Shown piece by piece: positions 1 to 64,000 of a stretch of 64,000 nucleotides of DNA; positions within the stretch are counted from its first letter, which is position 1, and the number at the start of each line of letters is the position of its first letter. Both the position numbers and the translations under genes were made by a program. Below the pieces are notes generated by a model. The model did not search any database. It was not told the DNA's origin and was given only the letters and a program-made list of their open reading frames with translations. The DNA comes from a virus (lineage: Duplodnaviria; Caudoviricetes). Location of the stretch: IMG/VR virus record IMGVR_UViG_3300017987_005501. One strand, written 5' to 3'.

Positions 1-497
1 GCAACCGCGGTTAAAGGTGTTCCCTTTGTTGACATCCATAGCCATCTAGAATCTGGCTCAAAAGAATAGCGTTCAACCAATTTAATGCTTTCATTAGCTC
101 TTTGCCCCAACTTAAAAAGCTCAGTTAAAATCATATTATAGACTCTCGGATGAAAGGTCTTTATTAAATTACGAGCTTCTGTCATAAAAGCTTGTCTATT
201 GGTTAAGACATTAACATCCCCAATCATATAGATAGAATGTAGAAAATAATAAGTATTCAAGTTTTCTAAATATTGTGGGTTTTCCTCGTTTCCAGATAAA
301 GCTTTAATCTTATATAGCTCATTATCATTTAGTGTTTTGAAAATAAGAGGAATATCTCTATAATAAGATTGAAGTTGAACAAAACTTTTGAAGATCATTT
401 GCTTTGTATCAGCAAAATTAACAATACCAGGAGGAGCCTCCAAACTATTTTGAAGATTTTCAACCTCAAACTCTTGTTTTGTCGTAATCTTTTCCAT
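1..497 (-). CDS. Tail-region protein, possible tail assembly chaperone (partial; runs off window start)
   Basis: Not in ORF track. Manual translation from ATG at 497 (TAATG overlap with upstream stop) stays open to base 1: MEKITTKQEFEVENLQNSLEAPPG...YSFEPDSRWLWMSTKG. Product guessed from position downstream of tube genes. Confidence 0.6.
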   Translation of the reverse strand, partial: MEKITTKQEFEVENLQNSLEAPPGIVNFADTKQMIFKSFVQLQSYYRDIPLIFKTLNDNELYKIKALSGNEENPQYLENLNTYYFLHSIYMIGDVNVLTNRQAFMTEARNLIKTFHPRVYNMILTELFKLGQRANESIKLVERYSFEPDSRWLWMSTKGTPLTAV

Positions 498-1660
498 TAT
501 TTCTTTTTCTTCCCTTTAACACCAGGCGGTAACTCGCCTTCCCTTAAAAATTGGGAATCAGAAGTTAATTGGATTCTGTCATCATCGAATTGGGAATCTC
601 TTTTAACATTTTCCCTTTCTTGTTGGGCCTTTATCTGTTTTATTAACTCAGCTTTAGATGCTGGTTTTTCATTTTGACGCTTAAAAGCTGGTTTAGGAGT
701 CGGTTTTTTAGGGGTATTTTTTTGAAAAGCGTTAGCCGCCTTTTTAGCATCTTCCGGTGCCGCTATTTCTTTTTTTTCTTCTGATTTTTCCGGATAGTTT
801 TCTTCTTCTATTTGGGTTACTTCCGATAAGTCCTGTATTTTTGATTGACGAACGTCACCGCCCCCCGGAATTAAGGATTTTAATTGCTTTACTACTTCCT
901 CGTCGGATAAACCTGAGAAGTCTAACCCCTCAGATGTTTCCTCCGGCAAATCTTCCTGCTCAGGAGAGGGTTCGTCAACAGTAATTACCCCTGGTGGGTG
1001 CTCTTGTTTTTTCTCCCTATCAAAGAAATCTTGTATTATTCGCCCCTCCGCAGTAAGATTTCCTTTATCATCGTACATGGGGATTTCTTCTTCCGATTCG
1101 GGCATAGAGAAGCTTCCGTCTGCCACAGGAGGCCCCGCGGCAGGTTCTCCTTCCTTAACCTTTTCAAGTTTTGGTTTTTGATTTTCTAGGTCTTCGTAAT
1201 CTGGGATTTCTTGCTTGGGTGGCTCTGCAAACTCAATTGTTTCCTCGATATTTTCATTAAAGCTTTCTTCAAACTTTACATAGGAATCAAACAGCCTATC
1301 TCTAATCTTAACATTCCAGCTATTAATTACCTCCCTCCAAAAAACATTCTTTTGTTTTTTGATTTCATTCCCACTTTCGTCGTATTCCCCAGTAGGAAAA
1401 AGTTGGATGGACCCAAACCTTTCTCCTCCAAGGGCCTTAATTGCGTAGGATAATACTTCGATTTGATAATTAAGGATATAAGCGAGGCGATTTTTGAATT
1501 GGGAGCAATATTCATGCACTTTTGTTTGTTCCTCGGCTGTTAATAACCCAAGGACAATTTCTTTCTTAAAGACGTTTATTTTGGTTTCACCATAACTTGC
1601 GTCTTTAATCTCTTGCAATACCCCTAATAAGGATTGCAAGTTGTAACGAAATTCAGACAT
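497..1660 (-). CDS. Tail-region protein with acidic/Pro-rich low-complexity C-terminus (possible tail assembly chaperone)
   Basis: 387 aa ORF directly downstream of the tube genes; function inferred from position only. Confidence 0.55.
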   Translation of the reverse strand: MSEFRYNLQSLLGVLQEIKDASYGETKINVFKKEIVLGLLTAEEQTKVHEYCSQFKNRLAYILNYQIEVLSYAIKALGGERFGSIQLFPTGEYDESGNEIKKQKNVFWREVINSWNVKIRDRLFDSYVKFEESFNENIEETIEFAEPPKQEIPDYEDLENQKPKLEKVKEGEPAAGPPVADGSFSMPESEEEIPMYDDKGNLTAEGRIIQDFFDREKKQEHPPGVITVDEPSPEQEDLPEETSEGLDFSGLSDEEVVKQLKSLIPGGGDVRQSKIQDLSEVTQIEEENYPEKSEEKKEIAAPEDAKKAANAFQKNTPKKPTPKPAFKRQNEKPASKAELIKQIKAQQERENVKRDSQFDDDRIQLTSDSQFLREGELPPGVKGKKKK

Positions 1661-1872
1661 ATTTACATCTCCTATAAATTTTTATATATATTGAGTGCTT
1701 CCTCTATTAATATAAAAGGAATAACAGACTATTCTGTAGAAAAATCTTGCGTTTTTAGGATGAGAATTAAAGGTGTGAATGTACATTTACATTTACAACC
1801 GTAGTAATAACGGTCTCAATGTTACAATTTATTTATTTTTATCTATATCTAAATATATACTTATCTTTTATC

Positions 1873-2580
1873 TTACGTGGGCTTTACTCTATAAGCCTTA
1901 TCTTCGTTAGAGTCATCAGTAAAGTAAGCTTCTAAATCTGGTGTTTGTGATGCTGTAACATCGCTTACGGTTATACCAACATCTTCCGCAACGACTGCTT
2001 GTTGGCTATTGAATTGAACGCTAAAACTATTCATCCAGCACCCCTCATAGTAAGTTATCATCATTCTACCTGGGGTTTCTGTAGCATCGTCCGGGATACC
2101 GGGCTGGCCACTTGCCTCTGAATCTTTTTCTTCCCTGGTTCCGCTTGCTTGGGTCTCAATCTCTGGAGCTTTATTAATTTGGCTAAAAATTAATTCTTGA
2201 CGAATATCAAAAGGCCATTTATGGTGGCGTAAACTTCGAACGATTCCCTCTATCCCAGACTTATAGCCAAAGACTTGAAAAATATTAGATAACCAAAGAG
2301 CAATTCTATTGGCAGAAATGGTAGTTGGTTGGGTAACCCCCGGAACAACCTCCGCTATTCTATCCCCAAAGCCAATTCCAAAAACTGGCTCAATATTTCG
2401 AGATTCGTTTACGCCGAAAGAATTTAAAACTCCAATTTGCTGCAAGGACCCAGCAGCGTCAGCTGTTCCTTTTTGTTCTTCCGTAGCAGCAAATCCAAAG
2501 AGCCTGACTTTTTGAGATACAACTGCTCGAGTATTCACTTCTGGACCGTGAAAGTGGGTGTATCCGGAATCATTTACCAT
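1873..2580 (-). CDS. Tail tube protein paralog 3
   Basis: Shares VNTR.VSQKVR, IG.L..F...ESR..E...IG.GDR..E..PGVT, YEGCW with the two neighbours; pattern resembles contractile-tail tube proteins of large myophages. Confidence 0.7.
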   Translation of the reverse strand: MVNDSGYTHFHGPEVNTRAVVSQKVRLFGFAATEEQKGTADAAGSLQQIGVLNSFGVNESRNIEPVFGIGFGDRIAEVVPGVTQPTTISANRIALWLSNIFQVFGYKSGIEGIVRSLRHHKWPFDIRQELIFSQINKAPEIETQASGTREEKDSEASGQPGIPDDATETPGRMMITYYEGCWMNSFSVQFNSQQAVVAEDVGITVSDVTASQTPDLEAYFTDDSNEDKAYRVKPT

Positions 2581-2603
2581 TTGAAAATCCTCATATAGTT
2601 TAT

Positions 2604-2634
2604 CCTAGGTGGGGGCAAAAAGCCCCCACCTAGG
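2604..2634. other. Perfect GC-rich hairpin (13-bp stem, 5-nt loop) between tube paralogs 2 and 3
   Basis: cctaggtgggggc-aaaaa-gcccccacctagg; no U-tract after the stem on the transcribed (minus) strand. Confidence 0.85.
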
Positions 2635-2658
2635 TTAATTTCTAATATAAATATTAGA

Positions 2659-3348
2659 CTAAGGGTTAACCCTGAAAGCCTTGTCTTGTAATGAATCATC
2701 AGCAAAGTATTGCTCGGGATCACTATCAAGAGGCCCAGCTGTTACGTCTGATACCTGAATACCTACGTTTTCGGATACGATTGCGGTATCGGCACTAAAT
2801 GAAGTCCCATAGCTATTCATCCAGCAACCTTCATAGAAGGTTACTAAAGCTTTTGTATTCGCGTTGGGGCCAGCATCTGAATTAACTCCACCAATTTGAA
2901 CTTGCGTCTTATTGCCAGTAACGCCGACTGGATTCAAAACGCTTGGGGTTTTTGCAATCTCACTAAAGATCATCTCTTGGCGAATATCAAAAGGCCATCT
3001 GTGATGACGTAAACTTCTGATAATCCCATCCACGCCAGACTTATATCCAAAAACTTGGAAAACATTGATAAGCCATAGTGCGACACGATCAACAGAAATC
3101 GACATTGCGTCTGTTACCCCAGGAACTAGCTCCGCGACGCGGTCGCCGAATCCAATTCCTCGCGCTGTTTCTACATTTCTTGATTCTGAAGGCGAAAATG
3201 AAGTCAAAACTCCAATTTGGTTAATTGGGTTATTAGGGTCGGAACCTCCAGCAGGGACGAAACTAAAAAGACGTACCTTTTGGGAGACGGCGACTCTTGT
3301 GTTGACTTCAACTCCCCTCGTATGTATATAACTTCCGAGTTCTACCAT
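2659..3348 (-). CDS. Tail tube protein paralog 2
   Basis: Same conserved blocks, including FQVFGYKSG and L.HH.WPFDIRQE. Confidence 0.7.
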   Translation of the reverse strand: MVELGSYIHTRGVEVNTRVAVSQKVRLFSFVPAGGSDPNNPINQIGVLTSFSPSESRNVETARGIGFGDRVAELVPGVTDAMSISVDRVALWLINVFQVFGYKSGVDGIIRSLRHHRWPFDIRQEMIFSEIAKTPSVLNPVGVTGNKTQVQIGGVNSDAGPNANTKALVTFYEGCWMNSYGTSFSADTAIVSENVGIQVSDVTAGPLDSDPEQYFADDSLQDKAFRVNP

Positions 3349-3373
3349 GAGTTGTTATCCTCCTAAACTCTTC

Positions 3374-4078
3374 TTAAAATTCTTGCCTTACCCTTAAAGC
3401 TTTTGTTCTATTTGAAGATAAATAATCATCATTATCAAAGTCGCCGATTAAGGATGGACCAGCAACTACATCAGAACATATAATCCCACAGTTTTCTGCA
3501 ACAACCGCTTGAGTTGATTGAAATGCCATTGAATAACTGCGCATCCAACAACCTTCGTAATAGGTTACTAAAATCTTTCCATCTTCTATAACTGGGGTTA
3601 TGGTATTTAACGCTTCTGTTGCATCACTACCAACAATCCCAGCATTTGATTGCCCTCCAGCATTTTTAACTTTTGCTAAAGTTGGGCCTTTATCAATCGC
3701 ACTAAAAACTAGCTCTTGGCGAATATCAAAGGGCCACCTATGGTGTTTTAAGGATCTAACTAAACCATCCACACCAGATTTATAACCAAAAACCTGGAAA
3801 ATGTTTGATAACCAAAGGGCAACTCTATTAGCTTCTATCGAGGCAGCACTTGTTACACCAGGGATTAGTTCCATAATTCGATCACCCGATCCAACCCCGC
3901 GCAACTCTTCTACTGCTCTTGATTCGGAAATACTAAATTGGGCTAAAGCTCCAATTTGTTCCATCTTATTATCAGCAGTAAATGAACTATATCCAAAAAT
4001 TCTAACTTTTTGAGATACTACGGCTCGAGTATTTACTTCGACACCATGGTTATAATAATAAGACGCATTAACTACCAT
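3374..4078 (-). CDS. Tail tube protein paralog 1
   Basis: Same conserved blocks as the other two paralogs. Confidence 0.7.
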   Translation of the reverse strand: MVVNASYYYNHGVEVNTRAVVSQKVRIFGYSSFTADNKMEQIGALAQFSISESRAVEELRGVGSGDRIMELIPGVTSAASIEANRVALWLSNIFQVFGYKSGVDGLVRSLKHHRWPFDIRQELVFSAIDKGPTLAKVKNAGGQSNAGIVGSDATEALNTITPVIEDGKILVTYYEGCWMRSYSMAFQSTQAVVAENCGIICSDVVAGPSLIGDFDNDDYLSSNRTKALRVRQEF

Positions 4079-4551
4079 TATAGGTATTTTCCAGCAATTT
4101 TATCTATATCTAAATGTGATAGTTTTTTCTTAGTTTGATCTAAGAATAAAACGGGCAACCCAAGTTGGTTGCAAATCATTTCAAGCTCTGTTCTTCTTGC
4201 TTCGGGTAAAGTTGCAAGATGCATTAAAACGATTTTTTTATGTTTTTTAGACCGGAATACTTTATATCTAAAATCTAGCTGTAATTCAGAAATCCTACGT
4301 AAATTTTCGTTAATTTCTTCAAAGCTAGCTAACTTTTTCCCCCCAACCAAAACTAAAATAACTGCTTTTAGATCCTTTGGTAATCTATCCGGTGCTTTAT
4401 CCGCAGTAGCACTATACCCATCTGGAAGATGTCTAACACCATCATCAGGATTCTTTCGAGACCCTCCGGATCCAGTATCATTCGGATTTTGCCGCGTATA
4501 TTCGGCAGAATCGTTTGTTGGGTATATAGCTACTTTTCGTCTTTTGGACAC
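4078..4551 (-). CDS. Hypothetical protein
   Basis: 157 aa; stop overlaps the start of the next gene. Confidence 0.75.
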   Translation of the reverse strand: MSKRRKVAIYPTNDSAEYTRQNPNDTGSGGSRKNPDDGVRHLPDGYSATADKAPDRLPKDLKAVILVLVGGKKLASFEEINENLRRISELQLDFRYKVFRSKKHKKIVLMHLATLPEARRTELEMICNQLGLPVLFLDQTKKKLSHLDIDKIAGKYL

Positions 4552-4557
4552 GGCTTT

Positions 4558-5217
4558 TTATAGTCCTCTCTCTTTGAGCCAAGCAGCGATTTTCATAAGA
4601 TTCTCGGCTTCATCAAGAAGAGCTTTACTACGGGAAGCAGCATCCTTTAGCATACTAGCATTCTTGGTTTTATTCCATACACCAAGATCATAATAAGTTT
4701 GGTTATCACTTTGATCCCCATAGGTTTCTTTTGCTTCTCTAACCGCTTGTTCATAAGACATTGTCATGTCGTCCAGTTCTTTTTGACTCATACGGTTTTG
4801 TTCCTCAGCAGAAACCCCATGCATATAATCATGGGGCTTACCTTCGCTAGCATTTTTAACAGCTTCGCGTTGCTCTCTACGATTATGTGCGTTCTGTTCC
4901 TCAGCGGAAATCCCATGCATATAATCATGCATATCTTCTTCATCTGGCCAGCCAGCACTCTTATCACTAGCTTCCTCACTAACTTCTTCGCTAGCTGTTT
5001 TTTCACCAGTATCTTTTAGACCACTTGTTGACCAAGGCTCTTCCGCTTCAGAAACATCCTTGAGTTCATCATAAAATTCTTTGCGTTGCTCTTCTTGGGG
5101 AACCCCATGCATATAATCCTGAGGCTTATCTGCTTGTTTCTTAAAGACAGCGTCGAGCTCTTTTGCAATATCAGCAATGTCGTTTGCGATCTTAATGAAT
5201 TCAGATTCAGATGACAT
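4558..5217 (-). CDS. Acidic protein with three DYMHG(V/I)(S/P)xEEQ repeats; probable virion/head protein
   Basis: AGGAG SD upstream; three internal repeats; several KxAS-type motifs. Confidence 0.7.
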   Translation of the reverse strand: MSSESEFIKIANDIADIAKELDAVFKKQADKPQDYMHGVPQEEQRKEFYDELKDVSEAEEPWSTSGLKDTGEKTASEEVSEEASDKSAGWPDEEDMHDYMHGISAEEQNAHNRREQREAVKNASEGKPHDYMHGVSAEEQNRMSQKELDDMTMSYEQAVREAKETYGDQSDNQTYYDLGVWNKTKNASMLKDAASRSKALLDEAENLMKIAAWLKERGL

Positions 5218-5275
5218 TTCTTATTCTCCTTTATTTTTAAATAGAAAATTTGTAATTACATTCTAATCAGAAAAT

Positions 5276-5288
5276 TAATGGATTATTA
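5276..5288 (-). promoter_or_regulatory. Conserved motif TAATAATCCATTA (putative late promoter/operator)
   Basis: Lies 59 nt upstream of the start at 5217; recurs at 9225, 13988, 14412, 20510, 30615 and 50246. Confidence 0.6.
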
Positions 5289-5292
5289 ATGC

Positions 5293-5328
5293 AAAAAGGC
5301 ACTTCTTATCATTAAGAAATGCCTTTTT
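5293..5328 (-). terminator. Intrinsic terminator-like hairpin
   Basis: aaaaaggca-cttctta-tcat-taagaa-a-tgccttttt downstream of the phosphoesterase gene. Confidence 0.65.
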
Positions 5329-5357
5329 ACCTATTAGAAATAAATATTAAAAGTTTA

Positions 5358-6209
5358 TTAGGGGATCCAAACTTTAATTTTCTTCGTTTCCCCACTAAAT
5401 TCAACTAAGGGGCAGCCCTTCTTTGATGGGGGATAACCTTTCATATGAGCATAGGATCCCCAATGACTCAAAAACGTTCCAGAATTAATAAAATGCCGTT
5501 CTTTTTTAATGACTGCTTTATTTCTTCTATCGATAGCATAGGATTCCAAGGGAATATGCCCTAAGCCGTGGGTATGCCCCATGACGTAGAGATCTGCATC
5601 AGCTAAATTTTGTAAATTAATAATTGAATTTAGCTTGCTTACAGGCTTAATCGCCCCAGATCCCCCGTGCATTGTATAAATAGTATAATTTTGGGATCCA
5701 ATTTGTAGATAGTGGAAAATTCCATGTCCAAAATATCTAACAGGGGTCGGTGAGGCATAATTCCATTGTTTCACCATATTTTTAACCAAATTCATTCCAG
5801 AATGCTTAAATACCCGCCATTCGTGATTCCCCATATGTACCCCTAAGAGTTTTCCTGCTTTAGCCAGAGGCATATGGAGTTCAACGTAAGCATCAAGTTG
5901 TTCTTCCACGATTTGATCTTGTTCAAAAATTCCGGCACCGACACTATCCTTAGTTGCCGTTTCAAGGGCATCCCCCATTAGAACTAGATAGGTGTTATCC
6001 CTTTCTAGAATTTGGTTAATTGCCTTTTTGTGTAATTCTAAATCGTGGTATTTGCTTCCTAAATGCTCATCTCCCTTAAAACAGATAAAGCATTTTCCTT
6101 CTGAATTTAGGGTAAGATCCTTATAAACACTAATTGTTGGTACCTTATCATCAACTTGAGTAGCCGATAACAGATCCAATGCTTGGTCTTTTTCTTCGGG
6201 CGGTATCAT
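5358..6209 (-). CDS. Calcineurin-like metallophosphoesterase
   Basis: Motifs GDEH, GDALE, GNHE, HG and GHTH in the canonical order. Confidence 0.85.
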   Translation of the reverse strand: MIPPEEKDQALDLLSATQVDDKVPTISVYKDLTLNSEGKCFICFKGDEHLGSKYHDLELHKKAINQILERDNTYLVLMGDALETATKDSVGAGIFEQDQIVEEQLDAYVELHMPLAKAGKLLGVHMGNHEWRVFKHSGMNLVKNMVKQWNYASPTPVRYFGHGIFHYLQIGSQNYTIYTMHGGSGAIKPVSKLNSIINLQNLADADLYVMGHTHGLGHIPLESYAIDRRNKAVIKKERHFINSGTFLSHWGSYAHMKGYPPSKKGCPLVEFSGETKKIKVWIP

Positions 6210-6215
6210 TAAAAG

Positions 6216-6800
6216 TTACTCCTTCTCAGGTTGTTTCTTCTGCTTCTTCAATTTCTTTAGTTGAGAAGCTGCAGCATCAAGATCATCTCCCTTACTTTCA
6301 GTACTCTTAATCTTAAGATGTGATTTTACTCCTGAACCGTCGGGACTAAAATCAGGGATGTACCGATCTTCTTCTTTAACCTTTGAAGAAGAATTTTTAC
6401 TTTCAGAACCTTGTTCAATAATAATTTTACCTTCTTGCTTCTCCAAAACCTCTAATTGTTTTTGTAATATTTCTAGTTGGGATTTATTATGGACCTCGCT
6501 GAGTTGCTTAAGCTCTTCAATTTTATCAGCGAGGGCATCAGTTGAAAGTTGTTGGAGAGCAGTGAGATCAATTTGAGGTTGTGCGTTTTTCTCTGTAACT
6601 TCCTTCAATTCTTGAAGCCTTGTATCTAATATATCTTTTAAGCTATTAATTAACTCTGTATTTAAATTTTCTGTGGGCTTTTCTTGATTTGGTTGTGTTG
6701 GCATTGCTTGATTTGGGTCTCCACGATATGCCAACGAACGAATTCGTAAATGTTGTTCGTTAACTTTTCTTTGGTGTTCTTTGGCTGGTTCTTTGCGCAT
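6216..6800 (-). CDS. Hypothetical coiled-coil protein
   Basis: 194 aa, Q/E/L heptads. Confidence 0.7.
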   Translation of the reverse strand: MRKEPAKEHQRKVNEQHLRIRSLAYRGDPNQAMPTQPNQEKPTENLNTELINSLKDILDTRLQELKEVTEKNAQPQIDLTALQQLSTDALADKIEELKQLSEVHNKSQLEILQKQLEVLEKQEGKIIIEQGSESKNSSSKVKEEDRYIPDFSPDGSGVKSHLKIKSTESKGDDLDAAASQLKKLKKQKKQPEKE

Positions 6801-6862
6801 AATTTTAGCTACCTTAAGCTCAGGAATTATTACTTATACAGATTATAAACACATTATTCATA

Positions 6863-6892
6863 GAAAAAGCAGTCCTATTTGACTGCTTTTTC
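6863..6892 (-). terminator. Intrinsic terminator
   Basis: gaaaaagcagtc-ctattt-gactgctttttc, perfect 12-bp stem, just after the 6919..7128 gene. Confidence 0.8.
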
Positions 6893-6918
6893 CTTAAAAC
6901 TACTGAGTTAGTAGAAAA

Positions 6919-7128
6919 TTAAACAACATTCTTTGGAGGAACTGTCCAGCCATTCTTTATATAAGGGCTTGTTCCTTGATTTGGGCGAGCCGCATCGATA
7001 CGGGCAACATTTTGTCCAATCGTGCGAACACTCTTGCCAACAAGATTTCTGCCATTTGCGCCGGATCCCGGGCGAAGAGCTACTTTACCAATGTCTAAAT
7101 TTCCACCACCATATAATGGGTATCCCAT
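6919..7128 (-). CDS. Small Gly/Pro/Asn-rich probable virion protein
   Basis: 69 aa with AGGAG SD. Confidence 0.7.
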   Translation of the reverse strand: MGYPLYGGGNLDIGKVALRPGSGANGRNLVGKSVRTIGQNVARIDAARPNQGTSPYIKNGWTVPPKNVV

Positions 7129-7142
7129 ATTATTCTCCTTTT

Positions 7143-7910
7143 TTATGTATTAGTCTGTCCTGGCTGATAGCCATATCTAAAATTCTGAATACCCCAATCT
7201 CTTAGTTGTTGAGGGGTAGCTTTTATTCTTGTCGTCTTGTTCCTAAACGGAAGACTTAGATTTTGATTTGTTGTATCTGGGGACGCAGGCTGAGGAGGAA
7301 TAGATTCCCAATCAGACTTTTTATTCGTGTCCCAAGCATTAATTCTTGCAGCACCAGAAGCAAATCCTGCTCCAATAGGGACTCCATCTGTTAGCCATTG
7401 TGCCCCGATTGGAATTGTTGGAAAACCGCCTCCACTAACTTCCATTGCCTGAATATTTGCAAAAGCAGTATTCCAGGTAACAAAGTCTTGAACGGCTCCG
7501 ACTGTATCGACAAGCATTGCCCAACCGACCCTATTGGCAGTCCAATTTATATTAGAGCCCCAATAGTCTGGACTTGCAATCTGGTCGTCCCAATAGTTAA
7601 TCTCATAAGGTTGAAGAATCCCTAATGTTTGAGTTACCGTGTTAGATTCATTAAGATCTGTTGATTCAGATAAAATTAATTGCCACCCAGTAGCATCAAA
7701 AGCTGCGGGAGTAACATTTTGAATTTCAATATAATCAGGATCTGTGTTAAATTCGGTAATTAAGATTGGGCTCGTATAAGCAATTTCCCTAGCCTGCATT
7801 CCGTTCTTTTCAGAAACTTGATATTGCGTGGAAGGTTGAGGCCGTTGCCCTCGGCCAGGTCTTGTTGTCACGTTAAATAAATTAAAGTTACTATTAAATA
7901 GTGTTCCCAT
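7143..7910 (-). CDS. Lamin-tail-domain (LTD)-like protein
   Basis: ILITEF...DYIEIQN.....D.TGWQL pattern typical of LTD. Confidence 0.7.
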   Translation of the reverse strand: MGTLFNSNFNLFNVTTRPGRGQRPQPSTQYQVSEKNGMQAREIAYTSPILITEFNTDPDYIEIQNVTPAAFDATGWQLILSESTDLNESNTVTQTLGILQPYEINYWDDQIASPDYWGSNINWTANRVGWAMLVDTVGAVQDFVTWNTAFANIQAMEVSGGGFPTIPIGAQWLTDGVPIGAGFASGAARINAWDTNKKSDWESIPPQPASPDTTNQNLSLPFRNKTTRIKATPQQLRDWGIQNFRYGYQPGQTNT

Positions 7911-7912
7911 TT

Positions 7913-8665
7913 TTATATTCCAGTATGGTTTCTGAACGGAATTATTAATTCAGGATTTGTAACTCCAACTGAGCTTTCTGAAGCAGAATGAGAAACATCC
8001 CAATCAGATTTTTGATTCGTATCCAACGAATTAACACGTTTGATTCCGTAGTTACCTGATACTGTTGGAATCCCATCGGAAGACCATTGAGTTTCTGGAA
8101 CTGTAATCCCCACGAAAGCACCAACATTAATACTCATACCTCTAATATCTGATTCTGACCAACCCCAGGATACAAAATCCATCACATTTCCTAAAGCGTC
8201 AATAATCATTATCCACCCATTCCCAGCAGCAGACCAATTAATGTTATTACCCCAATAATTTGGATCAGGCGCATTATCAGACCAATAAAGTAAATCACCG
8301 GGCAATAGAGGAGTTATTGGCTTTGTAATAGCATTAACAAGGTTAATGTTCACTTGACTATTGGATAGAACTAACTGCCACCCCGGAATAATAAAGGGGC
8401 TTGGAGATATATTTTGAATTTCAACATAATCGGGGGTATCTATCACAGCCTCAGTTATTAAAATTGGACTTGTATAAGCAGTAACAGTTGAAGTAAAATG
8501 AGGAAAATTGTCTCTCCTATAATTCTGGGAATTATGGAAAGGTCTCTTTTCATCCATAAATCGAACAAATCTATGGATTCTTGCAGATTCTGTATCCTCT
8601 ATAGTCCCTTTTGGTTTTAATTTCCAAAAGGAGTTTAAGTCCTTATTAAATCCATAGTTTGCCAT
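7913..8665 (-). CDS. Lamin-tail-domain (LTD)-like protein, paralog
   Basis: YTSPILITEA...DYVEIQN...GWQL; colinear with 7143..7910. Confidence 0.7.
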   Translation of the reverse strand: MANYGFNKDLNSFWKLKPKGTIEDTESARIHRFVRFMDEKRPFHNSQNYRRDNFPHFTSTVTAYTSPILITEAVIDTPDYVEIQNISPSPFIIPGWQLVLSNSQVNINLVNAITKPITPLLPGDLLYWSDNAPDPNYWGNNINWSAAGNGWIMIIDALGNVMDFVSWGWSESDIRGMSINVGAFVGITVPETQWSSDGIPTVSGNYGIKRVNSLDTNQKSDWDVSHSASESSVGVTNPELIIPFRNHTGI

Positions 8666-8675
8666 TTAACACTCC

Positions 8676-8900
8676 TTAAACCGCTGGGTCGTATGGTGGT
8701 GTATAGTTAGGGTCGATAGGTGGAAAATTTCCACGGAGTAAGTTATCAGATGCCGCATACTTTGGACGACGGGCGTCATGGTAGATCACATGCTGAGTAA
8801 CTTGCCAATAGTTTCTAAATTTTCTTTCAGATGGGGTATTTCCGCTCCAGTTAAAAGCCTTGAAATACCCATGTAAGTCTCTTTGAAATCCATATGCCAT
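8676..8900 (-). CDS. Small protein homologous to the N-terminus of 7913..8665
   Basis: MAYGFQRDL...NFPP versus MANYGFNKDL...NFPH; AGGAG SD. Confidence 0.7.
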   Translation of the reverse strand: MAYGFQRDLHGYFKAFNWSGNTPSERKFRNYWQVTQHVIYHDARRPKYAASDNLLRGNFPPIDPNYTPPYDPAV

Positions 8901-8923
8901 TTTATTCTCCTCGTTTATGGTGT

Positions 8924-9181
8924 TTAATATGGATGCTCTTCACAAGATTCACTTGTTCTGAGGTCCGGGTTGGTAGAGCAAGTTCTCCATGACCTTTTAG
9001 AAACTATTGCATAGTATGGGGAGGAATAGGGGATGCTATTAGCACCACAAGACCCATAACCCCACCTACTTGGAAAAGCAGGGTTTCTAAAAAAGTAATT
9101 TTTGAATTTGCGAGGCACTGAATCCTTATGGGATAAAAATCCTGGATGCAGCGGTTTTTCTCTTTGAAAGTTTGAGCCCAC
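8924..9181 (-). CDS. Small protein of the same family (FQRE...RKFKNY)
   Basis: GTG start with AGGAG SD; shares FQR and RKF.NY with 8676..8900. Confidence 0.6.
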   Translation of the reverse strand: MGSNFQREKPLHPGFLSHKDSVPRKFKNYFFRNPAFPSRWGYGSCGANSIPYSSPYYAIVSKRSWRTCSTNPDLRTSESCEEHPY

Positions 9182-9224
9182 AGTTATCTCCTGTAGAATA
9201 TATGATTCAAAAGTAATGCAAAAT

Positions 9225-9237
9225 TAATAGATTATTA
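9225..9237 (-). promoter_or_regulatory. Conserved motif TAATAATCTATTA
   Basis: 44 nt upstream of the start at 9181. Confidence 0.55.
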
Positions 9238-9260
9238 GAAGCGAAACAGTTAAGTAATAT

Positions 9261-10328
9261 CTAGATTAGACTAAGGGAATCTTCGAAATGAGATAAAATA
9301 GTATCAATATCTTTTTTGGAGAGGATTAAGGGAAAATGAAACCTAACGAGGATGTTATTAAAGGTATTGACCAAAATCTGATTTTTCTTAAAAATATTAG
9401 ATAAAGAAGTGGTATTTTCCCGTCTAAAACTGATAGAAAAATAGAAGCCCCAATTTTTAATTTCTAAAATCTTTTTGGATCTTTTCTTAATTAGATCGAG
9501 TCTTTTTCTTATATAAAGATTTAAGTCAGATACATTTTTTAAGTATTTTTGTTGTTCGTTTAATAATTCATAGGCCCGCAAATAATCAAGGTCCCAAGAA
9601 GTTTTATTTATAAATTCTAGATTTAAATTAGAAGAAATCCCTGATAAGTTAGGGAGAACTTTAAAAATAACTAAGTGAGGATAAAGTTCTAAGCCTTGGC
9701 AAATGAATGGAGTCCCCGTTTGCCCGCAATAAAAATTACTCTCATCAAAAATTAATAAAGTTTGGTATTGGTCGCAAAGTTTCTTAAGTTTTTTTAGAAA
9801 ATTAAACCTAAAGGATAAGTCCCTTTCAAAAGTTTGGATGGGGTTTAAAATAAAGGCAGCTACGTTTACAGAATTCAACTTGAAAAGGGTCTCAATCCTA
9901 TCTAATACCTCGTTTTCTGAGTCGGTATTGGGTTCTGGAGGAGAGGTAGAAATTGCATTATAATCTTCTTGTAATTTAGAATGTTTCGAATTCGTAAAAT
10001 AAAAGATTTTCGGGCTTAAGTCCCTAAACCCTAATTTAGAAGCCATTCTTTTTTTGTACCTAATAGAAGATTTAATAGCCGATTCAAGAGCAATATCTGT
10101 ATTATTAAACAAAACGGTTTCTCTAAAAGATTTTGGGATTTGGGACTTCCAAAAGCTTAAAAATATATCTTTGATATTGCTTTTCGAGGTGGGGGCAGTA
10201 AAAATTAAATCATTAAACTTATTTTCTAGTTTTTTTAAATTGGGATTATTATCCCCCAGAGGGAGTGGAGAACAGAAATTGTAATTTGATTCGGAATTAA
10301 GTTTTTTATCACTCATAAAGGTCTCCAT
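9261..10328 (-). CDS. Degenerate class III PLP aminotransferase (L-lysine 6-aminotransferase-like)
   Basis: IALESAIK, AAFILNPIQ, LKKLCDQYQTLLIFDE and CGQTG echo LAT motifs, but DEVQTG and FGKK are altered; start may be 10316. Confidence 0.6.
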   Translation of the reverse strand: METFMSDKKLNSESNYNFCSPLPLGDNNPNLKKLENKFNDLIFTAPTSKSNIKDIFLSFWKSQIPKSFRETVLFNNTDIALESAIKSSIRYKKRMASKLGFRDLSPKIFYFTNSKHSKLQEDYNAISTSPPEPNTDSENEVLDRIETLFKLNSVNVAAFILNPIQTFERDLSFRFNFLKKLKKLCDQYQTLLIFDESNFYCGQTGTPFICQGLELYPHLVIFKVLPNLSGISSNLNLEFINKTSWDLDYLRAYELLNEQQKYLKNVSDLNLYIRKRLDLIKKRSKKILEIKNWGFYFSISFRRENTTSLSNIFKKNQILVNTFNNILVRFHFPLILSKKDIDTILSHFEDSLSLI

Positions 10329-11103
10329 GCTAACAGGGTCTTACTATTCTTACTCCCGCCTAAATTCCTTCGTGACCTGCCCCTACCAATTTAAGTTAAA
10401 ATATATTGATGGGCTTGACACTAAGCAGTCTATTGAAGCTTATATGGGCTCTAACGTACATTATACTTTAGAATATTTATACAAAGAACTTCTTGAAAAG
10501 AAACCATGCCCAAGTTTAAAAGACCTCCTAATATATTATAAACAACAATGGGAAGATAATTGGGAAGATTCCATTTTTATTATTAGAGATAAGTCTAAGA
10601 CATACTATTACCGCCTTGGGCAACATTGCATTAAATTTTATTATAATGTATACCAACCCTTTGAAGAGAAAACGCTGGGGATTGAATACGAGGTTGACTT
10701 TAAGCTTAAAGGTTATAGGGTAAAGGGGTATATCGATCGTTTGGTTGAAAAAGATGGGAATATACTAGAAATTATAGATTATAAAACCGGGAGGGTCTTC
10801 CCGACTAAAAAAGAGTTTAAGGAAAACCTACAACTAGCATTATACCAATTAAAGATCCAAAAAGAATTTCCCGATAAAAAGATTTACCTTGTTTGGCATT
10901 ATCTTCAAAGAAAAAGAACGGTTAGATTATTTAAGAAACCTAAAGAACTCTTAGAAGCCAAAGAAAAATTCTTAGCAACGATTAAGCAACTTGAAAATAC
11001 AAAAGTATTTCCCCCTAAAAAATCTTTCTTATGCGCTTGGTGCTCTTTTAAGGATTCTTGTCCCGTGTATACTTTTCAAGGGATTCAAAAGTGTTCTTTT
11101 TAA
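10327..11103 (+). CDS. PD-(D/E)XK RecB/Cas4-like exonuclease
   Basis: SYSRL..F.TCP, GYIDRL, IIDYKTG, QLALY, C-terminal CAWCSFKDSC. Confidence 0.85.
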   Translation: MLTGSYYSYSRLNSFVTCPYQFKLKYIDGLDTKQSIEAYMGSNVHYTLEYLYKELLEKKPCPSLKDLLIYYKQQWEDNWEDSIFIIRDKSKTYYYRLGQHCIKFYYNVYQPFEEKTLGIEYEVDFKLKGYRVKGYIDRLVEKDGNILEIIDYKTGRVFPTKKEFKENLQLALYQLKIQKEFPDKKIYLVWHYLQRKRTVRLFKKPKELLEAKEKFLATIKQLENTKVFPPKKSFLCAWCSFKDSCPVYTFQGIQKCSF

Positions 11104-11942
11104 AGGGTACCAGTTACTTTAATCCTATGAGTATGTTTTCCCTCAACCCCATCAGCTGGAAATACAATACCCCCTTTTACCTCGTGCTTATGCGTATATG
11201 GGGATTGAATCCCATTCCCAACATTAAATGCTTCTAGAAACCCATCGCCTACTTGATTAAGGTAAGCATCGATATGTGTATGGGAAAAAATTTGTAACTC
11301 ATCAACCCCAGGCTTTGCTTCCGTTGAATCATATAATCCAGTTAAAAATCGATGGATTGAATGGGTATGGAATTCTTCTAACCTCTGTCCATTTCTTTCA
11401 GCAGGACCAACATAAACCCCATCAACTATATGGTAATGTTCGTTCGAGCCGCAGGCATCAAACAAAGAGGTTGACCCTCTTCCCGATAAGTTTGGAACTA
11501 CCAAATGGAAATGTTCTGTAATCCTATCGTTTCCAATAACCCCACCTGTTAGGTATTCCCTTTTTTCAGACTTAAAAATTCTATAAATTTTAGATTCAAT
11601 GTTTGCAGCAATCCCATAGTTTGCAAGAACTGCTGTTATTAAGTCATTTAATTTTTCAACCTCTTTAGGGCGAGGCCCAAGTTTAGCTTTTTGTTTCTCT
11701 AAGAAATTTGTGTTATATGAAACTGTTTTAAATATTAGAGTATATCTTTCTAGTGAGGTTTCCACCTCTAGGCTTGACTCAATAGGGACAAGCCCATTCT
11801 TCTTTAATTCCAGCCTCAAGGCCTCTTCTAAAACCTTAAATGAAAATTCTTTTTCTAAGTCAAAAAGAGAGCTGATCTCGCTTGGGTAGGCAAGACCAGC
11901 TACTGTTTTTGTTTCATATATTTTAAGTGGTTTAGTCCCCAT
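11100..11942 (-). CDS. Protein with repeated HxH motifs (probable metal binding)
   Basis: EHFH, EHYH, FHTH, SHTH, THKH and KHTH in the C-terminal half. Confidence 0.65.
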   Translation of the reverse strand: MGTKPLKIYETKTVAGLAYPSEISSLFDLEKEFSFKVLEEALRLELKKNGLVPIESSLEVETSLERYTLIFKTVSYNTNFLEKQKAKLGPRPKEVEKLNDLITAVLANYGIAANIESKIYRIFKSEKREYLTGGVIGNDRITEHFHLVVPNLSGRGSTSLFDACGSNEHYHIVDGVYVGPAERNGQRLEEFHTHSIHRFLTGLYDSTEAKPGVDELQIFSHTHIDAYLNQVGDGFLEAFNVGNGIQSPYTHKHEVKGGIVFPADGVEGKHTHRIKVTGTL

Positions 11943-13458
11943 TAGTCCCTATAAACCTTGTTGAAGGCCGAACCGCTCCCCGGTCAAAAACAAGTTGTTG
12001 CATTGACCTGTCCCCTTGTTGGGAAGAGCTAAATTGTCGGCAATCCTCTGCATATTGTAAAATAAGGAAATCTTTTAATTCCCCTATTGTTATTATACCA
12101 TTAGAGTCCAAATCTGCAGCACCATTAACTGCCCTTCTGAAAAATAGTGAAAGGTATCCACCAGCTCTAAATCTACTAGCCACTAAGGAAGTCATGTCCT
12201 CTTCTGAAGAGAAAAATCCAACTCTATTAGGGGCAGATATGACATCCCTACTGAAACCACCAGCAAAACAAGCATCTAAGACAATTAGCTTCAAGGCATC
12301 GTCATTTAATGTTCCAAATAAATCGTTCATTTCATCGTCTGAGACGGGACCACCTGGAGTATGTAATGTTTCTTGTCTTCGATCGATTTCATCTTCGTAC
12401 CGAGAATTTTCACTCGAGCGACTTCCATGCCCGGAATAAAAAAAGATAAAAATATCATTGGAATCCACCTGCTCGCTCATAGTCTCAAAGGCATTACGAA
12501 TACTTGTTGGGGAACATTCTCGGTCCAAGAGTAATATCATTTGATTTTCCGCCATTAAATCCTGATTAAGGTAAGCTTGAGCCAACTCTTCCGCGTCTTC
12601 TCTACAATACCTTAAGTTTCCCCATCCACCGTAGTCATTACAACCGCAAAAAATACCATAATAAGTAATATCGCTTGGCAAAATTTCATTTGTTCTTGCT
12701 TCGATTGTTAAGGTATAAGGACCTACTTCATGTGCATAGGAAGTACAGGAGATTCTATAGACTGCGTAACGGGGTAACAATTCAATCCGGGAATTAGTTG
12801 CTTCAAAATCATCATTTTCGACCGAGAACTCTTCCGCTTCTAGCTTTAGGTAACAATCAATTTCATCCGATTCCATCGTAATAATATATCGTAGGTCAGC
12901 CGAAACAACCAAGTCGTAGTAGTCTACAAACTTATTTTCGTTAATAATATCCGTTTCTGTTAACTCCCCTTCAAAAATTCCAGGCTCTTCAATCCTGATT
13001 ATTTCCGGTTCGGATGGAAGTTCGGGGGCACTCAATGTTAAGGTATAGGTACCAGTTGTTTCTTTTTTAAAGGTGGTTACAATAATATAATAGTTTCCAG
13101 TAATTTCTGCAATAAAATCTAATTCAGAGTCCCGGTTAAAAAGGCCGATGTCGTCGTTTTCAAAATAAGTGTCTTCTGGGCCTTCTATTTTTAGGAAAGT
13201 ATCAAACTCATTACTTTCCAGCCTAACAGAACATGTTTGATCTTCTTTTAATGAAAAAGAATAATATTTATAATATTTCTCTTCTTCCTGCGCACAAGAT
13301 TCATCAAGGGCATCTTCTATAACCGCCCCGTTTTCAATTTCTATAGGTAACCCTCTTGATCCTTCCAAGGGTGGGGCAGGTTCTATTGATTGTGCGTTAG
13401 CTATAGATACAAAAGAAATAAGAAATAAGACGAGAATGGGGGACTTAAATTTAAACAT
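11932..13458 (-). CDS. Secreted caspase-family (peptidase C14) protease with two PPC-like domains
   Basis: Start reassigned to ATG 13458 (AGGAGGT SD). Signal peptide MFKFKSPILVLFLISFVSIANA; two NDD..(D/N)S...Y.I..T..G.YTL modules; catalytic FYSGHG and LDAC. Confidence 0.85.
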   Translation of the reverse strand: MFKFKSPILVLFLISFVSIANAQSIEPAPPLEGSRGLPIEIENGAVIEDALDESCAQEEEKYYKYYSFSLKEDQTCSVRLESNEFDTFLKIEGPEDTYFENDDIGLFNRDSELDFIAEITGNYYIIVTTFKKETTGTYTLTLSAPELPSEPEIIRIEEPGIFEGELTETDIINENKFVDYYDLVVSADLRYIITMESDEIDCYLKLEAEEFSVENDDFEATNSRIELLPRYAVYRISCTSYAHEVGPYTLTIEARTNEILPSDITYYGIFCGCNDYGGWGNLRYCREDAEELAQAYLNQDLMAENQMILLLDRECSPTSIRNAFETMSEQVDSNDIFIFFYSGHGSRSSENSRYEDEIDRRQETLHTPGGPVSDDEMNDLFGTLNDDALKLIVLDACFAGGFSRDVISAPNRVGFFSSEEDMTSLVASRFRAGGYLSLFFRRAVNGAADLDSNGIITIGELKDFLILQYAEDCRQFSSSQQGDRSMQQLVFDRGAVRPSTRFIGTNGD

Positions 13459-13489
13459 ATAACCTCCTAGGGGTTTAATAAAGAAGGGT

Positions 13490-13933
13490 TTAAGCGCAGC
13501 TACAAACTTCTCCACCACAAATGGGGCAGAGAGTTTCGGCTTCTGCTGGTTTCCCTTCAAGGTGGGAGAGTGGTTCTTCTAAGTGTTCTGGGAATTCTTC
13601 AACTTCGTGTTGTTCGATTAATCCTACCAGTTCCTCTACTAGAGGCTGCTCCCAAACAACACCATAATTATTGAGAACATTAATAACCCTAGACTGGAGT
13701 TCGTAAATTTCAGAGTCTCCTTCCATTTCCATAACTTGTCCACAACCTTGGCCTTTACCTGGGCCAGCACCCTGACCATGTGGGCCCGTTTGGTCTCTGA
13801 TAAAGTCTGGGGTTGCTATAGGAAGAGGAGCTGGCATTTCTGGAACCATAATATCTCCAGTAAGCCCATAGTTGGCTTCGAGTTCTGTTGCAACACGAAG
13901 AAGCATGTTTGAAAGTTTTCTCTTATTATCCAT
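13490..13933 (-). CDS. Hypothetical protein with C-terminal CPICGG..C.C
   Basis: 147 aa; N-terminal LLRVATELE helix. Confidence 0.7.
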   Translation of the reverse strand: MDNKRKLSNMLLRVATELEANYGLTGDIMVPEMPAPLPIATPDFIRDQTGPHGQGAGPGKGQGCGQVMEMEGDSEIYELQSRVINVLNNYGVVWEQPLVEELVGLIEQHEVEEFPEHLEEPLSHLEGKPAEAETLCPICGGEVCSCA

Positions 13934-13987
13934 GATTTTCCTTTACCTATGAGAATTGTCGAATTAATCTCATTAGGTACTAATTAT

Positions 13988-14000
13988 TAATGGATTATTA
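13988..14000 (-). promoter_or_regulatory. Conserved motif TAATAATCCATTA
   Basis: 55 nt upstream of the start at 13933. Confidence 0.6.
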
Positions 14001-14020
14001 GATTGTTCAAAGGGAAGGAG

Positions 14021-14344
14021 TTAACTACCTTCCGATTCTTTTTTTAAGGCTTCCCGCAACTTTTGAAGCCGATGTTCTGCCTTCTTTCGAGACTCTTTTT
14101 CAGTTTCGAAGGTAGATTCTAGTTTAACGTTTTGTTCCCGTTGTTCTTCAAGTTCTCGCTTACGCATTAGAAGGGTAATCTCAAGTTCTCGGATTTTATT
14201 ATCCTTAGTGGAACTTTCGGCCTCAACCTTTTTCCTTTGATTTGCGTGATATTTTCGTAAAATACCAAAAATAACTGCAAGAACCATACTTAAAATCTCA
14301 ATTAGTAAACGGAAGACTTCAGAATATGATTCGCTGGGTAGCAT
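14021..14344 (-). CDS. Single-TM plus coiled-coil protein (holin/spanin-like topology)
   Basis: Hydrophobic LLIEILSMVLAVIFGIL followed by a coiled coil. Confidence 0.6.
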   Translation of the reverse strand: MLPSESYSEVFRLLIEILSMVLAVIFGILRKYHANQRKKVEAESSTKDNKIRELEITLLMRKRELEEQREQNVKLESTFETEKESRKKAEHRLQKLREALKKESEGS

Positions 14345-14411
14345 TGAGGGTGCCTCCTTGCAGATTTCAACTTAAATATTTTTTTCAATCGTTACACTTT
14401 ATGGAAGATAA

Positions 14412-14424
14412 TAATAGATTATTC
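14412..14424 (-). promoter_or_regulatory. Motif variant GAATAATCTATTA
   Basis: 68 nt upstream of the start at 14344. Confidence 0.5.
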
Positions 14425-14467
14425 TATTTTAATCTCCCTATAATATATACGGAAAAAACAGAAGGAT

Positions 14468-15355
14468 CTATTTTAGAAAAAGGATATCGTAAATTTCATT
14501 TCCATGAGAAGACATATCTATTTCATAGTTTAGAACTGAATCTGCCAAGTTTTTATTTTTCTGAAAGATTTTAATCTTACAAGACCCAGCTTCGCGGAAA
14601 TCTGAAAAAGAAACTTTATTTCCTGAGGAATAGGATATTGTTCTAACTTTTGAAGTCCCCACAATCATGGTATTTTTATTAATGGCCAAACCCCGAACAT
14701 ACCCACCACCCAGATCAAAAACTTCTCCAGACAAACTCCTAATACAAGATTTGGCAGACTCACAAAAATAAATTGTTCCATTTTCCGCTAGAAGAGTATG
14801 GGGTTGATATAACTTCGAATAATATATTTTATGTTCTGATACGCCCTTAATACAGCCATTCATTGAAAAAATCCAATTATCTTTTTTCGGGCCAAAAGCA
14901 GAATAATAAAGATTTCCTCCATATGAAAGAATGGAATTTAGGTGGATTAAATCTTTTGTTGAATCCTCTGCTACAAAGTAATCTGTTTCAACCAAAGTAT
15001 GGATATTAAATTTAATTATTCGATTGGTCCCCGTGGAAGCAATTAAAATATGGTTACGGTCTAAAACTTTTAAATCATGCCCACCTTTGACCTTTTTTAG
15101 TCCTATAAGTTGTTTAACCCTAAAGTTTTTATCAAGCCGGGCTAAAAACGAATCATATTTTTGGACTAAAACGAAGTAATCCCCCTGTATCTTCGTAATT
15201 CCGGTTAACCCAACCATATTTAAGGCAATAAATTCGGGAATAAAAATTTCGTCTACTTGTTTTGTTGCAAGATTTACTTTATATAAAAAGGTATGGGGGG
15301 AAGCAAATTGAAAATTTTCTTTTCTTTTATTTGGAATTGTTACAAGGATTTTCAT
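14468..15355 (-). CDS. Beta-propeller protein, DUF4915/TIGR03032-like
   Basis: HLNSI, L.QPH, LYFCES-like and GYVRGLA motifs. Confidence 0.55.
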   Translation of the reverse strand: MKILVTIPNKRKENFQFASPHTFLYKVNLATKQVDEIFIPEFIALNMVGLTGITKIQGDYFVLVQKYDSFLARLDKNFRVKQLIGLKKVKGGHDLKVLDRNHILIASTGTNRIIKFNIHTLVETDYFVAEDSTKDLIHLNSILSYGGNLYYSAFGPKKDNWIFSMNGCIKGVSEHKIYYSKLYQPHTLLAENGTIYFCESAKSCIRSLSGEVFDLGGGYVRGLAINKNTMIVGTSKVRTISYSSGNKVSFSDFREAGSCKIKIFQKNKNLADSVLNYEIDMSSHGNEIYDILFLK

Positions 15356-15945
15356 AGTAAGTCAGATTCTTCCATTCTCGCTGTGAGTTTCTTTATTGTC
15401 TTCCAGGACATTCTTACATAGGAAGGAAAATTAGGATAAAGTTTTTCCAAAAATTTCATAGTATGAACGTCTCCAGGATAACCTGAACATCTAATACCAT
15501 GATTTATTAAAGCATTATCTCTAGAAACTTTTGCTAAGATAGAAGCAGCCATACATGTTAAGTAATTAGAATCTGCTTTGTGTTCCGCAATAATCTCTGT
15601 ACCTGGAACTTCTATCATCTTTTTGTACTTGTGAGGAACAGGATGGGGGCAATCTACAAAAACCTTATCTGGGGAGAATTTTTTAATTAAGTTTTTAGAA
15701 TAATTTGCTTCCAGTTGAAGTAAATTACCCGAATCAATTTCTTGGGGAGAAATTTCTTTAATTTCATAAAAATCAAGAATCTCTACTAGTTTATCGAAAA
15801 GTTTTTGTCTTTTTGGTTTAGGAATTTTTTTAGAATCGTTTAAGCCTAATTCTTTTAGTTTTTCTTCGGAAGTTACTCCGGCAATAGCAATGTGTAACGA
15901 CCCTAATACGCAACCTTTTCCAGCTTCATCAATGCCAGCTAACAT
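15352..15945 (-). CDS. rnhB: Ribonuclease HII (archaeal-like)
   Basis: GIDEAGKG, DSKK, EHKAD, AASILAKVSRD, SGYP.D and VR.SW.T. Confidence 0.92.
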   Translation of the reverse strand: MLAGIDEAGKGCVLGSLHIAIAGVTSEEKLKELGLNDSKKIPKPKRQKLFDKLVEILDFYEIKEISPQEIDSGNLLQLEANYSKNLIKKFSPDKVFVDCPHPVPHKYKKMIEVPGTEIIAEHKADSNYLTCMAASILAKVSRDNALINHGIRCSGYPGDVHTMKFLEKLYPNFPSYVRMSWKTIKKLTARMEESDLL

Positions 15946-15991
15946 GAAACAACCCTTTCTTTTTAAATCTAATACGAAAGGGTTTTAAAAC

Positions 15992-16531
15992 TTAATCTTT
16001 TGGTTCGTCAATTTCTTCGGGTATTTCAGGAAGATCTTCTTCTAGTGTTTCCTTTTTGGGAGCTTCTTCTGAAAAATCTAATGATTCCCCGAAACCCTCA
16101 TCTAAAGCAGGAGGTTCCTCCCCCTTAAATCTATTTCCTGGGAAAACCCTATCGTGCCTTGCCTCAATTTTAGGCCAATCCTGGTTGATTTTTTGCTGAA
16201 TTAAGCTAGAAATAACATTTACATCCATCTTAGATAATTTTCTATCTAAAATCCCGTAATCTCGCAGTTTTTGGAGAATCTCTTTGGTTAGAAAGTTTTT
16301 AATAATTTCTTCTCGGGCACTGAGATCTCCAACCCCGTCTAGGTCGTTTTCAATCCTTCTCCTTCTTCCAAAGAGTTGCGTATAAATATAATCGATGTCG
16401 TTTGTAACAAGGAAGTCGGCTGCTCGAGAAGTGGCCTCTGTTATATCGAAATCTGAAACGGACGGCAAACTAGCCGCCCGTTTCATAAGGAGAAGTGCTC
16501 TATTTACGAGTTTATGGGAAAGAGATATCAT
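15992..16531 (-). CDS. Hypothetical protein
   Basis: 179 aa ORF in operon context. Confidence 0.7.
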   Translation of the reverse strand: MISLSHKLVNRALLLMKRAASLPSVSDFDITEATSRAADFLVTNDIDYIYTQLFGRRRRIENDLDGVGDLSAREEIIKNFLTKEILQKLRDYGILDRKLSKMDVNVISSLIQQKINQDWPKIEARHDRVFPGNRFKGEEPPALDEGFGESLDFSEEAPKKETLEEDLPEIPEEIDEPKD

Positions 16532-16533
16532 TT

Positions 16534-17406
16534 TTAGTCATTATCGTCTTCAGGAGACTTAAATCTCTCGAGATCCTTGCTTTCTTTTTCTTCTTTTTTC
16601 TCCTCTTCCTCAACAAATTGTTCGGGAGTCATAATAATTGAAGAATCCCCGCCTGCACGCAAAACAATTTGGTTTAGGAGGGATACTATTTTTTCTTTTT
16701 CTGTCTCTTCGCAGATTCCTTCAAACAAGTCATCAATTTTTGTAAAGATGTTTGCATTAGTCCCATTAATAATTAACATAATGTAGTCGCGAATATCTTT
16801 ACGCCTTTTTTCCTCATCAAGTTCATTTATAGTATCAAAAACTAAATTTAATACCGTTTTGAAGTTGAAAGGGGAATTCGCTGTTTTCGAATCATAGATA
16901 AACCGGACGGCATCTAAAACTGACCCTTCGCTGATTTGCGGACAATATTTTTCTGCTAATTTTTCAAACGCAACTTTTTTAGATGCTCTTTTATTATAGT
17001 AGTATGAAACTTCCCTGAGAATTGGGAAGACGTTAGAACTATAATAAATATTAGCTACCGCACTTAAACTAGCAATCCTAGACATTTTTCCACTTACACC
17101 TTTGTCCAAGTTAAATTTTCTATTCTGCTCTAGCATATAGTCAGTATAGAAGTTTGGGCGGTCATGGTTAAGAAGATTAATATTAACCCCAACGTCGGAA
17201 TAAGGAGTTAATGGGACTAATTCCTCTGGTGCCCTTTGTTGTAACCCCCCAATTGGGAAGACAACGCTTACTTTTTGTATTTGTGGATGAACACCAGCGA
17301 CAATTCCCACATAAGGTGAAACTTGTCGATCTGAAATAAACCATTTAACAGGTTGGCCGATTGCAAAGTCTTCGGCAGCTACAGTCATGGGAAAAAGTGC
17401 TGGCAT
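16534..17406 (-). CDS. Hypothetical protein with SH3-like N-terminus
   Basis: GQPVKW...YVGIV..V....KV.V.FP...PEEL; KxAS-type motifs. Confidence 0.65.
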   Translation of the reverse strand: MPALFPMTVAAEDFAIGQPVKWFISDRQVSPYVGIVAGVHPQIQKVSVVFPIGGLQQRAPEELVPLTPYSDVGVNINLLNHDRPNFYTDYMLEQNRKFNLDKGVSGKMSRIASLSAVANIYYSSNVFPILREVSYYYNKRASKKVAFEKLAEKYCPQISEGSVLDAVRFIYDSKTANSPFNFKTVLNLVFDTINELDEEKRRKDIRDYIMLIINGTNANIFTKIDDLFEGICEETEKEKIVSLLNQIVLRAGGDSSIIMTPEQFVEEEEKKEEKESKDLERFKSPEDDND

Positions 17407-17408
17407 TT

Positions 17409-17666
17409 CTAGTCCTCGCTTTTATGTCTAATTTCTTCGGATTCTAGTTGTAAAGCATCTCTCACTGTTTTAATGATCACTTCGTTAATCAAAAAGCCGT
17501 TATAACGAAGATGCCGAAGAATCTCGCTTTCTAATAAAGGAGAATCGTTAGCCTTTAAGTCCTCGATAATCTGCTGAATTCTTTCTGTTAAGGCAGAAAT
17601 ATCTTCAGTTATTGTATTAATCATAATATCGGTGGCGAGTCGGCTAATTCGGCTAGAAAATTTCAT
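17409..17666 (-). CDS. Small hypothetical protein
   Basis: 85 aa, translationally coupled to the upstream gene. Confidence 0.65.
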   Translation of the reverse strand: MKFSSRISRLATDIMINTITEDISALTERIQQIIEDLKANDSPLLESEILRHLRYNGFLINEVIIKTVRDALQLESEEIRHKSED

Positions 17667-18061
17667 TATTTCTCAGAGAGTTTTTTCATTAGTTTAGAGA
17701 GTTTCTTGCCATCAGCCGCATCCTTAAAGCGGTCTGTATTTAGGTCACGGACTTCGTATCCTGGTTTATGCTTTCTTTCGTATTCCTTAAGAACTTCTTG
17801 CTCTTCAACGGGATTTTCGAAAGACTTCATATATTCTTCGTCTTCATCACTAATATAGGCACCTGCTTCATCATAACGTTTCATAAAAGAAGCTTCGTCC
17901 TTATCTCCCATCAGCCATTTACCTTGCTTCTCGAGAGCTTCTAGATTATCGCTAACTTCGTCGATAAGCTTAGCAAGGACAAGACGATCTGCTTCGCTAA
18001 GCTTCCCATTTTTCTCAACTTCGCTTGCGATTTTGTCTAGTTCGGTTGTAAAACGTTTCAT
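17666..18061 (-). CDS. Probable head protein, paralog A (WLMGD.DE family)
   Basis: Colinear with 18083..18538: IA.EVEK, WLMGD.DE, DE.YMK.FEN, VRDLNT. Confidence 0.75.
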   Translation of the reverse strand: MKRFTTELDKIASEVEKNGKLSEADRLVLAKLIDEVSDNLEALEKQGKWLMGDKDEASFMKRYDEAGAYISDEDEEYMKSFENPVEEQEVLKEYERKHKPGYEVRDLNTDRFKDAADGKKLSKLMKKLSEK

Positions 18062-18082
18062 TTTGTGTCTCTCTCCTTAAAA

Positions 18083-18538
18083 TTAAACTTTTCTTTTTGG
18101 AATTGTGCGAGCTACTTTATTCCCCTCAGGAAGATTTTCATCTCTCCAGGGATTTTTCCAATCAGCAGTTGATTTTGGATTATCTTCGGTATTTAAGTCG
18201 CGAACTGGAGGCTCTTTATGGACAGAAACTGTTTGAGATTCACGGCCAGCAGCATTTTCGAAAGGTTTCATATACCTCTCTTCATCTGCGTCGCCCATAA
18301 TGGTTCCAGTTTGGTTATAACGATTCATATACCGACTTTCATCAGTATCCCCCATGAGCCACTCCCCATTCTTCGTGCGGAAGCCGTGCTCCGAAGCAGC
18401 CTTTTCAAAAGCGTCATTTGCCTTATCGATACGATAAGCAAAATACTTTCTTTGGGCATCTGATAGGTATGGCGACTTCTCAACTTCGGCCGCAATCTCA
18501 TCCAATTGCGCAGCGATCTTAATTGGATTAAAACCCAT
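18083..18538 (-). CDS. Probable head protein, paralog B
   Basis: Start reassigned to ATG 18538 (AGGAG SD); paralog of 17666..18061. Confidence 0.75.
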   Translation of the reverse strand: MGFNPIKIAAQLDEIAAEVEKSPYLSDAQRKYFAYRIDKANDAFEKAASEHGFRTKNGEWLMGDTDESRYMNRYNQTGTIMGDADEERYMKPFENAAGRESQTVSVHKEPPVRDLNTEDNPKSTADWKNPWRDENLPEGNKVARTIPKRKV

Positions 18539-18670
18539 ATTACTTCTCCTTTTGGTTTCCATAAACTTCGATATTAATAATTCTTGCATATTTGTCTGCA
18601 AGGATTTTTGCTAATTTCGTATCCCCACTCTTGATAGCCTGTACAAGTTTTTTCTTTAATTTATCTTTCA

Positions 18671-20455
18671 TTAGTTTACAAAATGGTCATTTAGCCAATG
18701 AATTAAAATTTCTATTTCGTCTTTAATTAAATCAATCTGTTTAGGATCGATAAGTTCCAGATCAAATGTTAATGTGACATTAGTAAAAGCCCGATCGTTT
18801 TCGATATCTTTTTGGACAACCCCATTCCCAGAAATGTTATAATCAACATAACCAAATTTTCCATTTAAAAGTCGTTCTAACCTTTGTTGGAAAATTCTCG
18901 CAGCTTTTTTCAAGCTATCAAAATCAATACCTTTTTCACTAAATAAAGTTAATGAAAAGGCCGGCTTATAATCATCGTTTACTTGTTCAAAATCAAGAGA
19001 GTAACTATAATCAAGATCCCCTGAAGTTAACGACTTAATATGATCATAAATTTCTGCCTCGAAAACTTTTTTAGTAAATTCTGGAACATCGCTATGCTCT
19101 AATCTTTTAAGATCTATATCATCCCTTAAATTTTCCCATTGTTCATCTAGAACTTTTAAGGCTTCTTCCTTCCCTTTGATCTGATCTTCAAGGGAATTGA
19201 TTGCTTCCTTTAATTTATCTCGTTGGGACAGGATTGTATTTTCTTTTTTCTCGAGGGTTTTTACTGGTCCCTTATAACCACCCTTAAAAGCAAAAGAATC
19301 TGGAGAAACTCGTGCTAACTCCCCGTTTCCAACCGCCCCTGTGATAATCTCATCTATTTCTTCTTCCTCTATAGAATAATTTGTTTTTAGATGGTAACTA
19401 AGGTCATCCCGAGACATATTCTTTTTCTTTTGAAAAAGTTTCTTTAAGGAAGTTTTTGGATTAAACTTCTTTTTAGCCGCTACCTTTATCTTTTTTTCAG
19501 TAACTTCTTTTTTAAGAGAAGAAATAGTAGTTAATAATTGAAAAGCGGTTTTTATATTTTCTGGCAAATCTGGCCAAACTTCATCAAGTTTCCCTTTTAC
19601 GTCGTAATAAATATCCTTTTGATAATAATCCCGCATAATAACACTTTGAATCTTTGGAGAAACCCTTAATTTCTCAAGAGCCACCCAGGCAGCGTTTGAA
19701 TCCCGGATATTCATTTCATCGTAAAGTTTTGCCCTAACCGCATCAACTTCCGCTCGGAACTTTGATTGTGGGGTATCTTTATCTTTTGCAACGATATCTC
19801 TACCCGTATCCTCCTTAACTAAGGTTACAAGCATCGTTTCATAGTCATTGTAATCAATTTTACTTTGATATTTTCCGCTTTTCATACTCCAGATAACTTT
19901 CTCCAAAGCATCCCGCCACTTTACTTGAGAATGCCAACTAATATCGTCTGTTACGACTCCCCAAGGCCCCGTTTTAGCATATTTATCCAAGATCGGATCA
20001 ACATTCTCTTTTGCTGCCGCCATAATTGTTTCTAGGTCGCTGCGCATAACGTCTCTTTTATCTGTATAATCCGAATAGTATTTTGTTCTTTTATCAAAGA
20101 GAGGGAATGCTTCATAAACTGATTCCTCTGAGAATTCCTTCTCCCCATAAGCCTTCTTGATAAGCTTTGAAAGTTTGTTTGGTTCTTTTTTCAAAACGCC
20201 ATCCGATTTTCTTTTTTCTTCATCCTCTTCCTTGTCGGGGTCCTTTTCCTTCGGCCCCTCGTTTATTTTCTGTTGCCAAGGCTGACGACCTCTTTTTAAT
20301 GCAGAGACAGGTTTTCTATCTGTTTTCGGCCCGTCCCCATAAGGATTTCTCATATCCGGGTCGTTCTTATCCGTGTTAATCTTCGCAGCTTTTTCAAGGG
20401 TTGAGTTTTTTAACCCTTTCAAAGCCCTAAGTTTTTCTTCATTAGAGTGGTACAT
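18671..20455 (-). CDS. Large hypothetical protein downstream of portal
   Basis: 594 aa, Lys-rich; conserved motif upstream. Confidence 0.75.
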   Translation of the reverse strand: MYHSNEEKLRALKGLKNSTLEKAAKINTDKNDPDMRNPYGDGPKTDRKPVSALKRGRQPWQQKINEGPKEKDPDKEEDEEKRKSDGVLKKEPNKLSKLIKKAYGEKEFSEESVYEAFPLFDKRTKYYSDYTDKRDVMRSDLETIMAAAKENVDPILDKYAKTGPWGVVTDDISWHSQVKWRDALEKVIWSMKSGKYQSKIDYNDYETMLVTLVKEDTGRDIVAKDKDTPQSKFRAEVDAVRAKLYDEMNIRDSNAAWVALEKLRVSPKIQSVIMRDYYQKDIYYDVKGKLDEVWPDLPENIKTAFQLLTTISSLKKEVTEKKIKVAAKKKFNPKTSLKKLFQKKKNMSRDDLSYHLKTNYSIEEEEIDEIITGAVGNGELARVSPDSFAFKGGYKGPVKTLEKKENTILSQRDKLKEAINSLEDQIKGKEEALKVLDEQWENLRDDIDLKRLEHSDVPEFTKKVFEAEIYDHIKSLTSGDLDYSYSLDFEQVNDDYKPAFSLTLFSEKGIDFDSLKKAARIFQQRLERLLNGKFGYVDYNISGNGVVQKDIENDRAFTNVTLTFDLELIDPKQIDLIKDEIEILIHWLNDHFVN

Positions 20456-20509
20456 ACTTGAAATTCCAAAGCAGAACTATAGAATATCGTTCATGAATTA
20501 AGAAGATAT

Positions 20510-20522
20510 TAATGGATTATTA
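20510..20522 (-). promoter_or_regulatory. Conserved motif TAATAATCCATTA
   Basis: 55 nt upstream of the start at 20455. Confidence 0.6.
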
Positions 20523-20532
20523 TTTGTTACGA

Positions 20533-22599
20533 TTAGTCTTCTTCCTCTTTTTTCTTCGCATTTTTTTTGTATTCCAAGAACTCCTGATATTCTTTATCTT
20601 GAATTGTTCTGTACTCTTGGAATTCCTTAGAAAACTTTTTCGCGAGGAAATCAAGGAAATTGGAAGGTTCTGGGGAGTCCACAGAAGCCGTTTTGTCGAA
20701 CGCAAATCTTCCGAGTTCCCCTCCCTCTCCTTCGGCTTTTTGCTCAACCTCTTCCAACCCAAGGTTCTCTCTTAAAATTTCAACAATATTGCTTGATTGG
20801 ACGACTTGTTCAGCCGAACCATCGTAGAGTCGGGAAATAAGATCGTTAAACCTTGAATCATTCACCGTAAAGAGATCTTGCTCTAATTTTTCTTTTACGT
20901 CGTCTGAGTCAATATTCCATAGGTCCAGAATAAACTCGACTGGTAAGCTTCCTTTTTGATAAAGGGAAAAGAGTTGTTCATATAAATCGGCATTATCTCT
21001 AATTGCTAAACGGGTAAACTTAAGAGAAGGGACAATTGGATTAATTTTCCCATCAACAGGGTCAACCTCAACAAAACCCTTTTTAAAACAAATTGGCTTG
21101 AATACGTAATTTTCAACCCAGAACTTTAATTTTTCCCTAAAGTTAAGATAAATAGTATTCATTACCTCTAGGGTAATTCTATTCCCTCCATAAGTCCCTT
21201 CCCCGGTTAGGAGCTCCTTTGTAACTCCAAGCCCGACTAGGAGCCTTTTCTCTGTTTCTTCATATTCAGACCCAAGATCGAGAAGTCTTTCTCTTGCGCT
21301 GATTTGGTCCCAGTTAATTTGATAATTCGCAACAATTGCATAATCCGGATCAACTAAGGCTAGATCAACGTGCTCTCTTAATTCATCAACCTGGAAGTCG
21401 CTGAGCGTGTCACTCCAGACAATATGCTTCGGAGTTAATGCGCGATCTGCAATCATTGTTTGGGCCTGGCGTAATTTATCCCGATATAATAGGGTTCTTA
21501 AACATCTTTGTAGGATTGAAAGACCGAAATCTTCGTATTGGGACTTTCGGTTAGATAAATGATATACGTGAGACCCGGTTAGAGGGTCAGTATCCAGGGG
21601 GATGGGCTCCTGAGACTGGACCCTTTCAAGGATTGCTGGTGGGATATTATCAAGAATCTCTGAAACATCTTCATTAGAATCCCCTGTTTCAATTAATTTT
21701 CTCATAGAGTCAGAGGGTTGAAGCGAGATCTTAACCTCATCCGTAAAATCGAAAGATTCTAATAAAACTTGGTCTGGAGGAAGAACAATAATACGTTTCC
21801 AGCCTTTATAATCTATATTCTTAAAATTCCATTTTTTATATAGCTTATTTATCTTATCCTGCTTTTCTTTTTGCTCCGAATTATTTGATGGCTTTTCCTC
21901 AATTGCGCCGTCAACAAATTCTTCAATGTTTTGTTGAACCTCTTCAAAGTCGCTTTTTAGCTCCTCATCAATTTCGTTTTCTCCCCCAGAAAAATTATCA
22001 TCTAGGTAATCTGCAATTGCGTCGTCTTCGTCTTCGAAAGTAGTTCCTTCGGGCATATCCTCTTTTTCAAGATATTCAGGAACTGGATATTCATCTTCAA
22101 GTCCTTCTGTGTCTTCCTCAAGGAAAATAAAGCAATTTCCCTGCAACCAATATTCGTGAGCAATTTCTTGTAATCTCTCAAATAATCGGAGATGATCACA
22201 AATCCGCATAAAATATCTCCAGATATAATTTGCTTTTTCTCTATCCTGACATTTTGGTAATCCTAGGGTGACCTTACTTAAAGGGAGGTCACAGTGAATA
22301 TCAATTGCTCTTGAAATAATTTCGTCGTTCTCGTACCAATGTCGGTACCACTCTCTTCTTTCCTGGATAGACCGAGGTAACTCAAAGTAATCCGTACTAA
22401 GCTGTGGGGAGTAAAATGGAAAATTTCCACTCTGCATTAAGTCGACATCAGAAGCGGTTCTAATATTAAATTTTCCAAAAGTTGGTTTAGCTACCTTTGT
22501 AATTTTTCTATTAGGGGAGGAACCTAGAGGACGGGAATCCCCTTGATTTCCCGGTGTTTTTTCGGATGAGCGACGTTTTCGTCTTACATCGTCTGCCAT
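20533..22599 (-). CDS. Portal protein
   Basis: 688 aa near TerL; W...D.II..AIDIH..LP, H...R.S.YE..G.SILQRCLRTL, L.V..ELL.GE..YG patterns typical of large-phage portals. Confidence 0.75.
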   Translation of the reverse strand: MADDVRRKRRSSEKTPGNQGDSRPLGSSPNRKITKVAKPTFGKFNIRTASDVDLMQSGNFPFYSPQLSTDYFELPRSIQERREWYRHWYENDEIISRAIDIHCDLPLSKVTLGLPKCQDREKANYIWRYFMRICDHLRLFERLQEIAHEYWLQGNCFIFLEEDTEGLEDEYPVPEYLEKEDMPEGTTFEDEDDAIADYLDDNFSGGENEIDEELKSDFEEVQQNIEEFVDGAIEEKPSNNSEQKEKQDKINKLYKKWNFKNIDYKGWKRIIVLPPDQVLLESFDFTDEVKISLQPSDSMRKLIETGDSNEDVSEILDNIPPAILERVQSQEPIPLDTDPLTGSHVYHLSNRKSQYEDFGLSILQRCLRTLLYRDKLRQAQTMIADRALTPKHIVWSDTLSDFQVDELREHVDLALVDPDYAIVANYQINWDQISARERLLDLGSEYEETEKRLLVGLGVTKELLTGEGTYGGNRITLEVMNTIYLNFREKLKFWVENYVFKPICFKKGFVEVDPVDGKINPIVPSLKFTRLAIRDNADLYEQLFSLYQKGSLPVEFILDLWNIDSDDVKEKLEQDLFTVNDSRFNDLISRLYDGSAEQVVQSSNIVEILRENLGLEEVEQKAEGEGGELGRFAFDKTASVDSPEPSNFLDFLAKKFSKEFQEYRTIQDKEYQEFLEYKKNAKKKEEED

Positions 22600-22603
22600 C
22601 TAT

Positions 22604-22930
22604 TTACTCCATTTCATCAAACAACGATAATCCTAAAATTTCGTCGTCATCGTCTTTGGTCTTCTTTTTGAAAAACTTTTTTTTGCGAGCGACTTTTTCA
22701 TCGTTAGGGGTTCCAAGAGCTTGTAATCGTAGAAGAGCCTGTTTACTAATTCCTAGATTTCTTAAATTAAGAGAAGCCGCCCCCCGAATCTCTTCAAATC
22801 TAAGATCGCGCGAGATAGCAATTACATCTCTATAAGCCTTTTGAATCCCCTCAAATTTTTGAATTATATCAATTTGCTCATGTTCAATAAAAGCTAAAAT
22901 ATCTTCTAAATCCTTATTTTTTCTAGTCAT
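22604..22930 (-). CDS. Hypothetical protein
   Basis: 108 aa between terL and portal. Confidence 0.7.
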   Translation of the reverse strand: MTRKNKDLEDILAFIEHEQIDIIQKFEGIQKAYRDVIAISRDLRFEEIRGAASLNLRNLGISKQALLRLQALGTPNDEKVARKKKFFKKKTKDDDDEILGLSLFDEME

Positions 22931-23243
22931 TTTTTCGCCTTAGATTAAAAGCAATCTTAAATAATTGTAGACTAGCATGCTTCGTCCCAACTTTTAACTC
23001 TGGAGGAGGATAAGCTAGTATCGCATTCCTACATAATTGAATCAAAGTATAATAGGCATCAGGGTTACTGGTTTCAACAAATTCATTTATTAATCCTTCC
23101 CGGGTCCATTTTGGAAATAATTTTTCCCAACTATCCTTAATATAACGATAATGCTCCCTTTTAATCTTTTTTACACCCATTTGGTTCTGAAATACGAAAT
23201 TAATTATTTCTTTCACTTGCTTTGGGAAATATTTTCGAGACAT
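22923..23243 (-). CDS. Hypothetical protein
   Basis: 106 aa, coupled to terL. Confidence 0.7.
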   Translation of the reverse strand: MSRKYFPKQVKEIINFVFQNQMGVKKIKREHYRYIKDSWEKLFPKWTREGLINEFVETSNPDAYYTLIQLCRNAILAYPPPELKVGTKHASLQLFKIAFNLRRKND

Positions 23244-23244
23244 T

Positions 23245-25026
23245 TTAGTGTCCTCTTCTTAAGGGACCTAGGTTTCTTCTCGGAAGACCTCGCTTTGGCC
23301 TCTTTCCGGCACCAGCAATTGTTCCACGAGACATACTGGAACTTCCTGACATTCTAACGTTTGAATTGCCTTTTTCTAAATCTTCATAGGCTAAGGCTAC
23401 CATTCGAGCCAAGGCGTCGCTTAAGTCGTCTTTCCACCCGCCCGAATTAGGCTTATTAACCCTTTCAACATAATCACTTACAACCTTTCTCTGAAGATGC
23501 CGTAATTCTTGAATCATCTCTTCATCGTAGTAAAGTTTGATTTTTTTATCCATTAAAAGTTTTCTAAACATTTTATATTGGTCAGACTTTTTTCTTTCAG
23601 AGACAGCAAATCTTCTTATTGTTTTTAAGCCTCGTCTTGCGAGACCTTGTTCGAAACTAAATCCTTCTTCCTGGTCAAAGATACCCGCTTTAATATAGAA
23701 TCGATTATTTAGATTTTGAATATAATCTAAAAGTTTTTCTGTATCTAAAACTTTAGTGCCACCTTCAAAGTCGGTATTAACGAAATCAATATCATCCTTA
23801 TTTTTGGGGCTAATTACTCGATGAAAATCCAATTCTATTTGATTCTCTTCATTTACGTGTCCAATTGCAATCGCGGTTCCATCTTCTGTAAAAGCTAGGT
23901 CTACCCCCATGTAATGGGGGACCCCAGGTCTTCCCATTTGTTTTTGTCCTTGGTCTGGGTCAATACATTGCATTAAAAATTGGCTATCTCCAATCCAACT
24001 AGTAATTTCGTCAGTGAATTTGGCACCATACTCACAGGCAAAAACGGCTGGGTCTTTTGACTTTTGGAGCTTTTTCATTTCTTCAATTCCTGCATCGGAT
24101 TGAAAAATGCTATTAACTTCCCACGTGGGGGCTTGAATTACTAAGGCAGCAGTTTCATCCACCGTGTTTTCTAAAGCATGAATATATTGTTCCCAAAAAA
24201 CCCCTGATTTCCCCAAAGGGCTACTAATCAAGATTACTTTACCATCAATTTTTCCTTCGGGGTTAATAAAAGTTTTTGTTGAGGGCTCAATTGCTTCAAA
24301 AACATTTCTATCGCTTGCGTCTGATTTTGCTTCCGCAATAAAGTGGGCAATTTCGTCAATAATTGCAACAATATTTGAAGCCCCCCGCAAACCTTTACCC
24401 TGACAACTTTTAACCCTTACGTGAATGGAAGGAACAGTATCGAACTTTTTATCATATTCTGTTTTAAAGGTCTGGAACAGAGATGCGTTATTTGAAACAT
24501 ATTTACCGAAGAAGGGGCAATCATTATAATGTGAGCGCATTTCATCGAAAACTTCTTTTGCTTGCTCTTTCCCCGTAGCAACACAAGTAATACTAATCTT
24601 TGTGTTTTTCTTTACGCCATAAAAGTCGTGCGGATTTTCTAAGTTTAGTAACCGATATGTTTCGTAAGATGCAATGGAAGAAGTAATTAGGGACTTTCCA
24701 CTTCTTCTACCGCAAATTAGAATTAGTTTATTTTTATGTTTTAAAACATCATCATGACTTCTTAAGTTAGTTCTATTCTCTTTTGAAAGATGATGTAGGT
24801 ATTCCATTTCAGTTAAGGTATCAATTAAATTAAATTTATCATCGTAAACCTTAATTGTTCTATTGACAGCATCGAGAGGTAACCCATAAAAGCATTTCAA
24901 AATAAATTTCTGCACTGGGAATAGCTGCCATCCCAAACCCCAAGAGCTTTCAATATAATCAATAATAGGCTTGATCTGCCCTGCTTTGCCTTTTCTAAAT
25001 TGTCTAACTCTGTCTGCTACCCCCAC
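23245..25026 (-). CDS. terL: Terminase large subunit
   Basis: Walker A CGRRSGKS, Walker B IIDE, ISSP, nuclease YMGVDLA and DDLSDA. Confidence 0.9.
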   Translation of the reverse strand: MGVADRVRQFRKGKAGQIKPIIDYIESSWGLGWQLFPVQKFILKCFYGLPLDAVNRTIKVYDDKFNLIDTLTEMEYLHHLSKENRTNLRSHDDVLKHKNKLILICGRRSGKSLITSSIASYETYRLLNLENPHDFYGVKKNTKISITCVATGKEQAKEVFDEMRSHYNDCPFFGKYVSNNASLFQTFKTEYDKKFDTVPSIHVRVKSCQGKGLRGASNIVAIIDEIAHFIAEAKSDASDRNVFEAIEPSTKTFINPEGKIDGKVILISSPLGKSGVFWEQYIHALENTVDETAALVIQAPTWEVNSIFQSDAGIEEMKKLQKSKDPAVFACEYGAKFTDEITSWIGDSQFLMQCIDPDQGQKQMGRPGVPHYMGVDLAFTEDGTAIAIGHVNEENQIELDFHRVISPKNKDDIDFVNTDFEGGTKVLDTEKLLDYIQNLNNRFYIKAGIFDQEEGFSFEQGLARRGLKTIRRFAVSERKKSDQYKMFRKLLMDKKIKLYYDEEMIQELRHLQRKVVSDYVERVNKPNSGGWKDDLSDALARMVALAYEDLEKGNSNVRMSGSSSMSRGTIAGAGKRPKRGLPRRNLGPLRRGH

Positions 25027-25845
25027 CTATTTTCTCCTTGCTTCTGCTAGAAAATCTACCCGGGCTAAGATCTCATTAAATTTTTCTTTTTCACTCCCTT
25101 CAAGCGATTCAGAAATTTGCTCTAATTCTTTTCTGCTAGTTGCAAAAAATCTCTTAAAGTGGTTTCTAAATAACGAATAATATTTATCGTATTCCAGTAA
25201 CATTAGTAGCATAATGCTAAGGTCGACCTTTGAAATTAATTCTGCCGGGATATCAGAACTTGTAAATTGTTTTAAGAAAGGACTTGCTGCGTATAATAAG
25301 GCATTTCTAAAAACTTTCTCAGATGAACCCCCAGTAATAATTGTTTCGCTTTGGAATTCTTCTAGGATGTCATGGAGTTCGCTTTCGTCTATTTTTTCTC
25401 CTCGCGCTTCTAATTCCTTCTTGGCTTCCTCAAGCTCTTCTTGTTTTTCTAGAGGAAAATCCCTCCATTTTTTTGAGAGATCTTCCTTAAAGTCTTCTTT
25501 AGATAAAAGGTGTTTAAGGATTTCTTTGTTTCTGTGATCGCTTAAAAAACTTAAGATCCCTGATTCCATATCAAATCCAGCAACCCCATCTAAACCTAAT
25601 TCATCTTTAATATAATAGGATAATAATTTATCGAAAAACTCTTTTTGAGGAATAAGGTTATATTCAAATGGGAAAGCCGCCTTAAATAAATCCTGGGCAT
25701 CTATTGCATCGATTATAATATTTAGATAATCCTCTTTGGATAAATCCTCCTTTTTATTAGGTTCTTCTAAAATTATTTGTTCCTGTGGCTCCTCATCTAA
25801 AAGCATCTCAGCAATTTTTCGGAGCTTAAGATATGCATATTTCAT
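25027..25845 (-). CDS. Hypothetical protein
   Basis: 272 aa, coupled to terL. Confidence 0.7.
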   Translation of the reverse strand: MKYAYLKLRKIAEMLLDEEPQEQIILEEPNKKEDLSKEDYLNIIIDAIDAQDLFKAAFPFEYNLIPQKEFFDKLLSYYIKDELGLDGVAGFDMESGILSFLSDHRNKEILKHLLSKEDFKEDLSKKWRDFPLEKQEELEEAKKELEARGEKIDESELHDILEEFQSETIITGGSSEKVFRNALLYAASPFLKQFTSSDIPAELISKVDLSIMLLMLLEYDKYYSLFRNHFKRFFATSRKELEQISESLEGSEKEKFNEILARVDFLAEARRK

Positions 25846-25846
25846 G

Positions 25847-26335
25847 TTACTTTGAACCTTTTGCTCTTAATTCCTTTCTATAGTCTTTCTCTAAAGAATC
25901 AAGGGCGTTTCCAAATTCAGTGAATACAGTTGATTTATGTTCCTCGTCCAGCCTTGCTTGTTCGAGAGCATCTTCTAACCTTACCAGCATAAGATCCAAA
26001 AGAATTTTAAATCCATCGCTTTGAAGATTTATTTCGTTCGAAGACAAAGCTCGGTGGAGACTTAAGGATAAATCGCCCATTTGCTTAACAATATCAGCAA
26101 TTTTTTTGCTTAAAGTAATTTGTTTATCAGCCTCTAAAGATTCTTGTTCTCTTAAAATTTCCAAGTATGCTTTTTCTCTGGAGGCTTGAAAAAGAATTTC
26201 TTTAATTAATTCTTCTTCCGTGTATGCTTTTTTCTTTGCCAGCCGTACAAGGGGGTCCTTATTAATTCTAGACTCAATATCCCGTTTTAAATTAAGATCT
26301 TCTGGAACTTCGTGTGTTCTTCTTTGTTTACCCAT
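25847..26335 (-). CDS. Helical protein, possible terminase small subunit
   Basis: 162 aa; first gene after a terminator and two genes upstream of terL; positional inference only. Confidence 0.4.
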   Translation of the reverse strand: MGKQRRTHEVPEDLNLKRDIESRINKDPLVRLAKKKAYTEEELIKEILFQASREKAYLEILREQESLEADKQITLSKKIADIVKQMGDLSLSLHRALSSNEINLQSDGFKILLDLMLVRLEDALEQARLDEEHKSTVFTEFGNALDSLEKDYRKELRAKGSK

Positions 26336-26355
26336 AACACTCTTAACCCCTTCAT

Positions 26356-26389
26356 AAAAACAGACTCTTTGTAGAAGAGCCTATTTTTT
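26356..26389 (-). terminator. Probable intrinsic terminator
   Basis: Minus strand reads aggctctt-ctaca-aagagtct followed by gttttt. Confidence 0.5.
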
Positions 26390-26404
26390 CAATTTAAATA
26401 ATTC

Positions 26405-29323
26405 TTAATCCAGGTAATCACTTATATCTAAACCTCCAGAATCGGTATCTACATTAACATCGAAATCTGATTTAACTTCAAATTGATCTATATCAGACTC
26501 TAGCTGCACTGGTGGTTTTTCTTTTTCCTGAACGACTGAAACGTCGTATGTATACTTCTGAATTGTACTTGCAATTATTTTATCCAGCTCAAATTTTGGA
26601 AGTTGTGAAGCATATTTTCTATAAATTAGCTCAATATTAACCCCACTTAAGAGATCAGTTTCGATATTCTTAGCAATTTTGCTAACTGCCAATTTTTCTT
26701 TTCTAATGGGGGCTTCTCCAGTATGCTTTAATCCTCCAACTTTTACTTTTTTCTGCTTCTTATATCTAAAGGCACTTTGAATTACCTTCTTAGGATCATT
26801 TGAAGCTACCTTGTAATTTGCATCAAGTCTATTATTCCCGTTAAGTAAATTAATATAGCTCTTTGCTAATTCCGGGGTATAATTAACTTCTGAAACTAGT
26901 GGTCTTTTAATGAGGCTACAATATTTTCCTGCCTTATTATAAACACAACCAGCGCATTTGGAACTTGCTTGGACGTTACTCACATGGGCTGCTTTTCTAA
27001 TATATTCAGCTTGTTTATGACAATCCCCCCCATTAAAGATTGGGTTAACATAAACGTTTCCAAGGACAACATCTTCAGATGCTAATTTTGAAATTTCTGC
27101 TTTTGCCCAACCTAGAGCTTCTTGATCAAAATTCTGTTTAAGTATCTGAGCTAGCTCTGAACCATATTTTCCGTTATTCATATGGAATAGCATAGAAGTT
27201 TTAACTAGGTCAACTGTTGCCTTTTTATCCCTTATAACTTGTTTTTCTTCCCTTGGCGTTACTTGGACGCCACCAGTTCTTATCTCTTTTTGGGGTTTAG
27301 AAGTATAAGCAAGCCTCAACATTTCGCGGATGTCCTTAATTCTTGCTAATTCAGAGATTTGCTTCGAACCTAACTTTTTATTCTGTTGAAGCCAAAGTAG
27401 GTGTTCTTTTGCTATTTTAACCCAATCAATATCTGCAGAGGCAACTTTAATCGAAGATCCAAAATTTTGAACTTTCCCAAGAATATCTTTTTTATAAGAA
27501 GTGCAACGACCACCCTTATTGAAAGGACACCCGGAACATTTAGAAGCAACTTTTACGAAAGCAAGTTTTGCCTTTTTATTTGCTTCTTTTGCTCCCTCTT
27601 TACAGTCGGTATAGTTATCTGGATCAATATAGACATTACCCAGGAGCCCTAATTCCTCGGAAGCTTCCTGGAGAGCATGCTTTTCCTGAAGAATTTCTTG
27701 TGCTCCAAATTTTTGTTTAATCGTATTATGAATCTGTTCTGCAGATTTTCCCCGATGCATTTCTTTTTTAAAGAAATCTGTAATTGGGGTTGGGAGCTTA
27801 TAAGATTCTGTTTTATGTATTTTTAAAGGTAAAGGTTTATTTTGAACCCCGCCTTCTTTAATTTCCTTCTTTTGATGCAAGAAAGCGTCTTTAATTGTCC
27901 CGAGGCTTGCTTCCTTAGTTAAGAATTGTTTTTTATCGGTGGAGGTTAACCGTTTTGCCTGGTAAAGGTTTTCAATAATAGATGGATACAGTTTAGTAAT
28001 ATCCAAATCCGATAAGTTAGCAGTTATTGTTTTATTGAAAAGAGAACAGGTGTTACAATTTCTATGGACGCAGGTACTGCAATTTGGAGTCGACCCAATA
28101 AATGGAGCGTTGCGAGCGTTTGCAGTTTTAGTTAGCTCCCCTTTTGCCGCTTTACAGTTCCAGTTCCAAGGGGAAGACGTAATATAGAGGTTACCTAATA
28201 ATCCTTGTTCATCCAATAAGGACCCTAAATTCTTTCCAAATTTCTTTAATGTTTTTACCCCAAACTTAGAAGCAATTCTTTTTCCAAGCTCCTTACCCGT
28301 AAAACCTTGTTGGATTTGCTTAGAAGTAAAATCCCAAATAGGTTTTAAGTCCCTCTGATGCTTTAAGGCTTTTTCTAACTCTGCTTTATTTGAAGCTGTC
28401 TTTTTAAGTTCATCTACAGCATTATCTATTTCTTCCTTTGATAGCTCTTTCCATTCAGGGTAACCTTGCACTCCGCCGATTTTTATTTCTTCTGGTGTTT
28501 CGTGTACAAACGCAAGTTGTAGGGCTTTCTCTGGGTTTTCGCTATTTTTAATAGAGTCAACATGAGACGAATCAATTTTCCCAGTAGTTAAAAGTTTCTG
28601 GGTAAACATATTGATTAATGCTGGGTCGTAATTTAAGTTTGAAACAATAGTTTTGTTAAATTTAGCACAACTACCATTCTGGTTGAAAACGCACCCCTGG
28701 CACTCAGGCATTTCTTTAAGATAAGGAGCATCATTCATAACTCCTCTTAATTCCCGAGCCCCTTCCTCACAGCTTTTTGGTGGTTTCGCTACAGAAGAGA
28801 TAAAAATAGATGGATCAATATAAACATTCCCTAAAAGCCCGTATTCCTGCTCAACTAAATAGTTTATTGAAGGTATTGCTTGTTCCAGAGCTTCCATAGG
28901 ATAATGTTGATTAAATTCAGCAAAAATATCATTTAGGTCATTTCCTAATTGCACTTTCCGCCTAAAGGAATAAATAATATGCCCGACTAGCTCCAGCATT
29001 TCTTCGCTGCTAGCTTCCTTGTTTTGAGTAGTTGGCAAACTTCTATGAGAATCTTCATAAAAATTTAAAACTGGTAACCCCTCATAGCGATGAATTGAGG
29101 TAGTATGGTCCCAGAGATCTTCGAGCTGAGGAACACTATTTAAGCTTTTTTGAACATCTGGAAGGGTTTGGTGCTTGTTATAATTTCTGGGATCTACTTC
29201 TAACCAAGAACCATCCCAAACGGCCCGTGCTATTTTGCTTCCATAAAATTCTGTTAAATCGAGAGGTTGATTATCTATTTTTCCCTCGTCGAAAAAATTA
29301 GAAAGGTCGCCTGCGCTTGCCAT
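26405..29323 (-). CDS. 972 aa protein with four ~190-aa Cys-containing repeats
   Basis: 4x G(L/V)LGN(V/L)Y...C....CxxC..N...C...K.....GG(V/L). Confidence 0.85.
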   Translation of the reverse strand: MASAGDLSNFFDEGKIDNQPLDLTEFYGSKIARAVWDGSWLEVDPRNYNKHQTLPDVQKSLNSVPQLEDLWDHTTSIHRYEGLPVLNFYEDSHRSLPTTQNKEASSEEMLELVGHIIYSFRRKVQLGNDLNDIFAEFNQHYPMEALEQAIPSINYLVEQEYGLLGNVYIDPSIFISSVAKPPKSCEEGARELRGVMNDAPYLKEMPECQGCVFNQNGSCAKFNKTIVSNLNYDPALINMFTQKLLTTGKIDSSHVDSIKNSENPEKALQLAFVHETPEEIKIGGVQGYPEWKELSKEEIDNAVDELKKTASNKAELEKALKHQRDLKPIWDFTSKQIQQGFTGKELGKRIASKFGVKTLKKFGKNLGSLLDEQGLLGNLYITSSPWNWNCKAAKGELTKTANARNAPFIGSTPNCSTCVHRNCNTCSLFNKTITANLSDLDITKLYPSIIENLYQAKRLTSTDKKQFLTKEASLGTIKDAFLHQKKEIKEGGVQNKPLPLKIHKTESYKLPTPITDFFKKEMHRGKSAEQIHNTIKQKFGAQEILQEKHALQEASEELGLLGNVYIDPDNYTDCKEGAKEANKKAKLAFVKVASKCSGCPFNKGGRCTSYKKDILGKVQNFGSSIKVASADIDWVKIAKEHLLWLQQNKKLGSKQISELARIKDIREMLRLAYTSKPQKEIRTGGVQVTPREEKQVIRDKKATVDLVKTSMLFHMNNGKYGSELAQILKQNFDQEALGWAKAEISKLASEDVVLGNVYVNPIFNGGDCHKQAEYIRKAAHVSNVQASSKCAGCVYNKAGKYCSLIKRPLVSEVNYTPELAKSYINLLNGNNRLDANYKVASNDPKKVIQSAFRYKKQKKVKVGGLKHTGEAPIRKEKLAVSKIAKNIETDLLSGVNIELIYRKYASQLPKFELDKIIASTIQKYTYDVSVVQEKEKPPVQLESDIDQFEVKSDFDVNVDTDSGGLDISDYLD

Positions 29324-29335
29324 CTAAAATTACTC

Positions 29336-30094
29336 CTATGTCTTTTGATTCCAATATCTTTTAGTTGCTTCTTTTAATTTTGCGAATTCTTTTTTCTTGT
29401 CTTCTTTTGAAGCAGTTCTTGTTAGATTTCCAAGATTCCCAGTTTCGTCGTAAATTTTCTTAATTTCCTTCACCTCATTTAAGCCTAGGTCTTTACCTAA
29501 AATATACTTACATATCTTAACTATACGCTTCTCTGTAGATGTGAAGTTTTTAAGAGAGGCTACCTTTGGGGTTGGAAATTCGAAGGTAACAATTTCCTCA
29601 TCTTCTTCTGATTCCTCAAAAGGAAGAAGGTCTTCAAGGTCTTCCATATCCTCGTCGCCAACTATTTCATCAGCGGATTCAATAATCTCTTCTTTTTCCT
29701 CGATGACTTCTTCGATGTCATCTTGTTCCTCGTCTGGAACTTTATCAATCCAGAGAGGATTTTTTAACTCGTCAGCAATTGTATCACTTAAATCGCTTAG
29801 GATTTTCAAACTCGAGTTAAAACTTTCTTTCATTTCCTTAATATCCTGAACATACCCATTTCCGCCCAGTTTACCATCAGGAGAAATTGCGGAAGATTTA
29901 ACCCCGAAAAACATGCGATGGGCAGCAACTAAAGCTTCCAAGGAGCTATTTAACTCCTCCAAAATATCCTTTAATTTAGACAGCTCTGTAATATCATAAT
30001 CGAAACCTGGAATACTTTGGCGGGGGGAATCAGATCCCGTGGCTGCTGTTTTTTTTAGAAAAGCCTGTACTACTTTTGAAGCTTTATTTGTCAT
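29336..30094 (-). CDS. Hypothetical probable head protein
   Basis: 252 aa; KKTAA, KVAS and RTAS motifs; acidic linker. Confidence 0.7.
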   Translation of the reverse strand: MTNKASKVVQAFLKKTAATGSDSPRQSIPGFDYDITELSKLKDILEELNSSLEALVAAHRMFFGVKSSAISPDGKLGGNGYVQDIKEMKESFNSSLKILSDLSDTIADELKNPLWIDKVPDEEQDDIEEVIEEKEEIIESADEIVGDEDMEDLEDLLPFEESEEDEEIVTFEFPTPKVASLKNFTSTEKRIVKICKYILGKDLGLNEVKEIKKIYDETGNLGNLTRTASKEDKKKEFAKLKEATKRYWNQKT

Positions 30095-30107
30095 TTCAAA
30101 GTATCTC

Positions 30108-30503
30108 CTAAACAGTATCTGCTAGTGGGTCAGGACCATCAAAAAGTTCTTCAATATAATATTCACCCTTTGTATCTTTTTTTAGCTCCCAAAGATCCTT
30201 AGTCGATTTATGAATTAGCTTTTGAGAGTTTCCAATTCGAACGAATCCATTCCTTTTAAGGTCTGAGGCACTTTTTACCCTATACCTTTTAGGAGGTTTA
30301 GTTAAGTGTAAAAAAGGGCTAATCTCGTCAGATTGAAACTCGGGAGAAAAATCTTTTGCCTGTTTTTGGCTTGTTAACGATTGATTAAAGGACTCTCCAT
30401 CCTCACACTCAAATAAAACTTCTTCGAAGACATTCATACTATTCGAAATATGAATATTATTTAAGTCCCACTCGTTTGATGAATTTTGTTTTTTGTCACC
30501 CAT
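30108..30503 (-). CDS. Hypothetical protein
   Basis: 131 aa; first gene of the head-protein block. Confidence 0.7.
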   Translation of the reverse strand: MGDKKQNSSNEWDLNNIHISNSMNVFEEVLFECEDGESFNQSLTSQKQAKDFSPEFQSDEISPFLHLTKPPKRYRVKSASDLKRNGFVRIGNSQKLIHKSTKDLWELKKDTKGEYYIEELFDGPDPLADTV

Positions 30504-30614
30504 ATTTCCACCTATCTCTAAAGATGATAACAGACTTAACGTATTTGTACAAATACTATATATAAATGAATTATTACTAAAAGTAACAATAGGTATTCCT
30601 TATTATGGAAGGAT

Positions 30615-30627
30615 CAATGGATTATTA
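30615..30627 (-). promoter_or_regulatory. Motif TAATAATCCATTG
   Basis: 112 nt upstream of the start at 30503, just downstream of a terminator. Confidence 0.5.
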
Positions 30628-30642
30628 AGGCTTAAGAAATTT

Positions 30643-30674
30643 AAAAAAGAAAAGAGATAGCGTTTGCTACCTCT
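30643..30674 (-). terminator. Intrinsic terminator after queD-like gene
   Basis: Minus strand reads agaggtagc-aaac-gctatctct followed by tttctttttt. Confidence 0.7.
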
Positions 30675-30692
30675 ATAATCTTCTTTTTTAAT

Positions 30693-31676
30693 TTAATCTT
30701 CCAAAGTAATCTCGGGTCCTCCTTTTGGCGACCCTCTTTTCTCTGCGTAGCCTTCTTTTACAAAGCTTTTAAGAGTATAACTATCGTCCTTAATCTGAGA
30801 GATAGGCCTAGAGATTGAGGTAGTTGCACCTTTTTGAATTCCTTCGTAAGCATTTACCTGGACAGATCTGAAATCCCTTAAATTGCCGAATTTAACTTTG
30901 ACTTGGTTACAGACAAAGCGCGAAATATTTTCAACTGTTGTTTCGTATGGGAAAATTTCTACCATATGAAATGGCAAGTCAGCAAAAAAGTAACCCTGCC
31001 CCGATTGGTATTCAACTTGAATTCTAGATACCCCTTCGTTGGCGTAAACTTTTTTTACATTTTCCTTAAAAATAAGATGCTTGTTTTGAAGCCTTTCTGC
31101 CATTAATTTTTCGAAGTGGTTATCTCGAACACCATCAACCATTATATCAATTGTATTTCGATGGCCATGGAATAGCCGTTGACAATTTCCATAATGCTCT
31201 TTTAGTCCATGTGTATAGTGGTAAATAGCTTTCCCGGGAGGGAGTTCTTCCCCCACGAGAGAAACTTCTACCCCATTAATATTTTCAGGCATTCCTTTCA
31301 TAATTTCCTGGGCTAAATAGGCTTCAATAGCACCAATGGTAACCGCAGGGGTATTTAAAGCAACAATTGCTTGTGCAGGGGCTTTATAGCACAACCATTC
31401 TCCATCGCTATAATCCCATTTGATTTGAATATCCCCATCATTTAGCCACTCTACACAGGAAGAAGGGACAATAACTCTATGGTCTGCGATTTCATCTATA
31501 ATTTTTTTTGCTGCGTTTTTGGCAAGACTAAAATCGAAAACAACCCCTTCTTCATTTAGTTGACCAATAAAGCGGACAGCAGCATATCTTGCATCCCCAA
31601 TTAATCCTTGCATTCTGTCTAGATAGGCATAATCAAAAACAGAAAGCTGGTTAACAAACATTGAGATTTGACTCAT
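30693..31676 (-). CDS. queD: Bimodular QueD-like 6-carboxytetrahydropterin synthase
   Basis: VFDF...K..ID...DH in the first module; YHYTHGLKEH.GNCQRLFHGHR and TTVENI in the second T-fold module. Confidence 0.8.
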   Translation of the reverse strand: MSQISMFVNQLSVFDYAYLDRMQGLIGDARYAAVRFIGQLNEEGVVFDFSLAKNAAKKIIDEIADHRVIVPSSCVEWLNDGDIQIKWDYSDGEWLCYKAPAQAIVALNTPAVTIGAIEAYLAQEIMKGMPENINGVEVSLVGEELPPGKAIYHYTHGLKEHYGNCQRLFHGHRNTIDIMVDGVRDNHFEKLMAERLQNKHLIFKENVKKVYANEGVSRIQVEYQSGQGYFFADLPFHMVEIFPYETTVENISRFVCNQVKVKFGNLRDFRSVQVNAYEGIQKGATTSISRPISQIKDDSYTLKSFVKEGYAEKRGSPKGGPEITLED

Positions 31677-31678
31677 TT

Positions 31679-31987
31679 TTATTCCTCTTTACTTTCCTTG
31701 GTATCTTGAACAAGGTTTTGCTTAAATAAATTAGAAACCTTAAATCGAACAGCCTTTCTTTTGGGAATCACAACGTCTTTTCCTTCAGTAAAAAGGGAAT
31801 TAGTAACTTTTTTAGCCCTTTCCACGACCTGGAAAGTACCAAACCCTGGGATATTAAAGTTATTTCCAGAGGTAACTTCATCCTTAATGATGCCGACATA
31901 AGAATCTATAATCTGCTTAACAACTTTTTTATCTCCCTTAATTCCCAACCTTTTACAAATTTCATTTAATACTTCTACTTTTCTCAT
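31679..31987 (-). CDS. HU/IHF-like DNA-binding protein
   Basis: IPGFGTFQV..R......N......IP....VRFK. Confidence 0.9.
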   Translation of the reverse strand: MRKVEVLNEICKRLGIKGDKKVVKQIIDSYVGIIKDEVTSGNNFNIPGFGTFQVVERAKKVTNSLFTEGKDVVIPKRKAVRFKVSNLFKQNLVQDTKESKEE

Positions 31988-32001
31988 TTTAGCATCCTCA
32001 T

Positions 32002-32760
32002 TTATGATGTTAAGTCATCAAAATCTAAACTTTCAAAATCTTTCTCATTATCTTCCTCGTCTATGATAACAAAGTCTTCGTCCTCTTCATCATCATTTTC
32101 GTCGTTTTCCCCTTCGTCATCCCCATCCGTCCCTATGGGTTCTTCGTTTTCTATCTCAATAACTAGATCATCTTCTTCATTAAGTAGGTCATCTGCTTCA
32201 TCCTTCTTTGATTGCCCTTTAATTAAAGAAAGATCAGCGTCATTTAAACTTTCATCTACAAGGTCATCCCCGCTATCCTCATTTAGCCCTCCTCCAAGAT
32301 TTTTAATTTGAAGATCCATTAAATGTATCATTCTATTAATATCAACCCTCGTATCCTTTAAGTTTGAGAGAGCATTCTCAATCGCTACACAAATCGCGTC
32401 GATATCTAATAAGGATTGCTCTAATTCAATTAACTCCAAGATTTTTGCTTTTAAAAGGTTCTCTGCATAAGCCTCCCTTGCTGCTTGGCTTTTTTGTTTT
32501 CGAACCTCTTCATTGGTTGCAATTAAAGTATTAAAGTCGAGTTTCTTCATACGTTTTTTTCCAGTTAGAATTCTTTTGGTTGAAACTCGAGCTCTATTAG
32601 TCTCCCTTAATATATCTTCCAAAGTATCACATTTTTCTCTAACCTTCGCCAAAATATTATTTATATATTTTGGGCCCATTAAATAAGCATCTTTTGGTAA
32701 TTTAACAGACGACTTGTCTAGGAGTTCGTAAATTTCGTCTATTCTTTTTGAATCCAACAT
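32002..32760 (-). CDS. Coiled-coil protein with long acidic tail (possible recombination mediator)
   Basis: Heptad pattern with a D/E-rich C-terminus. Confidence 0.5.
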   Translation of the reverse strand: MLDSKRIDEIYELLDKSSVKLPKDAYLMGPKYINNILAKVREKCDTLEDILRETNRARVSTKRILTGKKRMKKLDFNTLIATNEEVRKQKSQAAREAYAENLLKAKILELIELEQSLLDIDAICVAIENALSNLKDTRVDINRMIHLMDLQIKNLGGGLNEDSGDDLVDESLNDADLSLIKGQSKKDEADDLLNEEDDLVIEIENEEPIGTDGDDEGENDENDDEEDEDFVIIDEEDNEKDFESLDFDDLTS

Positions 32761-32834
32761 AAGAACCTCATGACTTCTTTTTATATTAATACAAATTTGT
32801 AGCAGTTTTTATCTAATCTTTTATTTTTTGTCTC

Positions 32835-35054
32835 TTAAATGGGGCTCAACCTTTTTGACAATAAAGTATTTCTCTGATGCACTTCGTTGTTGTTAATCGC
32901 TTCGTTGAACGCATTTTGGTCCCCGAAAATAATTACCTTCTTTTTAGCACGCGTAATTGCCGTATATAGCAGTTTGCGATATAACATTCTTCCGAATGTT
33001 TTCGAAATTGGCAATAATATGATATCATACTCGTTACCCTGTACCTTATGGATAGTTAAGCAGTAGGATAATTTTAAGTATTCCCGAGCTTCCGAGAAAC
33101 TAAACTCGATTTCCTTATTCGCATCGGTTATCCAAATAAATATTTTCTTATTTTCCTTGTCGAAATACCGGACAATCCCTTCTTCCCCATTAAAAACAAT
33201 CTTTTCATAATTATTTTTTGTAACAACAACTTTATCCCCTACTCTTAAGGAGAATCCTTGTAAATCAATTTCTTCATTATCAGCAGAAGGGGGGTTTATA
33301 ATTTCTCTTGCTTCCGCATTTAGACGATCAACCCCAATATCCGACCTATACATTGGGCTAATTAGTTGGATATCCTTATCCTTGAGCTGGCTTATAAACT
33401 TCTTAATCTTATTTAGTACCAGCAAATCATCTTTTTCTGAAATAAAGACAACATCACTTTTGCTATGCATCTCTTTTAGAGATGGAAATTCCCCTTTATT
33501 TAACTTATGTGAGAGCAAAATAATTTCAGAAGTATCTTCTTGCCTTAGAATTTCCGTTAATTTTGTAACATGAATAGCATTACTTTCAACTAGATCTCCT
33601 AATACATTGCCAGCGCCCACTGATGGAAGCTGGTCGGAGTCCCCAATCATAATTAGAAAACTTTGATCGGGGATTGCATCTAATAGATGATAGAAAACAA
33701 ATTGGTCTATCATACTTATCTCGTCTATAATAAATACATCTGCAGGGTATGGGTGTATGTGGTTAAAACCCCAAATAAAATCGTATTCTGGGTCTCTATC
33801 TGAATCATTCCCATCCCATCTTAAAGTTCTATGAATTGTTCCGCTATCTTCCCCCGTTAGTTGGTTTAGTTTCTTAGCAGCGATTCCAGTAGGGGCTAGA
33901 AGAGCATTTTTTAACCCTTTCTCCTTAAAAAATTGAACTAGGGCTTTAACTAAAAAGCTTTTCCCTGTTCCAGGATTTCCCGTTATAATCAAAACTCTAC
34001 TAGTTGCCATCGATAGAAGAGCGTCCCTTTGTTTTTTGGTGAAAGTAACTCCGTATTCCTTTTCATATGAATCGACCCAAGAGTTAATTTCCTTAGAGGT
34101 AAATGGAGACTCGAGATTTAAAAGTTGCCTAATTTTCTGAGCTGATTCCAACTCGGCTCTATGATTAAATTTTGGATAGATTAAGGTCTTATCTTTTAAG
34201 TCTTCCTTAAAGATTTTGCCTTCGGCAGCTAGTAGAGTTAATTGGTTTAGTAAGATCGGGTTTGTTAAATAGTACGGCTCGATTTTTTGAGAACTGAAAA
34301 ACTTTTTAATCCCTGATTTTAATTTTCCTACCGTAATATAAAGATGTCCTCCTTTAAAACAGGAATCCTTAAGCACTTGGAGAATATTTGCCCTTATCCT
34401 CTCTTCACAATTTAGGCTAAAATTAAGATCTTTTGCAATTGTATCAACTAAAGAAAAAGGGGACCCACAGATATCCACAAGCAAGTAGGGATTAGTCCGA
34501 ATAACCCTTTCAGAGCCATCCTTAAAAATATTATATATTTTTTTAATTGAATTGGTTGGGATATTATAGGTCTGCAAGAAAATGGATAAGTTATGAAAAG
34601 ACCTATTAATTTTCCATGCCTCGATTAAATCGTACCTTTTATTCTCTGAGAGTATTTCCGAATCTTCTAGTAATTCGGGGGATTGGTCAAGGATTTTAAT
34701 TAAATCTAAACCATACTCTTCTACTAAATTTTTAACCGTTTTATATCCGAGACCTTGAACCAGAGAAGTTATATATTTAACTAAACCTTCTTTTGTGTCG
34801 GGAGAAACCTCTTTATATTTTGAAACATTAAACTCCCAGCTCTTATATTTATCGTTAAATTCAAATTTTCCGTGGACCTCTATCCTAGCGCCTTTATATG
34901 GTTGTAACCCTGGGAAAAGCCCTTTTACCACAATTTTCTTTTTAAATTCCGGAACATAAAGTTTTAAAATATAATAATCAGTTTCTGGTTTAGTCTGTTT
35001 AGGAAACAAGACATAATCCAGCTCTCCAATACATTTTGTTTTTGTATAATCCAT
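32835..35054 (-). CDS. recD2: RecD2 (RecD/TraA family) SF1B helicase
   Basis: GNPGTGKS, APTGIAA, TIHR, IIDEISM, IGDSDQLPSVGAG, YCLTIHKVQG.E, LLYTAITRAK. Confidence 0.93.
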   Translation of the reverse strand: MDYTKTKCIGELDYVLFPKQTKPETDYYILKLYVPEFKKKIVVKGLFPGLQPYKGARIEVHGKFEFNDKYKSWEFNVSKYKEVSPDTKEGLVKYITSLVQGLGYKTVKNLVEEYGLDLIKILDQSPELLEDSEILSENKRYDLIEAWKINRSFHNLSIFLQTYNIPTNSIKKIYNIFKDGSERVIRTNPYLLVDICGSPFSLVDTIAKDLNFSLNCEERIRANILQVLKDSCFKGGHLYITVGKLKSGIKKFFSSQKIEPYYLTNPILLNQLTLLAAEGKIFKEDLKDKTLIYPKFNHRAELESAQKIRQLLNLESPFTSKEINSWVDSYEKEYGVTFTKKQRDALLSMATSRVLIITGNPGTGKSFLVKALVQFFKEKGLKNALLAPTGIAAKKLNQLTGEDSGTIHRTLRWDGNDSDRDPEYDFIWGFNHIHPYPADVFIIDEISMIDQFVFYHLLDAIPDQSFLIMIGDSDQLPSVGAGNVLGDLVESNAIHVTKLTEILRQEDTSEIILLSHKLNKGEFPSLKEMHSKSDVVFISEKDDLLVLNKIKKFISQLKDKDIQLISPMYRSDIGVDRLNAEAREIINPPSADNEEIDLQGFSLRVGDKVVVTKNNYEKIVFNGEEGIVRYFDKENKKIFIWITDANKEIEFSFSEAREYLKLSYCLTIHKVQGNEYDIILLPISKTFGRMLYRKLLYTAITRAKKKVIIFGDQNAFNEAINNNEVHQRNTLLSKRLSPI

Positions 35055-35058
35055 ATTA

Positions 35059-35385
35059 TTATTCTAGTATCTGAAAAAAGAACCCTTCGAATTCAGAAAC
35101 CGGTATTTCCAAATCCCCAATTTTAAATACTAATAAATGGCGGTCGTTTCTAACTAATTCGTAGCGCGATTCGGATTGTTGCAACTGAATAGAATGATGT
35201 TTAAAAGCTTTAAATGTTAAAACTCCTTTTTTCTCAATGCGTTTTAGATGGGAATGTACTGCAGCATTTGTTATACTAAACCGTCTTGCTATTTCAGCCT
35301 GTGCCGGAGAGATACCGTTTTTTCTACGGTATTCCTTAATAAAATTAACAATTTCCTTTTGTCTTTTCGTTAAACTTCTTGCCAT
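35059..35385 (-). CDS. LexA-type winged-helix DNA-binding domain protein without peptidase domain
   Basis: LTKRQKEIVNFI......G.SP...EIA......AV..HL..IEKKG; only 108 aa. Confidence 0.8.
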   Translation of the reverse strand: MARSLTKRQKEIVNFIKEYRRKNGISPAQAEIARRFSITNAAVHSHLKRIEKKGVLTFKAFKHHSIQLQQSESRYELVRNDRHLLVFKIGDLEIPVSEFEGFFFQILE

Positions 35386-35387
35386 TT

Positions 35388-36017
35388 TTAGGCCAAGCCC
35401 TCTTCTTTTAAGATTTCAACTATACAGTTATGAATCCTATCGGGGGTCGTATCATTATCTATTTCAATCACGGAGTGAGTTTTAAAAATACCTAGCGGGT
35501 ACGATTCACTCATTAATAATTTTTTATAATTGTCCCTCAACTGGACCATAAAATCTAGGCCCCTGGTCTCAAACCTATCTGTTTCCGAAACTCTATCTTT
35601 AGCAATATTGGGGTCTAAATCAAGATAAATTAAATGGTCTATTTCCCAATGCCGAACTAATTTCATATAAAAAGAGATTAAGGACTCTACCAGCGAAAGG
35701 CTAAATCCTTGATAACAAATTGTTGAGGCAATAGTCCGGTCTAGTATAAAAATAGTTCCTTCTTCTTCTTTTTGGCCCAACTTTAAAATACCATGTACAT
35801 GAGAAGCTAAAAATAAAGTTAGATCCGTTTCGTTAAAAATCTCTTCGTTATTAAGGACAATTTCCCTAATTTTTTCTCCTAATTTTGTATAGCCCGGTTG
35901 CCGAGCAATTATAACCTTATGCCCTAGCTTTTCGTAATAGGATTTTAACTTATTAATTTGAGTTGTTTTGCCAGACCCGTCTAATCCTTCAAAAGCGATG
36001 TATTTCGATTTTCGCAT
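35388..36017 (-). CDS. tmk: Thymidylate kinase
   Basis: IAFEGLDGSGKTTQ, R.PG.T.LGE.IR, LDR...ST..YQG. Confidence 0.92.
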   Translation of the reverse strand: MRKSKYIAFEGLDGSGKTTQINKLKSYYEKLGHKVIIARQPGYTKLGEKIREIVLNNEEIFNETDLTLFLASHVHGILKLGQKEEEGTIFILDRTIASTICYQGFSLSLVESLISFYMKLVRHWEIDHLIYLDLDPNIAKDRVSETDRFETRGLDFMVQLRDNYKKLLMSESYPLGIFKTHSVIEIDNDTTPDRIHNCIVEILKEEGLA

Positions 36018-36091
36018 TTTAATTCCATGTAAAAAAGATAAGTTTAGTATATAAATAATACCAAAGAAACCGTTAAAATAAGTAAAAGAAA

Positions 36092-36688
36092 ATGGATAAA
36101 AGATTAGTCCTAGTTGATATAGATAATTATCTAATAAGAAACAGTTTACAACTAAATCAATTTGCGCTTCAAAACCTTTTCAAGATTAAATTCCGGTTGA
36201 ATATTTGGAAGAAAATACAATACGAGGAAACCGATTCTTTTATCTTTCAAAAAATTTGTCAAACCTTTCAGCTAAACCTTTCAACGGAACAGTTATCTAA
36301 TCTAAAAAGAGATTATGTTCTCGAATTATTTAAGCTAATCAAGAATAATCGGAATTCGGCACAACTAGACCCCATCAGCTATAATAATATAAAAGAACTT
36401 CTTGAACAGAAAATTATTATAGGCAGTTTTGCTTCCAGCTTTTTCGATAATATTAGAATGAAGCTTATTCCCCTTAATATATTCCATCATTTCCAATTTG
36501 GGGCTTTCGGAGAAGACGCAACCTCAGTCACACAATTAATTGAAGTTGCAAAAGAAATCTTAAAAATCCAAACAAAAGAAACTTTTTCCGAAACGTACTA
36601 CTTATCTGAAAAAAATTATAAGGTAAAAGATATTCAGTGGCTTAATAATAACACTTTGGGTTCGATTTTACAAAAAAAAGAATTTTGA
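36092..36688 (+). CDS. Degenerate HAD-superfamily hydrolase-like protein
   Basis: LVLVDIDNYL (motif I-like) and FGAFGED; motif IV not recognisable. Confidence 0.5.
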   Translation: MDKRLVLVDIDNYLIRNSLQLNQFALQNLFKIKFRLNIWKKIQYEETDSFIFQKICQTFQLNLSTEQLSNLKRDYVLELFKLIKNNRNSAQLDPISYNNIKELLEQKIIIGSFASSFFDNIRMKLIPLNIFHHFQFGAFGEDATSVTQLIEVAKEILKIQTKETFSETYYLSEKNYKVKDIQWLNNNTLGSILQKKEF

Positions 36689-36823
36689 GAGTAAAAAACT
36701 TTTAATCCAAGATGTATTATTAGTGACTGAACGAGAACGCTATAAGCCATATGACCTAGCTCAAAGTAGCACTGTCCAAGGCCTAAAGCACATTTTTTAA
36801 CGTCCTAAAAAAGGAGAAAGCAG

Positions 36824-37537
36824 ATGTCAGATCTTATCAAACAAGCCGGTTTCGATGATGACGCAGTTCCAAGTTCCCGCCCAGATAATTACAAAGCAAA
36901 AGAAGGAAAGCAAGACCGCATTGCAATGGCATGGGTCGCAGATGAGATCAGTAAAAAAACTGGGAAAAGAGACCCTCAGTTTATTTTTGCTCCCACCTTC
37001 TATGTTCCAGGAAACGGTTATATCCTAGCCAAGCCTGGATTTGACAAGCTAATTGGGAAACAACCCAAGAAACGTTTTGCTACCGTCGTAATTGTTTACC
37101 AAACTGATAAGGAAGGGGAACTATTTAAGGATGAAGATGGAAAGCCTATTTTAAGCTATTCCATTAAGCCTTGGTTCTTCTCAGAGCAAAAGTATCGCGA
37201 TCTTAAGAGCCTGCACAATAAGTGGGATCTTTCCAAGCACGATCTTGATATTAGCTGTATTGAGGAACAATACCAGAATATCACCATCCAACCGCACCCT
37301 AATTCCTACCTAGAAAAGATGATGCAAAAAGAGAAGTATAAGGAAAAGTTAATGGCTCAAATTGAAGCCACTATTCAAACTCTTCCAAATTCTCTTGGTA
37401 GGGATTTAACAGAAGAAGAGCTTAGGGAAGATGTTCTTGAAGAGGAAGAGCAAAGTGTGACTGATGATAGCACTGAAGAATTTTCCAATTCGGACTCTGA
37501 TGAAATTATGAACGATATCCTTGACGATATTGAGTAA
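36824..37537 (+). CDS. Putative single-stranded DNA-binding protein
   Basis: AGGAG SD; aromatic-rich core with very acidic C-terminal tail; located next to ruvC/recA. Confidence 0.55.
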   Translation: MSDLIKQAGFDDDAVPSSRPDNYKAKEGKQDRIAMAWVADEISKKTGKRDPQFIFAPTFYVPGNGYILAKPGFDKLIGKQPKKRFATVVIVYQTDKEGELFKDEDGKPILSYSIKPWFFSEQKYRDLKSLHNKWDLSKHDLDISCIEEQYQNITIQPHPNSYLEKMMQKEKYKEKLMAQIEATIQTLPNSLGRDLTEEELREDVLEEEEQSVTDDSTEEFSNSDSDEIMNDILDDIE

Positions 37538-37551
37538 TAGTTTTTACCCCT

Positions 37552-37583
37552 AAAAAAAACTCAGCTTCGTGCTGGGTTTTTTT
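37552..37583. terminator. Bidirectional terminator between convergent ssb and ruvC
   Basis: aaaaaaaactcagc-ttcgt-gctgggttttttt. Confidence 0.75.
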
Positions 37584-38289
37584 ATCGTTTCCGTTCTTTT
37601 TTTGCCTTTTTAATATCTTTTGATTTGCGGCGGGCCTTAGAATCTGAGAACCGATAAAAATGTTCATACTCTCTATATAGAATACCTTCTTCTCCAACTT
37701 TGGGTTTTCCCGCCTTAATTCCCCTTTTATAATAAGGGCGGGCCGCAAAGGCTTCCTGTTCGACTTTTGTTAAATCTGAAACTTCAACTTTCTGATCATG
37801 TAGATTCCAAAAATTAGAAGCAAAATAAGAGACATGGAAAGCATCAGCAATGTCTCCTTGGATTTTAACACCGTTAATTACGGCTTTTTCTAATCCTAGT
37901 TTTTTCTTCATCGATTTAATCATATCACTTTTCGTAACTTTAGTGTTAGATGAAATTCTAGCGAGTTTTTTAAGTTGCATAGGGGCAAAATAAACGACAT
38001 CTACCTTCTTTTTAAATAACATTGATTTAATAAAAGAATACAAGGCAAACATATTTTCAGATTGGATAGCATGAAAAATGGGAGATTCTGATCCACACCG
38101 AACAATTTTATATTTTTTAATTAAGGCAGCTAGCTTTTTTGCGATTGTTTCATATCTCAAAATCTCAAGCATAGCTTCGCTTGTTTGGATTAACCCAACC
38201 TCGACTACCGACTCTGGTCCTGTTTTTTCATTATCTAAGACGCAAAAGCCAGTATTTGTTAGAGAGGGGTCAATTCCTAATATATGCAT
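37582..38289 (-). CDS. ruvC: RuvC-like Holliday junction resolvase
   Basis: ILGIDPSLTNTG, ESP, PMQLKK, K..M, DIADA. Confidence 0.85.
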   Translation of the reverse strand: MHILGIDPSLTNTGFCVLDNEKTGPESVVEVGLIQTSEAMLEILRYETIAKKLAALIKKYKIVRCGSESPIFHAIQSENMFALYSFIKSMLFKKKVDVVYFAPMQLKKLARISSNTKVTKSDMIKSMKKKLGLEKAVINGVKIQGDIADAFHVSYFASNFWNLHDQKVEVSDLTKVEQEAFAARPYYKRGIKAGKPKVGEEGILYREYEHFYRFSDSKARRKSKDIKKAKKERKR

Positions 38290-38361
38290 GCTTCTTCCTT
38301 ATAGGGTTCTTTATATATATTTACAGTTACAAAAGACTTTTCTTGGCACTCTTGTTTCTCC

Positions 38362-38427
38362 CATCTGGAACTTCCTCATGAAATTGACCATCATTACTAT
38401 CTTATTAATGATTTATATTGCTATTAG
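38362..38427 (+). repeat. Left arm of perfect 66-bp inverted repeat
   Basis: catctggaacttcctcatgaaattgaccatcattactatcttattaatgatttatattgctattag is the exact reverse complement of 38812..38877. Confidence 0.95.
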
Positions 38428-38811
38428 CTAAATCGCTTTATGTAAACATAAAACAAGGAATATATATAAACATATATTCAATTTAAAAATAGGTTTAAAA
38501 ATAAAGGTTAATATGTTAAACTGCTTTTGGGGAATATAGAATGGCTTTAAAGTAAAATAAAAAAGTATTTTAAAATCAGGTTGAGTTTTCAGGATTTAAA
38601 TCTATTTGAACTATTTAAAAAAGATTTTCATCCCCATTGATCCGAAGACTCGCTTGTATAAAGATCTGAAGGTAGCGAAAATTAGGAATTAATATCCTGT
38701 CTAGGTCGTAATGCTCCTAGAATAAAAAAAGGCGCTGTTATACTGCAAGTTTAACTCCTGCTACCCTAAAAATCAACTGGAATAGCTTGCAGGCTACTAC
38801 TACTAATGGCA

Positions 38812-38877
38812 CTAATAGCAATATAAATCATTAATAAGATAGTAATGATGGTCAATTTCATGAGGAAGTTCCAGATG
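38812..38877 (-). repeat. Right arm of perfect 66-bp inverted repeat
   Basis: Checked base by base against 38362..38427; 384-bp AT-rich spacer. Confidence 0.95.
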
Positions 38878-38894
38878 AAAATAATGGTACTAGC

Positions 38895-38917
38895 TTGGTT
38901 GAGAAGTTGGTTGAGAA
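38895..38917 (+). repeat. Short direct repeat TTGGTTGAGAA x2
   Basis: Copies at 38895 and 38907 (12-bp period), 17 bp outside the right IR arm. Confidence 0.6.
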
Positions 38918-39044
38918 CCGCAAGTGGTTGTTTGATCCCAAAAGCATACCCTCAAAAACTTCCCATCTTAGGAATCAAAGCTCCCCTATCTTGTATTAAT
39001 AATTGTTATGTGCCGAAGTCTAAAATCACTTAGGAGACTAAATT

Positions 39045-41687
39045 ATGGCAAAAAAGAAAAAAGAATTGGAATCAGCAACTAGCAAAGCGAAATCAAAGAT
39101 TGCAGGGAAGATTGATGAGGATTACGTAGATCTTTCAGGTAGTTTTCAAAGAAACTACGATGTAATCAATTCTGGGTCAGTTATTATTAATAAAGTAATC
39201 GGATGCGGAGGCATTCCTAGAGGGAGAATTACTGAAATATTCGGCCCGCCTAGCAGTGGAAAGTGTTTGGTAGGGGATTCTCTTCTTTTTACCCCACAGC
39301 AAGGAATTATAAAAATAGAGAAATTATATCATTCTCTAAAGGATAAACCGGGTCCGGATTCAGCAGTGGAATACCAGGAAAAGATTCTTGGAAAGGATGG
39401 TATTAAAACTACCTCACATTTTTATAATGGAGGCGTTAAAAAAACCAAAAAAATTAAATCTAGATATGGTTACGAGGTTGAAGGGACCCGGGTACATCCT
39501 ATTCTTGTAATGGAAAAATCTGGAAAACAGGTTTGGAGAAAATTAAAGGATGTAAAAAAAGGGGACTATATTTGTATTCAGAGAAATCAGCAATGTTTTG
39601 GAAAAGAATATATAAAATTAGATTGGGAATATAAAAAAGAATCCAGATGGGAAACTAGCACCAAGAAATATAAAATTCCTACTTCTATTGATGAGAAGTT
39701 AGCTTCTTTCTTAGCTTATGTTATAGCAGAAGGAACAACAACATATAAAACTTCTATGGGAATTTCACAAAAAGAAACTGAAGTTGCAAATATTATTAAA
39801 AAATTAGCAAAAAGTCTTTTTGGAAAAGAATTGGTTCTAAAAAAAGAATCTCTTAAGGATTATAATTTTAGTTCGAAACAAATTAGGTCCTTTTTATATG
39901 AAGCGTTAGGGGTTAATTATGTTAAATCGAATAAAAAGGAAATTCCAGATCTTATTCTTCAATCCCCCAAATCTGTTCAACAAGCGTTTCTTCGTTCTTA
40001 TTTCGAAGCAGAGGGATCAGTAACAAGCGACTGGGTTGAAATTTCTTCAGCGAGTAAGTGGTTGGTTCACCAATTACAGGTAATGCTTCTTAACCTAGGA
40101 ATTATTGCTAACCAACGAATTATTCATAATTCCGCGACAAACAGTTCAAACCCTGTTGAAAGAGACTACTATAGTCTTTGTTTAACGGGAAATAATATTA
40201 ACATCTTTGCTAAAGAAATTGGTTTTGAATCCACACGGAAGACACAAAAACTCGATTCCTTAGTAAAACAACGTAATTCTTTAATGGAAAGATCTAATGT
40301 CGAATCTATTCCATACCAAAAAGAGTTAGTCCTTGCTTTTAAGGATGAAGTGATTAGCGAGCAAGGGACAGGCCGAGGGGGGAATTTCCCTCGAAAGGGC
40401 TTTAAAAATGTATATGGAAATAATCTCGTTAAAAGATTAGAGGCTATTAAATACCGGGGGGATAATCTATCTTATCTGACCTGGAAAAGAATAAAAGAAC
40501 AAGCTCCAAAGGAACATCAGGAATTAAATTCTTTTTCTAAGATTGAGCGAAATATTGAAAACCAATTCTTTTATGATCTAGTAACAGAAATTACAGAATC
40601 GGAAGCTCAAGTTTATGATTTAACTATTCCAGATGGGCATAATTTTACATCAAATGGAATTATTTCGCATAATACGACACTGGCTACCTCTATCTGTATC
40701 CAAGCACAAAGAGAAGGCCATTCTTGTTTATATCTGGATTACGAACATGCTTTTGATCCTAGTTATGGAAAAGCAATTGGGCTAGACTTAGATCCCAATA
40801 AATTTGCACTGTATCAACCCAACTTTTTAGAAAAAGGTCAAGAACTAATTACAAGAGCACTAGCAACCCATACTCTAGTGAAGTCTACAGGGGCTAAAAA
40901 ACAAATCCCAGATAATGAAAGAGGAATTTGGATTGATCAAAAGAAGGGTATTGGCATTGGGGTCCCAGTAGTTATTATAATTGACTCTGTTGCAGCCTTG
41001 ATTCCAAAGAAGGAATACGAAGGCGAACATGATACAATGGAAATCGGGCTCTTACCTAGATTATTGTCAAGGTATCTAAGAAAGCTCGTAAGCCTTATTA
41101 AAGCTTCCAATTGTGCGATTGTTTTAGTTAATCAAGAAAGAACTAACATTAAAATGGGTCCTTTTGCTGCCGCAGGACCTGATTATGAAACTACTGGCGG
41201 TAAGGCAGTTAAATTTTATGCTAGTGTAAGGCTAAGATTAAAGTTGAAGAAAAAGGAAAAAGCTCGCGTCTTTAATGAGATTCAAGGAACAAAGGAAGAA
41301 CTTCCTATCCAGAATGTTATTAAATGTACAGCTGTTAAAAATAAGGTGGGAATGCCCTATAGAACTGGGGATTTCGTAATCCGCTTTGGGGAAGGGGTTG
41401 ATAATGTCCGTAGCATTGTTGACATTGCTATCAATGCTGGAATTATTAATAAAGGTGGGGCCTGGTTTGATTATAAATCTCTAGTAGATGAGGCCCACAA
41501 TTTTAGGGTTCAGGGAATGGAGAAAGTTCGAGATATCGTAATTGAAAAAGATTACCTTATTGACGAATTACAAGAAAGGCTAGAATCCTATTTTAATCAG
41601 GGCGATAAGAAGGAAACAGCCTCGGACCTAGAAAAAATGGAAGACATTGAATTAATTAGCGAAGAATATGGGGACGATGACGATTAA
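39045..41687 (+). CDS. recA: RecA with intein
   Basis: GGIPRGRITEIFGP.SSGK|TTLA, D.EHA.DP.Y, DSVAAL.PK.E.EG, NQER, TTGGKA.KFYASVRL, KNKV. Confidence 0.95.
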   Translation: MAKKKKELESATSKAKSKIAGKIDEDYVDLSGSFQRNYDVINSGSVIINKVIGCGGIPRGRITEIFGPPSSGKCLVGDSLLFTPQQGIIKIEKLYHSLKDKPGPDSAVEYQEKILGKDGIKTTSHFYNGGVKKTKKIKSRYGYEVEGTRVHPILVMEKSGKQVWRKLKDVKKGDYICIQRNQQCFGKEYIKLDWEYKKESRWETSTKKYKIPTSIDEKLASFLAYVIAEGTTTYKTSMGISQKETEVANIIKKLAKSLFGKELVLKKESLKDYNFSSKQIRSFLYEALGVNYVKSNKKEIPDLILQSPKSVQQAFLRSYFEAEGSVTSDWVEISSASKWLVHQLQVMLLNLGIIANQRIIHNSATNSSNPVERDYYSLCLTGNNINIFAKEIGFESTRKTQKLDSLVKQRNSLMERSNVESIPYQKELVLAFKDEVISEQGTGRGGNFPRKGFKNVYGNNLVKRLEAIKYRGDNLSYLTWKRIKEQAPKEHQELNSFSKIERNIENQFFYDLVTEITESEAQVYDLTIPDGHNFTSNGIISHNTTLATSICIQAQREGHSCLYLDYEHAFDPSYGKAIGLDLDPNKFALYQPNFLEKGQELITRALATHTLVKSTGAKKQIPDNERGIWIDQKKGIGIGVPVVIIIDSVAALIPKKEYEGEHDTMEIGLLPRLLSRYLRKLVSLIKASNCAIVLVNQERTNIKMGPFAAAGPDYETTGGKAVKFYASVRLRLKLKKKEKARVFNEIQGTKEELPIQNVIKCTAVKNKVGMPYRTGDFVIRFGEGVDNVRSIVDIAINAGIINKGGAWFDYKSLVDEAHNFRVQGMEKVRDIVIEKDYLIDELQERLESYFNQGDKKETASDLEKMEDIELISEEYGDDDD
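39264..40673 (+). mobile_element. LAGLIDADG intein (470 aa) in the RecA Walker A (GK|T)
   Basis: Starts CLVGDS, block B GTRVHP, LAYVIAEG and FEAEGSV, ends ISHN with +1 Thr. Confidence 0.93.
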
Positions 41688-41715
41688 TTCGGTTTAAACA
41701 GTACTTTTAAGAGAG

Positions 41716-41740
41716 GCACCCTTTTCAGGGTGCTTTTTTT
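41716..41740 (+). terminator. Intrinsic terminator after recA
   Basis: gcaccct-tttc-agggtgc followed by ttttttt. Confidence 0.85.
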
Positions 41741-41808
41741 ATTTGTAATAGTCTTTTTTTCCGTTTTATTTATATAGGATCAAATTCTTTTATTAAAGGA
41801 GTTTCCCC

Positions 41809-42096
41809 ATGTCCCCTCTTTTATATTTCGCCGTCGTACTTCTCGAGAGTTTACTTATTATTGGAGCCATTTCTATATTTTTAACCCGAGCTATTATTGT
41901 TTATGGCAAACTTAAAATGTATAAAACCCTTCATATTCCGAAGAATTACGAGTTTAAGGTTATTAATCTTAAGCATAAGGGAAAAATTAAATGGCAAACT
42001 AATTTCGGATCAGACCAAAGATGGAAAATCTGTGCGCTGGAAAATATTAATGGTCGAGCGCTTTTAATTTATGCCCGAGAAAAAATAGGGCATTAA
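41809..42096 (+). CDS. N-terminal TM protein with DUF4177-like C-terminal domain
   Basis: AGGAG SD; TM helix then YEFKVI......W.I. Confidence 0.55.
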   Translation: MSPLLYFAVVLLESLLIIGAISIFLTRAIIVYGKLKMYKTLHIPKNYEFKVINLKHKGKIKWQTNFGSDQRWKICALENINGRALLIYAREKIGH

Positions 42097-42108
42097 TATA
42101 AGGAGAAA

Positions 42109-42384
42109 ATGATGAACTTAGTTAGTTTAATTGCTCTAGTAGGATGTGGTATTTTAGCTTTGTTAATTCTAGGGTTCAGTATTTTCTTTATGTTCTATTC
42201 CCTAAAATCTGAAACTAAATCTAAAAATTCTGCAGAGAAATTCAGCTACAAAACTACAGAAGTAGAAACATACGAAGAGTTTAATTCTTTGTTGGAAGCC
42301 GGCTCCGATGATGATTGGGTGATTTGTGCAACTTGCAAATTTGGAGAAGGTTGGATCGTAATCTATTCAAAACCTAGGGTTTAG
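42109..42384 (+). CDS. N-terminal TM protein, paralog-like of 41809..42096
   Basis: TM helix then YKTTEV...FN.LL...DDWVICA; both end IY..P/E. Confidence 0.55.
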   Translation: MMNLVSLIALVGCGILALLILGFSIFFMFYSLKSETKSKNSAEKFSYKTTEVETYEEFNSLLEAGSDDDWVICATCKFGEGWIVIYSKPRV

Positions 42385-42565
42385 ATCTAATAGCAATTGT
42401 TAAAGTTGTAATATCGCTTGGAATAAGTTTTATACAGTTTCCATCTTTATCCCGAATTTCTTCTGCGATAGGGCGATTTTCTTCCCAACTAATAATTTTT
42501 CCTTTGTGTAGCTCTTCTAAGTAATCCCACGTTTTTTGAGATAGTTTTAAATCATAGGGCTCCAT
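42374..42565 (-). CDS. Small hypothetical protein
   Basis: 63 aa with GAGGAG SD upstream. Confidence 0.55.
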   Translation of the reverse strand: MEPYDLKLSQKTWDYLEELHKGKIISWEENRPIAEEIRDKDGNCIKLIPSDITTLTIAIRSKP

Positions 42566-42610
42566 TTAGTTTCTCCTCGAAAAAGTTACATTATATTAAA
42601 TATACACCTT

Positions 42611-42639
42611 AAAAGAAAGAGATTTTTCCTCTTTCTTTT
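42611..42639. other. 11-bp inverted repeat in a divergent intergenic region
   Basis: aaaagaaagag-atttttc-ctctttctttt. Confidence 0.55.
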
Positions 42640-42679
42640 TGTAATAATTATAAAGAATCTCTGTCTGAGGGGTAGAATA

Positions 42680-43843
42680 ATGCCAATAGACGTAAGAATA
42701 AAGAACGCACAAGCAATCGAAGATGTATCTTTTCAGATTAATGGGTTTACTTGTCTTGTTGGTAAAAGCAATATCGGAAAAAGTAGCGTTTTAAGATCCC
42801 TCCAATCAATGTTTAAGAATTCTGGGGGTTTGGTTAGGCATGGAAAAGACTCCTGCGAGGTTTTTTATAATGACGGAGATCTTAATATCCACTGGACAAG
42901 AGGGAAAGAAAACAAATACAAGATTAATGAAACCGAGTATCAAACTGGAAGGGATATACCCCCTCCGATCTTAGACGCAGGAATTAAAGAATTAATTATT
43001 GGAAACTCTTCTACCAAACAAAAGATTGATGTTCAAACGAACGGCCAACATTCCCCATTATTCCTTATAGATAAGAATAAAAGAGAGGCTGCTGAAATTA
43101 TCTCTGCAATCTCTCGGCTAGATGTAATCTCAAAAGCATCAAAAGAATGTAACAGGGACCTTAAACAGTATAAGGGTAAGTTAAAATTACGGGAATCGGA
43201 TAGGGACGCAGTATCGCAACAGCTAAAGAAATTTGAAAATCTTGAAAACCTTAAAAATTCCTTCAGCTCCCTTCTTTCTTCCTTAACTAAAACACAAGAG
43301 GGATTTAATAAGGTAACGGAATTAAAATTAAAGTTAAAAAAATTAAAAGATTTAAGTAAGAGAAAAGAACTGTATGATAAAATAAAATTAATAGAAATTC
43401 CAGAATTTGTTTTGGATTTGTCCCAAAATAGGATTGAAAAATTAAAAGGGATCAGCGACAACCTTTCCTTAATAAAAGCTGAGATTAAAATTCTTAAAAG
43501 AATTAAAACACTAAAAATTCCAACTTTTAATGAGGACGAACATAGAAAATTATTATCCTTAACTGTAAAGTTAGAAGAAATTAAAGCATTGTCAAAGAAA
43601 ACGTTATTAAGGGAAGAACTAGAAAAAATAAAGATGGTTTCTTTGTCCTCCCTGGAAGGAACCGTTCAGCAATTAGAAGTTTTTAAGGAAATTAAAAACC
43701 GTCTTAATGAAATAAATAAGAGTATAGAAGAAACAGAGGAAGAAATCGGGAAGTTGAAGGATAAGCTTTTAAAGTTAAAAGAAGGTAAAGCGAAGATAGA
43801 GAAAAATCTAGGATCTTGCCCAATTTGTGGAAAGGAATTTTAG
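42680..43843 (+). CDS. sbcC: SbcC/Rad50 N-terminal half (Walker A, coiled coil, zinc hook)
   Basis: IKN.Q, GKSNIGKSS, Q-loop, coiled coil; ends CPICGKEF. Confidence 0.85.
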   Translation: MPIDVRIKNAQAIEDVSFQINGFTCLVGKSNIGKSSVLRSLQSMFKNSGGLVRHGKDSCEVFYNDGDLNIHWTRGKENKYKINETEYQTGRDIPPPILDAGIKELIIGNSSTKQKIDVQTNGQHSPLFLIDKNKREAAEIISAISRLDVISKASKECNRDLKQYKGKLKLRESDRDAVSQQLKKFENLENLKNSFSSLLSSLTKTQEGFNKVTELKLKLKKLKDLSKRKELYDKIKLIEIPEFVLDLSQNRIEKLKGISDNLSLIKAEIKILKRIKTLKIPTFNEDEHRKLLSLTVKLEEIKALSKKTLLREELEKIKMVSLSSLEGTVQQLEVFKEIKNRLNEINKSIEETEEEIGKLKDKLLKLKEGKAKIEKNLGSCPICGKEF

Positions 43844-44878
43844 GTGTTTAATTTTATAACAGTTGGGGATGTTCATTCAGCAGATAAAAATCCAGGCGCG
43901 AGGGTTGGGGATTATTTTATAGACACATTCGATAAGCTAGATCAAATTGCTATTATTGCTGAAAAGGTTAAAGCTGATGCCGTTTTTTTCTTGGGAGATA
44001 TATTTCATATTAAACAACAAAAAGAAAATAGTTGTAAGTTAATAGCCAATTGGATCGAACTCCTAAAAACTTACCCTCCAACTATAGGAATCGCTGGCAA
44101 CCATGACGAATCTTTTAATAACCCGGAGACAATCCCAAACCAACCAATTGGGGTTTTAGAAGCTAGCGGACACTTAACCCTTTTAGATGAAAAATTAGAT
44201 AAACATTATATCTTTGAGAAAGCTGGAATTAAGATTAGGGTTGCAGGATATCCTTATGAAAAGAAACTAGGAATATCAGCTTGTGATATTAAGAAAAAGG
44301 ATGAGGATATATTAATTGCCCTAGCCCATATTTATGCCGGCCCAAAAGAAAAGGATCTTTTCGGGGAAACAATTTATGGATACGATAAGATGGTTTCTTT
44401 TAATCCTGATATCTTTTGTTTTGGCCATTACCACGTCGACCAAGGGGTTCGAAAAAAAGGTACTAAATATTTTATAAACCTTGGTGCCATAACGAGAGGG
44501 TCCATTTCAAAAGATGACCTAGAAAGAAAACCTAAGGTTGGTTGGATAAGTATTAACGAGAAAAGAGAAATAACAATTAAACAAATTAAATTAAAAGTAA
44601 AACCTTCTAATGAGATCTTTAACCTTGAATTAAAAGAAGAGATTGAATCGGAAAATGATCAAATTAACGCCTATATAGAAAAATTAAAATCAGAAATCGA
44701 AGGGACGAAGGTTGAGGCTAATATTGCGAAACAAATTGGAAGCCTGGACCTTTCCACAGAAGTAAAAGATATGGTTTACCATTATCTTGAAAAAGCCGGG
44801 CTAGAAAAAGGAGAGATAGAGTCCTCCGATATTTTAGCAAATATTACATTAAAAGGAGAAAATGATGGCGACAGTTGA
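43844..44878 (+). CDS. sbcD: SbcD/Mre11 nuclease
   Basis: GDVH, LGDIFH, GNHD, AH, GHYH; GTG start. Confidence 0.9.
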   Translation: MFNFITVGDVHSADKNPGARVGDYFIDTFDKLDQIAIIAEKVKADAVFFLGDIFHIKQQKENSCKLIANWIELLKTYPPTIGIAGNHDESFNNPETIPNQPIGVLEASGHLTLLDEKLDKHYIFEKAGIKIRVAGYPYEKKLGISACDIKKKDEDILIALAHIYAGPKEKDLFGETIYGYDKMVSFNPDIFCFGHYHVDQGVRKKGTKYFINLGAITRGSISKDDLERKPKVGWISINEKREITIKQIKLKVKPSNEIFNLELKEEIESENDQINAYIEKLKSEIEGTKVEANIAKQIGSLDLSTEVKDMVYHYLEKAGLEKGEIESSDILANITLKGENDGDS

Positions 44879-45350
44879 AATTAATACAACAGAAATTGGG
44901 AAATCGAATCTTATAAAGAAGATAACAGAAGTTTTATCTATTATAACCGCTTGCCCGGATAATATGGTATTTAAGATAAAATTAGAACTTGACGGGGTGG
45001 ATATGCGTCTTACAAAAGCCGCCATGGACTTTGTAGAACAACAGCAAAAAAACCAAGAGGAGCCTGAAGATGAAGAAGAAAAACTAGAAGAAGCTGCTCC
45101 AACCCCCACACAATTAACTGACTTTCTACAAAGAATGCAATTTGGGGACTTAGATAAAGTTTCAGACTTTCTAAAAGAGAAATTTGGGGTTGAAGAAAAC
45201 TTAAAGTTGGGACCAGAGATGACCCAAAAAGAAACTTTATCCCATTTAAAGGACCAAATGATTGGTAAAAAGGATGATCACGATCAAGTTATTGACGATA
45301 TTTTAAAACCTCGAAAATTAAAGGAAGAGGAAGGGAATGAAAAAGACTAA
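44862..45350 (+). CDS. Hypothetical acidic protein
   Basis: 162 aa with SD, coupled. Confidence 0.7.
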   Translation: MMATVEINTTEIGKSNLIKKITEVLSIITACPDNMVFKIKLELDGVDMRLTKAAMDFVEQQQKNQEEPEDEEEKLEEAAPTPTQLTDFLQRMQFGDLDKVSDFLKEKFGVEENLKLGPEMTQKETLSHLKDQMIGKKDDHDQVIDDILKPRKLKEEEGNEKD

Positions 45351-46119
45351 AATCAGTTGGTCTTCTTTTGATTTATGGCGATTATGTCCCCATGCCTATG
45401 ATCTTTTCTATCTGGAAGAAAAAGGATTCGATTTAGATGAAAAACAAGATCGCTTCTTCGCAATTATTGGTTCTGTAATTCAAGAGATTTTTTCTAGGTT
45501 TTATAATGATCAACTTTGGAGACTAAAAAAAGAAGCTATCCCCTATTTAACAGATACGCTACTGCCCAAAGTTTGGCCTTTTGTTCTCGATGGTTTTACT
45601 GTTAACTGGGAGAATCATGATAAATCCGAAAAAGAATTATATGAAGAAGCAAAAGGGATGATACCCAAGGTTACCAAGCTTCTATTAGGCGAAAAGCTTC
45701 TATTTCCAAATGGATTACAGCGGGCTGAAGTAAAGCATATGCTTCCTTTTAATGAAGAAAATGGAATCTACCTAATGGGAAAGGTCGATTTCTTATTTAA
45801 GGACTCCGAAGTAATTATTTTAGATGGAAAAGCCACCCATAATGTTAAGGACGATCAACTATATTTCTATAGCTACCTCTATGAATTAATTAATGGGGAA
45901 TTGCCTGATAAAATTGGATATATCTATTACGATACAGCAGAAGTCTCGTATATTAAATTTAGTGCTAGGAAGTATAATAGATTAAAGAAGGAAATAAACG
46001 AATTAGTTCAAGCAATAGATAAAAAGGATTTTCCTGCTAAACCTGAGTTAAATAAATGTGAAGCTTGTACATTAAAATCAATTTGTTCAAAAAAGGAGTT
46101 AAATAATGCCACGGCGTAA
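45337..46119 (+). CDS. PD-(D/E)XK Cas4/RecB-like nuclease
   Basis: ISWS.F...RLCP, GKVDF, ILDGK, QLYFY, C-terminal CEACTLKSIC. Confidence 0.8.
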   Translation: MKKTKISWSSFDLWRLCPHAYDLFYLEEKGFDLDEKQDRFFAIIGSVIQEIFSRFYNDQLWRLKKEAIPYLTDTLLPKVWPFVLDGFTVNWENHDKSEKELYEEAKGMIPKVTKLLLGEKLLFPNGLQRAEVKHMLPFNEENGIYLMGKVDFLFKDSEVIILDGKATHNVKDDQLYFYSYLYELINGELPDKIGYIYYDTAEVSYIKFSARKYNRLKKEINELVQAIDKKDFPAKPELNKCEACTLKSICSKKELNNATA

Positions 46120-46420
46120 AAATACAGAAGCTGAGAAAAAAATTGAGCCGTTAGAAGAGGAGAAGGAAAAACAAAGGAAGAAAGAGACAAAGGAAGAAAA
46201 ACAGAATCTCCCAAAATTTGTTTTGGTTAGCGAAGATGGTTCAATTCAAAAAACTAAAGTTATTATCAATGGGAAAATTATTAAGGACTTTTCCCAGTTT
46301 GATTTAGTTGCGGAAGAAGGACAAATTACATTTAACTATATCAAGTCTGGGTCTATTAACTTAAACGAAGTTGATGATCTATTCCCTCCAGACGAAGGAG
46401 GTGCGGAAAATGACAGTTAA
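46106..46420 (+). CDS. Hypothetical protein
   Basis: 104 aa with SD. Confidence 0.65.
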   Translation: MPRRKNTEAEKKIEPLEEEKEKQRKKETKEEKQNLPKFVLVSEDGSIQKTKVIINGKIIKDFSQFDLVAEEGQITFNYIKSGSINLNEVDDLFPPDEGGAENDS

Positions 46421-46811
46421 AAAATATGATGGTGGCAGTGGGTCGCCTGGAGAAGCCGAACGTCCGATGAAGAGAAAAGTTAAGGTACCAAGAGATAAAG
46501 ATGGGAGGACTATTTTGACTGGAAATGTTAAGGTGCCTAAGGATGGAGAAGATTTTGGAGATTCTGGTGAAGATTTACCACCCCCAGGAGAGGATGAATC
46601 CCCCCGCCCAAGAAGAACCCGAGAAAGAAGACGGGAAGGGAAAGAAACTCCAAAAAGATTGATTCTTCCTGAGGAAGAATATGAAGACGAAGTCGACACA
46701 AAAGACGGAATTCTCCAGATAATGACCAATGGGACTTCGGAGGGAACCGTAGTTACGTTAAATGGAAAAAAATTAAATGTTAAAGTTATCCTAAATTTAA
46801 TGATAGTTTAG
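46410..46811 (+). CDS. Hypothetical low-complexity protein
   Basis: Start reassigned to ATG 46410 (GGAGGTG SD). Its C-terminal GT.V.LNGK resembles KTKVIINGK of the previous gene. Confidence 0.6.
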   Translation: MTVKKYDGGSGSPGEAERPMKRKVKVPRDKDGRTILTGNVKVPKDGEDFGDSGEDLPPPGEDESPRPRRTRERRREGKETPKRLILPEEEYEDEVDTKDGILQIMTNGTSEGTVVTLNGKKLNVKVILNLMIV

Positions 46812-46881
46812 GGATCATTTTTAAATCCGGCTTTTTTATTCGTATATAAAAAGGAATATAAAAAGGAATAGGATAATTTTA

Positions 46882-47154
46882 ATGGCAGACTTAACAGAAA
46901 AACTTTTAGAGCTTAAAAAGTTAAGAGAAAAGATCTCTGATAAAAAGAATCGTCTTGAAGGAAAACTTGATGCCGATCAAAAGGCATTAAAAAAGCTTGA
47001 AGCTGAGCTTGAGGAAGAGGGGATACAGCCCGCTGAGTTAGAAACAGAAATTAATAAACTAGAAACGAAGCTAACGCGGGAGTATGAAAGATTGGAGAAA
47101 GAATTAAACGCAATTAGCAAAGAAGTAACCGATATTGAATCACAGTGTTCTTAA
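46882..47154 (+). CDS. Short coiled-coil protein
   Basis: 90 aa of continuous heptads. Confidence 0.7.
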   Translation: MADLTEKLLELKKLREKISDKKNRLEGKLDADQKALKKLEAELEEEGIQPAELETEINKLETKLTREYERLEKELNAISKEVTDIESQCS

Positions 47155-47179
47155 TTAATTAGAAAAGGAGATTGCTGAA

Positions 47180-48415
47180 ATGGCAAAATTTAAGATTAAA
47201 AAAGAAGCATTATTAGATAACTTAAATCTAGCTTCTCTTGCGATAAATCGAAGGGAAGAAGATATTACAAGTAACTTTGTTTTTAAGGTTGAGGATGAAA
47301 AACTTGTAATTTTAGCAACTGATAATACTTCAATTGCAAAAGTAAAGGTTGGAAAAATTAGTCTAGAGGGCGATGATAATGAATCCTTTTCTTTTACCTT
47401 AAAAGCTCAAAAAGTTTTAGGGTTGTTAGGGACCTTAAAAAAGGATAACGAAGTCGAGTTTAATTTTAATAAGGCAGATATGAATGTCGTTATTAATGAA
47501 ACTTATGATTTTCCTTCTCTTGATCCAGACGATTTCCCAGAATTTAATAGTGAAATTGAAAAGGCAGAGTCTATTTCGGAAATAAAAATTGATGCATTGA
47601 GTAATGCCCTAAAATATATTAATGGGTTTATTGGGAATGACCCTCAAGGCCGTCCAGAATTAACTATTGGTTTAATTAAGGATAATACTTTCTTGGCGAG
47701 TAATGGAAAAACCTTTGGGGTATATGAATCTAAGGACCTTAAAGCAGATGGGTTTGAAGTAAGCTACAACGTTATTGGAAATATCCAGAAGTTTACTAAG
47801 GGTTTTGAAACCCCTATTGTTGTTGAGCCTAAAGATAAAAATAAGGACGACGACTCTAAGGACGACGACTCTAAGGACGACGACTCTAAGGACGACGACG
47901 GAGCGGTTGTCCCCTCTAAAAAGATAAAGCTACTGAAAAGTTCTAACTTTTTCATTATTGCTTCCCCCGACGAGTTAAACTACTATGGGTTTAGAAAGTG
48001 CGACTATAAATTCCCAGCTCAAAAGCTTCAAACGCAAATTGAGAAGGGAAAGGACGCAGAAACAAAATGCAAAATTTCTCGAGTTGAACTTTCGGAAGTC
48101 ATTAACCGTTTATCTTTCTGTATCGATGAAACAAGCAATAGGATGTCTTTTGTATTAACTGGGGATTCAGACGAGGCAGAGTTAGAAATCTCTGTTATTG
48201 GTTCCCATAAAAGGACAACTACAGAAAAAATGAAGGTCTCAAGACTTTCAGGCGAAGAGGATATTACTTTTAGCCTAAACTTTAACCACTTAACTAAAGT
48301 TTTACCCCTTTATGACAGCCCTGAAATAATCCTATCAGAAAATAAAGCTATTATGTTATCAGACGAACTTGACGACCACAATCTTTATGGGATGATTGCA
48401 GTTTTAAGGAGTTAA
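47180..48415 (+). CDS. dnaN: DNA polymerase III beta-type sliding clamp
   Basis: Three-domain length; L.I.ATD; FP; L...L.R; I.FN...L pattern of DnaN. Confidence 0.75.
   Translation: MAKFKIKKEALLDNLNLASLAINRREEDITSNFVFKVEDEKLVILATDNTSIAKVKVGKISLEGDDNESFSFTLKAQKVLGLLGTLKKDNEVEFNFNKADMNVVINETYDFPSLDPDDFPEFNSEIEKAESISEIKIDALSNALKYINGFIGNDPQGRPELTIGLIKDNTFLASNGKTFGVYESKDLKADGFEVSYNVIGNIQKFTKGFETPIVVEPKDKNKDDDSKDDDSKDDDSKDDDGAVVPSKKIKLLKSSNFFIIASPDELNYYGFRKCDYKFPAQKLQTQIEKGKDAETKCKISRVELSEVINRLSFCIDETSNRMSFVLTGDSDEAELEISVIGSHKRTTTEKMKVSRLSGEEDITFSLNFNHLTKVLPLYDSPEIILSENKAIMLSDELDDHNLYGMIAVLRS
47842..47899 (+). repeat. In-frame 15-bp tandem repeat (about 3.9 copies) encoding KDDDS
   Basis: (taaggacgacgactc)x3 plus taaggacgacgac, DNA-perfect. 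Confidence 0.95.
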
Positions 48416-49051
48416 ATGTTACAAACATTAACATCCCAAGCTGATGACCTAAAAATAAAGATTTCTAAAGTCGAGGGAGTAAAATCTCAATTAGTAAATC
48501 AAAGGTCAAAGCTTGATTTAGAAATAGAAACTTTAAAACAGGGGGCAGTTGTTAGAGAAAAAACTGTCTCTTTGTTTAAACAGCTTCTGGATAAGTTAAT
48601 CGACGAAAATGTAACTACCCTAAGTAAACTAGTTACGGAAGGTTTAAAAATCGTAATTCCAGACCAACAAGTTGAATTTAGTGCAACTATTGAACAGAAG
48701 AAAGACCTCTGGATTAGGTTTACTACTATAGAAAATGGGGTTGAAGGAGACGTGATTAACTCTTTTGGGGGAATGATAGTTGCTTTGGAATCATTTATTC
48801 TAAGAGTTTTGTGTATATTAAAGTTAAAATTGAAACGGATACTAATTTTGGATGAAGTATTTGCGCATGTTAGCACTGAATACCTAGAAAATACTTCATA
48901 CCTAATAAAGAAATTATGTGATGATTTTGGGATAGACCTATTATTAGTTACACATAAAAAGCAGTTATTAAAGTATGCGGATACCGTATATTATGCTAAA
49001 TCTGAGAATGAAAAAGGATTAAAAAGATTGGTTCTAGAAAAAGGAGAATGA
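48416..49051 (+). CDS. SbcC/Rad50 C-terminal half (coiled coil, signature, Walker B)
   Basis: SFGG signature-like motif, LILDEVFAHVS, LVTH. Confidence 0.85.
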   Translation: MLQTLTSQADDLKIKISKVEGVKSQLVNQRSKLDLEIETLKQGAVVREKTVSLFKQLLDKLIDENVTTLSKLVTEGLKIVIPDQQVEFSATIEQKKDLWIRFTTIENGVEGDVINSFGGMIVALESFILRVLCILKLKLKRILILDEVFAHVSTEYLENTSYLIKKLCDDFGIDLLLVTHKKQLLKYADTVYYAKSENEKGLKRLVLEKGE

Positions 49052-49518
49052 AAATGTCAACATTTGTAGCAGTAGATATTCAAAATGTCTTTTTCCACGC
49101 GAAGAAGCTAAAGAAAAGACTTAATTTTCAGAAGCTACACGAACTATTTCAGGAAGAAGAAGATTTATTAACTTGTAATGCTTATGTTGCGACAAGCCCA
49201 TTTACCGAAACAAGTTATCTAATTAACACCTTAAAAGGAATTGGTTTTAATGTAATAGCTTGCGAACAAAAAAAGGAAAGAAAGCACTTAAAATTTAATA
49301 ATAGATCTGTTGGAATTACCCTAGACGTTGTCCGAAATCAAGAACATTTTGATAAGCTAGTCGTTGTCACAATGGATGAAGGCATTGTTGATTTGTTAGA
49401 CCACCTTAGAGACGAAGGAATTAAAGTTGAGATTTGGTCTTTAACAAATAACGAAACCCTAAAAGACCATGCGGACGAATTTAATCTTTTTGAACAGGAG
49501 CACTACGTAAAACGTTAA
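49048..49518 (+). CDS. NYN/LabA (DUF88)-like protein with divergent catalytic motifs
   Basis: VAVDIQNVF at the N-terminus; LVVVTMDEG replaces LVSGDGDF; G.KVE. Confidence 0.65.
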   Translation: MKMSTFVAVDIQNVFFHAKKLKKRLNFQKLHELFQEEEDLLTCNAYVATSPFTETSYLINTLKGIGFNVIACEQKKERKHLKFNNRSVGITLDVVRNQEHFDKLVVVTMDEGIVDLLDHLRDEGIKVEIWSLTNNETLKDHADEFNLFEQEHYVKR

Positions 49519-49519
49519 A

Positions 49520-50239
49520 ATGCTGGCTAAAGAAAAAATAGTTCAAAGGATAGAGAAGCTTAAATTAAAGTACCTTAAAAAATATTATAAAAAATATTTT
49601 TCGAGAATTCCCGAGAACTGTAAATATAACCACCAGCAAAAGCAATTGCGTAAAACAACTGGGGAAGTTCTAATTGACCCTGACACGTTAAAACCAATTA
49701 CTGTTGGTTTATGTATGATGGGTTGTAATAAACCGGATGATTGGAAGGGCAGCTTCTGTATGTATAAAGAAACAGCAGAAAGCTGCCCTTTCTTTACCGA
49801 TAAATACAGTAAGACCCAAATCCGAAGTAAATTTGAGGAAGAGCTACGTAACCGTAATATACGGGCCGAAAAGTATAAAGACTTACATGAGTTGTATTTA
49901 ATAATAAAACCAGGGGAAGAAGACGAAGACCTCTTTAGAGTTGATAATCTTTTATCCGAAATAGATTCGTTACAAAACGAAGAGCTAACTGATTTAAGGG
50001 AAATGATAATAGCTGAGGTCAAGGCAAGGGACTTGGAACAAAAAGTTACTCCAAATTTTGATTTCCAATCTTTTTTTAATATAATAGAAACGGACGATCT
50101 TAGGAAATTAGCTCAACTAATTATATCTAGTCTTGAAAAAAGAGACGATTCAGATATAGACCAGCACCTTCTAAATAAAGATATCTGGAAAACGGAAGAT
50201 CCCGCCGAGGAAGATTCCCTTTTTGAAAACGGACTTTAA
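49520..50239 (+). CDS. Hypothetical protein with four Cys in the N-terminal half
   Basis: NCKYNH...LCMMGC...FC...ESCPFF. Confidence 0.7.
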   Translation: MLAKEKIVQRIEKLKLKYLKKYYKKYFSRIPENCKYNHQQKQLRKTTGEVLIDPDTLKPITVGLCMMGCNKPDDWKGSFCMYKETAESCPFFTDKYSKTQIRSKFEEELRNRNIRAEKYKDLHELYLIIKPGEEDEDLFRVDNLLSEIDSLQNEELTDLREMIIAEVKARDLEQKVTPNFDFQSFFNIIETDDLRKLAQLIISSLEKRDDSDIDQHLLNKDIWKTEDPAEEDSLFENGL

Positions 50240-50245
50240 ATCTAA

Positions 50246-50258
50246 TAATAATCTGTTA
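50246..50258 (+). promoter_or_regulatory. Conserved motif TAATAATCTGTTA
   Basis: 54 nt upstream of the start at 50312; the only plus-strand copy found. Confidence 0.6.
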
Positions 50259-50311
50259 CTAAATCGGATTTTTGATAAGCAACTTCTAGTTTCGTAGAAA
50301 AAGTCTGAGTT

Positions 50312-50827
50312 ATGGCAAAACAAGATATAATCGATACATCTGACGTAATTGTGAGGATTTGGGGTTATAGATACCCAGTTAGCCTCGGGGGGACTTTATT
50401 AAATCAATCCTGGAGAGGTGGCCAGTTTGTTACCTTTATTGATGACTGGACTGTTGATGTTGCGGATCCAATAAATTGGGAAGGGTTTTTAGTTAGAAGT
50501 TCCTTTGGAGAAGAAGGATGTATGCGCTTACAATCTTGGAACCCCCAGGTTACTAAGGGTATCCCAATGATTATTTATGGTTCCTATGATTTCATGTTTT
50601 ACGAAACAATGAGCGTAAATATGAGAAGGGCAGCACAAGGTTTACCTCCTTTAGGGCCCCCAGCACTTCCAGCACAAATACTAACCTATAATATTTCAGA
50701 TCCTGTTTATGTAAGTTTGAACGGATTATTAACAAACGAACAGGAGCTTCCTGGAGCGGAGAGAGCAGGAACTGCTGCTGCGCTTCCTGCTACAAATAGA
50801 GGTTATTTAGGATTTATATTCTCATAG
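50312..50827 (+). CDS. Probable virion (capsid decoration-like) protein
   Basis: Gly/Pro-rich beta-type composition unlike its neighbours; preceded by the structural-gene motif. Confidence 0.5.
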   Translation: MAKQDIIDTSDVIVRIWGYRYPVSLGGTLLNQSWRGGQFVTFIDDWTVDVADPINWEGFLVRSSFGEEGCMRLQSWNPQVTKGIPMIIYGSYDFMFYETMSVNMRRAAQGLPPLGPPALPAQILTYNISDPVYVSLNGLLTNEQELPGAERAGTAAALPATNRGYLGFIFS

Positions 50828-50836
50828 GATTCTTAA

Positions 50837-51157
50837 ATGTACGGATACTACGCAACAAAAAAACCAATTAAAGAAGTAGTCCGGGAATTAGAGAAAGACT
50901 TTAAAGGCCAATATCAAATAACGGCTACGCAGGTCTATGACTGGACAATTAAACACTACCCTTATAATGCATATCTTTTAGCCCCCGAAATAATTGGTTA
51001 CTTTTGGAGGTATGTTAAAAATCATAATATCAATGTTTTAGCTTCCACCAAATCTTCCAGGATTAAGAGTAGTATAATTAATAGACTAAATAAAATTAGT
51101 AAAGTTCTGGAAAGATTAAATGAGCACGCAAGAGAAAATAAAATCATTCATCGATAA
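50837..51157 (+). CDS. Hypothetical protein
   Basis: 106 aa. Confidence 0.65.
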   Translation: MYGYYATKKPIKEVVRELEKDFKGQYQITATQVYDWTIKHYPYNAYLLAPEIIGYFWRYVKNHNINVLASTKSSRIKSSIINRLNKISKVLERLNEHARENKIIHR

Positions 51158-51824
51158 AGCCCACCGCAAGCTTCTTAGATCCCAAGAAGCATTATCCTAC
51201 TTAGAAAAGCGTGGAGTTACTAAAGAGCAAATTGAGAGATATAAATTTGGTTTCTCTTTAACCAAAAAAATGGGTATCCCCGAATTTGATAAATGGTCTT
51301 TTAATGGGGATCGGTTAAAAAATCGCCTAATTTTCCCAATTAAAAATTCTCTAGGGGATTATAAAGCTTTTGGAACAAGGCTTAATAATAAAGATTCTGG
51401 GGGATACCAGTATTTTTATTTTGATAAGATAGAAGCAACCTTCTTTGGGATGGAAAACTTAAAATCTATTTGGGAAAAAGGGTACTGTTATATAACAGAA
51501 GGTATTTTTGATCACCTAGTTTTAGAACATTTATACGATAACTGTATTTGCCCTCTTACCGCAAACTTGAAACAAGGCAGACTTAAGTTTTTAAGTAGGT
51601 TTGCGGATACAATTATTTTTGCGTTTGATGCTGACAGTACCGGTATTGAGAAAATTAAGCAAATTTCTCAAAACGAGGACTTGAACCATTTAACCTTTTA
51701 TCAATTTTCAAACTACAGAAGTGTCGGGGAAAATGTTAAAGACTTAAATAACATATGGCAGGTACTCGGGGAGAGTAAATTTAAGGATTTTATCGAAAGA
51801 CAAAATGATTTATTTGTTTTTTAG
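51120..51824 (+). CDS. dnaG: DnaG-type primase catalytic core (no zinc-binding domain)
   Basis: YLEKRG, RL.FPI, AFGTR, ITEG.FD, FAFDAD..G, KDLN. Confidence 0.85.
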   Translation: MSTQEKIKSFIDKAHRKLLRSQEALSYLEKRGVTKEQIERYKFGFSLTKKMGIPEFDKWSFNGDRLKNRLIFPIKNSLGDYKAFGTRLNNKDSGGYQYFYFDKIEATFFGMENLKSIWEKGYCYITEGIFDHLVLEHLYDNCICPLTANLKQGRLKFLSRFADTIIFAFDADSTGIEKIKQISQNEDLNHLTFYQFSNYRSVGENVKDLNNIWQVLGESKFKDFIERQNDLFVF

Positions 51825-51896
51825 GGAAGTTTAAGCTCTTTTCATGTAAAATAATTACGGATACCTATATTCTACAATCGTTTAGAGATCTATATA

Positions 51897-52322
51897 ATGA
51901 CTATTGACGAAGTTTTCGAACTGCTCGGCATTAAAAAAACAAAAAGGATGTTAAAAGAAGCAAGAGATAATATTAAAACCTTAAACGATGACCTTTTTGA
52001 GCTTGAAAAACAGAAAAGGAAGGCAGCGTCTGAATTAAAAGCCAGAGAATTAATTATGAAGAGAGATATAGCGATGGAAATTGAACCAGGAACGCAAAAC
52101 AAGAAAGCTTTTACTAATGATTCATTGCGAGACGCAGAGTTTATTATGAGGTCAGCTGCTGATAAAAATATAGCAGACTTAAGAGATGAGCTCGACCTTT
52201 TAGTTGCAGGTATTTTTCAAAAAAAGATTTCTTTGCAAATTGAAGGGGAAGCTAATAAAGAATTACTTCTTGACTATAAAATGGCGATATCGCTAATTCC
52301 TTATCTGAATACAGAGGACTAG
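51897..52322 (+). CDS. Coiled-coil hypothetical protein
   Basis: 141 aa. Confidence 0.65.
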   Translation: MTIDEVFELLGIKKTKRMLKEARDNIKTLNDDLFELEKQKRKAASELKARELIMKRDIAMEIEPGTQNKKAFTNDSLRDAEFIMRSAADKNIADLRDELDLLVAGIFQKKISLQIEGEANKELLLDYKMAISLIPYLNTED

Positions 52323-52328
52323 TAACCC

Positions 52329-52748
52329 ATGATCATCAACCTTTTCGAAGATAAGATCGAAGAAATTTTAGATAAGCATAATGTTGCTGCTTCAAATTAT
52401 GATAAATTAAAAACGGACTTAGTAAATGCTTTTGTAGAAAGCCATTTAGCAACAAATAAACGACTTTCTACCCCTCCTAAGCACTTTCTTGAGTTTATGA
52501 AGAAAGAAAAGATAGAGAACCCCGATGTAATCTATAAAACTTTTTATAAGTGGGTTACAAAAACAGAAGAGGGTGAAAAATGGCTTTGTTCTACCCTCGG
52601 GGTCACTAGAGATGTTCTAACGGCAGATCTTGCTATTCAATATATGCAATCTGGTGGGAAAAAGGTCCATCTCAAACCATTACAGACTACAATTTATTAC
52701 CGTGGAAAACCTAAGCAAAAAACACGGAAAAAGAAAAAGAATACATAA
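52329..52748 (+). CDS. Hypothetical protein
   Basis: 139 aa with basic tail. Confidence 0.65.
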   Translation: MIINLFEDKIEEILDKHNVAASNYDKLKTDLVNAFVESHLATNKRLSTPPKHFLEFMKKEKIENPDVIYKTFYKWVTKTEEGEKWLCSTLGVTRDVLTADLAIQYMQSGGKKVHLKPLQTTIYYRGKPKQKTRKKKKNT

Positions 52749-53424
52749 AAAAAACTTTGAGAAGGGCACTCAAAACTTATTTTACTTTTTAAGGAATAGC
52801 GTTCTTGACGCGAACTTAAAATCGGCGAAGATGTTTTTAGGGCTTTTAAAGCAAAATTACAATATAAGCCCCTCATTGTTTAGAGAAAGTTTAGCCGATT
52901 GGCAAAAAGAGGAATTTGCAAAACTAAAAAAACAAGTCCTCGCTAATAACCTTCTAAATGAGATTAATATCCTTGAAGAAGAATATTGCAGTATTAAATC
53001 AGAAACAGACCCAATTCCAGAAAGAGAAATTCCAGATCTTTTACTTCAGGGGCAACTTAAAAGCCTAACCAAAGTACTGGGAATAGTCCAACCTAAGTGG
53101 GGTGGCAAAGAGATCCCTATTAATGTTGGAAATACCGGAAAGAATTATGTAGATTTAATTCTTGACGATTTAGGGGATGAAAGAAAAAGCAAATATATTA
53201 TAGAGATAAAAACTCATCGCGCTGATCACAACGTTATCGGGCAAATTAAAAAGTACGAGTTGTTTTACCAAAAAAAATTAATCTACCGGCTATGGCACAA
53301 TGTTATCCCCGTGGTAATTGCACATGGGTATGATAAAACTACAAGAACAGAACTTAAGAAACAAAACGTTCGGACCCTTATCTACGAATCCCCAAGAGAT
53401 AAAATTAGTTTTATGGAAGTTTAA
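52630..53424 (+). CDS. NucS/EndoMS-like PD-(D/E)XK endonuclease domain protein
   Basis: KEIP....YVDLI.....IIEIK...AD...IGQI..Y...V.PVVIA; true start probably later (GTG 52702 or ATG 52831). Confidence 0.65.
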   Translation: MLFNICNLVGKRSISNHYRLQFITVENLSKKHGKRKRIHKKNFEKGTQNLFYFLRNSVLDANLKSAKMFLGLLKQNYNISPSLFRESLADWQKEEFAKLKKQVLANNLLNEINILEEEYCSIKSETDPIPEREIPDLLLQGQLKSLTKVLGIVQPKWGGKEIPINVGNTGKNYVDLILDDLGDERKSKYIIEIKTHRADHNVIGQIKKYELFYQKKLIYRLWHNVIPVVIAHGYDKTTRTELKKQNVRTLIYESPRDKISFMEV

Positions 53425-53488
53425 AATTATGCTGGGGACAAAAGCAGTATAATAACTAATTACATGTTTGCTGTAAAGGAAACCTAGC

Positions 53489-54019
53489 ATGAAAGATTTA
53501 TCCAAAGCTAAATGGACCGATAGCGATAAGCGGAATTGGAAAGAAACTATCAAAAGTTTTTATAATATAGAACACGTAACTTCAATTCAAAAATATAATC
53601 CATCAGATACAATTTTCCTCACCCGTTGTTCCTCTGCCAAATCCGGAAAAGTCCGTGGGACCCCTTCCCAAATGTATTGGGGGGCTATTAATAAAAAGTT
53701 CTACCGTATGCTGGATAAGTTTGAGTTATACTACGGGGTATGTAGCGACTTTCTAGGGGTTGTTTTTAAGGACGAAGAATTTGATAACTATGATGTTCAT
53801 CCCGCCGATATTACAGACGAGGACAAGAGAAAACTTGGAGAAATAATTAGTACTAAAATAAAGGAAAAGGGCTTTAAAAATGCCTATTTCTTTAATACTA
53901 GCCCTCTTTTATCGAGGCCCTATTTTGAGATGCTATATTATTCACAAATTCCTGTAAAATATTTCTCGGATTTACAAATTGTTAGGGAAGCATTTGAAGT
54001 TGAAGATGATTTACTCTAG
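53489..54019 (+). CDS. DUF6884-like protein
   Basis: FLTRCSSAK...P..MY.G...V.S...G....D.YD matches my recollection of the DUF6884 pattern; needs HMM confirmation. Confidence 0.5.
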   Translation: MKDLSKAKWTDSDKRNWKETIKSFYNIEHVTSIQKYNPSDTIFLTRCSSAKSGKVRGTPSQMYWGAINKKFYRMLDKFELYYGVCSDFLGVVFKDEEFDNYDVHPADITDEDKRKLGEIISTKIKEKGFKNAYFFNTSPLLSRPYFEMLYYSQIPVKYFSDLQIVREAFEVEDDLL

Positions 54020-54028
54020 GAGGTAGTT

Positions 54029-55507
54029 ATGTGTTCCATTTTTGGATTTTTTAAACCGTCCGGTGCTATTGGGGACTCATTCGAAGAAAATGGCTTCAAA
54101 ATCCCCTGGAAAAGCTTATTCCATAAAATCACAGAAAATTCTAGCGAGAGAGGCAAGGATGCCTTCGGTTATGTCAAATTTGGAAGAGGCGCACCCATTG
54201 TAAATAAGTGGTCGTTGAAAAATTATTCAACACATCAAAAAGAAAATGCATACTACGGGTGGGGTGTTGACGAAGACTCGTGGGGACTTTTAGCAAATAA
54301 TAGGGCAGAACCAGAAACAGAATTCCAAAAAGATTTTCAGGAAAAGGATTTTCAACCTTTTACCAGCCCTACCCTTAGTGGAAATACTGTCCATGTTGTG
54401 CATAATGGGTTGGTAAGTAACGATGCAGAAATCCGGGAAAGATTAAAATTAAACCTTGACACGGAAACTGATTCAGCAGTTCTTCCCTATGTTTTTCGCC
54501 AAGCTACCTATTTTCAGGGATTTTTAAGGGATATTAAATACAAACTAAAAGGTAGCTATGCCCTTGCCGTATATAATACCCTAAGCCCAGACAAGCTCTT
54601 TCTCTATAGAGATTTCAACCCGTTAACTGTTCTATATAATAAACAAGAAAATGTATATATCTTTGCTTCCTTTGAAAAATACGTAAGAGAAGCTATTTCT
54701 AAATGCAAGGGAAACCAACTTAATTGGGCAACCATAGATATCCCTCCCTATTCTGGAGCTGTAATTTCTAAAAAAGGAATTGAAATAGCATCTATCGACT
54801 CCGTTGACGATTCTCAAAAGAAAGAACCGGTCCAAGAACTTTTCTTTGGAAAAAAGGCATTAATCGTAATGAGTGGGGGCCTTGATAGCGTTGTTGCTGC
54901 TATTATGATGAAAAATATGGGGTTTAAATTAGATTTCTTACATTTCTCCTACGAAGGGAGAGCACAGGAAAAAGAAATCTCTGCTGTTAAAGACCTAGCA
55001 GAACATTTTAATGCTAATCTTGAAATTTTCAAATTCGACCTATTTAAAAATTTAGGAGGAAGCAGCTTAGTTGACAGAAATATTGACTTAGCTGATGGGA
55101 AAGAGGGGGCGGAACATGCTAAAGATTGGATTCCCGCCCGAAATACTGTCTTTACCGCTATTGCCGCTGCATACGCAGATAGGTTTAAGTACGATGCCAT
55201 TGTCTTAGGATTAAATTTATCAGAGGGGATGACCTTCCCGGACAATACAACGGAATATTTTGAAACTTTCTCTAGGGTTCTCAGTCTCGGGACAATGCAA
55301 AGACCTAAAATTATTTGTCCCTTAAGTAATATGACTAAACATGAGTTAGTATTATACGGTATGAGAGAAGACCCAGATGCTATAAAACTTAGCTATAGTT
55401 GCTATACAGGAAACGATAAACACTGTGGCACATGTGCAAGCTGCTACCTTAGAAAAATTGCTTTCAAGATGAACAACTTAAACGATCCGGCTGATTTTGA
55501 GGATTAA
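54029..55507 (+). CDS. gat-queC: Glutamine amidotransferase class II-QueC fusion (Gat-QueC)
   Basis: N-terminal MCSIFG, NRAEP, VHNG, TDS; QueC part SGGLDS, PARN, SCY...HCGTCASC. Confidence 0.92.
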   Translation: MCSIFGFFKPSGAIGDSFEENGFKIPWKSLFHKITENSSERGKDAFGYVKFGRGAPIVNKWSLKNYSTHQKENAYYGWGVDEDSWGLLANNRAEPETEFQKDFQEKDFQPFTSPTLSGNTVHVVHNGLVSNDAEIRERLKLNLDTETDSAVLPYVFRQATYFQGFLRDIKYKLKGSYALAVYNTLSPDKLFLYRDFNPLTVLYNKQENVYIFASFEKYVREAISKCKGNQLNWATIDIPPYSGAVISKKGIEIASIDSVDDSQKKEPVQELFFGKKALIVMSGGLDSVVAAIMMKNMGFKLDFLHFSYEGRAQEKEISAVKDLAEHFNANLEIFKFDLFKNLGGSSLVDRNIDLADGKEGAEHAKDWIPARNTVFTAIAAAYADRFKYDAIVLGLNLSEGMTFPDNTTEYFETFSRVLSLGTMQRPKIICPLSNMTKHELVLYGMREDPDAIKLSYSCYTGNDKHCGTCASCYLRKIAFKMNNLNDPADFED

Positions 55508-55510
55508 ATT

Positions 55511-56731
55511 ATGACAGAGAAGAAACCAGAAAAGAAACAAAAACAACACGGAGTTGCCGAAGATATGAATACTCCACCGGAGCTAAGCGACACGAAGAAG
55601 CATACTCTTTATAAAACTTTGGAAGTCGCAAGAGAAAAAGTCACAACGGAAATTAAAGATAAATGTGAAGGGAAGAAGAAGTTCGTTATTTGGATTGCAC
55701 AAATCGACCCCGATGCCATTGGGTCCGCTATGGTTATTAGGTACTACCTAATGGTTTGCTTAAATATCGACCCTAGTTATATCCAAATTTATTATGGTGG
55801 GGCCGTTTCCCACGCACAAAACCGGTGCATCTTTAATATTTTCGAGTTAGATAATTTATTCCAGCGAATATCTTGCGAAGAAGTGCCTCATAAGGAAGAG
55901 GAGGAAATTTGGTTTTTAGTAGATTCTAACGACCTTAATGATTCCAGGTTTTCTGGCATGGACTTATCAGATATTGATATTATTATTGATCATCATAGGA
56001 TATCTGCTAAACAAAAAACCGAGGATAAAATTTATTTTATCGATTCAATTGGGTCTGCTTCAACTTTAACAGTTGAACTCTTGGAAACAGAATGTTCTGG
56101 TTTAGAAAATTTACCTTCTGATTCCGACCGAGAGAAAGTTTTAACCCTAGCATCAATTGGAATTCGAAATGACACAAACAACTTTACGTCAGCATTAACC
56201 CATACGAGGGACACAGAAGCACTTAATAAATTAATTCCTTTTATTGATAATGATTTAACAATCCAAGTTGAAAATTACCCCCTGGATAATAACTATTTCT
56301 CTATACTATCTAATGTCCTTGAAACAAGAAAAGTTAAAGGAATTAGAGCAATCGCCTCCGCTGGCTATATTTACGAGGAGGATGGGGACCAATTAGCAGA
56401 AGCTTGTAATCTGTTAATTCGGGAAGCCCGCGTTAGCATTGCTGTTGTTTGGGGGATTATTTTAGAAACGGGAAGGGTGCGACTTAGTATTCGAAGCAAA
56501 GATGTTTCTCTAAACCTTGATTCAAAATTAAAAGAGGTTTTCGAAGGAAAAGGAGGCGCAAAACAAACTAAGGGGGTTGCAGAAGGTGGAGTACATTTAG
56601 ATATGGGAGATTTCGTACCTTCTGGGCCACTTAAGGATGATGAGACGTATAAGGAATATTGGAGAAACATTATAGAGGCAAATATTACAGGTAAAATTTC
56701 ACTTATGTTAAAAGACAGTGGAGAAGATTAA
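55511..56731 (+). CDS. DHH/DHHA1 family phosphoesterase
   Basis: DPDAIGS, LVDS, IDHH, GSAST, GI.NDT, SIRS, GKGGA. Confidence 0.85.
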   Translation: MTEKKPEKKQKQHGVAEDMNTPPELSDTKKHTLYKTLEVAREKVTTEIKDKCEGKKKFVIWIAQIDPDAIGSAMVIRYYLMVCLNIDPSYIQIYYGGAVSHAQNRCIFNIFELDNLFQRISCEEVPHKEEEEIWFLVDSNDLNDSRFSGMDLSDIDIIIDHHRISAKQKTEDKIYFIDSIGSASTLTVELLETECSGLENLPSDSDREKVLTLASIGIRNDTNNFTSALTHTRDTEALNKLIPFIDNDLTIQVENYPLDNNYFSILSNVLETRKVKGIRAIASAGYIYEEDGDQLAEACNLLIREARVSIAVVWGIILETGRVRLSIRSKDVSLNLDSKLKEVFEGKGGAKQTKGVAEGGVHLDMGDFVPSGPLKDDETYKEYWRNIIEANITGKISLMLKDSGED

Positions 56732-57584
56732 AATGAATTTAAGATACTATGGTTTCCAGCCCGAAATTAAAGAATACGTTGATAATACGCTCCGCCCAGG
56801 GGTGTATAAGACAGAACTTCCCTATATAATTTCATTTATTGGGGAAGCTAACGTTTCAAAAGATGGTCTTTGTGACTTAGCCGACATCCATGGAAGCGAG
56901 GCTTTTATTGAAGGAAATATGCTTCATTTTATCGCAGAGTTCCCAGATAATATTTCGCCTCACGAAATGGTTTTATATCAAAGAAGATTTATTACTATTG
57001 TAAAACAAAAAATTGAGGGCTTAGGAGATATTAAACTAACACAAGGTGGGGACGATTTATATTATAAAGGAAGGAAACTAAGCGTATCAATTGTTGCTCC
57101 TTCGACTGTCGGCACCTATCTTATGCACGCAGCATTTAATATCACAAACAAGTGTAAGCTTAACATCTCTTGGCTGGACGAATTCATAGATACGGATTAT
57201 GAATCATTAGTTAACCTATCCTTGGATTTAATGGGACAATTTAAGAATGAACTAGATTCGATAAATTATGCTGTACATAAGGTTAAACCCATTTATCCAG
57301 ATGGGCATTTCCTTAACCTAGAAAAAGCAATTGAAAACGCAAGTTTTAGAGTTTCTAATTTACAAAAGATCATCAGAGACTTATATAAGGAAGTTACCTC
57401 AACCTTGCCTTACGAAGAAAAGAAAGATAAAGCCTTGGAGCTTATTAGTCTTTTTCCCCTAAATAAAACAGAGGAATTAAAAGAAGCTTTGTCCTGTTGT
57501 AATGATGATCGCCATTTAGTCGCTTTTGCAGAAGCACTAATTATTAAGCTGCTAAGAGAATCAAAAATCGTCTCTAACTATTAA
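56718..57584 (+). CDS. DUF366 family protein (class II aaRS/lipoate-ligase-like fold) with C-terminal extension
   Basis: LRP, I.SF.G...V, DL.D, MLHFI.E, YQR, GDDLY..GRKLSVSI, H...N. Confidence 0.75.
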   Translation: MEKIKMNLRYYGFQPEIKEYVDNTLRPGVYKTELPYIISFIGEANVSKDGLCDLADIHGSEAFIEGNMLHFIAEFPDNISPHEMVLYQRRFITIVKQKIEGLGDIKLTQGGDDLYYKGRKLSVSIVAPSTVGTYLMHAAFNITNKCKLNISWLDEFIDTDYESLVNLSLDLMGQFKNELDSINYAVHKVKPIYPDGHFLNLEKAIENASFRVSNLQKIIRDLYKEVTSTLPYEEKKDKALELISLFPLNKTEELKEALSCCNDDRHLVAFAEALIIKLLRESKIVSNY

Positions 57585-57598
57585 GAAGGGTAATTTAT

Positions 57599-59155
57599 AT
57601 GAGTCATTTCTTTAATATTAAGAAGAAAGATATTGGGTACAGCCGGTTTGGAGAAATTGAATGTGTACACGAAAATGTAATTACCCCTTGTTATATTCCC
57701 GTTGTACCTTTTTTAGACTCTTCGGACGATTCAATCAGGACTGAAAATATAACAAAAAGTTTTCCCAAGAAGCCGGGTTTATCCCAGGTTTTGTTGCATA
57801 ATAAAGATGGGAAGCTAAGTAAAAGCCAAAAAGAAAAGTTATCGACAAAAATTCATGAAACTCACCCACAATATGAGGGTGCTTTGTTTCTGGATAGTGG
57901 AGGGTTTAAGTTAATTAGAATGGATATTGAAGATATGCCTTTTAAGGAAGTTTTTGATATCCAGAAAGATGTTGGAGGCGACATCTTCTTCACTTTGGAT
58001 TATCCTATTATTAAGGATATGCCTTTTCCAATGCAGATTAAAAGGGCTAATAAAAGCCTGGATAACGCCATTAAAGCACTTCAATACCGTAAAGACCTTT
58101 GGGGGACTGCAACTGATAAACCTATTGTTTATGTTGCAGTGCATGGCACTTCTACGCAGTTTGTTAGGGACTATTTGGAGGAATTCTTCCGCCTCCTTAA
58201 AAAACACGATCTAGAAGATGTTCCATTTGGTTTCGCTCATGGGTCCTTGGTCCCCTTAAAGCATCGAAGGTATCTAGTATTGGATTTCCTTTACGAGACC
58301 AAAATGGTGTTGAAAGAAAAAGACATGTTAGACAAGGTCCCAATCCACGCATTTGGGATCTCGGGATCTTTAATTCCTCACCTTGGGCTATTAGGAATTG
58401 ATACCTTTGATAGTGCCTCTTATTTACTTTCGGCCGGGAACCACCAAATCTTTGATCCTGAAACATTAGAGACAATTAGTTTTATGGAAAAAGAAGATTC
58501 CGTCGAAAAAGGAAAGTATTGTAAGAGAAGAGGGATCGACCCCACGAAGTTTAAGAATCTAAAAGAAGCGTGGGGCTGTGATTGTATGTGGTGCGAGAAA
58601 GTAAAAAATGCATATCCTCCTGCGAAGGAAAATCTTGTTGATTTCGCACGAATTATCCAAAGAGTTGTGCCTCAAGAAGGGGGTTGGAGAGAGGATAAGG
58701 ATTTCTTACAATATCTAAAAGACCGAAATTTCGCATTTATGGACTATTTATATGTTCATATGATTTGTCACAACCTGACAGTCACTAATAATCTTGTTTC
58801 TAAAATGCATGAACATCTTAGGGCTGGGACATATGAAGGATTTTTCTTTGACTTCCTTAATAAAGTCCACCAAGGGAATTCTAAAAAACAAGTTAAGCAG
58901 ATAAGATTCCTCAATTCTATTTTGAAGGACCAACCAAAATTTTATGATCTAGCAGCAAAACACGTTCCCCAAATTAAAGGTAGGGAGCTACTAGAAACTA
59001 ACTCATCTCCTAAGAGACCAAAACTCGTGGACTTTAAAATGGACACTTCTGGAATCGGTTTGCACCCAGGGAAACATAAAAAAGCGGAGAAGAAAATTGC
59101 AGCAGAGAGAAGAATGAAAAAGGAGCAAACCTATTTTGAAGATGACCTTCTTTAA
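57599..59155 (+). CDS. dpdA: TGT-family guanine transglycosylase (DpdA-like)
   Basis: TP.Y.P, LFLDSGGF, TLDYP, VHG, HAFG, DTFDS, zinc site CDCMWC...HNL; no PUA domain. Confidence 0.85.
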   Translation: MSHFFNIKKKDIGYSRFGEIECVHENVITPCYIPVVPFLDSSDDSIRTENITKSFPKKPGLSQVLLHNKDGKLSKSQKEKLSTKIHETHPQYEGALFLDSGGFKLIRMDIEDMPFKEVFDIQKDVGGDIFFTLDYPIIKDMPFPMQIKRANKSLDNAIKALQYRKDLWGTATDKPIVYVAVHGTSTQFVRDYLEEFFRLLKKHDLEDVPFGFAHGSLVPLKHRRYLVLDFLYETKMVLKEKDMLDKVPIHAFGISGSLIPHLGLLGIDTFDSASYLLSAGNHQIFDPETLETISFMEKEDSVEKGKYCKRRGIDPTKFKNLKEAWGCDCMWCEKVKNAYPPAKENLVDFARIIQRVVPQEGGWREDKDFLQYLKDRNFAFMDYLYVHMICHNLTVTNNLVSKMHEHLRAGTYEGFFFDFLNKVHQGNSKKQVKQIRFLNSILKDQPKFYDLAAKHVPQIKGRELLETNSSPKRPKLVDFKMDTSGIGLHPGKHKKAEKKIAAERRMKKEQTYFEDDLL

Positions 59156-59188
59156 AAAGGAGTTAATAGCCCAGATCATACTTAGATT

Positions 59189-60145
59189 ATGGGCTATTTC
59201 TCTGTAATAAAAAGAAAAAGATTTATGTCTACCCTAGAATTAAATACAGAACAATTTGATTTAAGAGTTCTTGAAAAACTTTTCGAAGAGGAGCCTTACC
59301 CTAATAGTGTGATCCTCGTAGGAAAAAAAGGGGTAGGAAAAAAAACTCTTGCAAAAAAGATTTGTTATCAGGTAAACAAGGAGAACCCTAAAGTCTTAAA
59401 AGGGAATTTTCCAGATTTACATTGTTATGGCCCTACCTTTAGCGGGAAAAATGTTTTCCAAAAAGCAGAGATCGAGGAAATTATTGAAAAAAGCTATATA
59501 AGGCCCATAGAAGGCCCTTATAAAGTATTTATAATGGACCAAATAACCACTTTTTCTTGGGGAGCGGGAGAAGCCTTTCTTAAAGTATTAGAGGAGCCCC
59601 CACCGAAAAATTTATATATTATGACAGCTGATTCATTATCCGGGATAATCCCTACGATTAAATCCCGTGCGATTAATATTAAGATTAAGGACTTACCTTC
59701 TCAGGAAATTATTCCAATTCTTAAAAATAGATACCCTGATAGCGATAAATTAGAAATTATTTCGAAATTATCAAATGGAAGTATTGGAACGGCGATTGAT
59801 ATTGTTAACCATAATTTATTAAGAATTCGGAATAAATTAAACGAACTATTGAAATCCCCAAATATTCTGCCTTATGATCTTATCAATACAACTCAGTGGT
59901 CTGAATTTCCAGAGGATTGGGAACAAAAAGATAAGGTTAAATTAATCCTACATTTCTTAAAAACATTTTGCGTAGACTCGCACAGGCCCTTTATTAATTC
60001 TGATTTAGAAGACATAAATATTCCTAACGTGGGAAAAATTATTAATCTAATATATCTGTTTGAGACAAAATTTCATCACGAGTATAATTTTCAAGTTCAT
60101 TTATTATCCTTTTGGATGGATCTGCATTATTTATTAAAATTATGA
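59189..60145 (+). CDS. holB: Clamp loader delta' subunit-like
   Basis: G..G.GKKT, FPDL, LKVLEEPP, PTIKSR; start may be 59225. Confidence 0.85.
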   Translation: MGYFSVIKRKRFMSTLELNTEQFDLRVLEKLFEEEPYPNSVILVGKKGVGKKTLAKKICYQVNKENPKVLKGNFPDLHCYGPTFSGKNVFQKAEIEEIIEKSYIRPIEGPYKVFIMDQITTFSWGAGEAFLKVLEEPPPKNLYIMTADSLSGIIPTIKSRAINIKIKDLPSQEIIPILKNRYPDSDKLEIISKLSNGSIGTAIDIVNHNLLRIRNKLNELLKSPNILPYDLINTTQWSEFPEDWEQKDKVKLILHFLKTFCVDSHRPFINSDLEDINIPNVGKIINLIYLFETKFHHEYNFQVHLLSFWMDLHYLLKL

Positions 60146-61137
60146 GTTATAAGACATTTGAAAAGAATTTAAAAGCATTTCGGGATAACAAAAAGAAGAG
60201 TCTTTTCGCTGTTTGTGGAGAAGAATCCTATTTTCGTGAGTTATATATTCAAGTCATTCGAAATTTATACGAAGACTTGCCCACACAGCGAATAAATGCT
60301 GAAAAAGTTTCCGAATCGGAACTTATTTCAAGTTTTGAGTCCGATGACTTGTTATCAGATACGAGTTTCCTGGAAATAACCAATATCGAAAAAATAAAAA
60401 ATTGTGAAAAAATTCTAAAAAAATTCCTGGATAGCCCTGAAGGCCTTGTTGTTTTATTCATATCCGAAAAGAATAATAAGAAAAACAAGATTTATAAGGT
60501 TTTAAGTGGCCATAAAAATGTTTTGTACCTCCCGGCAGAAAGTTTAACCCTTTATAACGATGATGTTGATTTATTTATCGATCGACTTTGCACTGTTAAA
60601 CGATTCAAAATAGAATCGAAAGCAAAGAAAATTATCAAAGAATACTATGGGGCAAACTTATACGCGATTGCGAATGAATTGGAAAAATTATTCATTTTTT
60701 GTGAAGAGAAAAAATCTATTAATCTTGAGGATACATTAAGAACGGTCACACAGTTAGAGCGTGACAACGTCTTCGAGATTGTTGATTACATTTTAAAAGC
60801 AGACCTACAGCAGGCATTAAAAAAGACAACAAGTCTTTTTAACTTTGAGTCAAACGCTGAAATGATGATTACGTATACTTTGGGAAAACATCTTGAAAAA
60901 ATAGTGGTTGTAAAATCCTTATTGAAGAAGACGGCAGACGTTGGGGAAATTGCTAAGACTCTAAACCTCTCCCCATTTATTTTAAAAAAGCAGTATATTC
61001 CAGCTGCAAAAAAATTGAAACTCAGTAAAATTCGTGAAATCATAAGGGAGTTGTCAAACTTGGACATCCAATTTAAATCAATGAGGTATTCTCATCAAGT
61101 CTTGATGGAGAATTTCTTAACTAAAATTTGTAGGTAA
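60142..61137 (+). CDS. holA: Clamp loader delta subunit-like
   Basis: GEE.YF, G.NL..I.NELEKL, E.DNVF.IVD, L...D...K; start reassigned to ATG 60142 (ATGA overlap). Confidence 0.85.
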   Translation: MSYKTFEKNLKAFRDNKKKSLFAVCGEESYFRELYIQVIRNLYEDLPTQRINAEKVSESELISSFESDDLLSDTSFLEITNIEKIKNCEKILKKFLDSPEGLVVLFISEKNNKKNKIYKVLSGHKNVLYLPAESLTLYNDDVDLFIDRLCTVKRFKIESKAKKIIKEYYGANLYAIANELEKLFIFCEEKKSINLEDTLRTVTQLERDNVFEIVDYILKADLQQALKKTTSLFNFESNAEMMITYTLGKHLEKIVVVKSLLKKTADVGEIAKTLNLSPFILKKQYIPAAKKLKLSKIREIIRELSNLDIQFKSMRYSHQVLMENFLTKICR

Positions 61138-61171
61138 ATAGAATAAGCTCGAAGAGAAGAGAGGTTATATC

Positions 61172-64000
61172 ATGCAGACATCGACAGCAGTAATCCAGGA
61201 TTCCATATTCAGTACCCAAATGGCTTATGAAAATTGGATAAGCAAATACCGGTATAAACAAGAAAACCCAATCGATACTTTTAGAAGAGTTGCAAAAGAG
61301 TTAGCAAAAATAGAAGCTCCAGATAAAAGAGAATATTGGGAAGATAAATTTTTCCATGCAATGGTTAAAGTGGAAAACGGAATAGCAGTCGGGCTAAAAT
61401 GTACTCCTGGCGGAAGAATCACATCAAACGCAGGAGCGAAAGATAAAAATAAGGGAGGAAAAGCAACCCTTTTTAATTGTTTTATTAATGGCCCCGTAAC
61501 AAACGCAAATATTAATTATTCAAAGGATATCCAGAACGAAAAGGTAGCATTTAAACTTAAGACCTCCGATTCCCCGGATGACCTTAATAATATTTTTCTA
61601 ACTATCCTAGAGCAAGCAAAAACACTTGCATCCGAAGGTGGTTATGGAATTAATTTTGATTTTATTCGTCCTCGAGGTTCTGTTATTAAGGGAACGAAAA
61701 TTAAGCATCCTGGAGTCTTATCCTATATGAATGTTTGGGATACGGTTGCAGCGATGATTATCAAGGGGGATAACGATGGCTATGCTGATACCCTCAAAAA
61801 TTATTTAACGGAAGAAGAACAAGAACGCTGGGAAGCGGAATTTGAAAACTTAAAGAGGGCACCTCGCAAAGGTGCTATGATGGGATGTTTAACCGTATCA
61901 CACCCTGATATCGAAGAGTTTGTGCGTGCCAAACAAACTCCAGGAGTTTTGACAAAGTTTAACATCTCAGTTGTTGTAACAGATGAGTTTATGACAGCAG
62001 TTGCAGAAGACAACCTTTTCGAATTAAAATTTAATGGTAAAGTTTATAAAAGAATCAAAGCTCGCGACCTTTTTGACCTCATTATGAAAAGTACCTATAA
62101 CCGGGCAGAACCAGGGATTCTTTTCTACGATAATATGCAGAGAAATAACCCGATTAGTTACCTAGGAAAGGTTAATGCAACGAACCCGTGTTTTACTGGG
62201 GAAATGCGTCTTCATACCAACAAAGGGCTTATAACATTTAAGCAGCTGCATGAGAATGGGAAGAAAAATATCGTTGTCGTAGACGAAAGAGTTTATGACG
62301 AAGGTAAAATCGATACTGAAAATTTAGGAACTTCCTTAAAAAGGGCATCGGAAGTTGTACTAACGGAGAAAAAAGCTAAAATTTTAAGGATTACAACTTT
62401 GGATGGCCGAGAACTTAGAGTTACCCCCTACCATAGATTCCCTACCCTTACGGGATTTAAGGAAGCTAAAGACCTATCAATCAACGATCCTATTTATTTG
62501 CAATCGGAGGAGGGGCGATGGGGGAAAAAAGGATCCTTTGAGTATGGGATTTTAGTGGGGCTACTTACTGGGGATGGCACTTTCTCCCAAGACATTGATT
62601 ATAGAACTGAAAGTAATTATTCCTCGGACCGTGCAATTATTTCCTTATGGAACGAGGATACGGACACTATTAATCGGGTTCGGGGTTTCCTTAAAGTTCT
62701 GTTTAATAAGGAGTTGAAAGGAAATCTTAAAAAGAATGCTTCTATTAATGGGTATTCAAGATTTAATTTCTCCTCAAATCTTCTTTACTCAAAAATTAAA
62801 TTAGACCTGGATGAAGAAAATCCAAGACTTATTAAAGCTCGGGTTCCAGATTTCGTTTTCAAGGGAAGTCGCGAGATGATCGTGGGATACCTCCAAGGTT
62901 TATTTTATGCAGATGGTAGTGTGAATTTTAGCGATAAAAAAAGAGATTTAACACTTCGGCTTGCTCAAAGCAATAAAAAGCTTTTACAAGATGTCCAAAA
63001 TTTACTTTCTAGTTTTGGCATTAACGCAAAGCTACGAAAAGCCCGAGACGAAAACGAAACAATGCTTCCTGATGGAAGAGGGGGTTATAAGGCATATTCC
63101 TGTAAAGCTAATTATGAGCTTATTCTAAATAGGTTTAACACCATAAGGTTTAAGGAAAGAATTGGCTTATTCGGAAAAGCAAAAAATAAGAAATTAGATA
63201 ATGCTTTACAAACATTCCAAAAAAACCCATATAAAGAAAAATTTGAAACGAAAATTATTTCAATCGAAGAAGATGGGGAAGAGGACGTTTATTGCCTAAA
63301 CCAACCAGAAAACGAGTCCATTATTGTAAATGGAGTTTTAACTGGAAATTGCGGAGAGATTCCGGGAAATCCAACTATCTCAACAACTTGTTTATTAGGG
63401 AACTTAAACCTAACTGCCTATGTGAGAAAAGATAGAACATTCGATTATGAGTCTTTTAAGGAAGACGTAAAAACATTTGCTAGGTTATTGGATAATGTAA
63501 ATGATATTTCTTTTTTGCCTCTTTCAAGATATGAAAATGCTGTTAAGTCATTAAGGCAATATGGAATGGGTCTAAATGGTCTTGGTTCTGCCTTAATCAT
63601 GATGGGAATCCCCTATAATTCCCCGGAAGGAATTGCTTTTGCCGAAGAATTGGCATATCTTAAAGAAAATATTACGATGCAAACCAGTGCCTTACTCGCA
63701 AAAGAAAAAGGCGCTTTTCCTTATTATTGTGAGGATTTTCTAGATACGGATTATTTTAAGTCTGATAGGCTAACAAGCGAAACAAAGGCTTTAGTTAAAA
63801 AGTATGGAGTTAGAAACGCAAAAACAACAACGAACCCACCCAATGGAAATACTTCCATTATCTGTGATATTGTCTCAAACGGAATTGAACCTGTGTTCAT
63901 GCTTGAATACGAGCGATTTAGAATGGCGGACGACTGGCCAGAAGGATTAAATCTCGATAATGTTAAAACTTTACTGGATGAAATCAAGATTGGAGATGCT
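61172..64000 (+). CDS. nrdJ: Class II (B12-dependent) ribonucleotide reductase with intein (partial; runs off window end)
   Basis: Not in ORF track. Manual translation from ATG 61172: PGGRI..NAG, TL.NC, GG.G..FD.IRP.G, RKGAMM, HPDIEEF, FNISV, AEPG, NATNP|CGE, CLLG, GLNG, PPNGNTS...NGIEP. Confidence 0.9.
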   Translation, partial: MQTSTAVIQDSIFSTQMAYENWISKYRYKQENPIDTFRRVAKELAKIEAPDKREYWEDKFFHAMVKVENGIAVGLKCTPGGRITSNAGAKDKNKGGKATLFNCFINGPVTNANINYSKDIQNEKVAFKLKTSDSPDDLNNIFLTILEQAKTLASEGGYGINFDFIRPRGSVIKGTKIKHPGVLSYMNVWDTVAAMIIKGDNDGYADTLKNYLTEEEQERWEAEFENLKRAPRKGAMMGCLTVSHPDIEEFVRAKQTPGVLTKFNISVVVTDEFMTAVAEDNLFELKFNGKVYKRIKARDLFDLIMKSTYNRAEPGILFYDNMQRNNPISYLGKVNATNPCFTGEMRLHTNKGLITFKQLHENGKKNIVVVDERVYDEGKIDTENLGTSLKRASEVVLTEKKAKILRITTLDGRELRVTPYHRFPTLTGFKEAKDLSINDPIYLQSEEGRWGKKGSFEYGILVGLLTGDGTFSQDIDYRTESNYSSDRAIISLWNEDTDTINRVRGFLKVLFNKELKGNLKKNASINGYSRFNFSSNLLYSKIKLDLDEENPRLIKARVPDFVFKGSREMIVGYLQGLFYADGSVNFSDKKRDLTLRLAQSNKKLLQDVQNLLSSFGINAKLRKARDENETMLPDGRGGYKAYSCKANYELILNRFNTIRFKERIGLFGKAKNKKLDNALQTFQKNPYKEKFETKIISIEEDGEEDVYCLNQPENESIIVNGVLTGNCGEIPGNPTISTTCLLGNLNLTAYVRKDRTFDYESFKEDVKTFARLLDNVNDISFLPLSRYENAVKSLRQYGMGLNGLGSALIMMGIPYNSPEGIAFAEELAYLKENITMQTSALLAKEKGAFPYYCEDFLDTDYFKSDRLTSETKALVKKYGVRNAKTTTNPPNGNTSIICDIVSNGIEPVFMLEYERFRMADDWPEGLNLDNVKTLLDEIKIGDA
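62189..63349 (+). mobile_element. LAGLIDADG intein (387 aa) at the RNR active site (NP|CGE)
   Basis: Starts CFTGEM, block B VTPYH, GLLTGDG and GLFYADG, ends LTGN with +1 Cys. Confidence 0.9.

What the first reader, a model, noticed from the sequence alone, without database searches (positions are those of the whole stretch)
15352..59155. Shared extreme C-terminal E-[ED]-[DS]-D-L-L tail on RNase HII, DUF6884-like protein and TGT/DpdA
Seen: RNase HII ends MEESDLL*, 53489..54019 ends EVEDDLL*, and the TGT ends YFEDDLL*. The three proteins are otherwise unrelated. The primase ends QNDLFVF*, resembling the bacterial QxxLF clamp motif. Known: archaeal and eukaryotic RNase H2 dock on the sliding clamp via a C-terminal motif, and T4 clamp partners use C-terminal (S/T)LDFL(F/Y/L). 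Inference: EDDLL docks on the phage's own beta clamp (47180..48415), which would make base modification replication-coupled. I do not know of a description of this for DpdA enzymes.
Basis: partly seen in the sequence, partly recalled or inferred. Interest (0 to 1): 0.8.

Follow-up and report, generated by a model that had tools for sequence, protein, structure and literature searches.

The report
Shared clamp-docking tail on phage enzymes
In an uncultured jumbo phage with its own bacterial-type sliding clamp, three unrelated DNA-acting enzymes end in the same short acidic peptide, which also forms the clamp-gripping plug of the phage's clamp loader, so they are probably tethered to the replication clamp.

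Summary
RNase HII ends EESDLL, the DUF6884-like protein VEDDLL and the TGT-family transglycosylase FEDDLL. About 0.001-0.04 such C-termini are expected by chance in 75 proteins. The three tails use different codons and stop codons, so this is not a DNA repeat.

The tail is conserved as E-x-D-L-[L/F/I/V] in nearly all orthologs at 49-86% identity; one RNase HII ortholog ends RELNL. It is absent from the next-closest cellular homologs.

Four lines point to the phage beta clamp (47180-48415):
- The tail resembles the bacterial clamp-binding motif QL(S/D)LF.
- In RNase HII, which is of archaeal type, it sits where archaeal homologs carry their PCNA-binding PIP box.
- The phage's own clamp-loader delta subunit reads ESDDLL at the position aligned with E. 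coli delta AMSLF (Leu73/Phe74), the plug that enters the clamp pocket.
- In a related phage, delta and all three tails end in LF instead of LL.

A co-fold of clamp plus TGT tail gave only weak support: score 0.37, best control 0.09.

Caveats: Glu replaces the canonical Gln, binding is untested, and the TGT is closer to arcTGT than to known DpdA. The scan made the same note on an overlapping window of this genome, not on other DNA.

Verdict: a probable new variant of a clamp-binding motif on new clients.

The parts
15352..15945 (-). Archaeal-type RNase HII gene. The C-terminal tail EESDLL is encoded at 15355-15372 and the stop at 15352-15354.
   Evidence: Pfam RNase_HII 117.7 bits and TIGR00729 152.6 bits, both above cut-off. 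Tail verified. Closest cellular homologs are archaeal and end in a PIP box.
53489..54019 (+). DUF6884-like protein with a CxxxK motif, possibly ArcS2-like. The tail VEDDLL is encoded at 53999-54016.
   Evidence: DUF6884 hit in all 5 orthologs (best E 1.2e-6), but the window copy is below the gathering score. The model has pLDDT 89 with residues 174-176 under 50. Best structural matches are AF0587 (2q07; Z 8.6, rmsd 3.1, 112 aligned) and YaaA (5caj; Z 6.9, rmsd 3.5, 127 aligned).
57599..59155 (+). TGT-superfamily transglycosylase. A Lys-rich helix (residues 496-511) is followed by the tail YFEDDLL, encoded at 59132-59152.
   Evidence: Pfam TGT 63.3 bits. The model has pLDDT 86.7 with residues 512-518 under 50. 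The best fold match is arcTGT 1iq8, E 2e-18. Orthologs end EEIDLF, EELDLL and EEVDLI.
47180..48415 (+). Divergent phage beta sliding clamp (DnaN), the proposed receptor. It carries an acidic KDDDS-repeat insert at about residues 220-241.
   Evidence: DNA_pol3_beta N-terminal domain 48.6 bits, above cut-off. Only 158 library relatives at E<=1e-3. Pocket-lining segments are recognisable against E. coli beta: R152/L155/T172/G174/L177 correspond to R158/L161/S174/G176/F179. Clamp pLDDT is 86 in the co-fold.
60142..61137 (+). Clamp-loader delta subunit (HolA). The internal element ESDDLL (residues 66-71, nt 60337-60354) aligns with the E. coli delta clamp-binding plug.
   Evidence: TIGR01128 holA 157.5 bits, cut-off 80. 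MAFFT alignment with E. coli HolA places ESDDLL under QAMSLF. Coordinates verified.
59189..60145 (+). Clamp-loader delta-prime-like AAA+ subunit.
   Evidence: Pfam DNA_pol3_delta2 82.4 bits.
51120..51824 (+). DnaG-type primase core with a conserved tail QNDLFVF (51801-51821). This is a second, Gln-containing clamp-motif-like tail.
   Evidence: DNAG_N and Toprim hits. Orthologs end QNNLFIF and QNILFIF.
54029..57584 (+). Gat-QueC, DHH and DUF366 genes of the same deazaguanine cluster. None carries the tail.
   Evidence: Pfam hits. Their C-termini lack the motif.

Best explanation
The C-terminal peptide E-x-D-L-[L/F/I] is a short linear clamp-binding motif. It is preceded by more acidic residues and, in the TGT, by a Lys-rich helix.

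It is a Gln-less, acidic variant of the bacterial QL(S/D)LF motif. Its last two hydrophobic residues plug the hydrophobic pocket between domains II and III of the phage-encoded beta clamp (47180-48415). The phage's own clamp-loader delta subunit uses the same pocket through the identical sequence ESDDLL.

Three DNA-acting enzymes are thereby tethered to clamps left on newly replicated phage DNA:
- an archaeal-type RNase HII, whose ancestral PCNA-binding PIP box has been exchanged for this motif;
- a TGT-family base-exchange enzyme;
- a DUF6884/ArcS2-like protein predicted to act on a base in DNA.

Ribonucleotide or primer removal and 7-deazaguanine modification would then follow the fork.

Shown here: the motif, its conservation, its identity with the delta element, its position replacing the PIP box, and its disordered context.

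Inferred: physical binding, the phage rather than the host clamp as receptor, DNA as the substrate of the TGT, and coupling to replication.
For: Motif and statistics.

Not a DNA repeat.

Conservation.
- TGT orthologs (49-62% identity) end EEIDLF, EELDLL and EEVDLI.
- DUF6884-like orthologs (49-70% identity) end EDDLI, EIDLFE, ELDLFE and EEDLI.
- RNase HII orthologs end ESDLV, ENNLF and EQDLF.
- Only the 4 phage-clade members among 120 TGT homologs carry the tail.

PIP replacement: 78 of 115 archaeal-type RNase HII homologs end in a PIP-like motif, and none of the 5 phage-clade proteins does.

Delta identity.
- HolA assignment is above cut-off.
- ESDDLL (phage A) and QSDDLF (phage B) align with E. 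coli delta QAMSLF.
- Leu73/Phe74 of E. coli delta dock in subsite I of the clamp, and every known partner uses that pocket (PMC11139829; PMC11253446).

Concerted change: in phage A, delta and the 3 tails end LL. In the related phage B, which has its own clamp and the same gene order, delta and the 3 tails end LF.

Fit to known motif rules (PMC11139829; PMC6511837):
- position 3 prefers Asp;
- position 4 is Leu or Met;
- the last position tolerates Phe, Leu or Ile;
- flanks are usually acidic;
- motifs sit in flexible termini.

Tails are flexible in the models, with pLDDT under 50 at the last 3-7 residues.

Clamp pocket segments are recognisable.

Co-fold, two clamp copies plus the last 35 TGT residues: weak support.
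- ipSAE 0.37 (runs 0.37, 0.39, 0.34); best of 3 controls 0.09.
- The runs agree in at least 56% of contacts; partner pLDDT is at least 46.
- In calibration the mark was reached by 58 of 80 solved complexes and 2 of 110 mismatched pairs.
- At 0.60 or under it was reached by only 7 of the 80 solved complexes and by both mismatches.
- My own alignments were used, and clamp-peptide complexes are solved, so the pass may come from memory.

Carriers are the DNA-acting proteins.
- DUF6884 is described as a YaaA-like DNA binder with CxxxK (PMC11701544).
- The window protein is structurally nearest the DUF5591 protein AF0587.
- DUF5591 is the ArcS2 core that works with DpdA2 to make dG+ in DNA (PMC10516641).
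- Gat-QueC, DHH and DUF366 lack the tail.
Against: Position 1 is Glu, not Gln. In E. coli beta, Q-to-E in QLDLF greatly lowers affinity, and delta is the only known natural ligand without Gln (PMC11139829).

Position 2 is Asp or Ser in the window phage rather than aliphatic.

The co-fold reached only the weak band, and no contacts were reported.

Acidic tails ending in a hydrophobic residue also describe SSB-type and T7-type tails that bind other hubs.

One RNase HII ortholog ends RELNL, a poorer match.

The covariation rests on two genomes. The two phage B contigs are assigned to one genome only because they come from the same sample and share synteny.

The replicative polymerase and its motif were not found, because the whole 283-kb genome could not be scanned.
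Confidence: 0.7

Rival explanations
1. The tail is a docking peptide for a different replisome hub, such as SSB, the polymerase or the helicase. This would resemble the acidic C-terminal tails of E. coli SSB or of T7 gp2.5 and gp4, which insert a terminal hydrophobic residue and carboxylate into a basic pocket.
For: An acidic run followed by terminal hydrophobic residues. Flexible tails. The co-fold with the clamp was only weak.
Against: The same sequence forms the delta subunit's internal clamp plug, where no free carboxylate exists. Two DUF6884-like orthologs carry an extra Glu after the Phe, so a terminal carboxylate on the hydrophobic residue is not required. In RNase HII the tail replaces a clamp (PCNA) motif. 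No SSB was identified in the window.
Confidence: 0.12
2. The tail is a clamp-binding motif, but its relevant receptor is the host's beta clamp rather than, or as well as, the phage clamp.
For: The motif resembles the general bacterial consensus. Phage Mu MuC is a published case of a phage protein using the host clamp (PMC12867686, listed).
Against: The phage encodes its own clamp and loader. The phage delta carries the same sequence and changes together with the tails between phages A and B. Glu at position 1 weakens binding to E. coli beta. The host is unknown.
Confidence: 0.1
3. The tail has no docking role. It could be a degradation or regulation tag, a solubility tail, or a compositional accident of an acid-rich proteome.
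For: Many proteins of this phage end in acidic residues. No direct binding data exist.
Against: The specific D-L-[LFI] end is conserved in orthologs while neighbouring residues vary. The chance expectation is at most 0.04 per 75 proteins. The tail is identical to the delta plug. It matches no protease tag class that I know of (from my own knowledge).
Confidence: 0.06

Closest known systems
Bacterial beta-clamp-binding motifs (QL(S/D)LF; C-terminal in Pol II and Pol IV; delta subunit AMSLF)
   Same: A five-residue motif in a flexible, acidic terminal region. Asp at position 3, Leu at position 4 and Phe, Leu or Ile at the end. The same sequence is used by the clamp loader's delta subunit.
   Different: Glu replaces Gln at position 1 in all three tails and in the window's delta. 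Position 2 is often acidic. The clients (TGT-family, DUF6884-like and archaeal-type RNase HII) are not among the known beta-clamp partners listed in PMC11139829.
Archaeal RNase HII with a C-terminal PIP box binding PCNA
   Same: Homologous enzyme (about 40-46% identity) with the docking peptide at the same extreme C-terminal position.
   Different: Q-x-x-L-x-[DE]-F is replaced by E-x-D-L-[LFV]. The clamp encoded alongside is bacterial DnaN, not PCNA.
Phage 7-deazaguanine DNA modification: DpdA transglycosylases with Gat-QueC or ArcS2 (phage 9g, Vibrio phage nt-1)
   Same: A TGT-family enzyme next to Gat-QueC and an ArcS-core-like protein. The modification is described as post-replicative (PMC10516641).
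   Different: No clamp link is described for DpdA. The window TGT is nearer the arcTGT / TGT-DUF5591 fusion proteins (about 30% identity) than any DpdA model, and it had no tblastn match in 50,697 phage records.
T4 gp45 clamp clients (gp43, gp33, gp55 C-terminal tails) and phage Mu MuC with the host beta clamp
   Same: Phage proteins of unrelated function share a clamp-docking peptide, which couples another process to replication (PMC2988020 and PMC12867686, listed).
   Different: Those cases couple transcription or polymerase to the clamp. Here the clients are a base-modification enzyme pair and RNase HII. The clamp is a phage-encoded beta type, not gp45 or the host clamp.
Eukaryotic PCNA-tethered DNA modification and repair enzymes (Dnmt1, UNG2)
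   Same: The concept of replication-coupled base modification or repair through a clamp-binding peptide (from my own knowledge, not tested here).
   Different: Different clamp family, motif and chemistry. No homology.

Membership tests
Bacterial beta-clamp-binding motif (CBM) | Short linear motif in a flexible terminal or loop region | tested here: met
   The last 3-7 residues have pLDDT under 50 in models whose folded cores have pLDDT 87-89.
Bacterial beta-clamp-binding motif (CBM) | Gln at position 1 | tested here: not met
   Glu in all three tails and in the window's delta. Gln occurs only in phage B delta and in the primase tails. Q-to-E lowers affinity for E. coli beta (PMC11139829).
Bacterial beta-clamp-binding motif (CBM) | Leu/Met at position 4 and Phe/Leu/Ile at the last position, with Asp favoured at position 3 | tested here: met
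   D-L-[L/F/I] in the window's three tails and in all TGT and DUF6884-like orthologs. Among RNase HII orthologs the variants are DLV, NLF and one poor match, RELNL.
Bacterial beta-clamp-binding motif (CBM) | Occupies the hydrophobic pocket of the clamp | tested here: inconclusive
   Co-fold gave weak support: ipSAE 0.37, best control 0.09. Runs agree in at least 56% of contacts and partner pLDDT is at least 46. In calibration 58 of 80 solved complexes and 2 of 110 mismatched pairs reached the mark, but at 0.60 or under only 7 of 80 solved complexes and both mismatches did. The pass may come from memory of solved clamp-peptide complexes.
Bacterial beta-clamp-binding motif (CBM) | Same pocket ligand as the clamp loader delta plug (E. 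coli Leu73/Phe74) | tested here: met
   ESDDLL of the phage HolA aligns with QAMSLF of E. coli HolA. HolA assignment: 157.5 bits, cut-off 80.
PIP box (PCNA-interacting peptide) | Q-x-x-[LIM]-x-x-[FY][FY]-type spacing | tested here: not met
   None of the 5 phage-clade RNase HII proteins matches, while 78 of 115 archaeal-type homologs do.
SSB-type acidic C-terminal tip | The terminal hydrophobic residue, with its free carboxylate, is required at the very end | tested here: inconclusive
   Two DUF6884-like orthologs end DLFE, with an extra Glu, and delta uses the sequence internally. No binding test was possible.
DpdA (DNA guanine transglycosylase) | TGT fold with conserved Asp residues and a Cys/His zinc site | tested here: met
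   Pfam TGT 63.3 bits. D99, D134, D268, H250 and S272 are invariant and C327, C329, C332 and H391 nearly invariant in 56 homologs. The fold matches TGT structures at E 2e-18.
DpdA (DNA guanine transglycosylase) | Groups with a DpdA subfamily rather than with tRNA TGTs | tested here: inconclusive
   The nearest relatives outside the clade are TGT-DUF5591 fusion proteins at about 30% identity. The best NCBIfam hit is archaeal TgtA, far below cut-off. No match in the phage collection. No DpdA reference was compared directly.
DpdA (DNA guanine transglycosylase) | Acts on DNA | not testable with these tools
   Inferred only from the phage context, the Gat-QueC neighbour and the clamp-type tail.
DnaN beta sliding clamp | Family models above cut-off | tested here: met
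   PF00712 scores 48.6 bits against a cut-off of 24.4. The C-terminal domain (23.5 against 27) and TIGR00663 (70.7 against 137.65) fall below cut-off, so this is a divergent member.
DUF6884 / ArcS2 (DUF5591) core | CxxxK motif and family model above cut-off | tested here: inconclusive
   C47-x3-K51 is invariant. PF21818 scores 21.1 bits against 30 for the window copy, although all 5 orthologs hit it. hhalign against DUF5591 is not significant (E 0.028). The best structural match is the DUF5591 protein 2q07 (Z 8.6, rmsd 3.1, 112 aligned). The full PC-x3-KPY-x2-S-x2-H motif is absent.

The most novel reading that the evidence does not exclude
A Gln-less acidic clamp-binding code, E-x-D-L-[L/F/I], is shared by the phage's clamp loader and its clients. 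It tethers a 7-deazaguanine base-exchange enzyme and its ArcS2-like partner, together with a PIP-to-CBM-converted archaeal RNase HII, to the phage's private beta clamp. DNA hypermodification would then follow the replication fork and could be insulated from the host clamp network.
Probability: 0.45. Interest if true: 0.75.

Novelty: new variant of a known kind. Interest (0 to 1): 0.64.

Why it matters
Phage 7-deazaguanine modifications are described as post-replicative insertions by transglycosylases. How some systems reach high or complete guanine replacement before restriction enzymes act remains open.

A clamp tether would give a simple mechanism: the modifying enzymes would ride on clamps left behind the fork. 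It would be the first clamp-coupled base-exchange system that I could find described, and a prokaryotic-virus parallel to PCNA-tethered Dnmt1 and UNG2.

The RNase HII case is a clean example of a docking peptide being re-coded (PIP box to beta-clamp motif) when an enzyme moves between replication systems.

The Glu-for-Gln variant, shared with the phage's own delta subunit, suggests that searches based on QL(S/D)LF miss clamp partners. It also suggests that phage clamps may use private specificities.

All of this can be tested directly with peptides and one recombinant clamp.

Tried and rejected
- No whole genome is held for the window, so the rest of the 283-kb contig could not be scanned. The replicative polymerase and its clamp motif were not found. 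I walked about 16 kb downstream and saw other tails (FEN QQISL, sigma-like RQTSFLRV) but no further E-x-D-L-L carrier.
- 61172-64000 is not Pol III alpha. It is a class II ribonucleotide reductase with an intein.
- tblastn of the TGT against 50,697 phage records found nothing, and the IMG/VR pattern scan found no relative.
- PHROGs named none of the neighbouring unknown proteins, and no SSB was identified.
- phmmer of delta against the PDB aligned only from residue 82, so the plug was mapped with a MAFFT alignment to E. coli HolA instead.
- Profile-profile comparison of the DUF6884-like family with the DUF5591 domain was not significant (E 0.028, probability 1.8%). The link rests on the structural match only.
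- A repeated DNA element as the source of the shared tail was rejected.
- The contig of the 47%-identical clamp P0250 gave no DNA.
- Mapping of the domain III pocket residues of the clamp was unreliable in the 120-sequence alignment, so only the domain II segment and the C-terminal strand are cited.
- The apparent size swap between pocket residue F179 (phage A, LL tails) and Leu (phage B, LF tails) rests on two genomes and is not used as evidence.

Full report
**What the window is.** The window is part of an uncultured jumbo-phage-like contig; the longest contig carrying the same proteins is 283,534 bp. Identical sequence occurs in sediment and seawater metagenomes from at least three studies. 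Positions 1 to about 36,000 hold minus-strand virion genes. From about 36,000 onward a plus-strand replication and nucleotide-metabolism module runs as follows:
- RecA with an intein, SbcCD-like and Cas4-like nucleases;
- a beta clamp (47180-48415), a NYN protein, a DnaG-type primase core and a NucS-like protein;
- a five-gene deazaguanine cluster (DUF6884-like, Gat-QueC, DHH, DUF366, TGT);
- delta-prime, delta (HolA), and a class II ribonucleotide reductase with an intein.

**The observation.** The three C-termini are as reported: EESDLL (RNase HII, 15352-15945, minus strand), VEDDLL (53489-54019) and YFEDDLL (57599-59155). The primase ends QNDLFVF. Among 75 ORF products, E[EDS]DLL occurs four times and three of these are at a C-terminus. 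The expected number of C-terminal copies is 0.0008 to 0.016, and for the loose pattern P is about 1e-5 or lower. The tails are encoded with different Leu codons and three different stop codons, and there is no downstream DNA similarity, so a repeated DNA element is excluded.

**Conservation.**
- The TGT has only three close relatives in 5.8 billion clustered proteins (49-62% identity). They end EEIDLF, EELDLL and EEVDLI. All other hits are about 30%-identical TGT-DUF5591 fusion proteins without the tail.
- The DUF6884-like protein has four orthologs (49-70% identity) ending EDDLI, EIDLFE, ELDLFE and EEDLI.
- The RNase HII clade (58-86% identity) ends ESDLV, RELNL, ENNLF and EQDLF.
- The consensus is E-x-D-L-[L/F/I/V] after further acidic residues, while the preceding linker varies.
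- In AlphaFold models the cores are confident (pLDDT 87 and 89) and the last 3-7 residues fall under 50. This is the behaviour expected of a docking peptide.

**Where the tail sits in RNase HII.** The enzyme is of archaeal type. Beyond the phage clade its best homologs are DPANN and other archaeal RNase HII at about 40-46% identity. Of these, 78 of 115 end in Q-x-x-[LIMV]-x-x-[FYW], the PCNA-binding PIP box, and none of the five phage-clade proteins does. The phage tail therefore replaces, at the same extreme C-terminal position, a peptide whose known role is clamp docking. The clamp encoded by this phage is bacterial DnaN, not PCNA.

**The clamp loader carries the same sequence.**
- The 331-aa product of 60142-61137 is a full-length HolA (TIGR01128, 157.5 bits, cut-off 80).
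- Aligned with E. coli HolA taken from NC_000913.3, its residues 66-71, ESDDLL, fall under E. coli Q69-A-M-S-L73-F74.
[quoted passage not shown] This is the same pocket used by every known clamp partner (PMC11139829; PMC11253446).
- So the residues this phage's loader presents to its clamp are the same D-D-L-L that end the TGT and the DUF6884-like protein.

**Concerted change.** A related phage (B) comes from one metagenome sample on two contigs with the same gene order and its own clamp. Its delta has QSDDLF, and its TGT, DUF6884-like protein and RNase HII end EIDLF, EIDLFE and EQDLF. The window phage has LL in all four places and phage B has LF in all four. This is what a shared receptor predicts, but it rests on two genomes. 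The Glu/Gln exchange between the two delta orthologs also marks the Glu as the counterpart of the canonical Gln.

**Fit to the known motif.** The consensus is QL(S/D)LF. Published rules allow Phe, Leu or Ile at the end, Leu or Met before it, a preference for Asp at position 3, acidic flanks, and location in flexible termini (PMC6511837; PMC11139829). The tails obey all of these except position 1. Glu replaces Gln, a change that strongly weakens binding to E. coli beta, and delta is the only known natural Gln-less ligand. Position 2 is often acidic here. This is the main sequence-level argument against a canonical motif, and it is why I class the tail as a variant. The primase tail (QNDLFVF; QNNLFIF and QNILFIF in orthologs) keeps the Gln.

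**The receptor.**
- The clamp is very divergent: only 158 relatives at E<=1e-3 among 1.84 billion representatives. It also carries an acidic KDDDS-repeat insert.
- The pocket-lining domain II segment and the C-terminal strand are still recognisable. E. coli R152, L155, T172, G174 and L177 correspond to R158, L161, S174, G176 and F179.

**The co-fold.** Two clamp copies were folded with the last 35 residues of the TGT, using my own alignments. The verdict was weak support:
- ipSAE 0.37 (runs 0.37, 0.39, 0.34) against a best control of 0.09.
- The runs agree in at least 56% of contacts, and partner pLDDT is at least 46.
- In calibration the mark was reached by 58 of 80 solved complexes and 2 of 110 mismatched pairs. 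At 0.60 or under it was reached by only 7 of the 80 solved complexes and by both mismatches.
- Clamp-peptide complexes are solved, so the pass may reflect memory. I treat it as a small increment only.

**Who carries the tail.**
- The TGT model is closest to archaeosine tRNA-guanine transglycosylase (1iq8, E 2e-18). Family models place it in the TGT superfamily but in no tRNA equivalog or DpdA model. 'DpdA' is therefore a contextual guess.
- The DUF6884-like protein keeps the CxxxK motif. Pfam's curators describe DUF6884 as a YaaA-like DNA binder predicted to flip a base (PMC11701544).
- Its model is closest to AF0587 (2q07; Z 8.6, rmsd 3.1, 112 aligned) and to YaaA (5caj; Z 6.9, rmsd 3.5, 127 aligned).
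- AF0587 belongs to DUF5591 by profile (E 2.8e-9). DUF5591 is the domain fused to the TGT's nearest cellular relatives. It is also the ArcS2 core that, together with DpdA2 of Vibrio phage nt-1, yields dG+ in DNA (PMC10516641).
- The direct profile comparison was not significant.
- The picture is coherent. The two cluster proteins expected to touch polynucleotide carry the tail, and the three expected to make the free base (Gat-QueC, DHH, DUF366) do not.

**Rivals.**
- An SSB-type or T7-type acidic tail binding another hub is weakened in three ways: delta uses the sequence internally, two orthologs carry an extra Glu after the Phe, and the tail replaces a PIP box.
- The host clamp as receptor cannot be excluded.
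- A non-docking role is unlikely, given the pattern of conservation.

**Novelty.** No paper in the held library connects DpdA/TGT enzymes with a sliding clamp. The jumbo-phage survey and the beta-clamp review list no such clients. The scan itself noted the same idea on an overlapping window of this genome (e1-5374455), not on other DNA.

**Verdict.** This is a real, conserved, shared docking peptide. Most likely (about 0.7) it is a Gln-less variant of the beta-clamp-binding motif that recruits RNase HII and two deazaguanine-pathway enzymes to the phage clamp. Binding and replication coupling remain to be shown.

Noticed in passing
window 51120-51824; L001:1919-2611; L002:1821-2516: The short DnaG-type primase core ends in a conserved Q-N-x-L-F-[VI]-F. 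It has no zinc finger or helicase-binding domain in this ORF. The tail is a Gln-containing, canonical-looking clamp motif, distinct from the E-x-D-L-L tails.
   Followed up: partly
window 47180-48415, residues about 220-241; L012:6823-8136: The phage clamps carry an acidic low-complexity insert after domain II: KDDDS repeats in the window and a longer insert in phage B. It is absent from more distant clamps. A 406-aa variant with one repeat fewer exists.
   Followed up: partly
window 22604-22930 (minus strand); L004:2895-3212: A 108-aa protein in the virion module ends GLSLFDEME, and its ortholog ends GLSLFDF. This is a conserved LSLF near the C-terminus that also resembles a clamp motif, in an unexpected gene context.
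   Followed up: no
L001:15230-16327; L002:11063-12154: An S1-domain protein of the related phages ends KKIDLSLIK or KKIDLLLI, another clamp-motif-like tail. No ortholog was seen in the window.
   Followed up: no
L010:16293-17210 and 17232-17987 (about 12-14 kb beyond the window end): The 5'-3' exonuclease (FEN-like) ends QQISL, and a sigma region-4-only protein ends RQTSFLRV. A dnaX-like AAA+ gene lies just upstream.
   Followed up: partly
window 53489-54019 and 57599-59155: The nearest cellular relatives of the TGT are TGT-DUF5591 fusions, and the DUF6884-like protein is structurally nearest a DUF5591 protein. The phage pair may therefore be a split version of that fusion. Phage B also has a second, 424-aa TGT paralog (L001:16329-17603).
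   Followed up: partly
window 39045-41687 and 61172-64000 (continues to about 64,925): Both RecA (880 aa) and the class II ribonucleotide reductase (1250 aa) are interrupted by inteins with LAGLIDADG endonuclease domains.
   Followed up: partly
window 49520-50239: A Cys-rich 239-aa protein with no family hit ends EEDSLFENGL. Its orthologs end EDIFPEGL and EEIEPDEL, so the tail is acidic but poorly conserved.
   Followed up: no
window 15352-15945: RNase HII sits at the end of the minus-strand virion gene block rather than in the replication module, and this placement is conserved in phage B (L004).
   Followed up: no

Follow-up and report, generated by a model that had tools for sequence, protein, structure and literature searches.

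The window analysed here, a stretch of DNA of 64,000 nucleotides, belongs to a giant uncultured phage whose RuvC is encoded on a contig of 283,534 bp. Within it, two genes of DNA recombination face away from each other across a long intergenic region. On the left, a ruvC-like gene for a Holliday-junction resolvase (37582–38289, minus strand; Pfam PF02075, E=1.5e-08) is read leftward, and on the right a recA gene (39045–41687, plus strand; RecA, E=7.5e-50) is read rightward. The RecA product is 880 aa long because it contains an intein carrying a LAGLIDADG homing-endonuclease domain. Pfam assignments thus confirm the neighbours named in the original prediction, including SbcC-like and SbcD-like genes a short distance to the right (42680–44878). 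The region between ruvC and recA (38290–39044, 755 bp) is, as had been described, the largest internal gap between ORFs of at least 80 aa in the window; the region after 61138 contains a gene that continues beyond the end of the window.

The gap lies at a switch of coding strand and within a module of DNA metabolism. The large ORFs left of about 36 kb are all on the minus strand, except one at 10327–11103; the interval 36–38.3 kb has two ORFs on the plus strand followed by the minus-strand ruvC, which is bordered by a bidirectional terminator at about 37549–37581; right of the gap, every ORF is on the plus strand. The module around the gap encodes HU (an HU-like protein, 31679–31987), RecD2, a LexA-type winged-helix protein (35059–35385), Tmk, RuvC, RecA and the SbcC/SbcD-like proteins, together with a PD-(D/E)XK nuclease, a sliding clamp, an NYN-domain protein and a DnaG-like primase. 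A scan of the window for tRNA and tmRNA genes returned none.

A perfect inverted repeat in the ruvC–recA gap

The gap contains a perfect 66-bp inverted repeat. A repeat search places its arms at 38362–38427 and 38812–38877, complementary at 66 of 66 positions, with 384 nt between them, and an arm match of this extent rules out chance. The whole element therefore measures 516 bp, with terminal inverted repeats and sharp ends: blastn at a word size of 7 detects no decayed similarity extending from the arms into either the flanks or the spacer. The absence of a target-site duplication was likewise borne out, the flanks ending in ...TTTCTCC and AAAATAA... on the two sides. Among long inverted repeats of at least 28 nt in the 64-kb window, the only other is a single 30-nt pair matching at 80%, and no further copy of the arm was found in the window, in IMG/VR, in JGI metagenome contigs or in GTDB genomes. 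An internal dyad of 7-9-7 architecture is present in the arm at 38390–38412.

The original prediction had allowed for an assembly artefact. This explanation is rejected, since both arms are independently supported by k=31 contig graphs and by a JGI contig from another assembly. The stretch is present in 8 public runs from 6 studies, and the contig graphs were examined over 37900–39400 in four of these; the shape expected of a two-copy arm could be read in two runs (Logan contigs), a sediment sample of 2018 and a seawater sample of 2021, which come from different studies. In both, the left-flank contig stops at 38391, 30 nt into the left arm; a 444-nt contig (38398–38841) comprises the spacer and 30 nt of each arm; and the right-flank contig begins at 38848, 30 nt inside the right arm. 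The arm itself forms a separate 66-nt unitig with about twice the depth of the flanks (21.9 and 24.4 in the two runs, vs 9.3–10.7 for everything else). The shape of the graph and the doubled arm depth indicate that each genome contains the arm twice and the spacer once, which rules out a multi-copy element. In the JGI contig, 88,776 bp long, the whole 755-bp gap recurs unchanged and in the same orientation. The inverted repeat is real and fixed, at two copies per genome across the independent samples.

The k=31 contigs cannot span a 66-bp arm, and the junction words that they contain are common to both isomers and silent on spacer direction. The spacer points the same way in the two assemblies compared, and this is also the direction of the conserved core in relatives of the phage, described below.

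Composition and small ORFs of the spacer and arms

The two halves of the spacer differ in composition. The left half (38428–38625) is AT-rich, at 20.7% GC, and holds A-tract repeats and a palindrome, which was found at 38437–38452 as had been noted from the letters alone. Almost the same stretch (38429–38626, 20.2%) has the lowest GC content of any 198 bp in the 64-kb window; this value is not that of an outlier, since the next-lowest stretches stand at 21.7–23.7%. The right half (38626–38811) has a GC content of 39% and includes the conserved core. RNA folds of this half are no stabler than those of shuffled sequences on either strand (z = +0.39 and -0.21), and an Rfam search of 37500–39500 at E<=1 gave no match. 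Outside the repeat, between the right arm and recA, a tandem 12-mer (TTGGTTGAGAAG, 1.9 copies) occupies 38895–38917 on the plus strand, and a third GGTTGAG occurs in the spacer at 38579.

The statement that no credible ORF lies inside the repeat mostly holds; the exception is a hydrophobic ORF of 31 codons that starts in the right arm (38861–38766, minus strand). Its codon-usage score of 0.19 falls between those of coding (0.33 +/- 0.17) and non-coding (-0.15 +/- 0.15) sequence, and the 31-aa peptide has neither a usable look-alike in Atlas nor a counterpart in the gaps of the relatives. For these reasons it is treated only as a candidate small gene. With respect to type I toxin–antitoxin systems, the feature seen is the hydrophobic ORF of 31 aa, and there is no Rfam match and no look-alike. 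The left arm carries the start of the same hydrophobic ORF as a copy of 17 codons (38378–38431, plus strand), which stops one codon past the arm, so that each arm, read inward, presents an ATG followed by hydrophobic codons.

Read outward, the arms also open reading frames. At the outer edge of the right arm, an AGGAAG-N6-ATG arrangement begins a putative leader-like ORF of 52 codons (38875–39033, plus strand), the stop codon of which overlaps the ribosome-binding site of recA; its codon score of -0.08 resembles non-coding sequence. A mirror-image ORF of 17 codons from the left arm (38311–38364, minus strand) ends 21 nt before the start of ruvC, and the outward ORFs of both arms have non-coding codon usage. 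No ORF runs from the spacer out through an arm. Stops occur in each of the three outward frames of the arm, which prevents an inversion from splicing a protein across it.

Conserved non-coding blocks at the same locus in distant relatives

The nearest relatives of the window's RuvC are 51–65% identical to it. Contigs of such relatives, here L002, L003 and L006, supplied the comparison; the RuvC proteins of L002/L003 and of L006 are 53–54% identical to that of the window. No relative was found at 70–95% identity, the range able to show conservation of the repeat, and a RuvC profile run against IMG/VR and GTDB recovered distant relatives only (24–46% identity). At the DNA level, a search of 37500–39500 against the phage collection gave no match. 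The gene order of the relatives is syntenic with that of the window: recA, then, after an interval, ruvC, a gene of 233–243 aa, tmk, the LexA-type gene and recD2. In L002 and L003, four extra genes stand between recA and ruvC, encoding a release-factor-like protein, proteins of 125 aa and 162 aa, and an M23 peptidase. These interval genes were considered as a source of the arms; they are absent from the window and thus do not explain them.

Conservation of the repeat in relatives, proposed as a check, was not borne out: no long inverted repeat is present upstream of ruvC in any relative examined. The 485-kb phage LR745208, with a RuvC 34% identical to that of the window, has neither the inverted repeat nor the blocks described next, its one match, with a single mismatch, being at chance level.

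What the relatives share is part of the spacer. Sequence comparison reveals two conserved non-coding blocks, new to this study, that have been kept where RuvC itself is only about 53% identical. Block 1 (38743–38726, minus strand) consists of GTATAACAGCGCC followed by a T-run and is found upstream of ruvC in L002/L003 and L006 as well. Block 2 (38719–38702, minus strand; TAGGAGCATTACGACCTA) has a predicted stem of 4–5 bp and an almost invariant loop of 10 nt. Each is single-copy in the window, and the two occur in the same order and in the same orientation relative to ruvC in the window, L002/L003 and L006, with a spacing that varies (5, 11 and 29 nt).

Exact shared k-mers gave no significant result as a test of conservation. 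This test is uninformative here because AT-rich words dominate it, and composition-weighted scoring was used for that reason: ungapped segments were scored with matches weighted by base rarity and compared with dinucleotide shuffles. Between the window and L006, block 2 reaches 30.8 bits and block 1 29.3 bits, against 17.7 +/- 1.9 for 200 shuffles (maximum 26.2). Between the window and L002, the blocks score 25.0 and 20.6 bits, against 18.8 +/- 2.0 for shuffles (maximum 25.4), and between L002 and L006 they score 37.0 and 30.8 bits. In all three pairwise comparisons, the two blocks are the two top-scoring segments.

The stem of block 2, TAGG/CCTA in both the window and L006, is ATGG/CCAT in L002, so that both sides have changed at two pairs. 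These paired changes, seen among three lineages, give a hint of a maintained structure, and a dyad recognised by a protein would behave alike. The conserved core of L002 and L006 has no match in Rfam, and a search for targets complementary to the loop of block 2 found none. A pattern combining both blocks gave 0 matches in IMG/VR; its six matches in metagenome contigs, all in GC-rich coding sequence from unrelated organisms, were set aside as chance hits.

Around this core, L002 and L003 carry a direct repeat of 33–40 nt that ends in TATAAT. Different duplications around one core, inverted in the window and direct in these relatives, suggest that the region tends to acquire local duplications. 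Since the blocks are shared with distant relatives at the same locus, the spacer is ancestral intergenic DNA and not the cargo of a transposon; and since the spacer is native while the repeat is missing in the relatives, the repeat appears to have arisen in place.

Origin and possible roles of the repeat

The reading that we favour, to which we give a little less than an even chance, is that of a lineage-specific 66-bp inverted duplication that arose in place and brackets an ancestral control core between ruvC and recA. The core now enclosed would consist of the two conserved blocks together with the AT-rich tract. The duplication would either be young or have had the identity of its arms maintained by gene conversion, and it would have no dedicated enzyme. 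Given 66 bp of perfect homology and phage-encoded RecA, RuvC, RecD2 and SbcCD-like proteins, occasional flipping is expected: general homologous recombination between the arms would invert the 384-bp spacer from time to time. A preprint describes cyanophage segments that lie between inverted repeats and coexist as two isomers, a state which, it notes, could persist even with no dedicated recombinase (bioRxiv 10.64898/2026.02.14.705889). In the present phage, a flip would turn the conserved core and the AT-rich tract around with respect to ruvC and recA and leave the protein sequences unchanged. Several observations weigh against a young or neutral duplication. Perfect identity and sharp edges would fit a selected structure equally well; the element sits at the strand-switch point, before the replication and recombination module, and encloses the window's most AT-rich stretch as well as a conserved core; and the arm dyad, with the leader-like ORFs that begin at AGGAAG-N6-ATG, hints at a regulatory cassette.

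A replication origin is the next reading to be weighed, and we consider it unlikely, though it has the most in its favour after the local duplication. The 755-bp gap would here be the origin, composed of a promoter-proximal core and an AT-rich unwinding tract, with the repeat marking or stabilising it. The gap does hold the lowest-GC 198-bp stretch of the window, with the qualification that this value is no outlier, as well as single-copy non-coding blocks kept across distant relatives. It is the point from which the gene blocks diverge, before the genes for HU, RecD2, Tmk, RuvC, RecA, the SbcCD-like proteins, the clamp and the primase, and the tandem 12-mer with its third GGTTGAG may be added to this, as may the gaps of the relatives, which are likewise rich in repeats and palindromes. 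The repeat, being missing in the relatives, cannot be essential to a shared origin, and no initiator gene was identified adjacent to the gap. GC skew, which had been suggested as a check, does not help: the cumulative minimum does fall at 38454, but the coding strand of every gene, wherever the gene is placed, shows a G excess of about +0.1, and no leading-strand G excess is seen at fourfold-degenerate sites. Because skew follows the coding strand, the minimum marks the switch of gene strand and is not independent evidence for an origin.

A long palindrome has arms that are adjacent or separated by a very short spacer, and here the spacer is 384 bp; for a 66-bp stem with a 384-nt loop, cruciform extrusion or processing by SbcCD or RuvC is physically unlikely.

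A bolder combination of origin and duplication strikes us as quite doubtful. According to it, an unstudied clade of giant phages from marine and sediment habitats would have its origin or master control site in this gap; the blocks, of which one is a small hairpin whose 10-nt loop is almost invariant, would form the recognition element, boxed together with the AT-rich tract by the repeat in such a way that homologous recombination reverses the direction of firing.

We hold as similarly doubtful the possibility that the arms are duplicated regulatory cassettes, either inward promoters with a dyad operator, from which the spacer would be transcribed on both sides, or a shared outward leader and translation start that would co-regulate ruvC and recA. 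Each arm has a sigma-70-like TTGACC-N17-AATGAT overlapped by the dyad ATCATTA-N9-TAATGAT, and the promoter-like site of the right arm lies about 77 nt upstream of block 1; in L002 a copy of the direct repeat places a perfect TATAAT about 60 nt upstream of that block. A gene for a LexA-type winged-helix protein is found 3 kb away, and the ORFs begun by AGGAAG-N6-ATG at the outer edges end, as described, at the ribosome-binding site of recA and 21 nt before ruvC. Against this, a promoter scan of the gap finds fewer sites than in shuffled sequence (3 vs 5.8 +/- 2.4), the combined scan for sigma-70 promoters and terminators being at or below chance in the gap. Neither the dyad nor the promoter pattern has another good copy in the window, so that no regulon is visible. 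The outward ORFs have the codon usage of non-coding DNA, and both ruvC and recA have, outside the repeat, a ribosome-binding site of their own and an upstream sequence of the TTGTAA/TTGTAT type.

The geometry of the element, inverted repeats around a short non-coding segment between divergent genes, fits a programmed inverton, in which a recombinase encoded elsewhere in the 283-kb genome would flip the spacer and redirect a promoter toward ruvC or recA. Metagenomes have reportedly yielded putative viral invertons close to where viral coding sequences begin (PMC13501310). For the present locus we consider such a switch, the first preference of the original prediction, improbable, and nothing beyond the geometry spoke for it. 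No Pfam family of serine or tyrosine recombinases is represented among the 30 ORFs scanned (26.4–52.3 kb, about 12 kb around the repeat), and the arms are far longer than typical recombinase sites. The spacer lacks a phage promoter motif: a late-promoter-like motif of the phage (TAATAATCCATTAAT, 7 copies in the window) has no copy in the gap, where the best score is 4.8 bits (rank 77). In addition, the two assemblies have one and the same orientation, which is that of the core in the relatives.

Less probable still is a function as RNA, whereby a transcript running over both arms would form a 66-bp duplex to be cut by RNase III, thus processing or silencing the leader of ruvC or recA or a small ORF. 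The single strand does fold strongly (-102.9 kcal/mol, z = -15), and since the start of the small ORF lies within the arm, the stem would hide that start. Such a transcript has no evident source: the bidirectional terminator left of the gap stops plus-strand read-through from that side, and on the right there is no minus-strand gene upstream, so that a hairpin transcript would need a promoter in the short flanks, where none was identified. Finally, insertion of a non-autonomous mobile element of the MITE or foldback type between ruvC and recA is scarcely credible and largely refuted: the terminal inverted repeats, sharp ends and length of 516 bp are set against the absent target-site duplication, the depth, which gives exactly two copies of the arm and one of the spacer per genome, the lack of copies at other loci in the window, IMG/VR, JGI metagenome contigs and GTDB, and an interior that is native, being present in distant relatives at the same locus.

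Should the repeat be only a young inverted duplication, it would be an ordinary by-product of a highly recombinogenic genome and a clean test case for flipping that is independent of a recombinase. The conserved non-coding core is more worth following than the repeat itself. It would represent a single-copy DNA or RNA signal at the head of a replication and recombination module, retained among phages whose proteins are only about half identical. As a candidate origin or master regulatory site, it offers a short and testable target; we know of no origin or master regulatory site in a giant-phage clade of this kind.

Comparison with known systems

Several known systems resemble the locus in part. 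Viral origins provide one comparison, by analogy only: the T4 origins oriF (at uvsY) and oriG combine a promoter and an AT-rich element for unwinding, next to a recombination gene, the transcript priming synthesis, and oriL of HSV-1, a perfect palindrome, lies between replication genes that are transcribed divergently. The T4 origins have no long inverted repeat, unlike the present gap, and oriL has no 384-bp spacer and comes from an unrelated virus.

Classical invertible segments, namely the G segment of Mu (Gin), the C segment of P1 (Cin), hin of Salmonella and fimS of E. coli, share with the locus inverted repeats that bracket a short segment beside genes whose expression could be affected by its orientation. 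These systems use short, recombinase-specific sites, and the recombinase gene is typically adjacent or nearby. The present element differs from them in having no nearby recombinase, in its 66-bp arms, and in that no consequence of a flip for a coding sequence or promoter was identified.

Repeated intergenic elements of T4-type phages offer a further comparison. PeSLs are multi-copy motifs of a promoter and a stem-loop that flank gene cassettes. Like the arms, the PeSL cassettes of T4-type phages are short repeated intergenic sequences in a large phage proficient in recombination; they are regulatory and serve as substrates of homologous recombination and of local rearrangement (PMC2839356; PMC4122927). 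Unlike PeSLs, the arms described here exist in two copies only, are inverted, and flank non-coding DNA.

The A-1(L)/N1 group of Anabaena cyanophages has isomers bounded by inverted repeats of 400–700 nt around a gene-bearing segment of about 30 kb, and both isomers were demonstrated by PCR and by reads (bioRxiv 10.64898/2026.02.14.705889). As in these cyanophages, the locus is a phage segment flanked by inverted repeats for which no dedicated invertase has been identified; it differs from them in scale and content, with repeats of 66 bp and a non-coding segment of 384 bp that is known from one orientation.

Candidate regulatory elements in the window

Seven intergenic copies of a strongly conserved motif, [TC]TAATAATC[CT]ATTAAT, are present in the window, with PWM scores of 19.6-24.5 bits as against 14.1 bits for the next best site. 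Six of them, at positions 5291, 9240, 14003, 14427, 20525 and 30630, are on the minus strand and precede genes of that strand between 5 and 31 kb, a section of the minus-strand block whose genes are taken to be virion genes; the remaining copy, at 50243, is on the plus strand. The motif is probably the late promoter of the phage.

A second regulatory candidate is a 108-aa protein encoded on the minus strand (35059-35385), which carries a LexA-type DNA-binding domain only, the peptidase domain being absent from it. The location of the gene beside tmk and recD2 is kept in all relatives, and its product is a candidate regulator of the repair and recombination module. Near ruvC, a bidirectional intrinsic terminator composed of an A-run, a GC hairpin and a T-run is located at 37549-37581, within the 44-bp gap that separates ruvC from a convergent gene of 237 aa.

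Inteins and internal repeats

The recA gene of the window (39045-41687) is interrupted by an intein that has a LAGLIDADG domain, and the recA of a relative carries one too; a second intein-like stretch (62387-63352) is located near the right end of the window, inside a gene that runs off it. Repeats were also found within genes. Almost four perfect tandem copies of the 15-nt unit TAAGGACGACGACTC (47842-47899) are present in a sliding-clamp-like gene (47180-48415), where they would introduce a short repeat of an acidic peptide. A 46-nt unit is found three times at 4798-5131, inside the gene at 4558-5217, its copies being 78% identical and spaced 96 and 192 nt apart. The product of this gene is an internally repeated protein and, because of the gene's position, presumably a virion component.

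Comparison with distant relatives

In L002 and L003, contigs of distant relatives, ruvC is adjoined by a release-factor-like gene with PCRF and RF-1 domains (6450-7517, minus strand, in L002). No such gene is found in the window, whose ORFs read through normally with the standard code. At approximately 7544-7563, L002 also contains a perfect AT palindrome some 20 bp long. In both contigs, the conserved non-coding core upstream of ruvC is flanked by a near-perfect direct repeat of 33-40 nt ending in TATAAT (7650-7689 and 7865-7904 in L002); in the window, the same core is bracketed by the inverted repeat.

Follow-up and report, generated by a model that had tools for sequence, protein, structure and literature searches.

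A conserved gene module in the window (the whole stretch of DNA analysed, 64,000 nt), which comes from a jumbo phage of >240 kb, most likely puts a 7-deazaguanine base in place of guanine in the phage DNA. Four genes form its conserved core, encoding a DUF6884-like protein, Gat-QueC, a DUF366 protein and a TGT-family transglycosylase, whilst one slot is variable and is occupied here by a DHH-family phosphoesterase. The complete scheme, a four-gene 7-deazaguanine DNA-modification core working in the steps proposed below, is given a probability of about 0.6. As described in the first-pass annotation, the five genes are co-oriented and tightly packed, with all lying on the + strand and separated by gaps of 9, 3, 1 and 14 nt in the list of open reading frames (ORFs). 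The features are as follows:

53489..54019, + strand: DUF6884-like protein P0216, 176 aa (ORF and Pfam)
53996..54016, + strand: acidic C-terminal tail of the DUF6884-like protein, ...EVEDDLL (tail comparison)
54029..55507, + strand: Gat-QueC, 492 aa (Pfam, NCBIfam, PHROG)
55511..56731, + strand: DHH-family phosphoesterase, 406 aa (Pfam, motifs, structure neighbours)
56733..57584, + strand: DUF366 protein, 283 aa (Pfam, AF2 fold; alternative ORF start 56718)
57599..59155, + strand: TGT-family transglycosylase, 518 aa (Pfam, 1IQ8 alignment, AF2)
59132..59152, + strand: acidic C-terminal tail of the TGT, ...YFEDDLL, a candidate replisome/clamp docking peptide

The module is placed inside the replication gene block. 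Its earlier description as lying between primase and clamp loader is accurate for the clamp loader, which follows directly 3′ (59189), but not for the primase (51120–51824), as three genes, including one for a NucS-like nuclease, intervene. Two sister phages, L001 and L002, retain the DUF6884-like, Gat-QueC, DUF366 and TGT genes in unchanged order, again flanked by the primase block and the clamp loader, with identities to the orthologues of 49–54, 47–50, 38–55 and 61–62 %, respectively. The slot between Gat-QueC and DUF366 has a different content in each of the three phages, with a methyltransferase-like gene present in L001. In our phage it holds a protein matching Pfam DHH (1e-9), with DxD, DHH and GGxH-like motifs, a DHHA1-like C-terminal half, DHH/DHHA1 phosphoesterases as structure neighbours in the Atlas (TM 0.7–0.8) and weak matches to the NCBIfam Mn-pyrophosphatase. 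Because neither sister phage has this gene, the slot being filled by others there, it is a lineage-specific accessory and not, as had been supposed, an integral enzyme of the system. Glycosyltransferases are found 3′ of the TGT in L001 and L002, and a gene for an S1 RNA-binding protein lies a few genes 3′ of the module in both; in L001 this is followed by a second TGT paralogue, and the L002 contig stops shortly after its S1 gene.

Gat-QueC is, by sequence, a typical phage synthase of the archaeosine/preQ0 family. It matches Pfam QueC (3e-53) plus a class-II GATase (GATase_6/7), NCBIfam TIGR00364 (150.7 bits, cut-off 150.3) and, over its full length, PHROG 10428 (8e-78), and aligns end to end with annotated phage Gat-QueC proteins (31 % identity, 100 % of its length). 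A class-II glutamine amidotransferase (N-terminus MCSIFG, with Cys2) is joined to a QueC PP-loop ATPase that carries an SGGLDS motif and a C-terminal Zn Cys cluster. QueC by itself performs both steps from CDG (7-carboxy-7-deazaguanine) to preQ0. The Gat-QueC and DpdA of phage 9g suffice to place dG+ in E. coli DNA; deleting queC from the strain does not prevent this, whereas deleting queD does (PMC6884629). By analogy, dG+ is a plausible default product here.

The transglycosylase (Pfam TGT, 3e-17) represents a new clade closest to archaeal ArcTGT. Its three Asp motifs (LDSGGF, TLDYP and GIDTFDSASY) and Zn site (CDCMWC ... H), already noted at first pass, align with those of P. horikoshii ArcTGT (PDB 1IQ8), and residues D99, D134, D268/D271, C327, C329, C332 and H391 are invariant or almost so in the alignment. 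The AF2 model (pLDDT 87.9) likewise has 1IQ8 as its top PDB match (E 4e-18), so that ArcTGT is the best sequence and structure match to the catalytic domain. Unlike ArcTGT, the phage enzyme is devoid of the PUA and TGT_C2 domains, with residues 330–518 matching no Pfam family, and scores only 66.7 against its best NCBIfam model, TgtA (cut-off 350). In the model, its C-terminus forms a helical bundle and ends in a disordered tail, which is first basic and then acidic. Searches of GenBank phages, PHROGs and PADLOC DpdA gave no match. Among cellular proteins, the closest are bacterial ones in which TGT is fused to DUF5591, and one of these, from a cyanobacterium, adjoins GmrSD_N/DUF262 and HEPN genes.

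The acidic ...DLL tail of the TGT is shared with the DUF6884-like protein and RNase HII, which suggests docking at the replisome. Orthologues of the TGT end in ...EEIDLF and ...EELDLL, and those of the DUF6884-like protein in ...EIDLFE and ...EEEDLI. A complex test of the TGT tail with the phage beta clamp gave 0.37, versus 0.00 for the best control, lending this weak support.

P0216 itself scores below the 30-bit cut-off for Pfam DUF6884 (21 bits, E 3.8e-4), but the assignment is backed by its relatives (105 representative clusters), several of which exceed that cut-off, and by matches to DUF6884 clusters in the Atlas (feature score 0.90, structure TM 0.6–0.84). It displays Cys47-x3-Lys51 and CSDFLG motifs. 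The protein is probably distantly homologous to the ArcS core (DUF5591), a link that comes from a single hhalign profile comparison of its family (81.5 % probability, E 1.1e-5) in which the CSxxK and LS-x-x-Y-G motifs are in register. A TGT fused to a P0216-like domain occurs naturally (P0233), and in a Desulfosporosinus dpd island a DUF6884 domain is carried by a bona fide DpdA, its N-terminal part matching DpdC models (2e-8), which P0216 itself does not match. According to the Pfam authors, DUF6884 has a YaaA-like DNA-binding, base-flipping fold (PMC11701544). With an ArcS-core/DpdC-like character, relatives fused to TGT or DpdA elsewhere and retention in both sister phages, this gene no longer reads as the mere extra it was first taken for.

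The DUF366 protein (Pfam DUF366, 7e-29) most likely starts at the ATG at 56733, in agreement with calls on public contigs. The ligase-type fold attributed to it earlier is borne out by the AF2 model (pLDDT 91.3), for which the top PDB match is PH0223 (2DDZ), followed by biotin/lipoate ligases, and the top Swiss-Prot match is the uncharacterised MJ0805. With PH0223 and MJ0805 it has in common the fold (TM 0.81–0.83 by target, E 5e-12) and the invariant residues (GDDLY...K-L-S-V-S-I, H, N, E and K). The biotin/lipoate-ligase-like core (~1–190) is followed by a helical C-terminal domain (~195–280) of ~95 aa specific to the phage clade, which is only about 25–35 % identical to cellular members.

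In the order of steps that we infer, CDG would be supplied by the host or by phage que genes elsewhere in the genome. A search of the window and of the 15 kb that follow it revealed no folE, queD or queE, an observation that counts against the scheme. The QueC half of Gat-QueC would convert CDG to preQ0, with ammonia from the Cys2 glutaminase half. DUF366 would handle CDG and thereby belong to base synthesis, most likely by using ATP to activate the C7 carboxylate (amide-forming, AsnA-like chemistry) or, alternatively, by handing CDG over between QueE and QueC. The ArcTGT-like transglycosylase, kept at the replisome by its acidic tail, would then replace G in the phage DNA with the deazaguanine base. 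The DUF6884/ArcS-core-like protein, which bears the same type of tail, may flip the inserted base and add to the nitrile via its Cys-x3-Lys site, generating an amidine (dG+) or an amide (dADG). With this second candidate nitrile modifier in the module, the end product is uncertain (dG+, dADG or new); the apparent redundancy between the Gat domain and the DUF6884-like protein is itself a point against the scheme.

The genomic context of DUF366, a check proposed at first pass, bears directly on two other readings. The gene lies inside queD-queC-DUF366-queE-folE operons at 80/80 sampled Bacillota loci, near que genes in 8/9 IMG/VR viral contigs, and beside them at three loci of other lineages; such adjacency is seen in Chloroflexia, an Actinomycetota MAG, L004 and another lineage. 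It thus turns out to belong regularly to bacterial operons for queuosine precursors, a membership not recognised before, and is not the phage-specific add-on suggested earlier. A doubtful alternative, though one with some points in its favour, is that DUF366 is a tailoring ligase that adenylates the CDG carboxyl, as free base or in DNA, and joins it to an amine or amino acid, with a contribution from the variable-slot enzyme, to yield a new amide-linked hypermodified 7-deazaguanine. The ligase fold with its conserved Lys strand, the C-terminal domain missing from cellular DUF366, the position always immediately upstream of TGT in this phage clade, the methyltransferase-like and glycosyltransferase genes of the sister phages, and the dCDG of unexplained origin in virus STSV-2 (PMC10516641) are all consistent with this. 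However, the cellular operons are plain preQ0 operons with no additional amine-donor gene seen, in genomes with canonical tgt (5/5 checked) and queA (83/84), arguing for making the base over decorating it; moreover, catalytic-looking residues are identical between phage and cellular proteins, and DHH is not conserved. Considerably less probable is a role as a non-homologous QueF replacement (preQ0 to preQ1), with the phage inserting preQ1 or a derivative (dPreQ1-type DNA). In two Bacillota classes QueF occurs in 0/122 DUF366-positive genomes and DUF366 in 0/18 QueF-positive ones (Fisher p = 2.5e-8, uncorrected for relatedness), and queA accompanies DUF366 in 38/39 genomes of the one class checked. 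Against this, QueF is scarce in one of these classes regardless (2/121), the ligase fold shows no evident site for nicotinamide, none of the Cys residues is invariant, and control genomes place DUF366 in methanogens, which make no queuosine. Nine close Desulfosporosinus relatives possess queD-queE-folE, queC and queA yet lack both DUF366 and QueF, so a different missing reductase must exist. From its synteny and the QueF exclusion, DUF366 would seem to act in the base pathway, handling CDG, and not as a hypermodifier confined to phages; as QueC performs both steps and the nine relatives manage without it, any CDG-activating role would be that of a helper.

That the module modifies tRNA, with the ArcTGT-like enzyme and Gat-QueC giving tRNAs of the host or the phage archaeosine-like bases that adjust translation or shield the tRNA from host nucleases, is improbable, if slightly less so than QueF replacement. 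The nearest solved structure and best NCBIfam model are those of a tRNA enzyme and every DpdA model tried fails, which also weighs against the DNA scheme; the S1 genes of L001 and L002 and the second TGT of L001 point the same way. Nevertheless, the tRNA-binding PUA and C2 domains of ArcTGT are missing, the gene sits amongst replication genes with a tail in common with RNase HII, and its conserved partner comes from a family of DNA-binding fold, a member of which is joined to DpdA within a dpd island. The DUF262/GmrSD_N neighbour of the cyanobacterial relative is of the ParB-like partner type used by DpdA, and the window holds no tRNA gene. In addition, 9g DpdA failed to complement an E. coli tgt deletion for tRNA queuosine (PMC6884629), and all phages and viruses with 7-deazaguanine DNA encode a DpdA (PMC10516641). 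DNA is the likelier target, and the original proposal, in which Gat-QueC and a TGT-family enzyme form the basis of a 7-deazaguanine modification module, is supported.

Compared with the dG+ system of phage 9g/Nonagvirus (FolE, QueD, QueE, Gat-QueC and DpdA1), the module has a full-length Gat-QueC homologue (about 31 % identity) with Cys2, PP-loop, PDN motif and Zn cluster, a TGT-superfamily enzyme beside replication genes, and seemingly the same logic of base exchange in DNA. It differs in its 518-aa ArcTGT-like transglycosylase, which has no kinship to DpdA1–4 by BLAST, PHROG or PADLOC, and in the lack of nearby folE, queD and queE; conversely, the 13.4-kb que/dpdA stretch examined in Nonagvirus FritzHoffmann contains neither a DUF366 nor a DUF6884-like gene. 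The bacterial Dpd system (DpdA, DpdB and DpdC; Salmonella Montevideo, PMC10164549) likewise pairs a transglycosylase with a second enzyme converting the DNA-bound preQ0 nitrile, but no DpdB (ParB-like ATPase) or restriction genes were seen in the phage module, and neither TGT nor P0216 matches the DpdA/DpdC models. Vibrio phage nt-1, with phage ArcS2 (DUF5591 core) and DpdA2 (PMC10516641), also combines a small stand-alone Cys-x3-Lys protein with a DNA transglycosylase, although P0216 is without the full ArcS signature PC-x3-KPY-x2-S-x2-H and is placed nearer DUF6884 by Pfam. What is new is thus a known synthase joined to three conserved partners (DUF6884-like, DUF366 and TGT) missing from described phage systems, together with the probable DUF6884-like/ArcS-core kinship, the que-operon membership of DUF366 and the shared ...DLL tails.

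The region spanning 53489–59155 is a real module, and a variant of the 7-deazaguanine DNA-modification systems known from phages; the first-pass annotation identified the type of system correctly. Its description of five packed, co-oriented genes is likewise confirmed by plus-strand ORFs with gaps of 9, 3, 1 and 14 nt, and by their Pfam assignments:

53489–54019, plus strand: DUF6884-like protein P0216 (Pfam DUF6884, E 3.8e-4, below the cut-off)
54029–55507, plus strand: Gat-QueC (Pfam GATase, and QueC at 3e-53)
55511–56731, plus strand: DHH protein (Pfam DHH, 1e-9)
56718/56733–57584, plus strand: DUF366 (Pfam DUF366, 7e-29)
57599–59155, plus strand: TGT (Pfam TGT, 3e-17)

Public gene calls start DUF366 at the ATG at 56733, which is preceded by GGAG. 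The module does lie between primase and clamp loader, as first described, but three more genes, including one for a NucS-like nuclease, separate it from the primase. The window also encodes a DnaN-type clamp (47180–48415), clamp-loader subunits, RuvC, thymidylate kinase and RNase HII. It derives from a large phage genome, the same TGT protein being found on contigs of up to 283 kb, and an identical module is present on contigs from several samples. Compared at the DNA level with GenBank phages, the 5.7-kb region gave no match, and scans for promoters and terminators returned chance-level hits only. Inteins with a LAGLIDADG homing endonuclease domain are seen in RecA and the ribonucleotide reductase large subunit (39045–41687 and 61172–64000, the latter running off the end). 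A PRPP synthetase (Prs) gene sits amid unknown genes approximately 9.6 kb past the window end (L122:13178–14137).

Two sister-phage loci, L001 and L002, share the gene order NYN, primase, small genes, nuclease, DUF6884-like, Gat-QueC, a variable slot, DUF366 and TGT; the clamp loader follows TGT in L001, and the L002 contig stops before that point. The slot between Gat-QueC and DUF366 holds the DHH gene in the window; L001 has DUF4031 and a methyltransferase-like gene there, and L002 a 163-aa protein of unknown type. As its content differs among the three phages, the core comprises four genes and DHH is an accessory, rather than the core component it was initially taken for. The DHH protein itself is a true family member (PF01368; 39 bits against a cut-off of 28.1) with intact DxD and DHH motifs; its second domain has no Pfam match and is DHHA1-like by its structural neighbours, which are DHH/DHHA1 phosphoesterases. 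Resemblance to family II pyrophosphatase (DHHA2) is confined to weak NCBIfam and PDB matches, and a role as inorganic pyrophosphatase is thus a possibility set against neighbours of DHHA1 type. That it might clear PPi or AMP produced by the module's two ATP-using enzymes is an attractive but unsupported idea. Downstream of TGT the sister phages carry GT4-like and GT2 glycosyltransferases and an S1-domain protein (L001:12956–18466; L002:8993–12154), together with, in L001, a second TGT paralogue of 424 aa (32 % identical); the equivalent place in the window has none of these genes.

The TGT possesses the motifs LDSGGF, TLDYP, GIDTFDSASY and CDCMWC...H, which align with the active-site aspartates (presumably D95, D130 and D249) and zinc site of Pyrococcus horikoshii ArcTGT. 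This confirms that the three Asp motifs and the Zn site are retained. With D99, D134, D268/D271, C327, C329, C332 and H391 in place, and a Pfam score of 63 bits against a cut-off of 26.3, it belongs to the TGT superfamily (PF01702). Its best match by both sequence and fold is ArcTGT 1IQ8 (model pLDDT 87.9), although it falls outside the ArcTGT (TgtA) family proper, scoring 66.7 bits with TIGR00432 against a cut-off of 350. Residues 330–518 have no match to PUA or TGT_C2; where ArcTGT has its C2 and PUA tRNA-binding domains, the phage protein has a helical bundle and, after it, a disordered tail that is rich in Lys and then becomes acidic. No match was found among 50,697 GenBank phage records (tblastn), in PHROG, or with the PADLOC DpdA models, which in that search recognised a bacterial DpdA at 6e-130, and by sequence the protein belongs to none of the described DpdA subfamilies (bDpdA, DpdA1–4). 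The nearest cellular relatives are bacterial TGT+DUF5591 (ArcS-core) fusions of 600–660 aa, with approximately 30 % identity. In the one relative examined, from Allocoleopsis franciscana (L111:8001–11621), the fusion gene is preceded by a DUF7662-HTH gene and followed by genes for GmrSD_N/DUF262, which we take to be ParB-like, and HEPN. DpdB, the partner of DpdA, belongs to the ParB-like superfamily (PMC10164549), and the A. franciscana locus resembles a deazaguanine system in defence-island form. The phage TGT is read as a putative new clade of DNA transglycosylases derived from the ArcTGT/ArcS lineage.

P0216, the 176-aa product of the first gene, scores 21.1 bits with Pfam DUF6884 (PF21818; cut-off 30), whilst its relatives (E 1e-36 to 1e-19) exceed the cut-off at 31.9–38.3 bits. 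Its family comprises 105 representative clusters, mainly of stand-alone proteins of approximately 165 aa, and its structure compares with those of DUF6884 clusters (Atlas) at TM 0.6–0.84. According to its Pfam authors (PMC11701544), DUF6884 is a DNA-binding fold of YaaA type, marked by the motifs CxxxK and LSAxxG and by what is predicted to be a pocket for a flipped base; in P0216 the first motif is present as C47-S-S-A-K51 and the second reads CSDFLG. Fusions tie this family to transglycosylases. In P0233 a TGT domain (DSGG, CPCPIC) is followed by a C-terminal P0216-like domain (E 4e-23), and in the dpd island of Desulfosporosinus fructosivorans a 681-aa DUF6884-DpdA fusion adjoins folE2-queC-queD-queE (L103/L104, G001:C34:112000–146000). 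The DUF6884 half of the latter matches DpdC models at 2e-8; P0216 has no match to these models at E 0.01, placing it outside DpdC, and no significant pairwise blast alignment to the fusion. Approximately 15 kb from the fusion, the same island contains a second TGT-like gene (306 aa) and several DEAD/ResIII helicases.

When the P0216-family profile was compared with the DUF5591 ArcS core of the bacterial relatives of the TGT, the two aligned over 109 columns (81.5 % probability, E 1.1e-5), with C-S-x-x-K falling on PCSxxKPY, LSDxYG on LSGLYG and YD on YD. Only the C-S-x-x-K part of the ArcS signature PC-x3-KPY-x2-S-x2-H (DUF5591, PF17884) is found in P0216, so that the profile alignment indicates probable superfamily-level homology to the ArcS core rather than membership. 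In effect, the phage carries as separate genes the two parts that are fused in its bacterial relatives. The nitrile of nucleic-acid-bound preQ0 is the target of ArcS, of ArcS2 (PMC10516641) and of DpdC (PMC10164549), and by analogy P0216 would most likely act on this nitrile to give archaeosine in DNA (dG+) or the amide dADG. A role for P0216 as a putative ArcS/DpdC-type partner of the transglycosylase was missed in the first-pass annotation.

The two proteins also share a C-terminal sequence. Of 321 stop-to-stop ORFs of at least 50 aa in the window, just three end in [DE][DES]DLL, namely those of TGT, the DUF6884-like protein and RNase HII. These ends, and that of the primase, are as follows:

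15352–15945, minus strand: RNase HII (Pfam 8e-34), ending ...MEESDLL
53996–54016, plus strand: tail of the DUF6884-like protein, ending ...EVEDDLL
59132–59152, plus strand: tail of TGT, ending ...YFEDDLL
51120–51824: primase, ending QNDLFVF, similar to a clamp-binding motif

In the sister phages the TGT tails read ...EIDLF and ...ELDLL, those of the DUF6884-like proteins ...EIDLFE and ...EEDLI, and primases across the phages end in QN[DNI]LF[VI]F. We take these tails to resemble bacterial clamp-binding motifs. When the TGT tail was modelled in complex with the phage clamp in two copies, the score was 0.37 against 0.00 for the best control, which lends weak support to binding. In this test, passes of that strength came from only 5 of 78 solved complexes and from all 4 of the mismatches that passed. 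The runs agreed in at least 64 % of contacts, with a partner pLDDT of about 49–51. Of the internal clues that TGT and the DUF6884-like protein act at the replication fork, this shared tail is the best. The location in a replication module, the tail in common with RNase HII, the fusion of a DNA-binding partner family to DpdA and the lack of PUA lend indirect support to the inference that DNA, rather than tRNA, is the substrate of the TGT.

Gat-QueC is intact. It begins MCSIFG, placing the catalytic Cys2 of a class-II (Ntn) glutaminase directly after the initiator Met, matches GATase_6/7 in Pfam, and retains the PP-loop SGGLDS and the Zn cluster C...C-x2-C-x2-C of QueC, with a TIGR00364 score barely above the cut-off. 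Over its whole length (100 % coverage, approximately 31 % identity) it aligns with Gat-QueC proteins annotated in phages, among them a full-length homologue from Nonagvirus FritzHoffmann, the 'dPreQ0 and archaeosine synthase'. Searches covering the 64-kb window, the next 15 kb downstream and the sister loci found no folE, queD or queE. In Escherichia coli, Gat-QueC and DpdA of phage 9g are enough to form dG+ in DNA, also when queC is deleted, whereas deletion of queD prevents it (PMC6884629). As that pair suffices, a module lacking folE, queD and queE can use 7-carboxy-7-deazaguanine (CDG), the preQ0 precursor, from the host. An F/Y-PDN motif replaces the canonical Y-PDC in DUF366-adjacent QueCs and in phage Gat-QueCs, including that of Nonagvirus (alignment of window 54029–55507, L003, L004, L089 and L123). 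The idea that DUF366 is needed only by this 'PDN' subtype was rejected: Heliobacteria and some Desulfosporosinus combine DUF366 with a canonical 'PDC' QueC, and the Nonagvirus Gat-QueC has PDN without DUF366 in the locus read.

The phage DUF366 protein is a clear member of its family (PF04017; 101 bits against a cut-off of 29.9) that keeps the invariant columns and has 2DDZ as its top match. Its AF2 model (pLDDT 91.3) retrieves PH0223/2DDZ first, followed by biotin and lipoate protein ligases and octanoyltransferases (E 1e-6 to 1e-7 against BPL, LplA and LipB), bearing out the ligase-type fold proposed initially; a glycine-rich ATP loop was not identified. Invariant in phage and cellular members alike are GDDLY...K-L-S-V-S-I and a His, Asn, Glu and Lys, and the first of these resembles, by sequence and not by structural superposition, the 'NDLY...RKLAGIL' lysine strand of BirA. 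The phage clade adds five C-terminal helices. A solved structure of the family dates from 2007; the Methanocaldococcus jannaschii member MJ0805 is listed as uncharacterised in Swiss-Prot, and a literature search on DUF366, PF04017, COG2029, PH0223 and MJ0805 found no functional study.

The DUF366 family is carried by 516 GTDB species genomes, and the neighbourhood analysis suggested in the first-pass annotation placed it within que operons in all 80 cellular loci fetched, arranged as queD-queC-DUF366-queE-folE (66 loci), queD-DUF366-queE-folE (six), DUF366-queE-folE (three) or other que subsets, some ended by contig ends (five). The link recurs in L004, a Chloroflexia genome, an Actinomycetota MAG and another lineage. 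A tblastn search of GenBank phages with DUF366 gave no match; in IMG/VR, a single-protein query found none and an alignment-based scan found nine loci, of which eight show the link and four have DUF366 directly adjoining QueC or Gat-QueC. On the viral contigs (L113–L121, records G207–G211), DUF366 is seen beside QueC/Gat-QueC and near QueE/QueD. Five of these viruses, including a 141-kb genome with terminal repeats, had no Pfam TGT/DpdA match, a result that is not informative, given the strong divergence of DpdA3/4 and the failure of the DpdA model to match any control genome. Given that the family resides in bacterial que operons in 80/80 loci, the initial suggestion of a phage-specific hypermodifier is probably wrong.

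Replacement of QueC by DUF366 was rejected, since QueC is encoded elsewhere in 5/5 genomes with a queC-less operon, and in 39/39 DUF366-positive genomes of the class; the neighbourhood of distal QueC in DUF366-less genomes was uninformative. Simple replacement of QueF draws on a striking distribution in two Bacillota classes (G001–G205), where DUF366 occurs in 122 of 205 genomes, QueF in 18 and both in none (Fisher p = 2.5e-8, not corrected for phylogeny). Most of these genomes have queC and queE, with queA in 83/84 of the first class and canonical tgt in 5/5 DUF366-positive genomes checked, implying a preQ0 reductase or salvage route of another kind. That DUF366 is itself this substitute is nonetheless improbable, as nine genomes with queD-queE-folE and queC have neither gene (loci L098–L102), DUF366 has no invariant Cys or nicotinamide site, and methanogens carry it too. 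The same nine, which are close Desulfosporosinus relatives, thus possess these pathway genes but no DUF366, and Nelp and Bandarian are said to have found in 2015 that QueC alone performs both steps; because of these two points, the role of DUF366 is probably that of a helper.

CDG is a carboxylic acid and the compound common to QueE and QueC, and the fold of DUF366 activates carboxylates; our committed guess is that DUF366 would bind CDG and activate it with ATP. Amide formation by a relative of the biotin/lipoate-ligase fold has a precedent in AsnA. A more far-reaching reading, to which we give a probability of roughly one in four, is that DUF366 is a missing 7-deazaguanine enzyme activating the C7 carboxylate of CDG. 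In bacteria and archaea it would open an unrecognised preQ0/queuosine step or bypass that is perhaps tied to the absence of QueF from whole Bacillota classes; in the phage clade, with its added C-terminal domain and alongside a DNA transglycosylase of ArcTGT descent and a base flipper resembling the ArcS core, it would yield a DNA base outside the eight 7-deazaguanines described.

7-Deazaguanine DNA modifications are a major phage escape from restriction and CRISPR. To our knowledge, the catalogue of enzymes involved (DpdA1–4, Gat-QueC, ArcS2, QueF, DpdL/M/N) contains neither DUF366, nor a DUF6884-type partner, nor an ArcTGT-like transglycosylase. Judged by its sequence, the module would add a new clade of DNA transglycosylases, and it provides a testable candidate for a nitrile-modifying step at the level of phage DNA. 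It also affords a first functional handle on DUF366, now tied to CDG/preQ0 genes across Bacillota, in three loci of other lineages and in viruses. Finally, two Bacillota classes keep their preQ0 genes (and also tgt and queA in the class or genomes checked) with QueF nearly absent, which points to a hole in the queuosine pathway.
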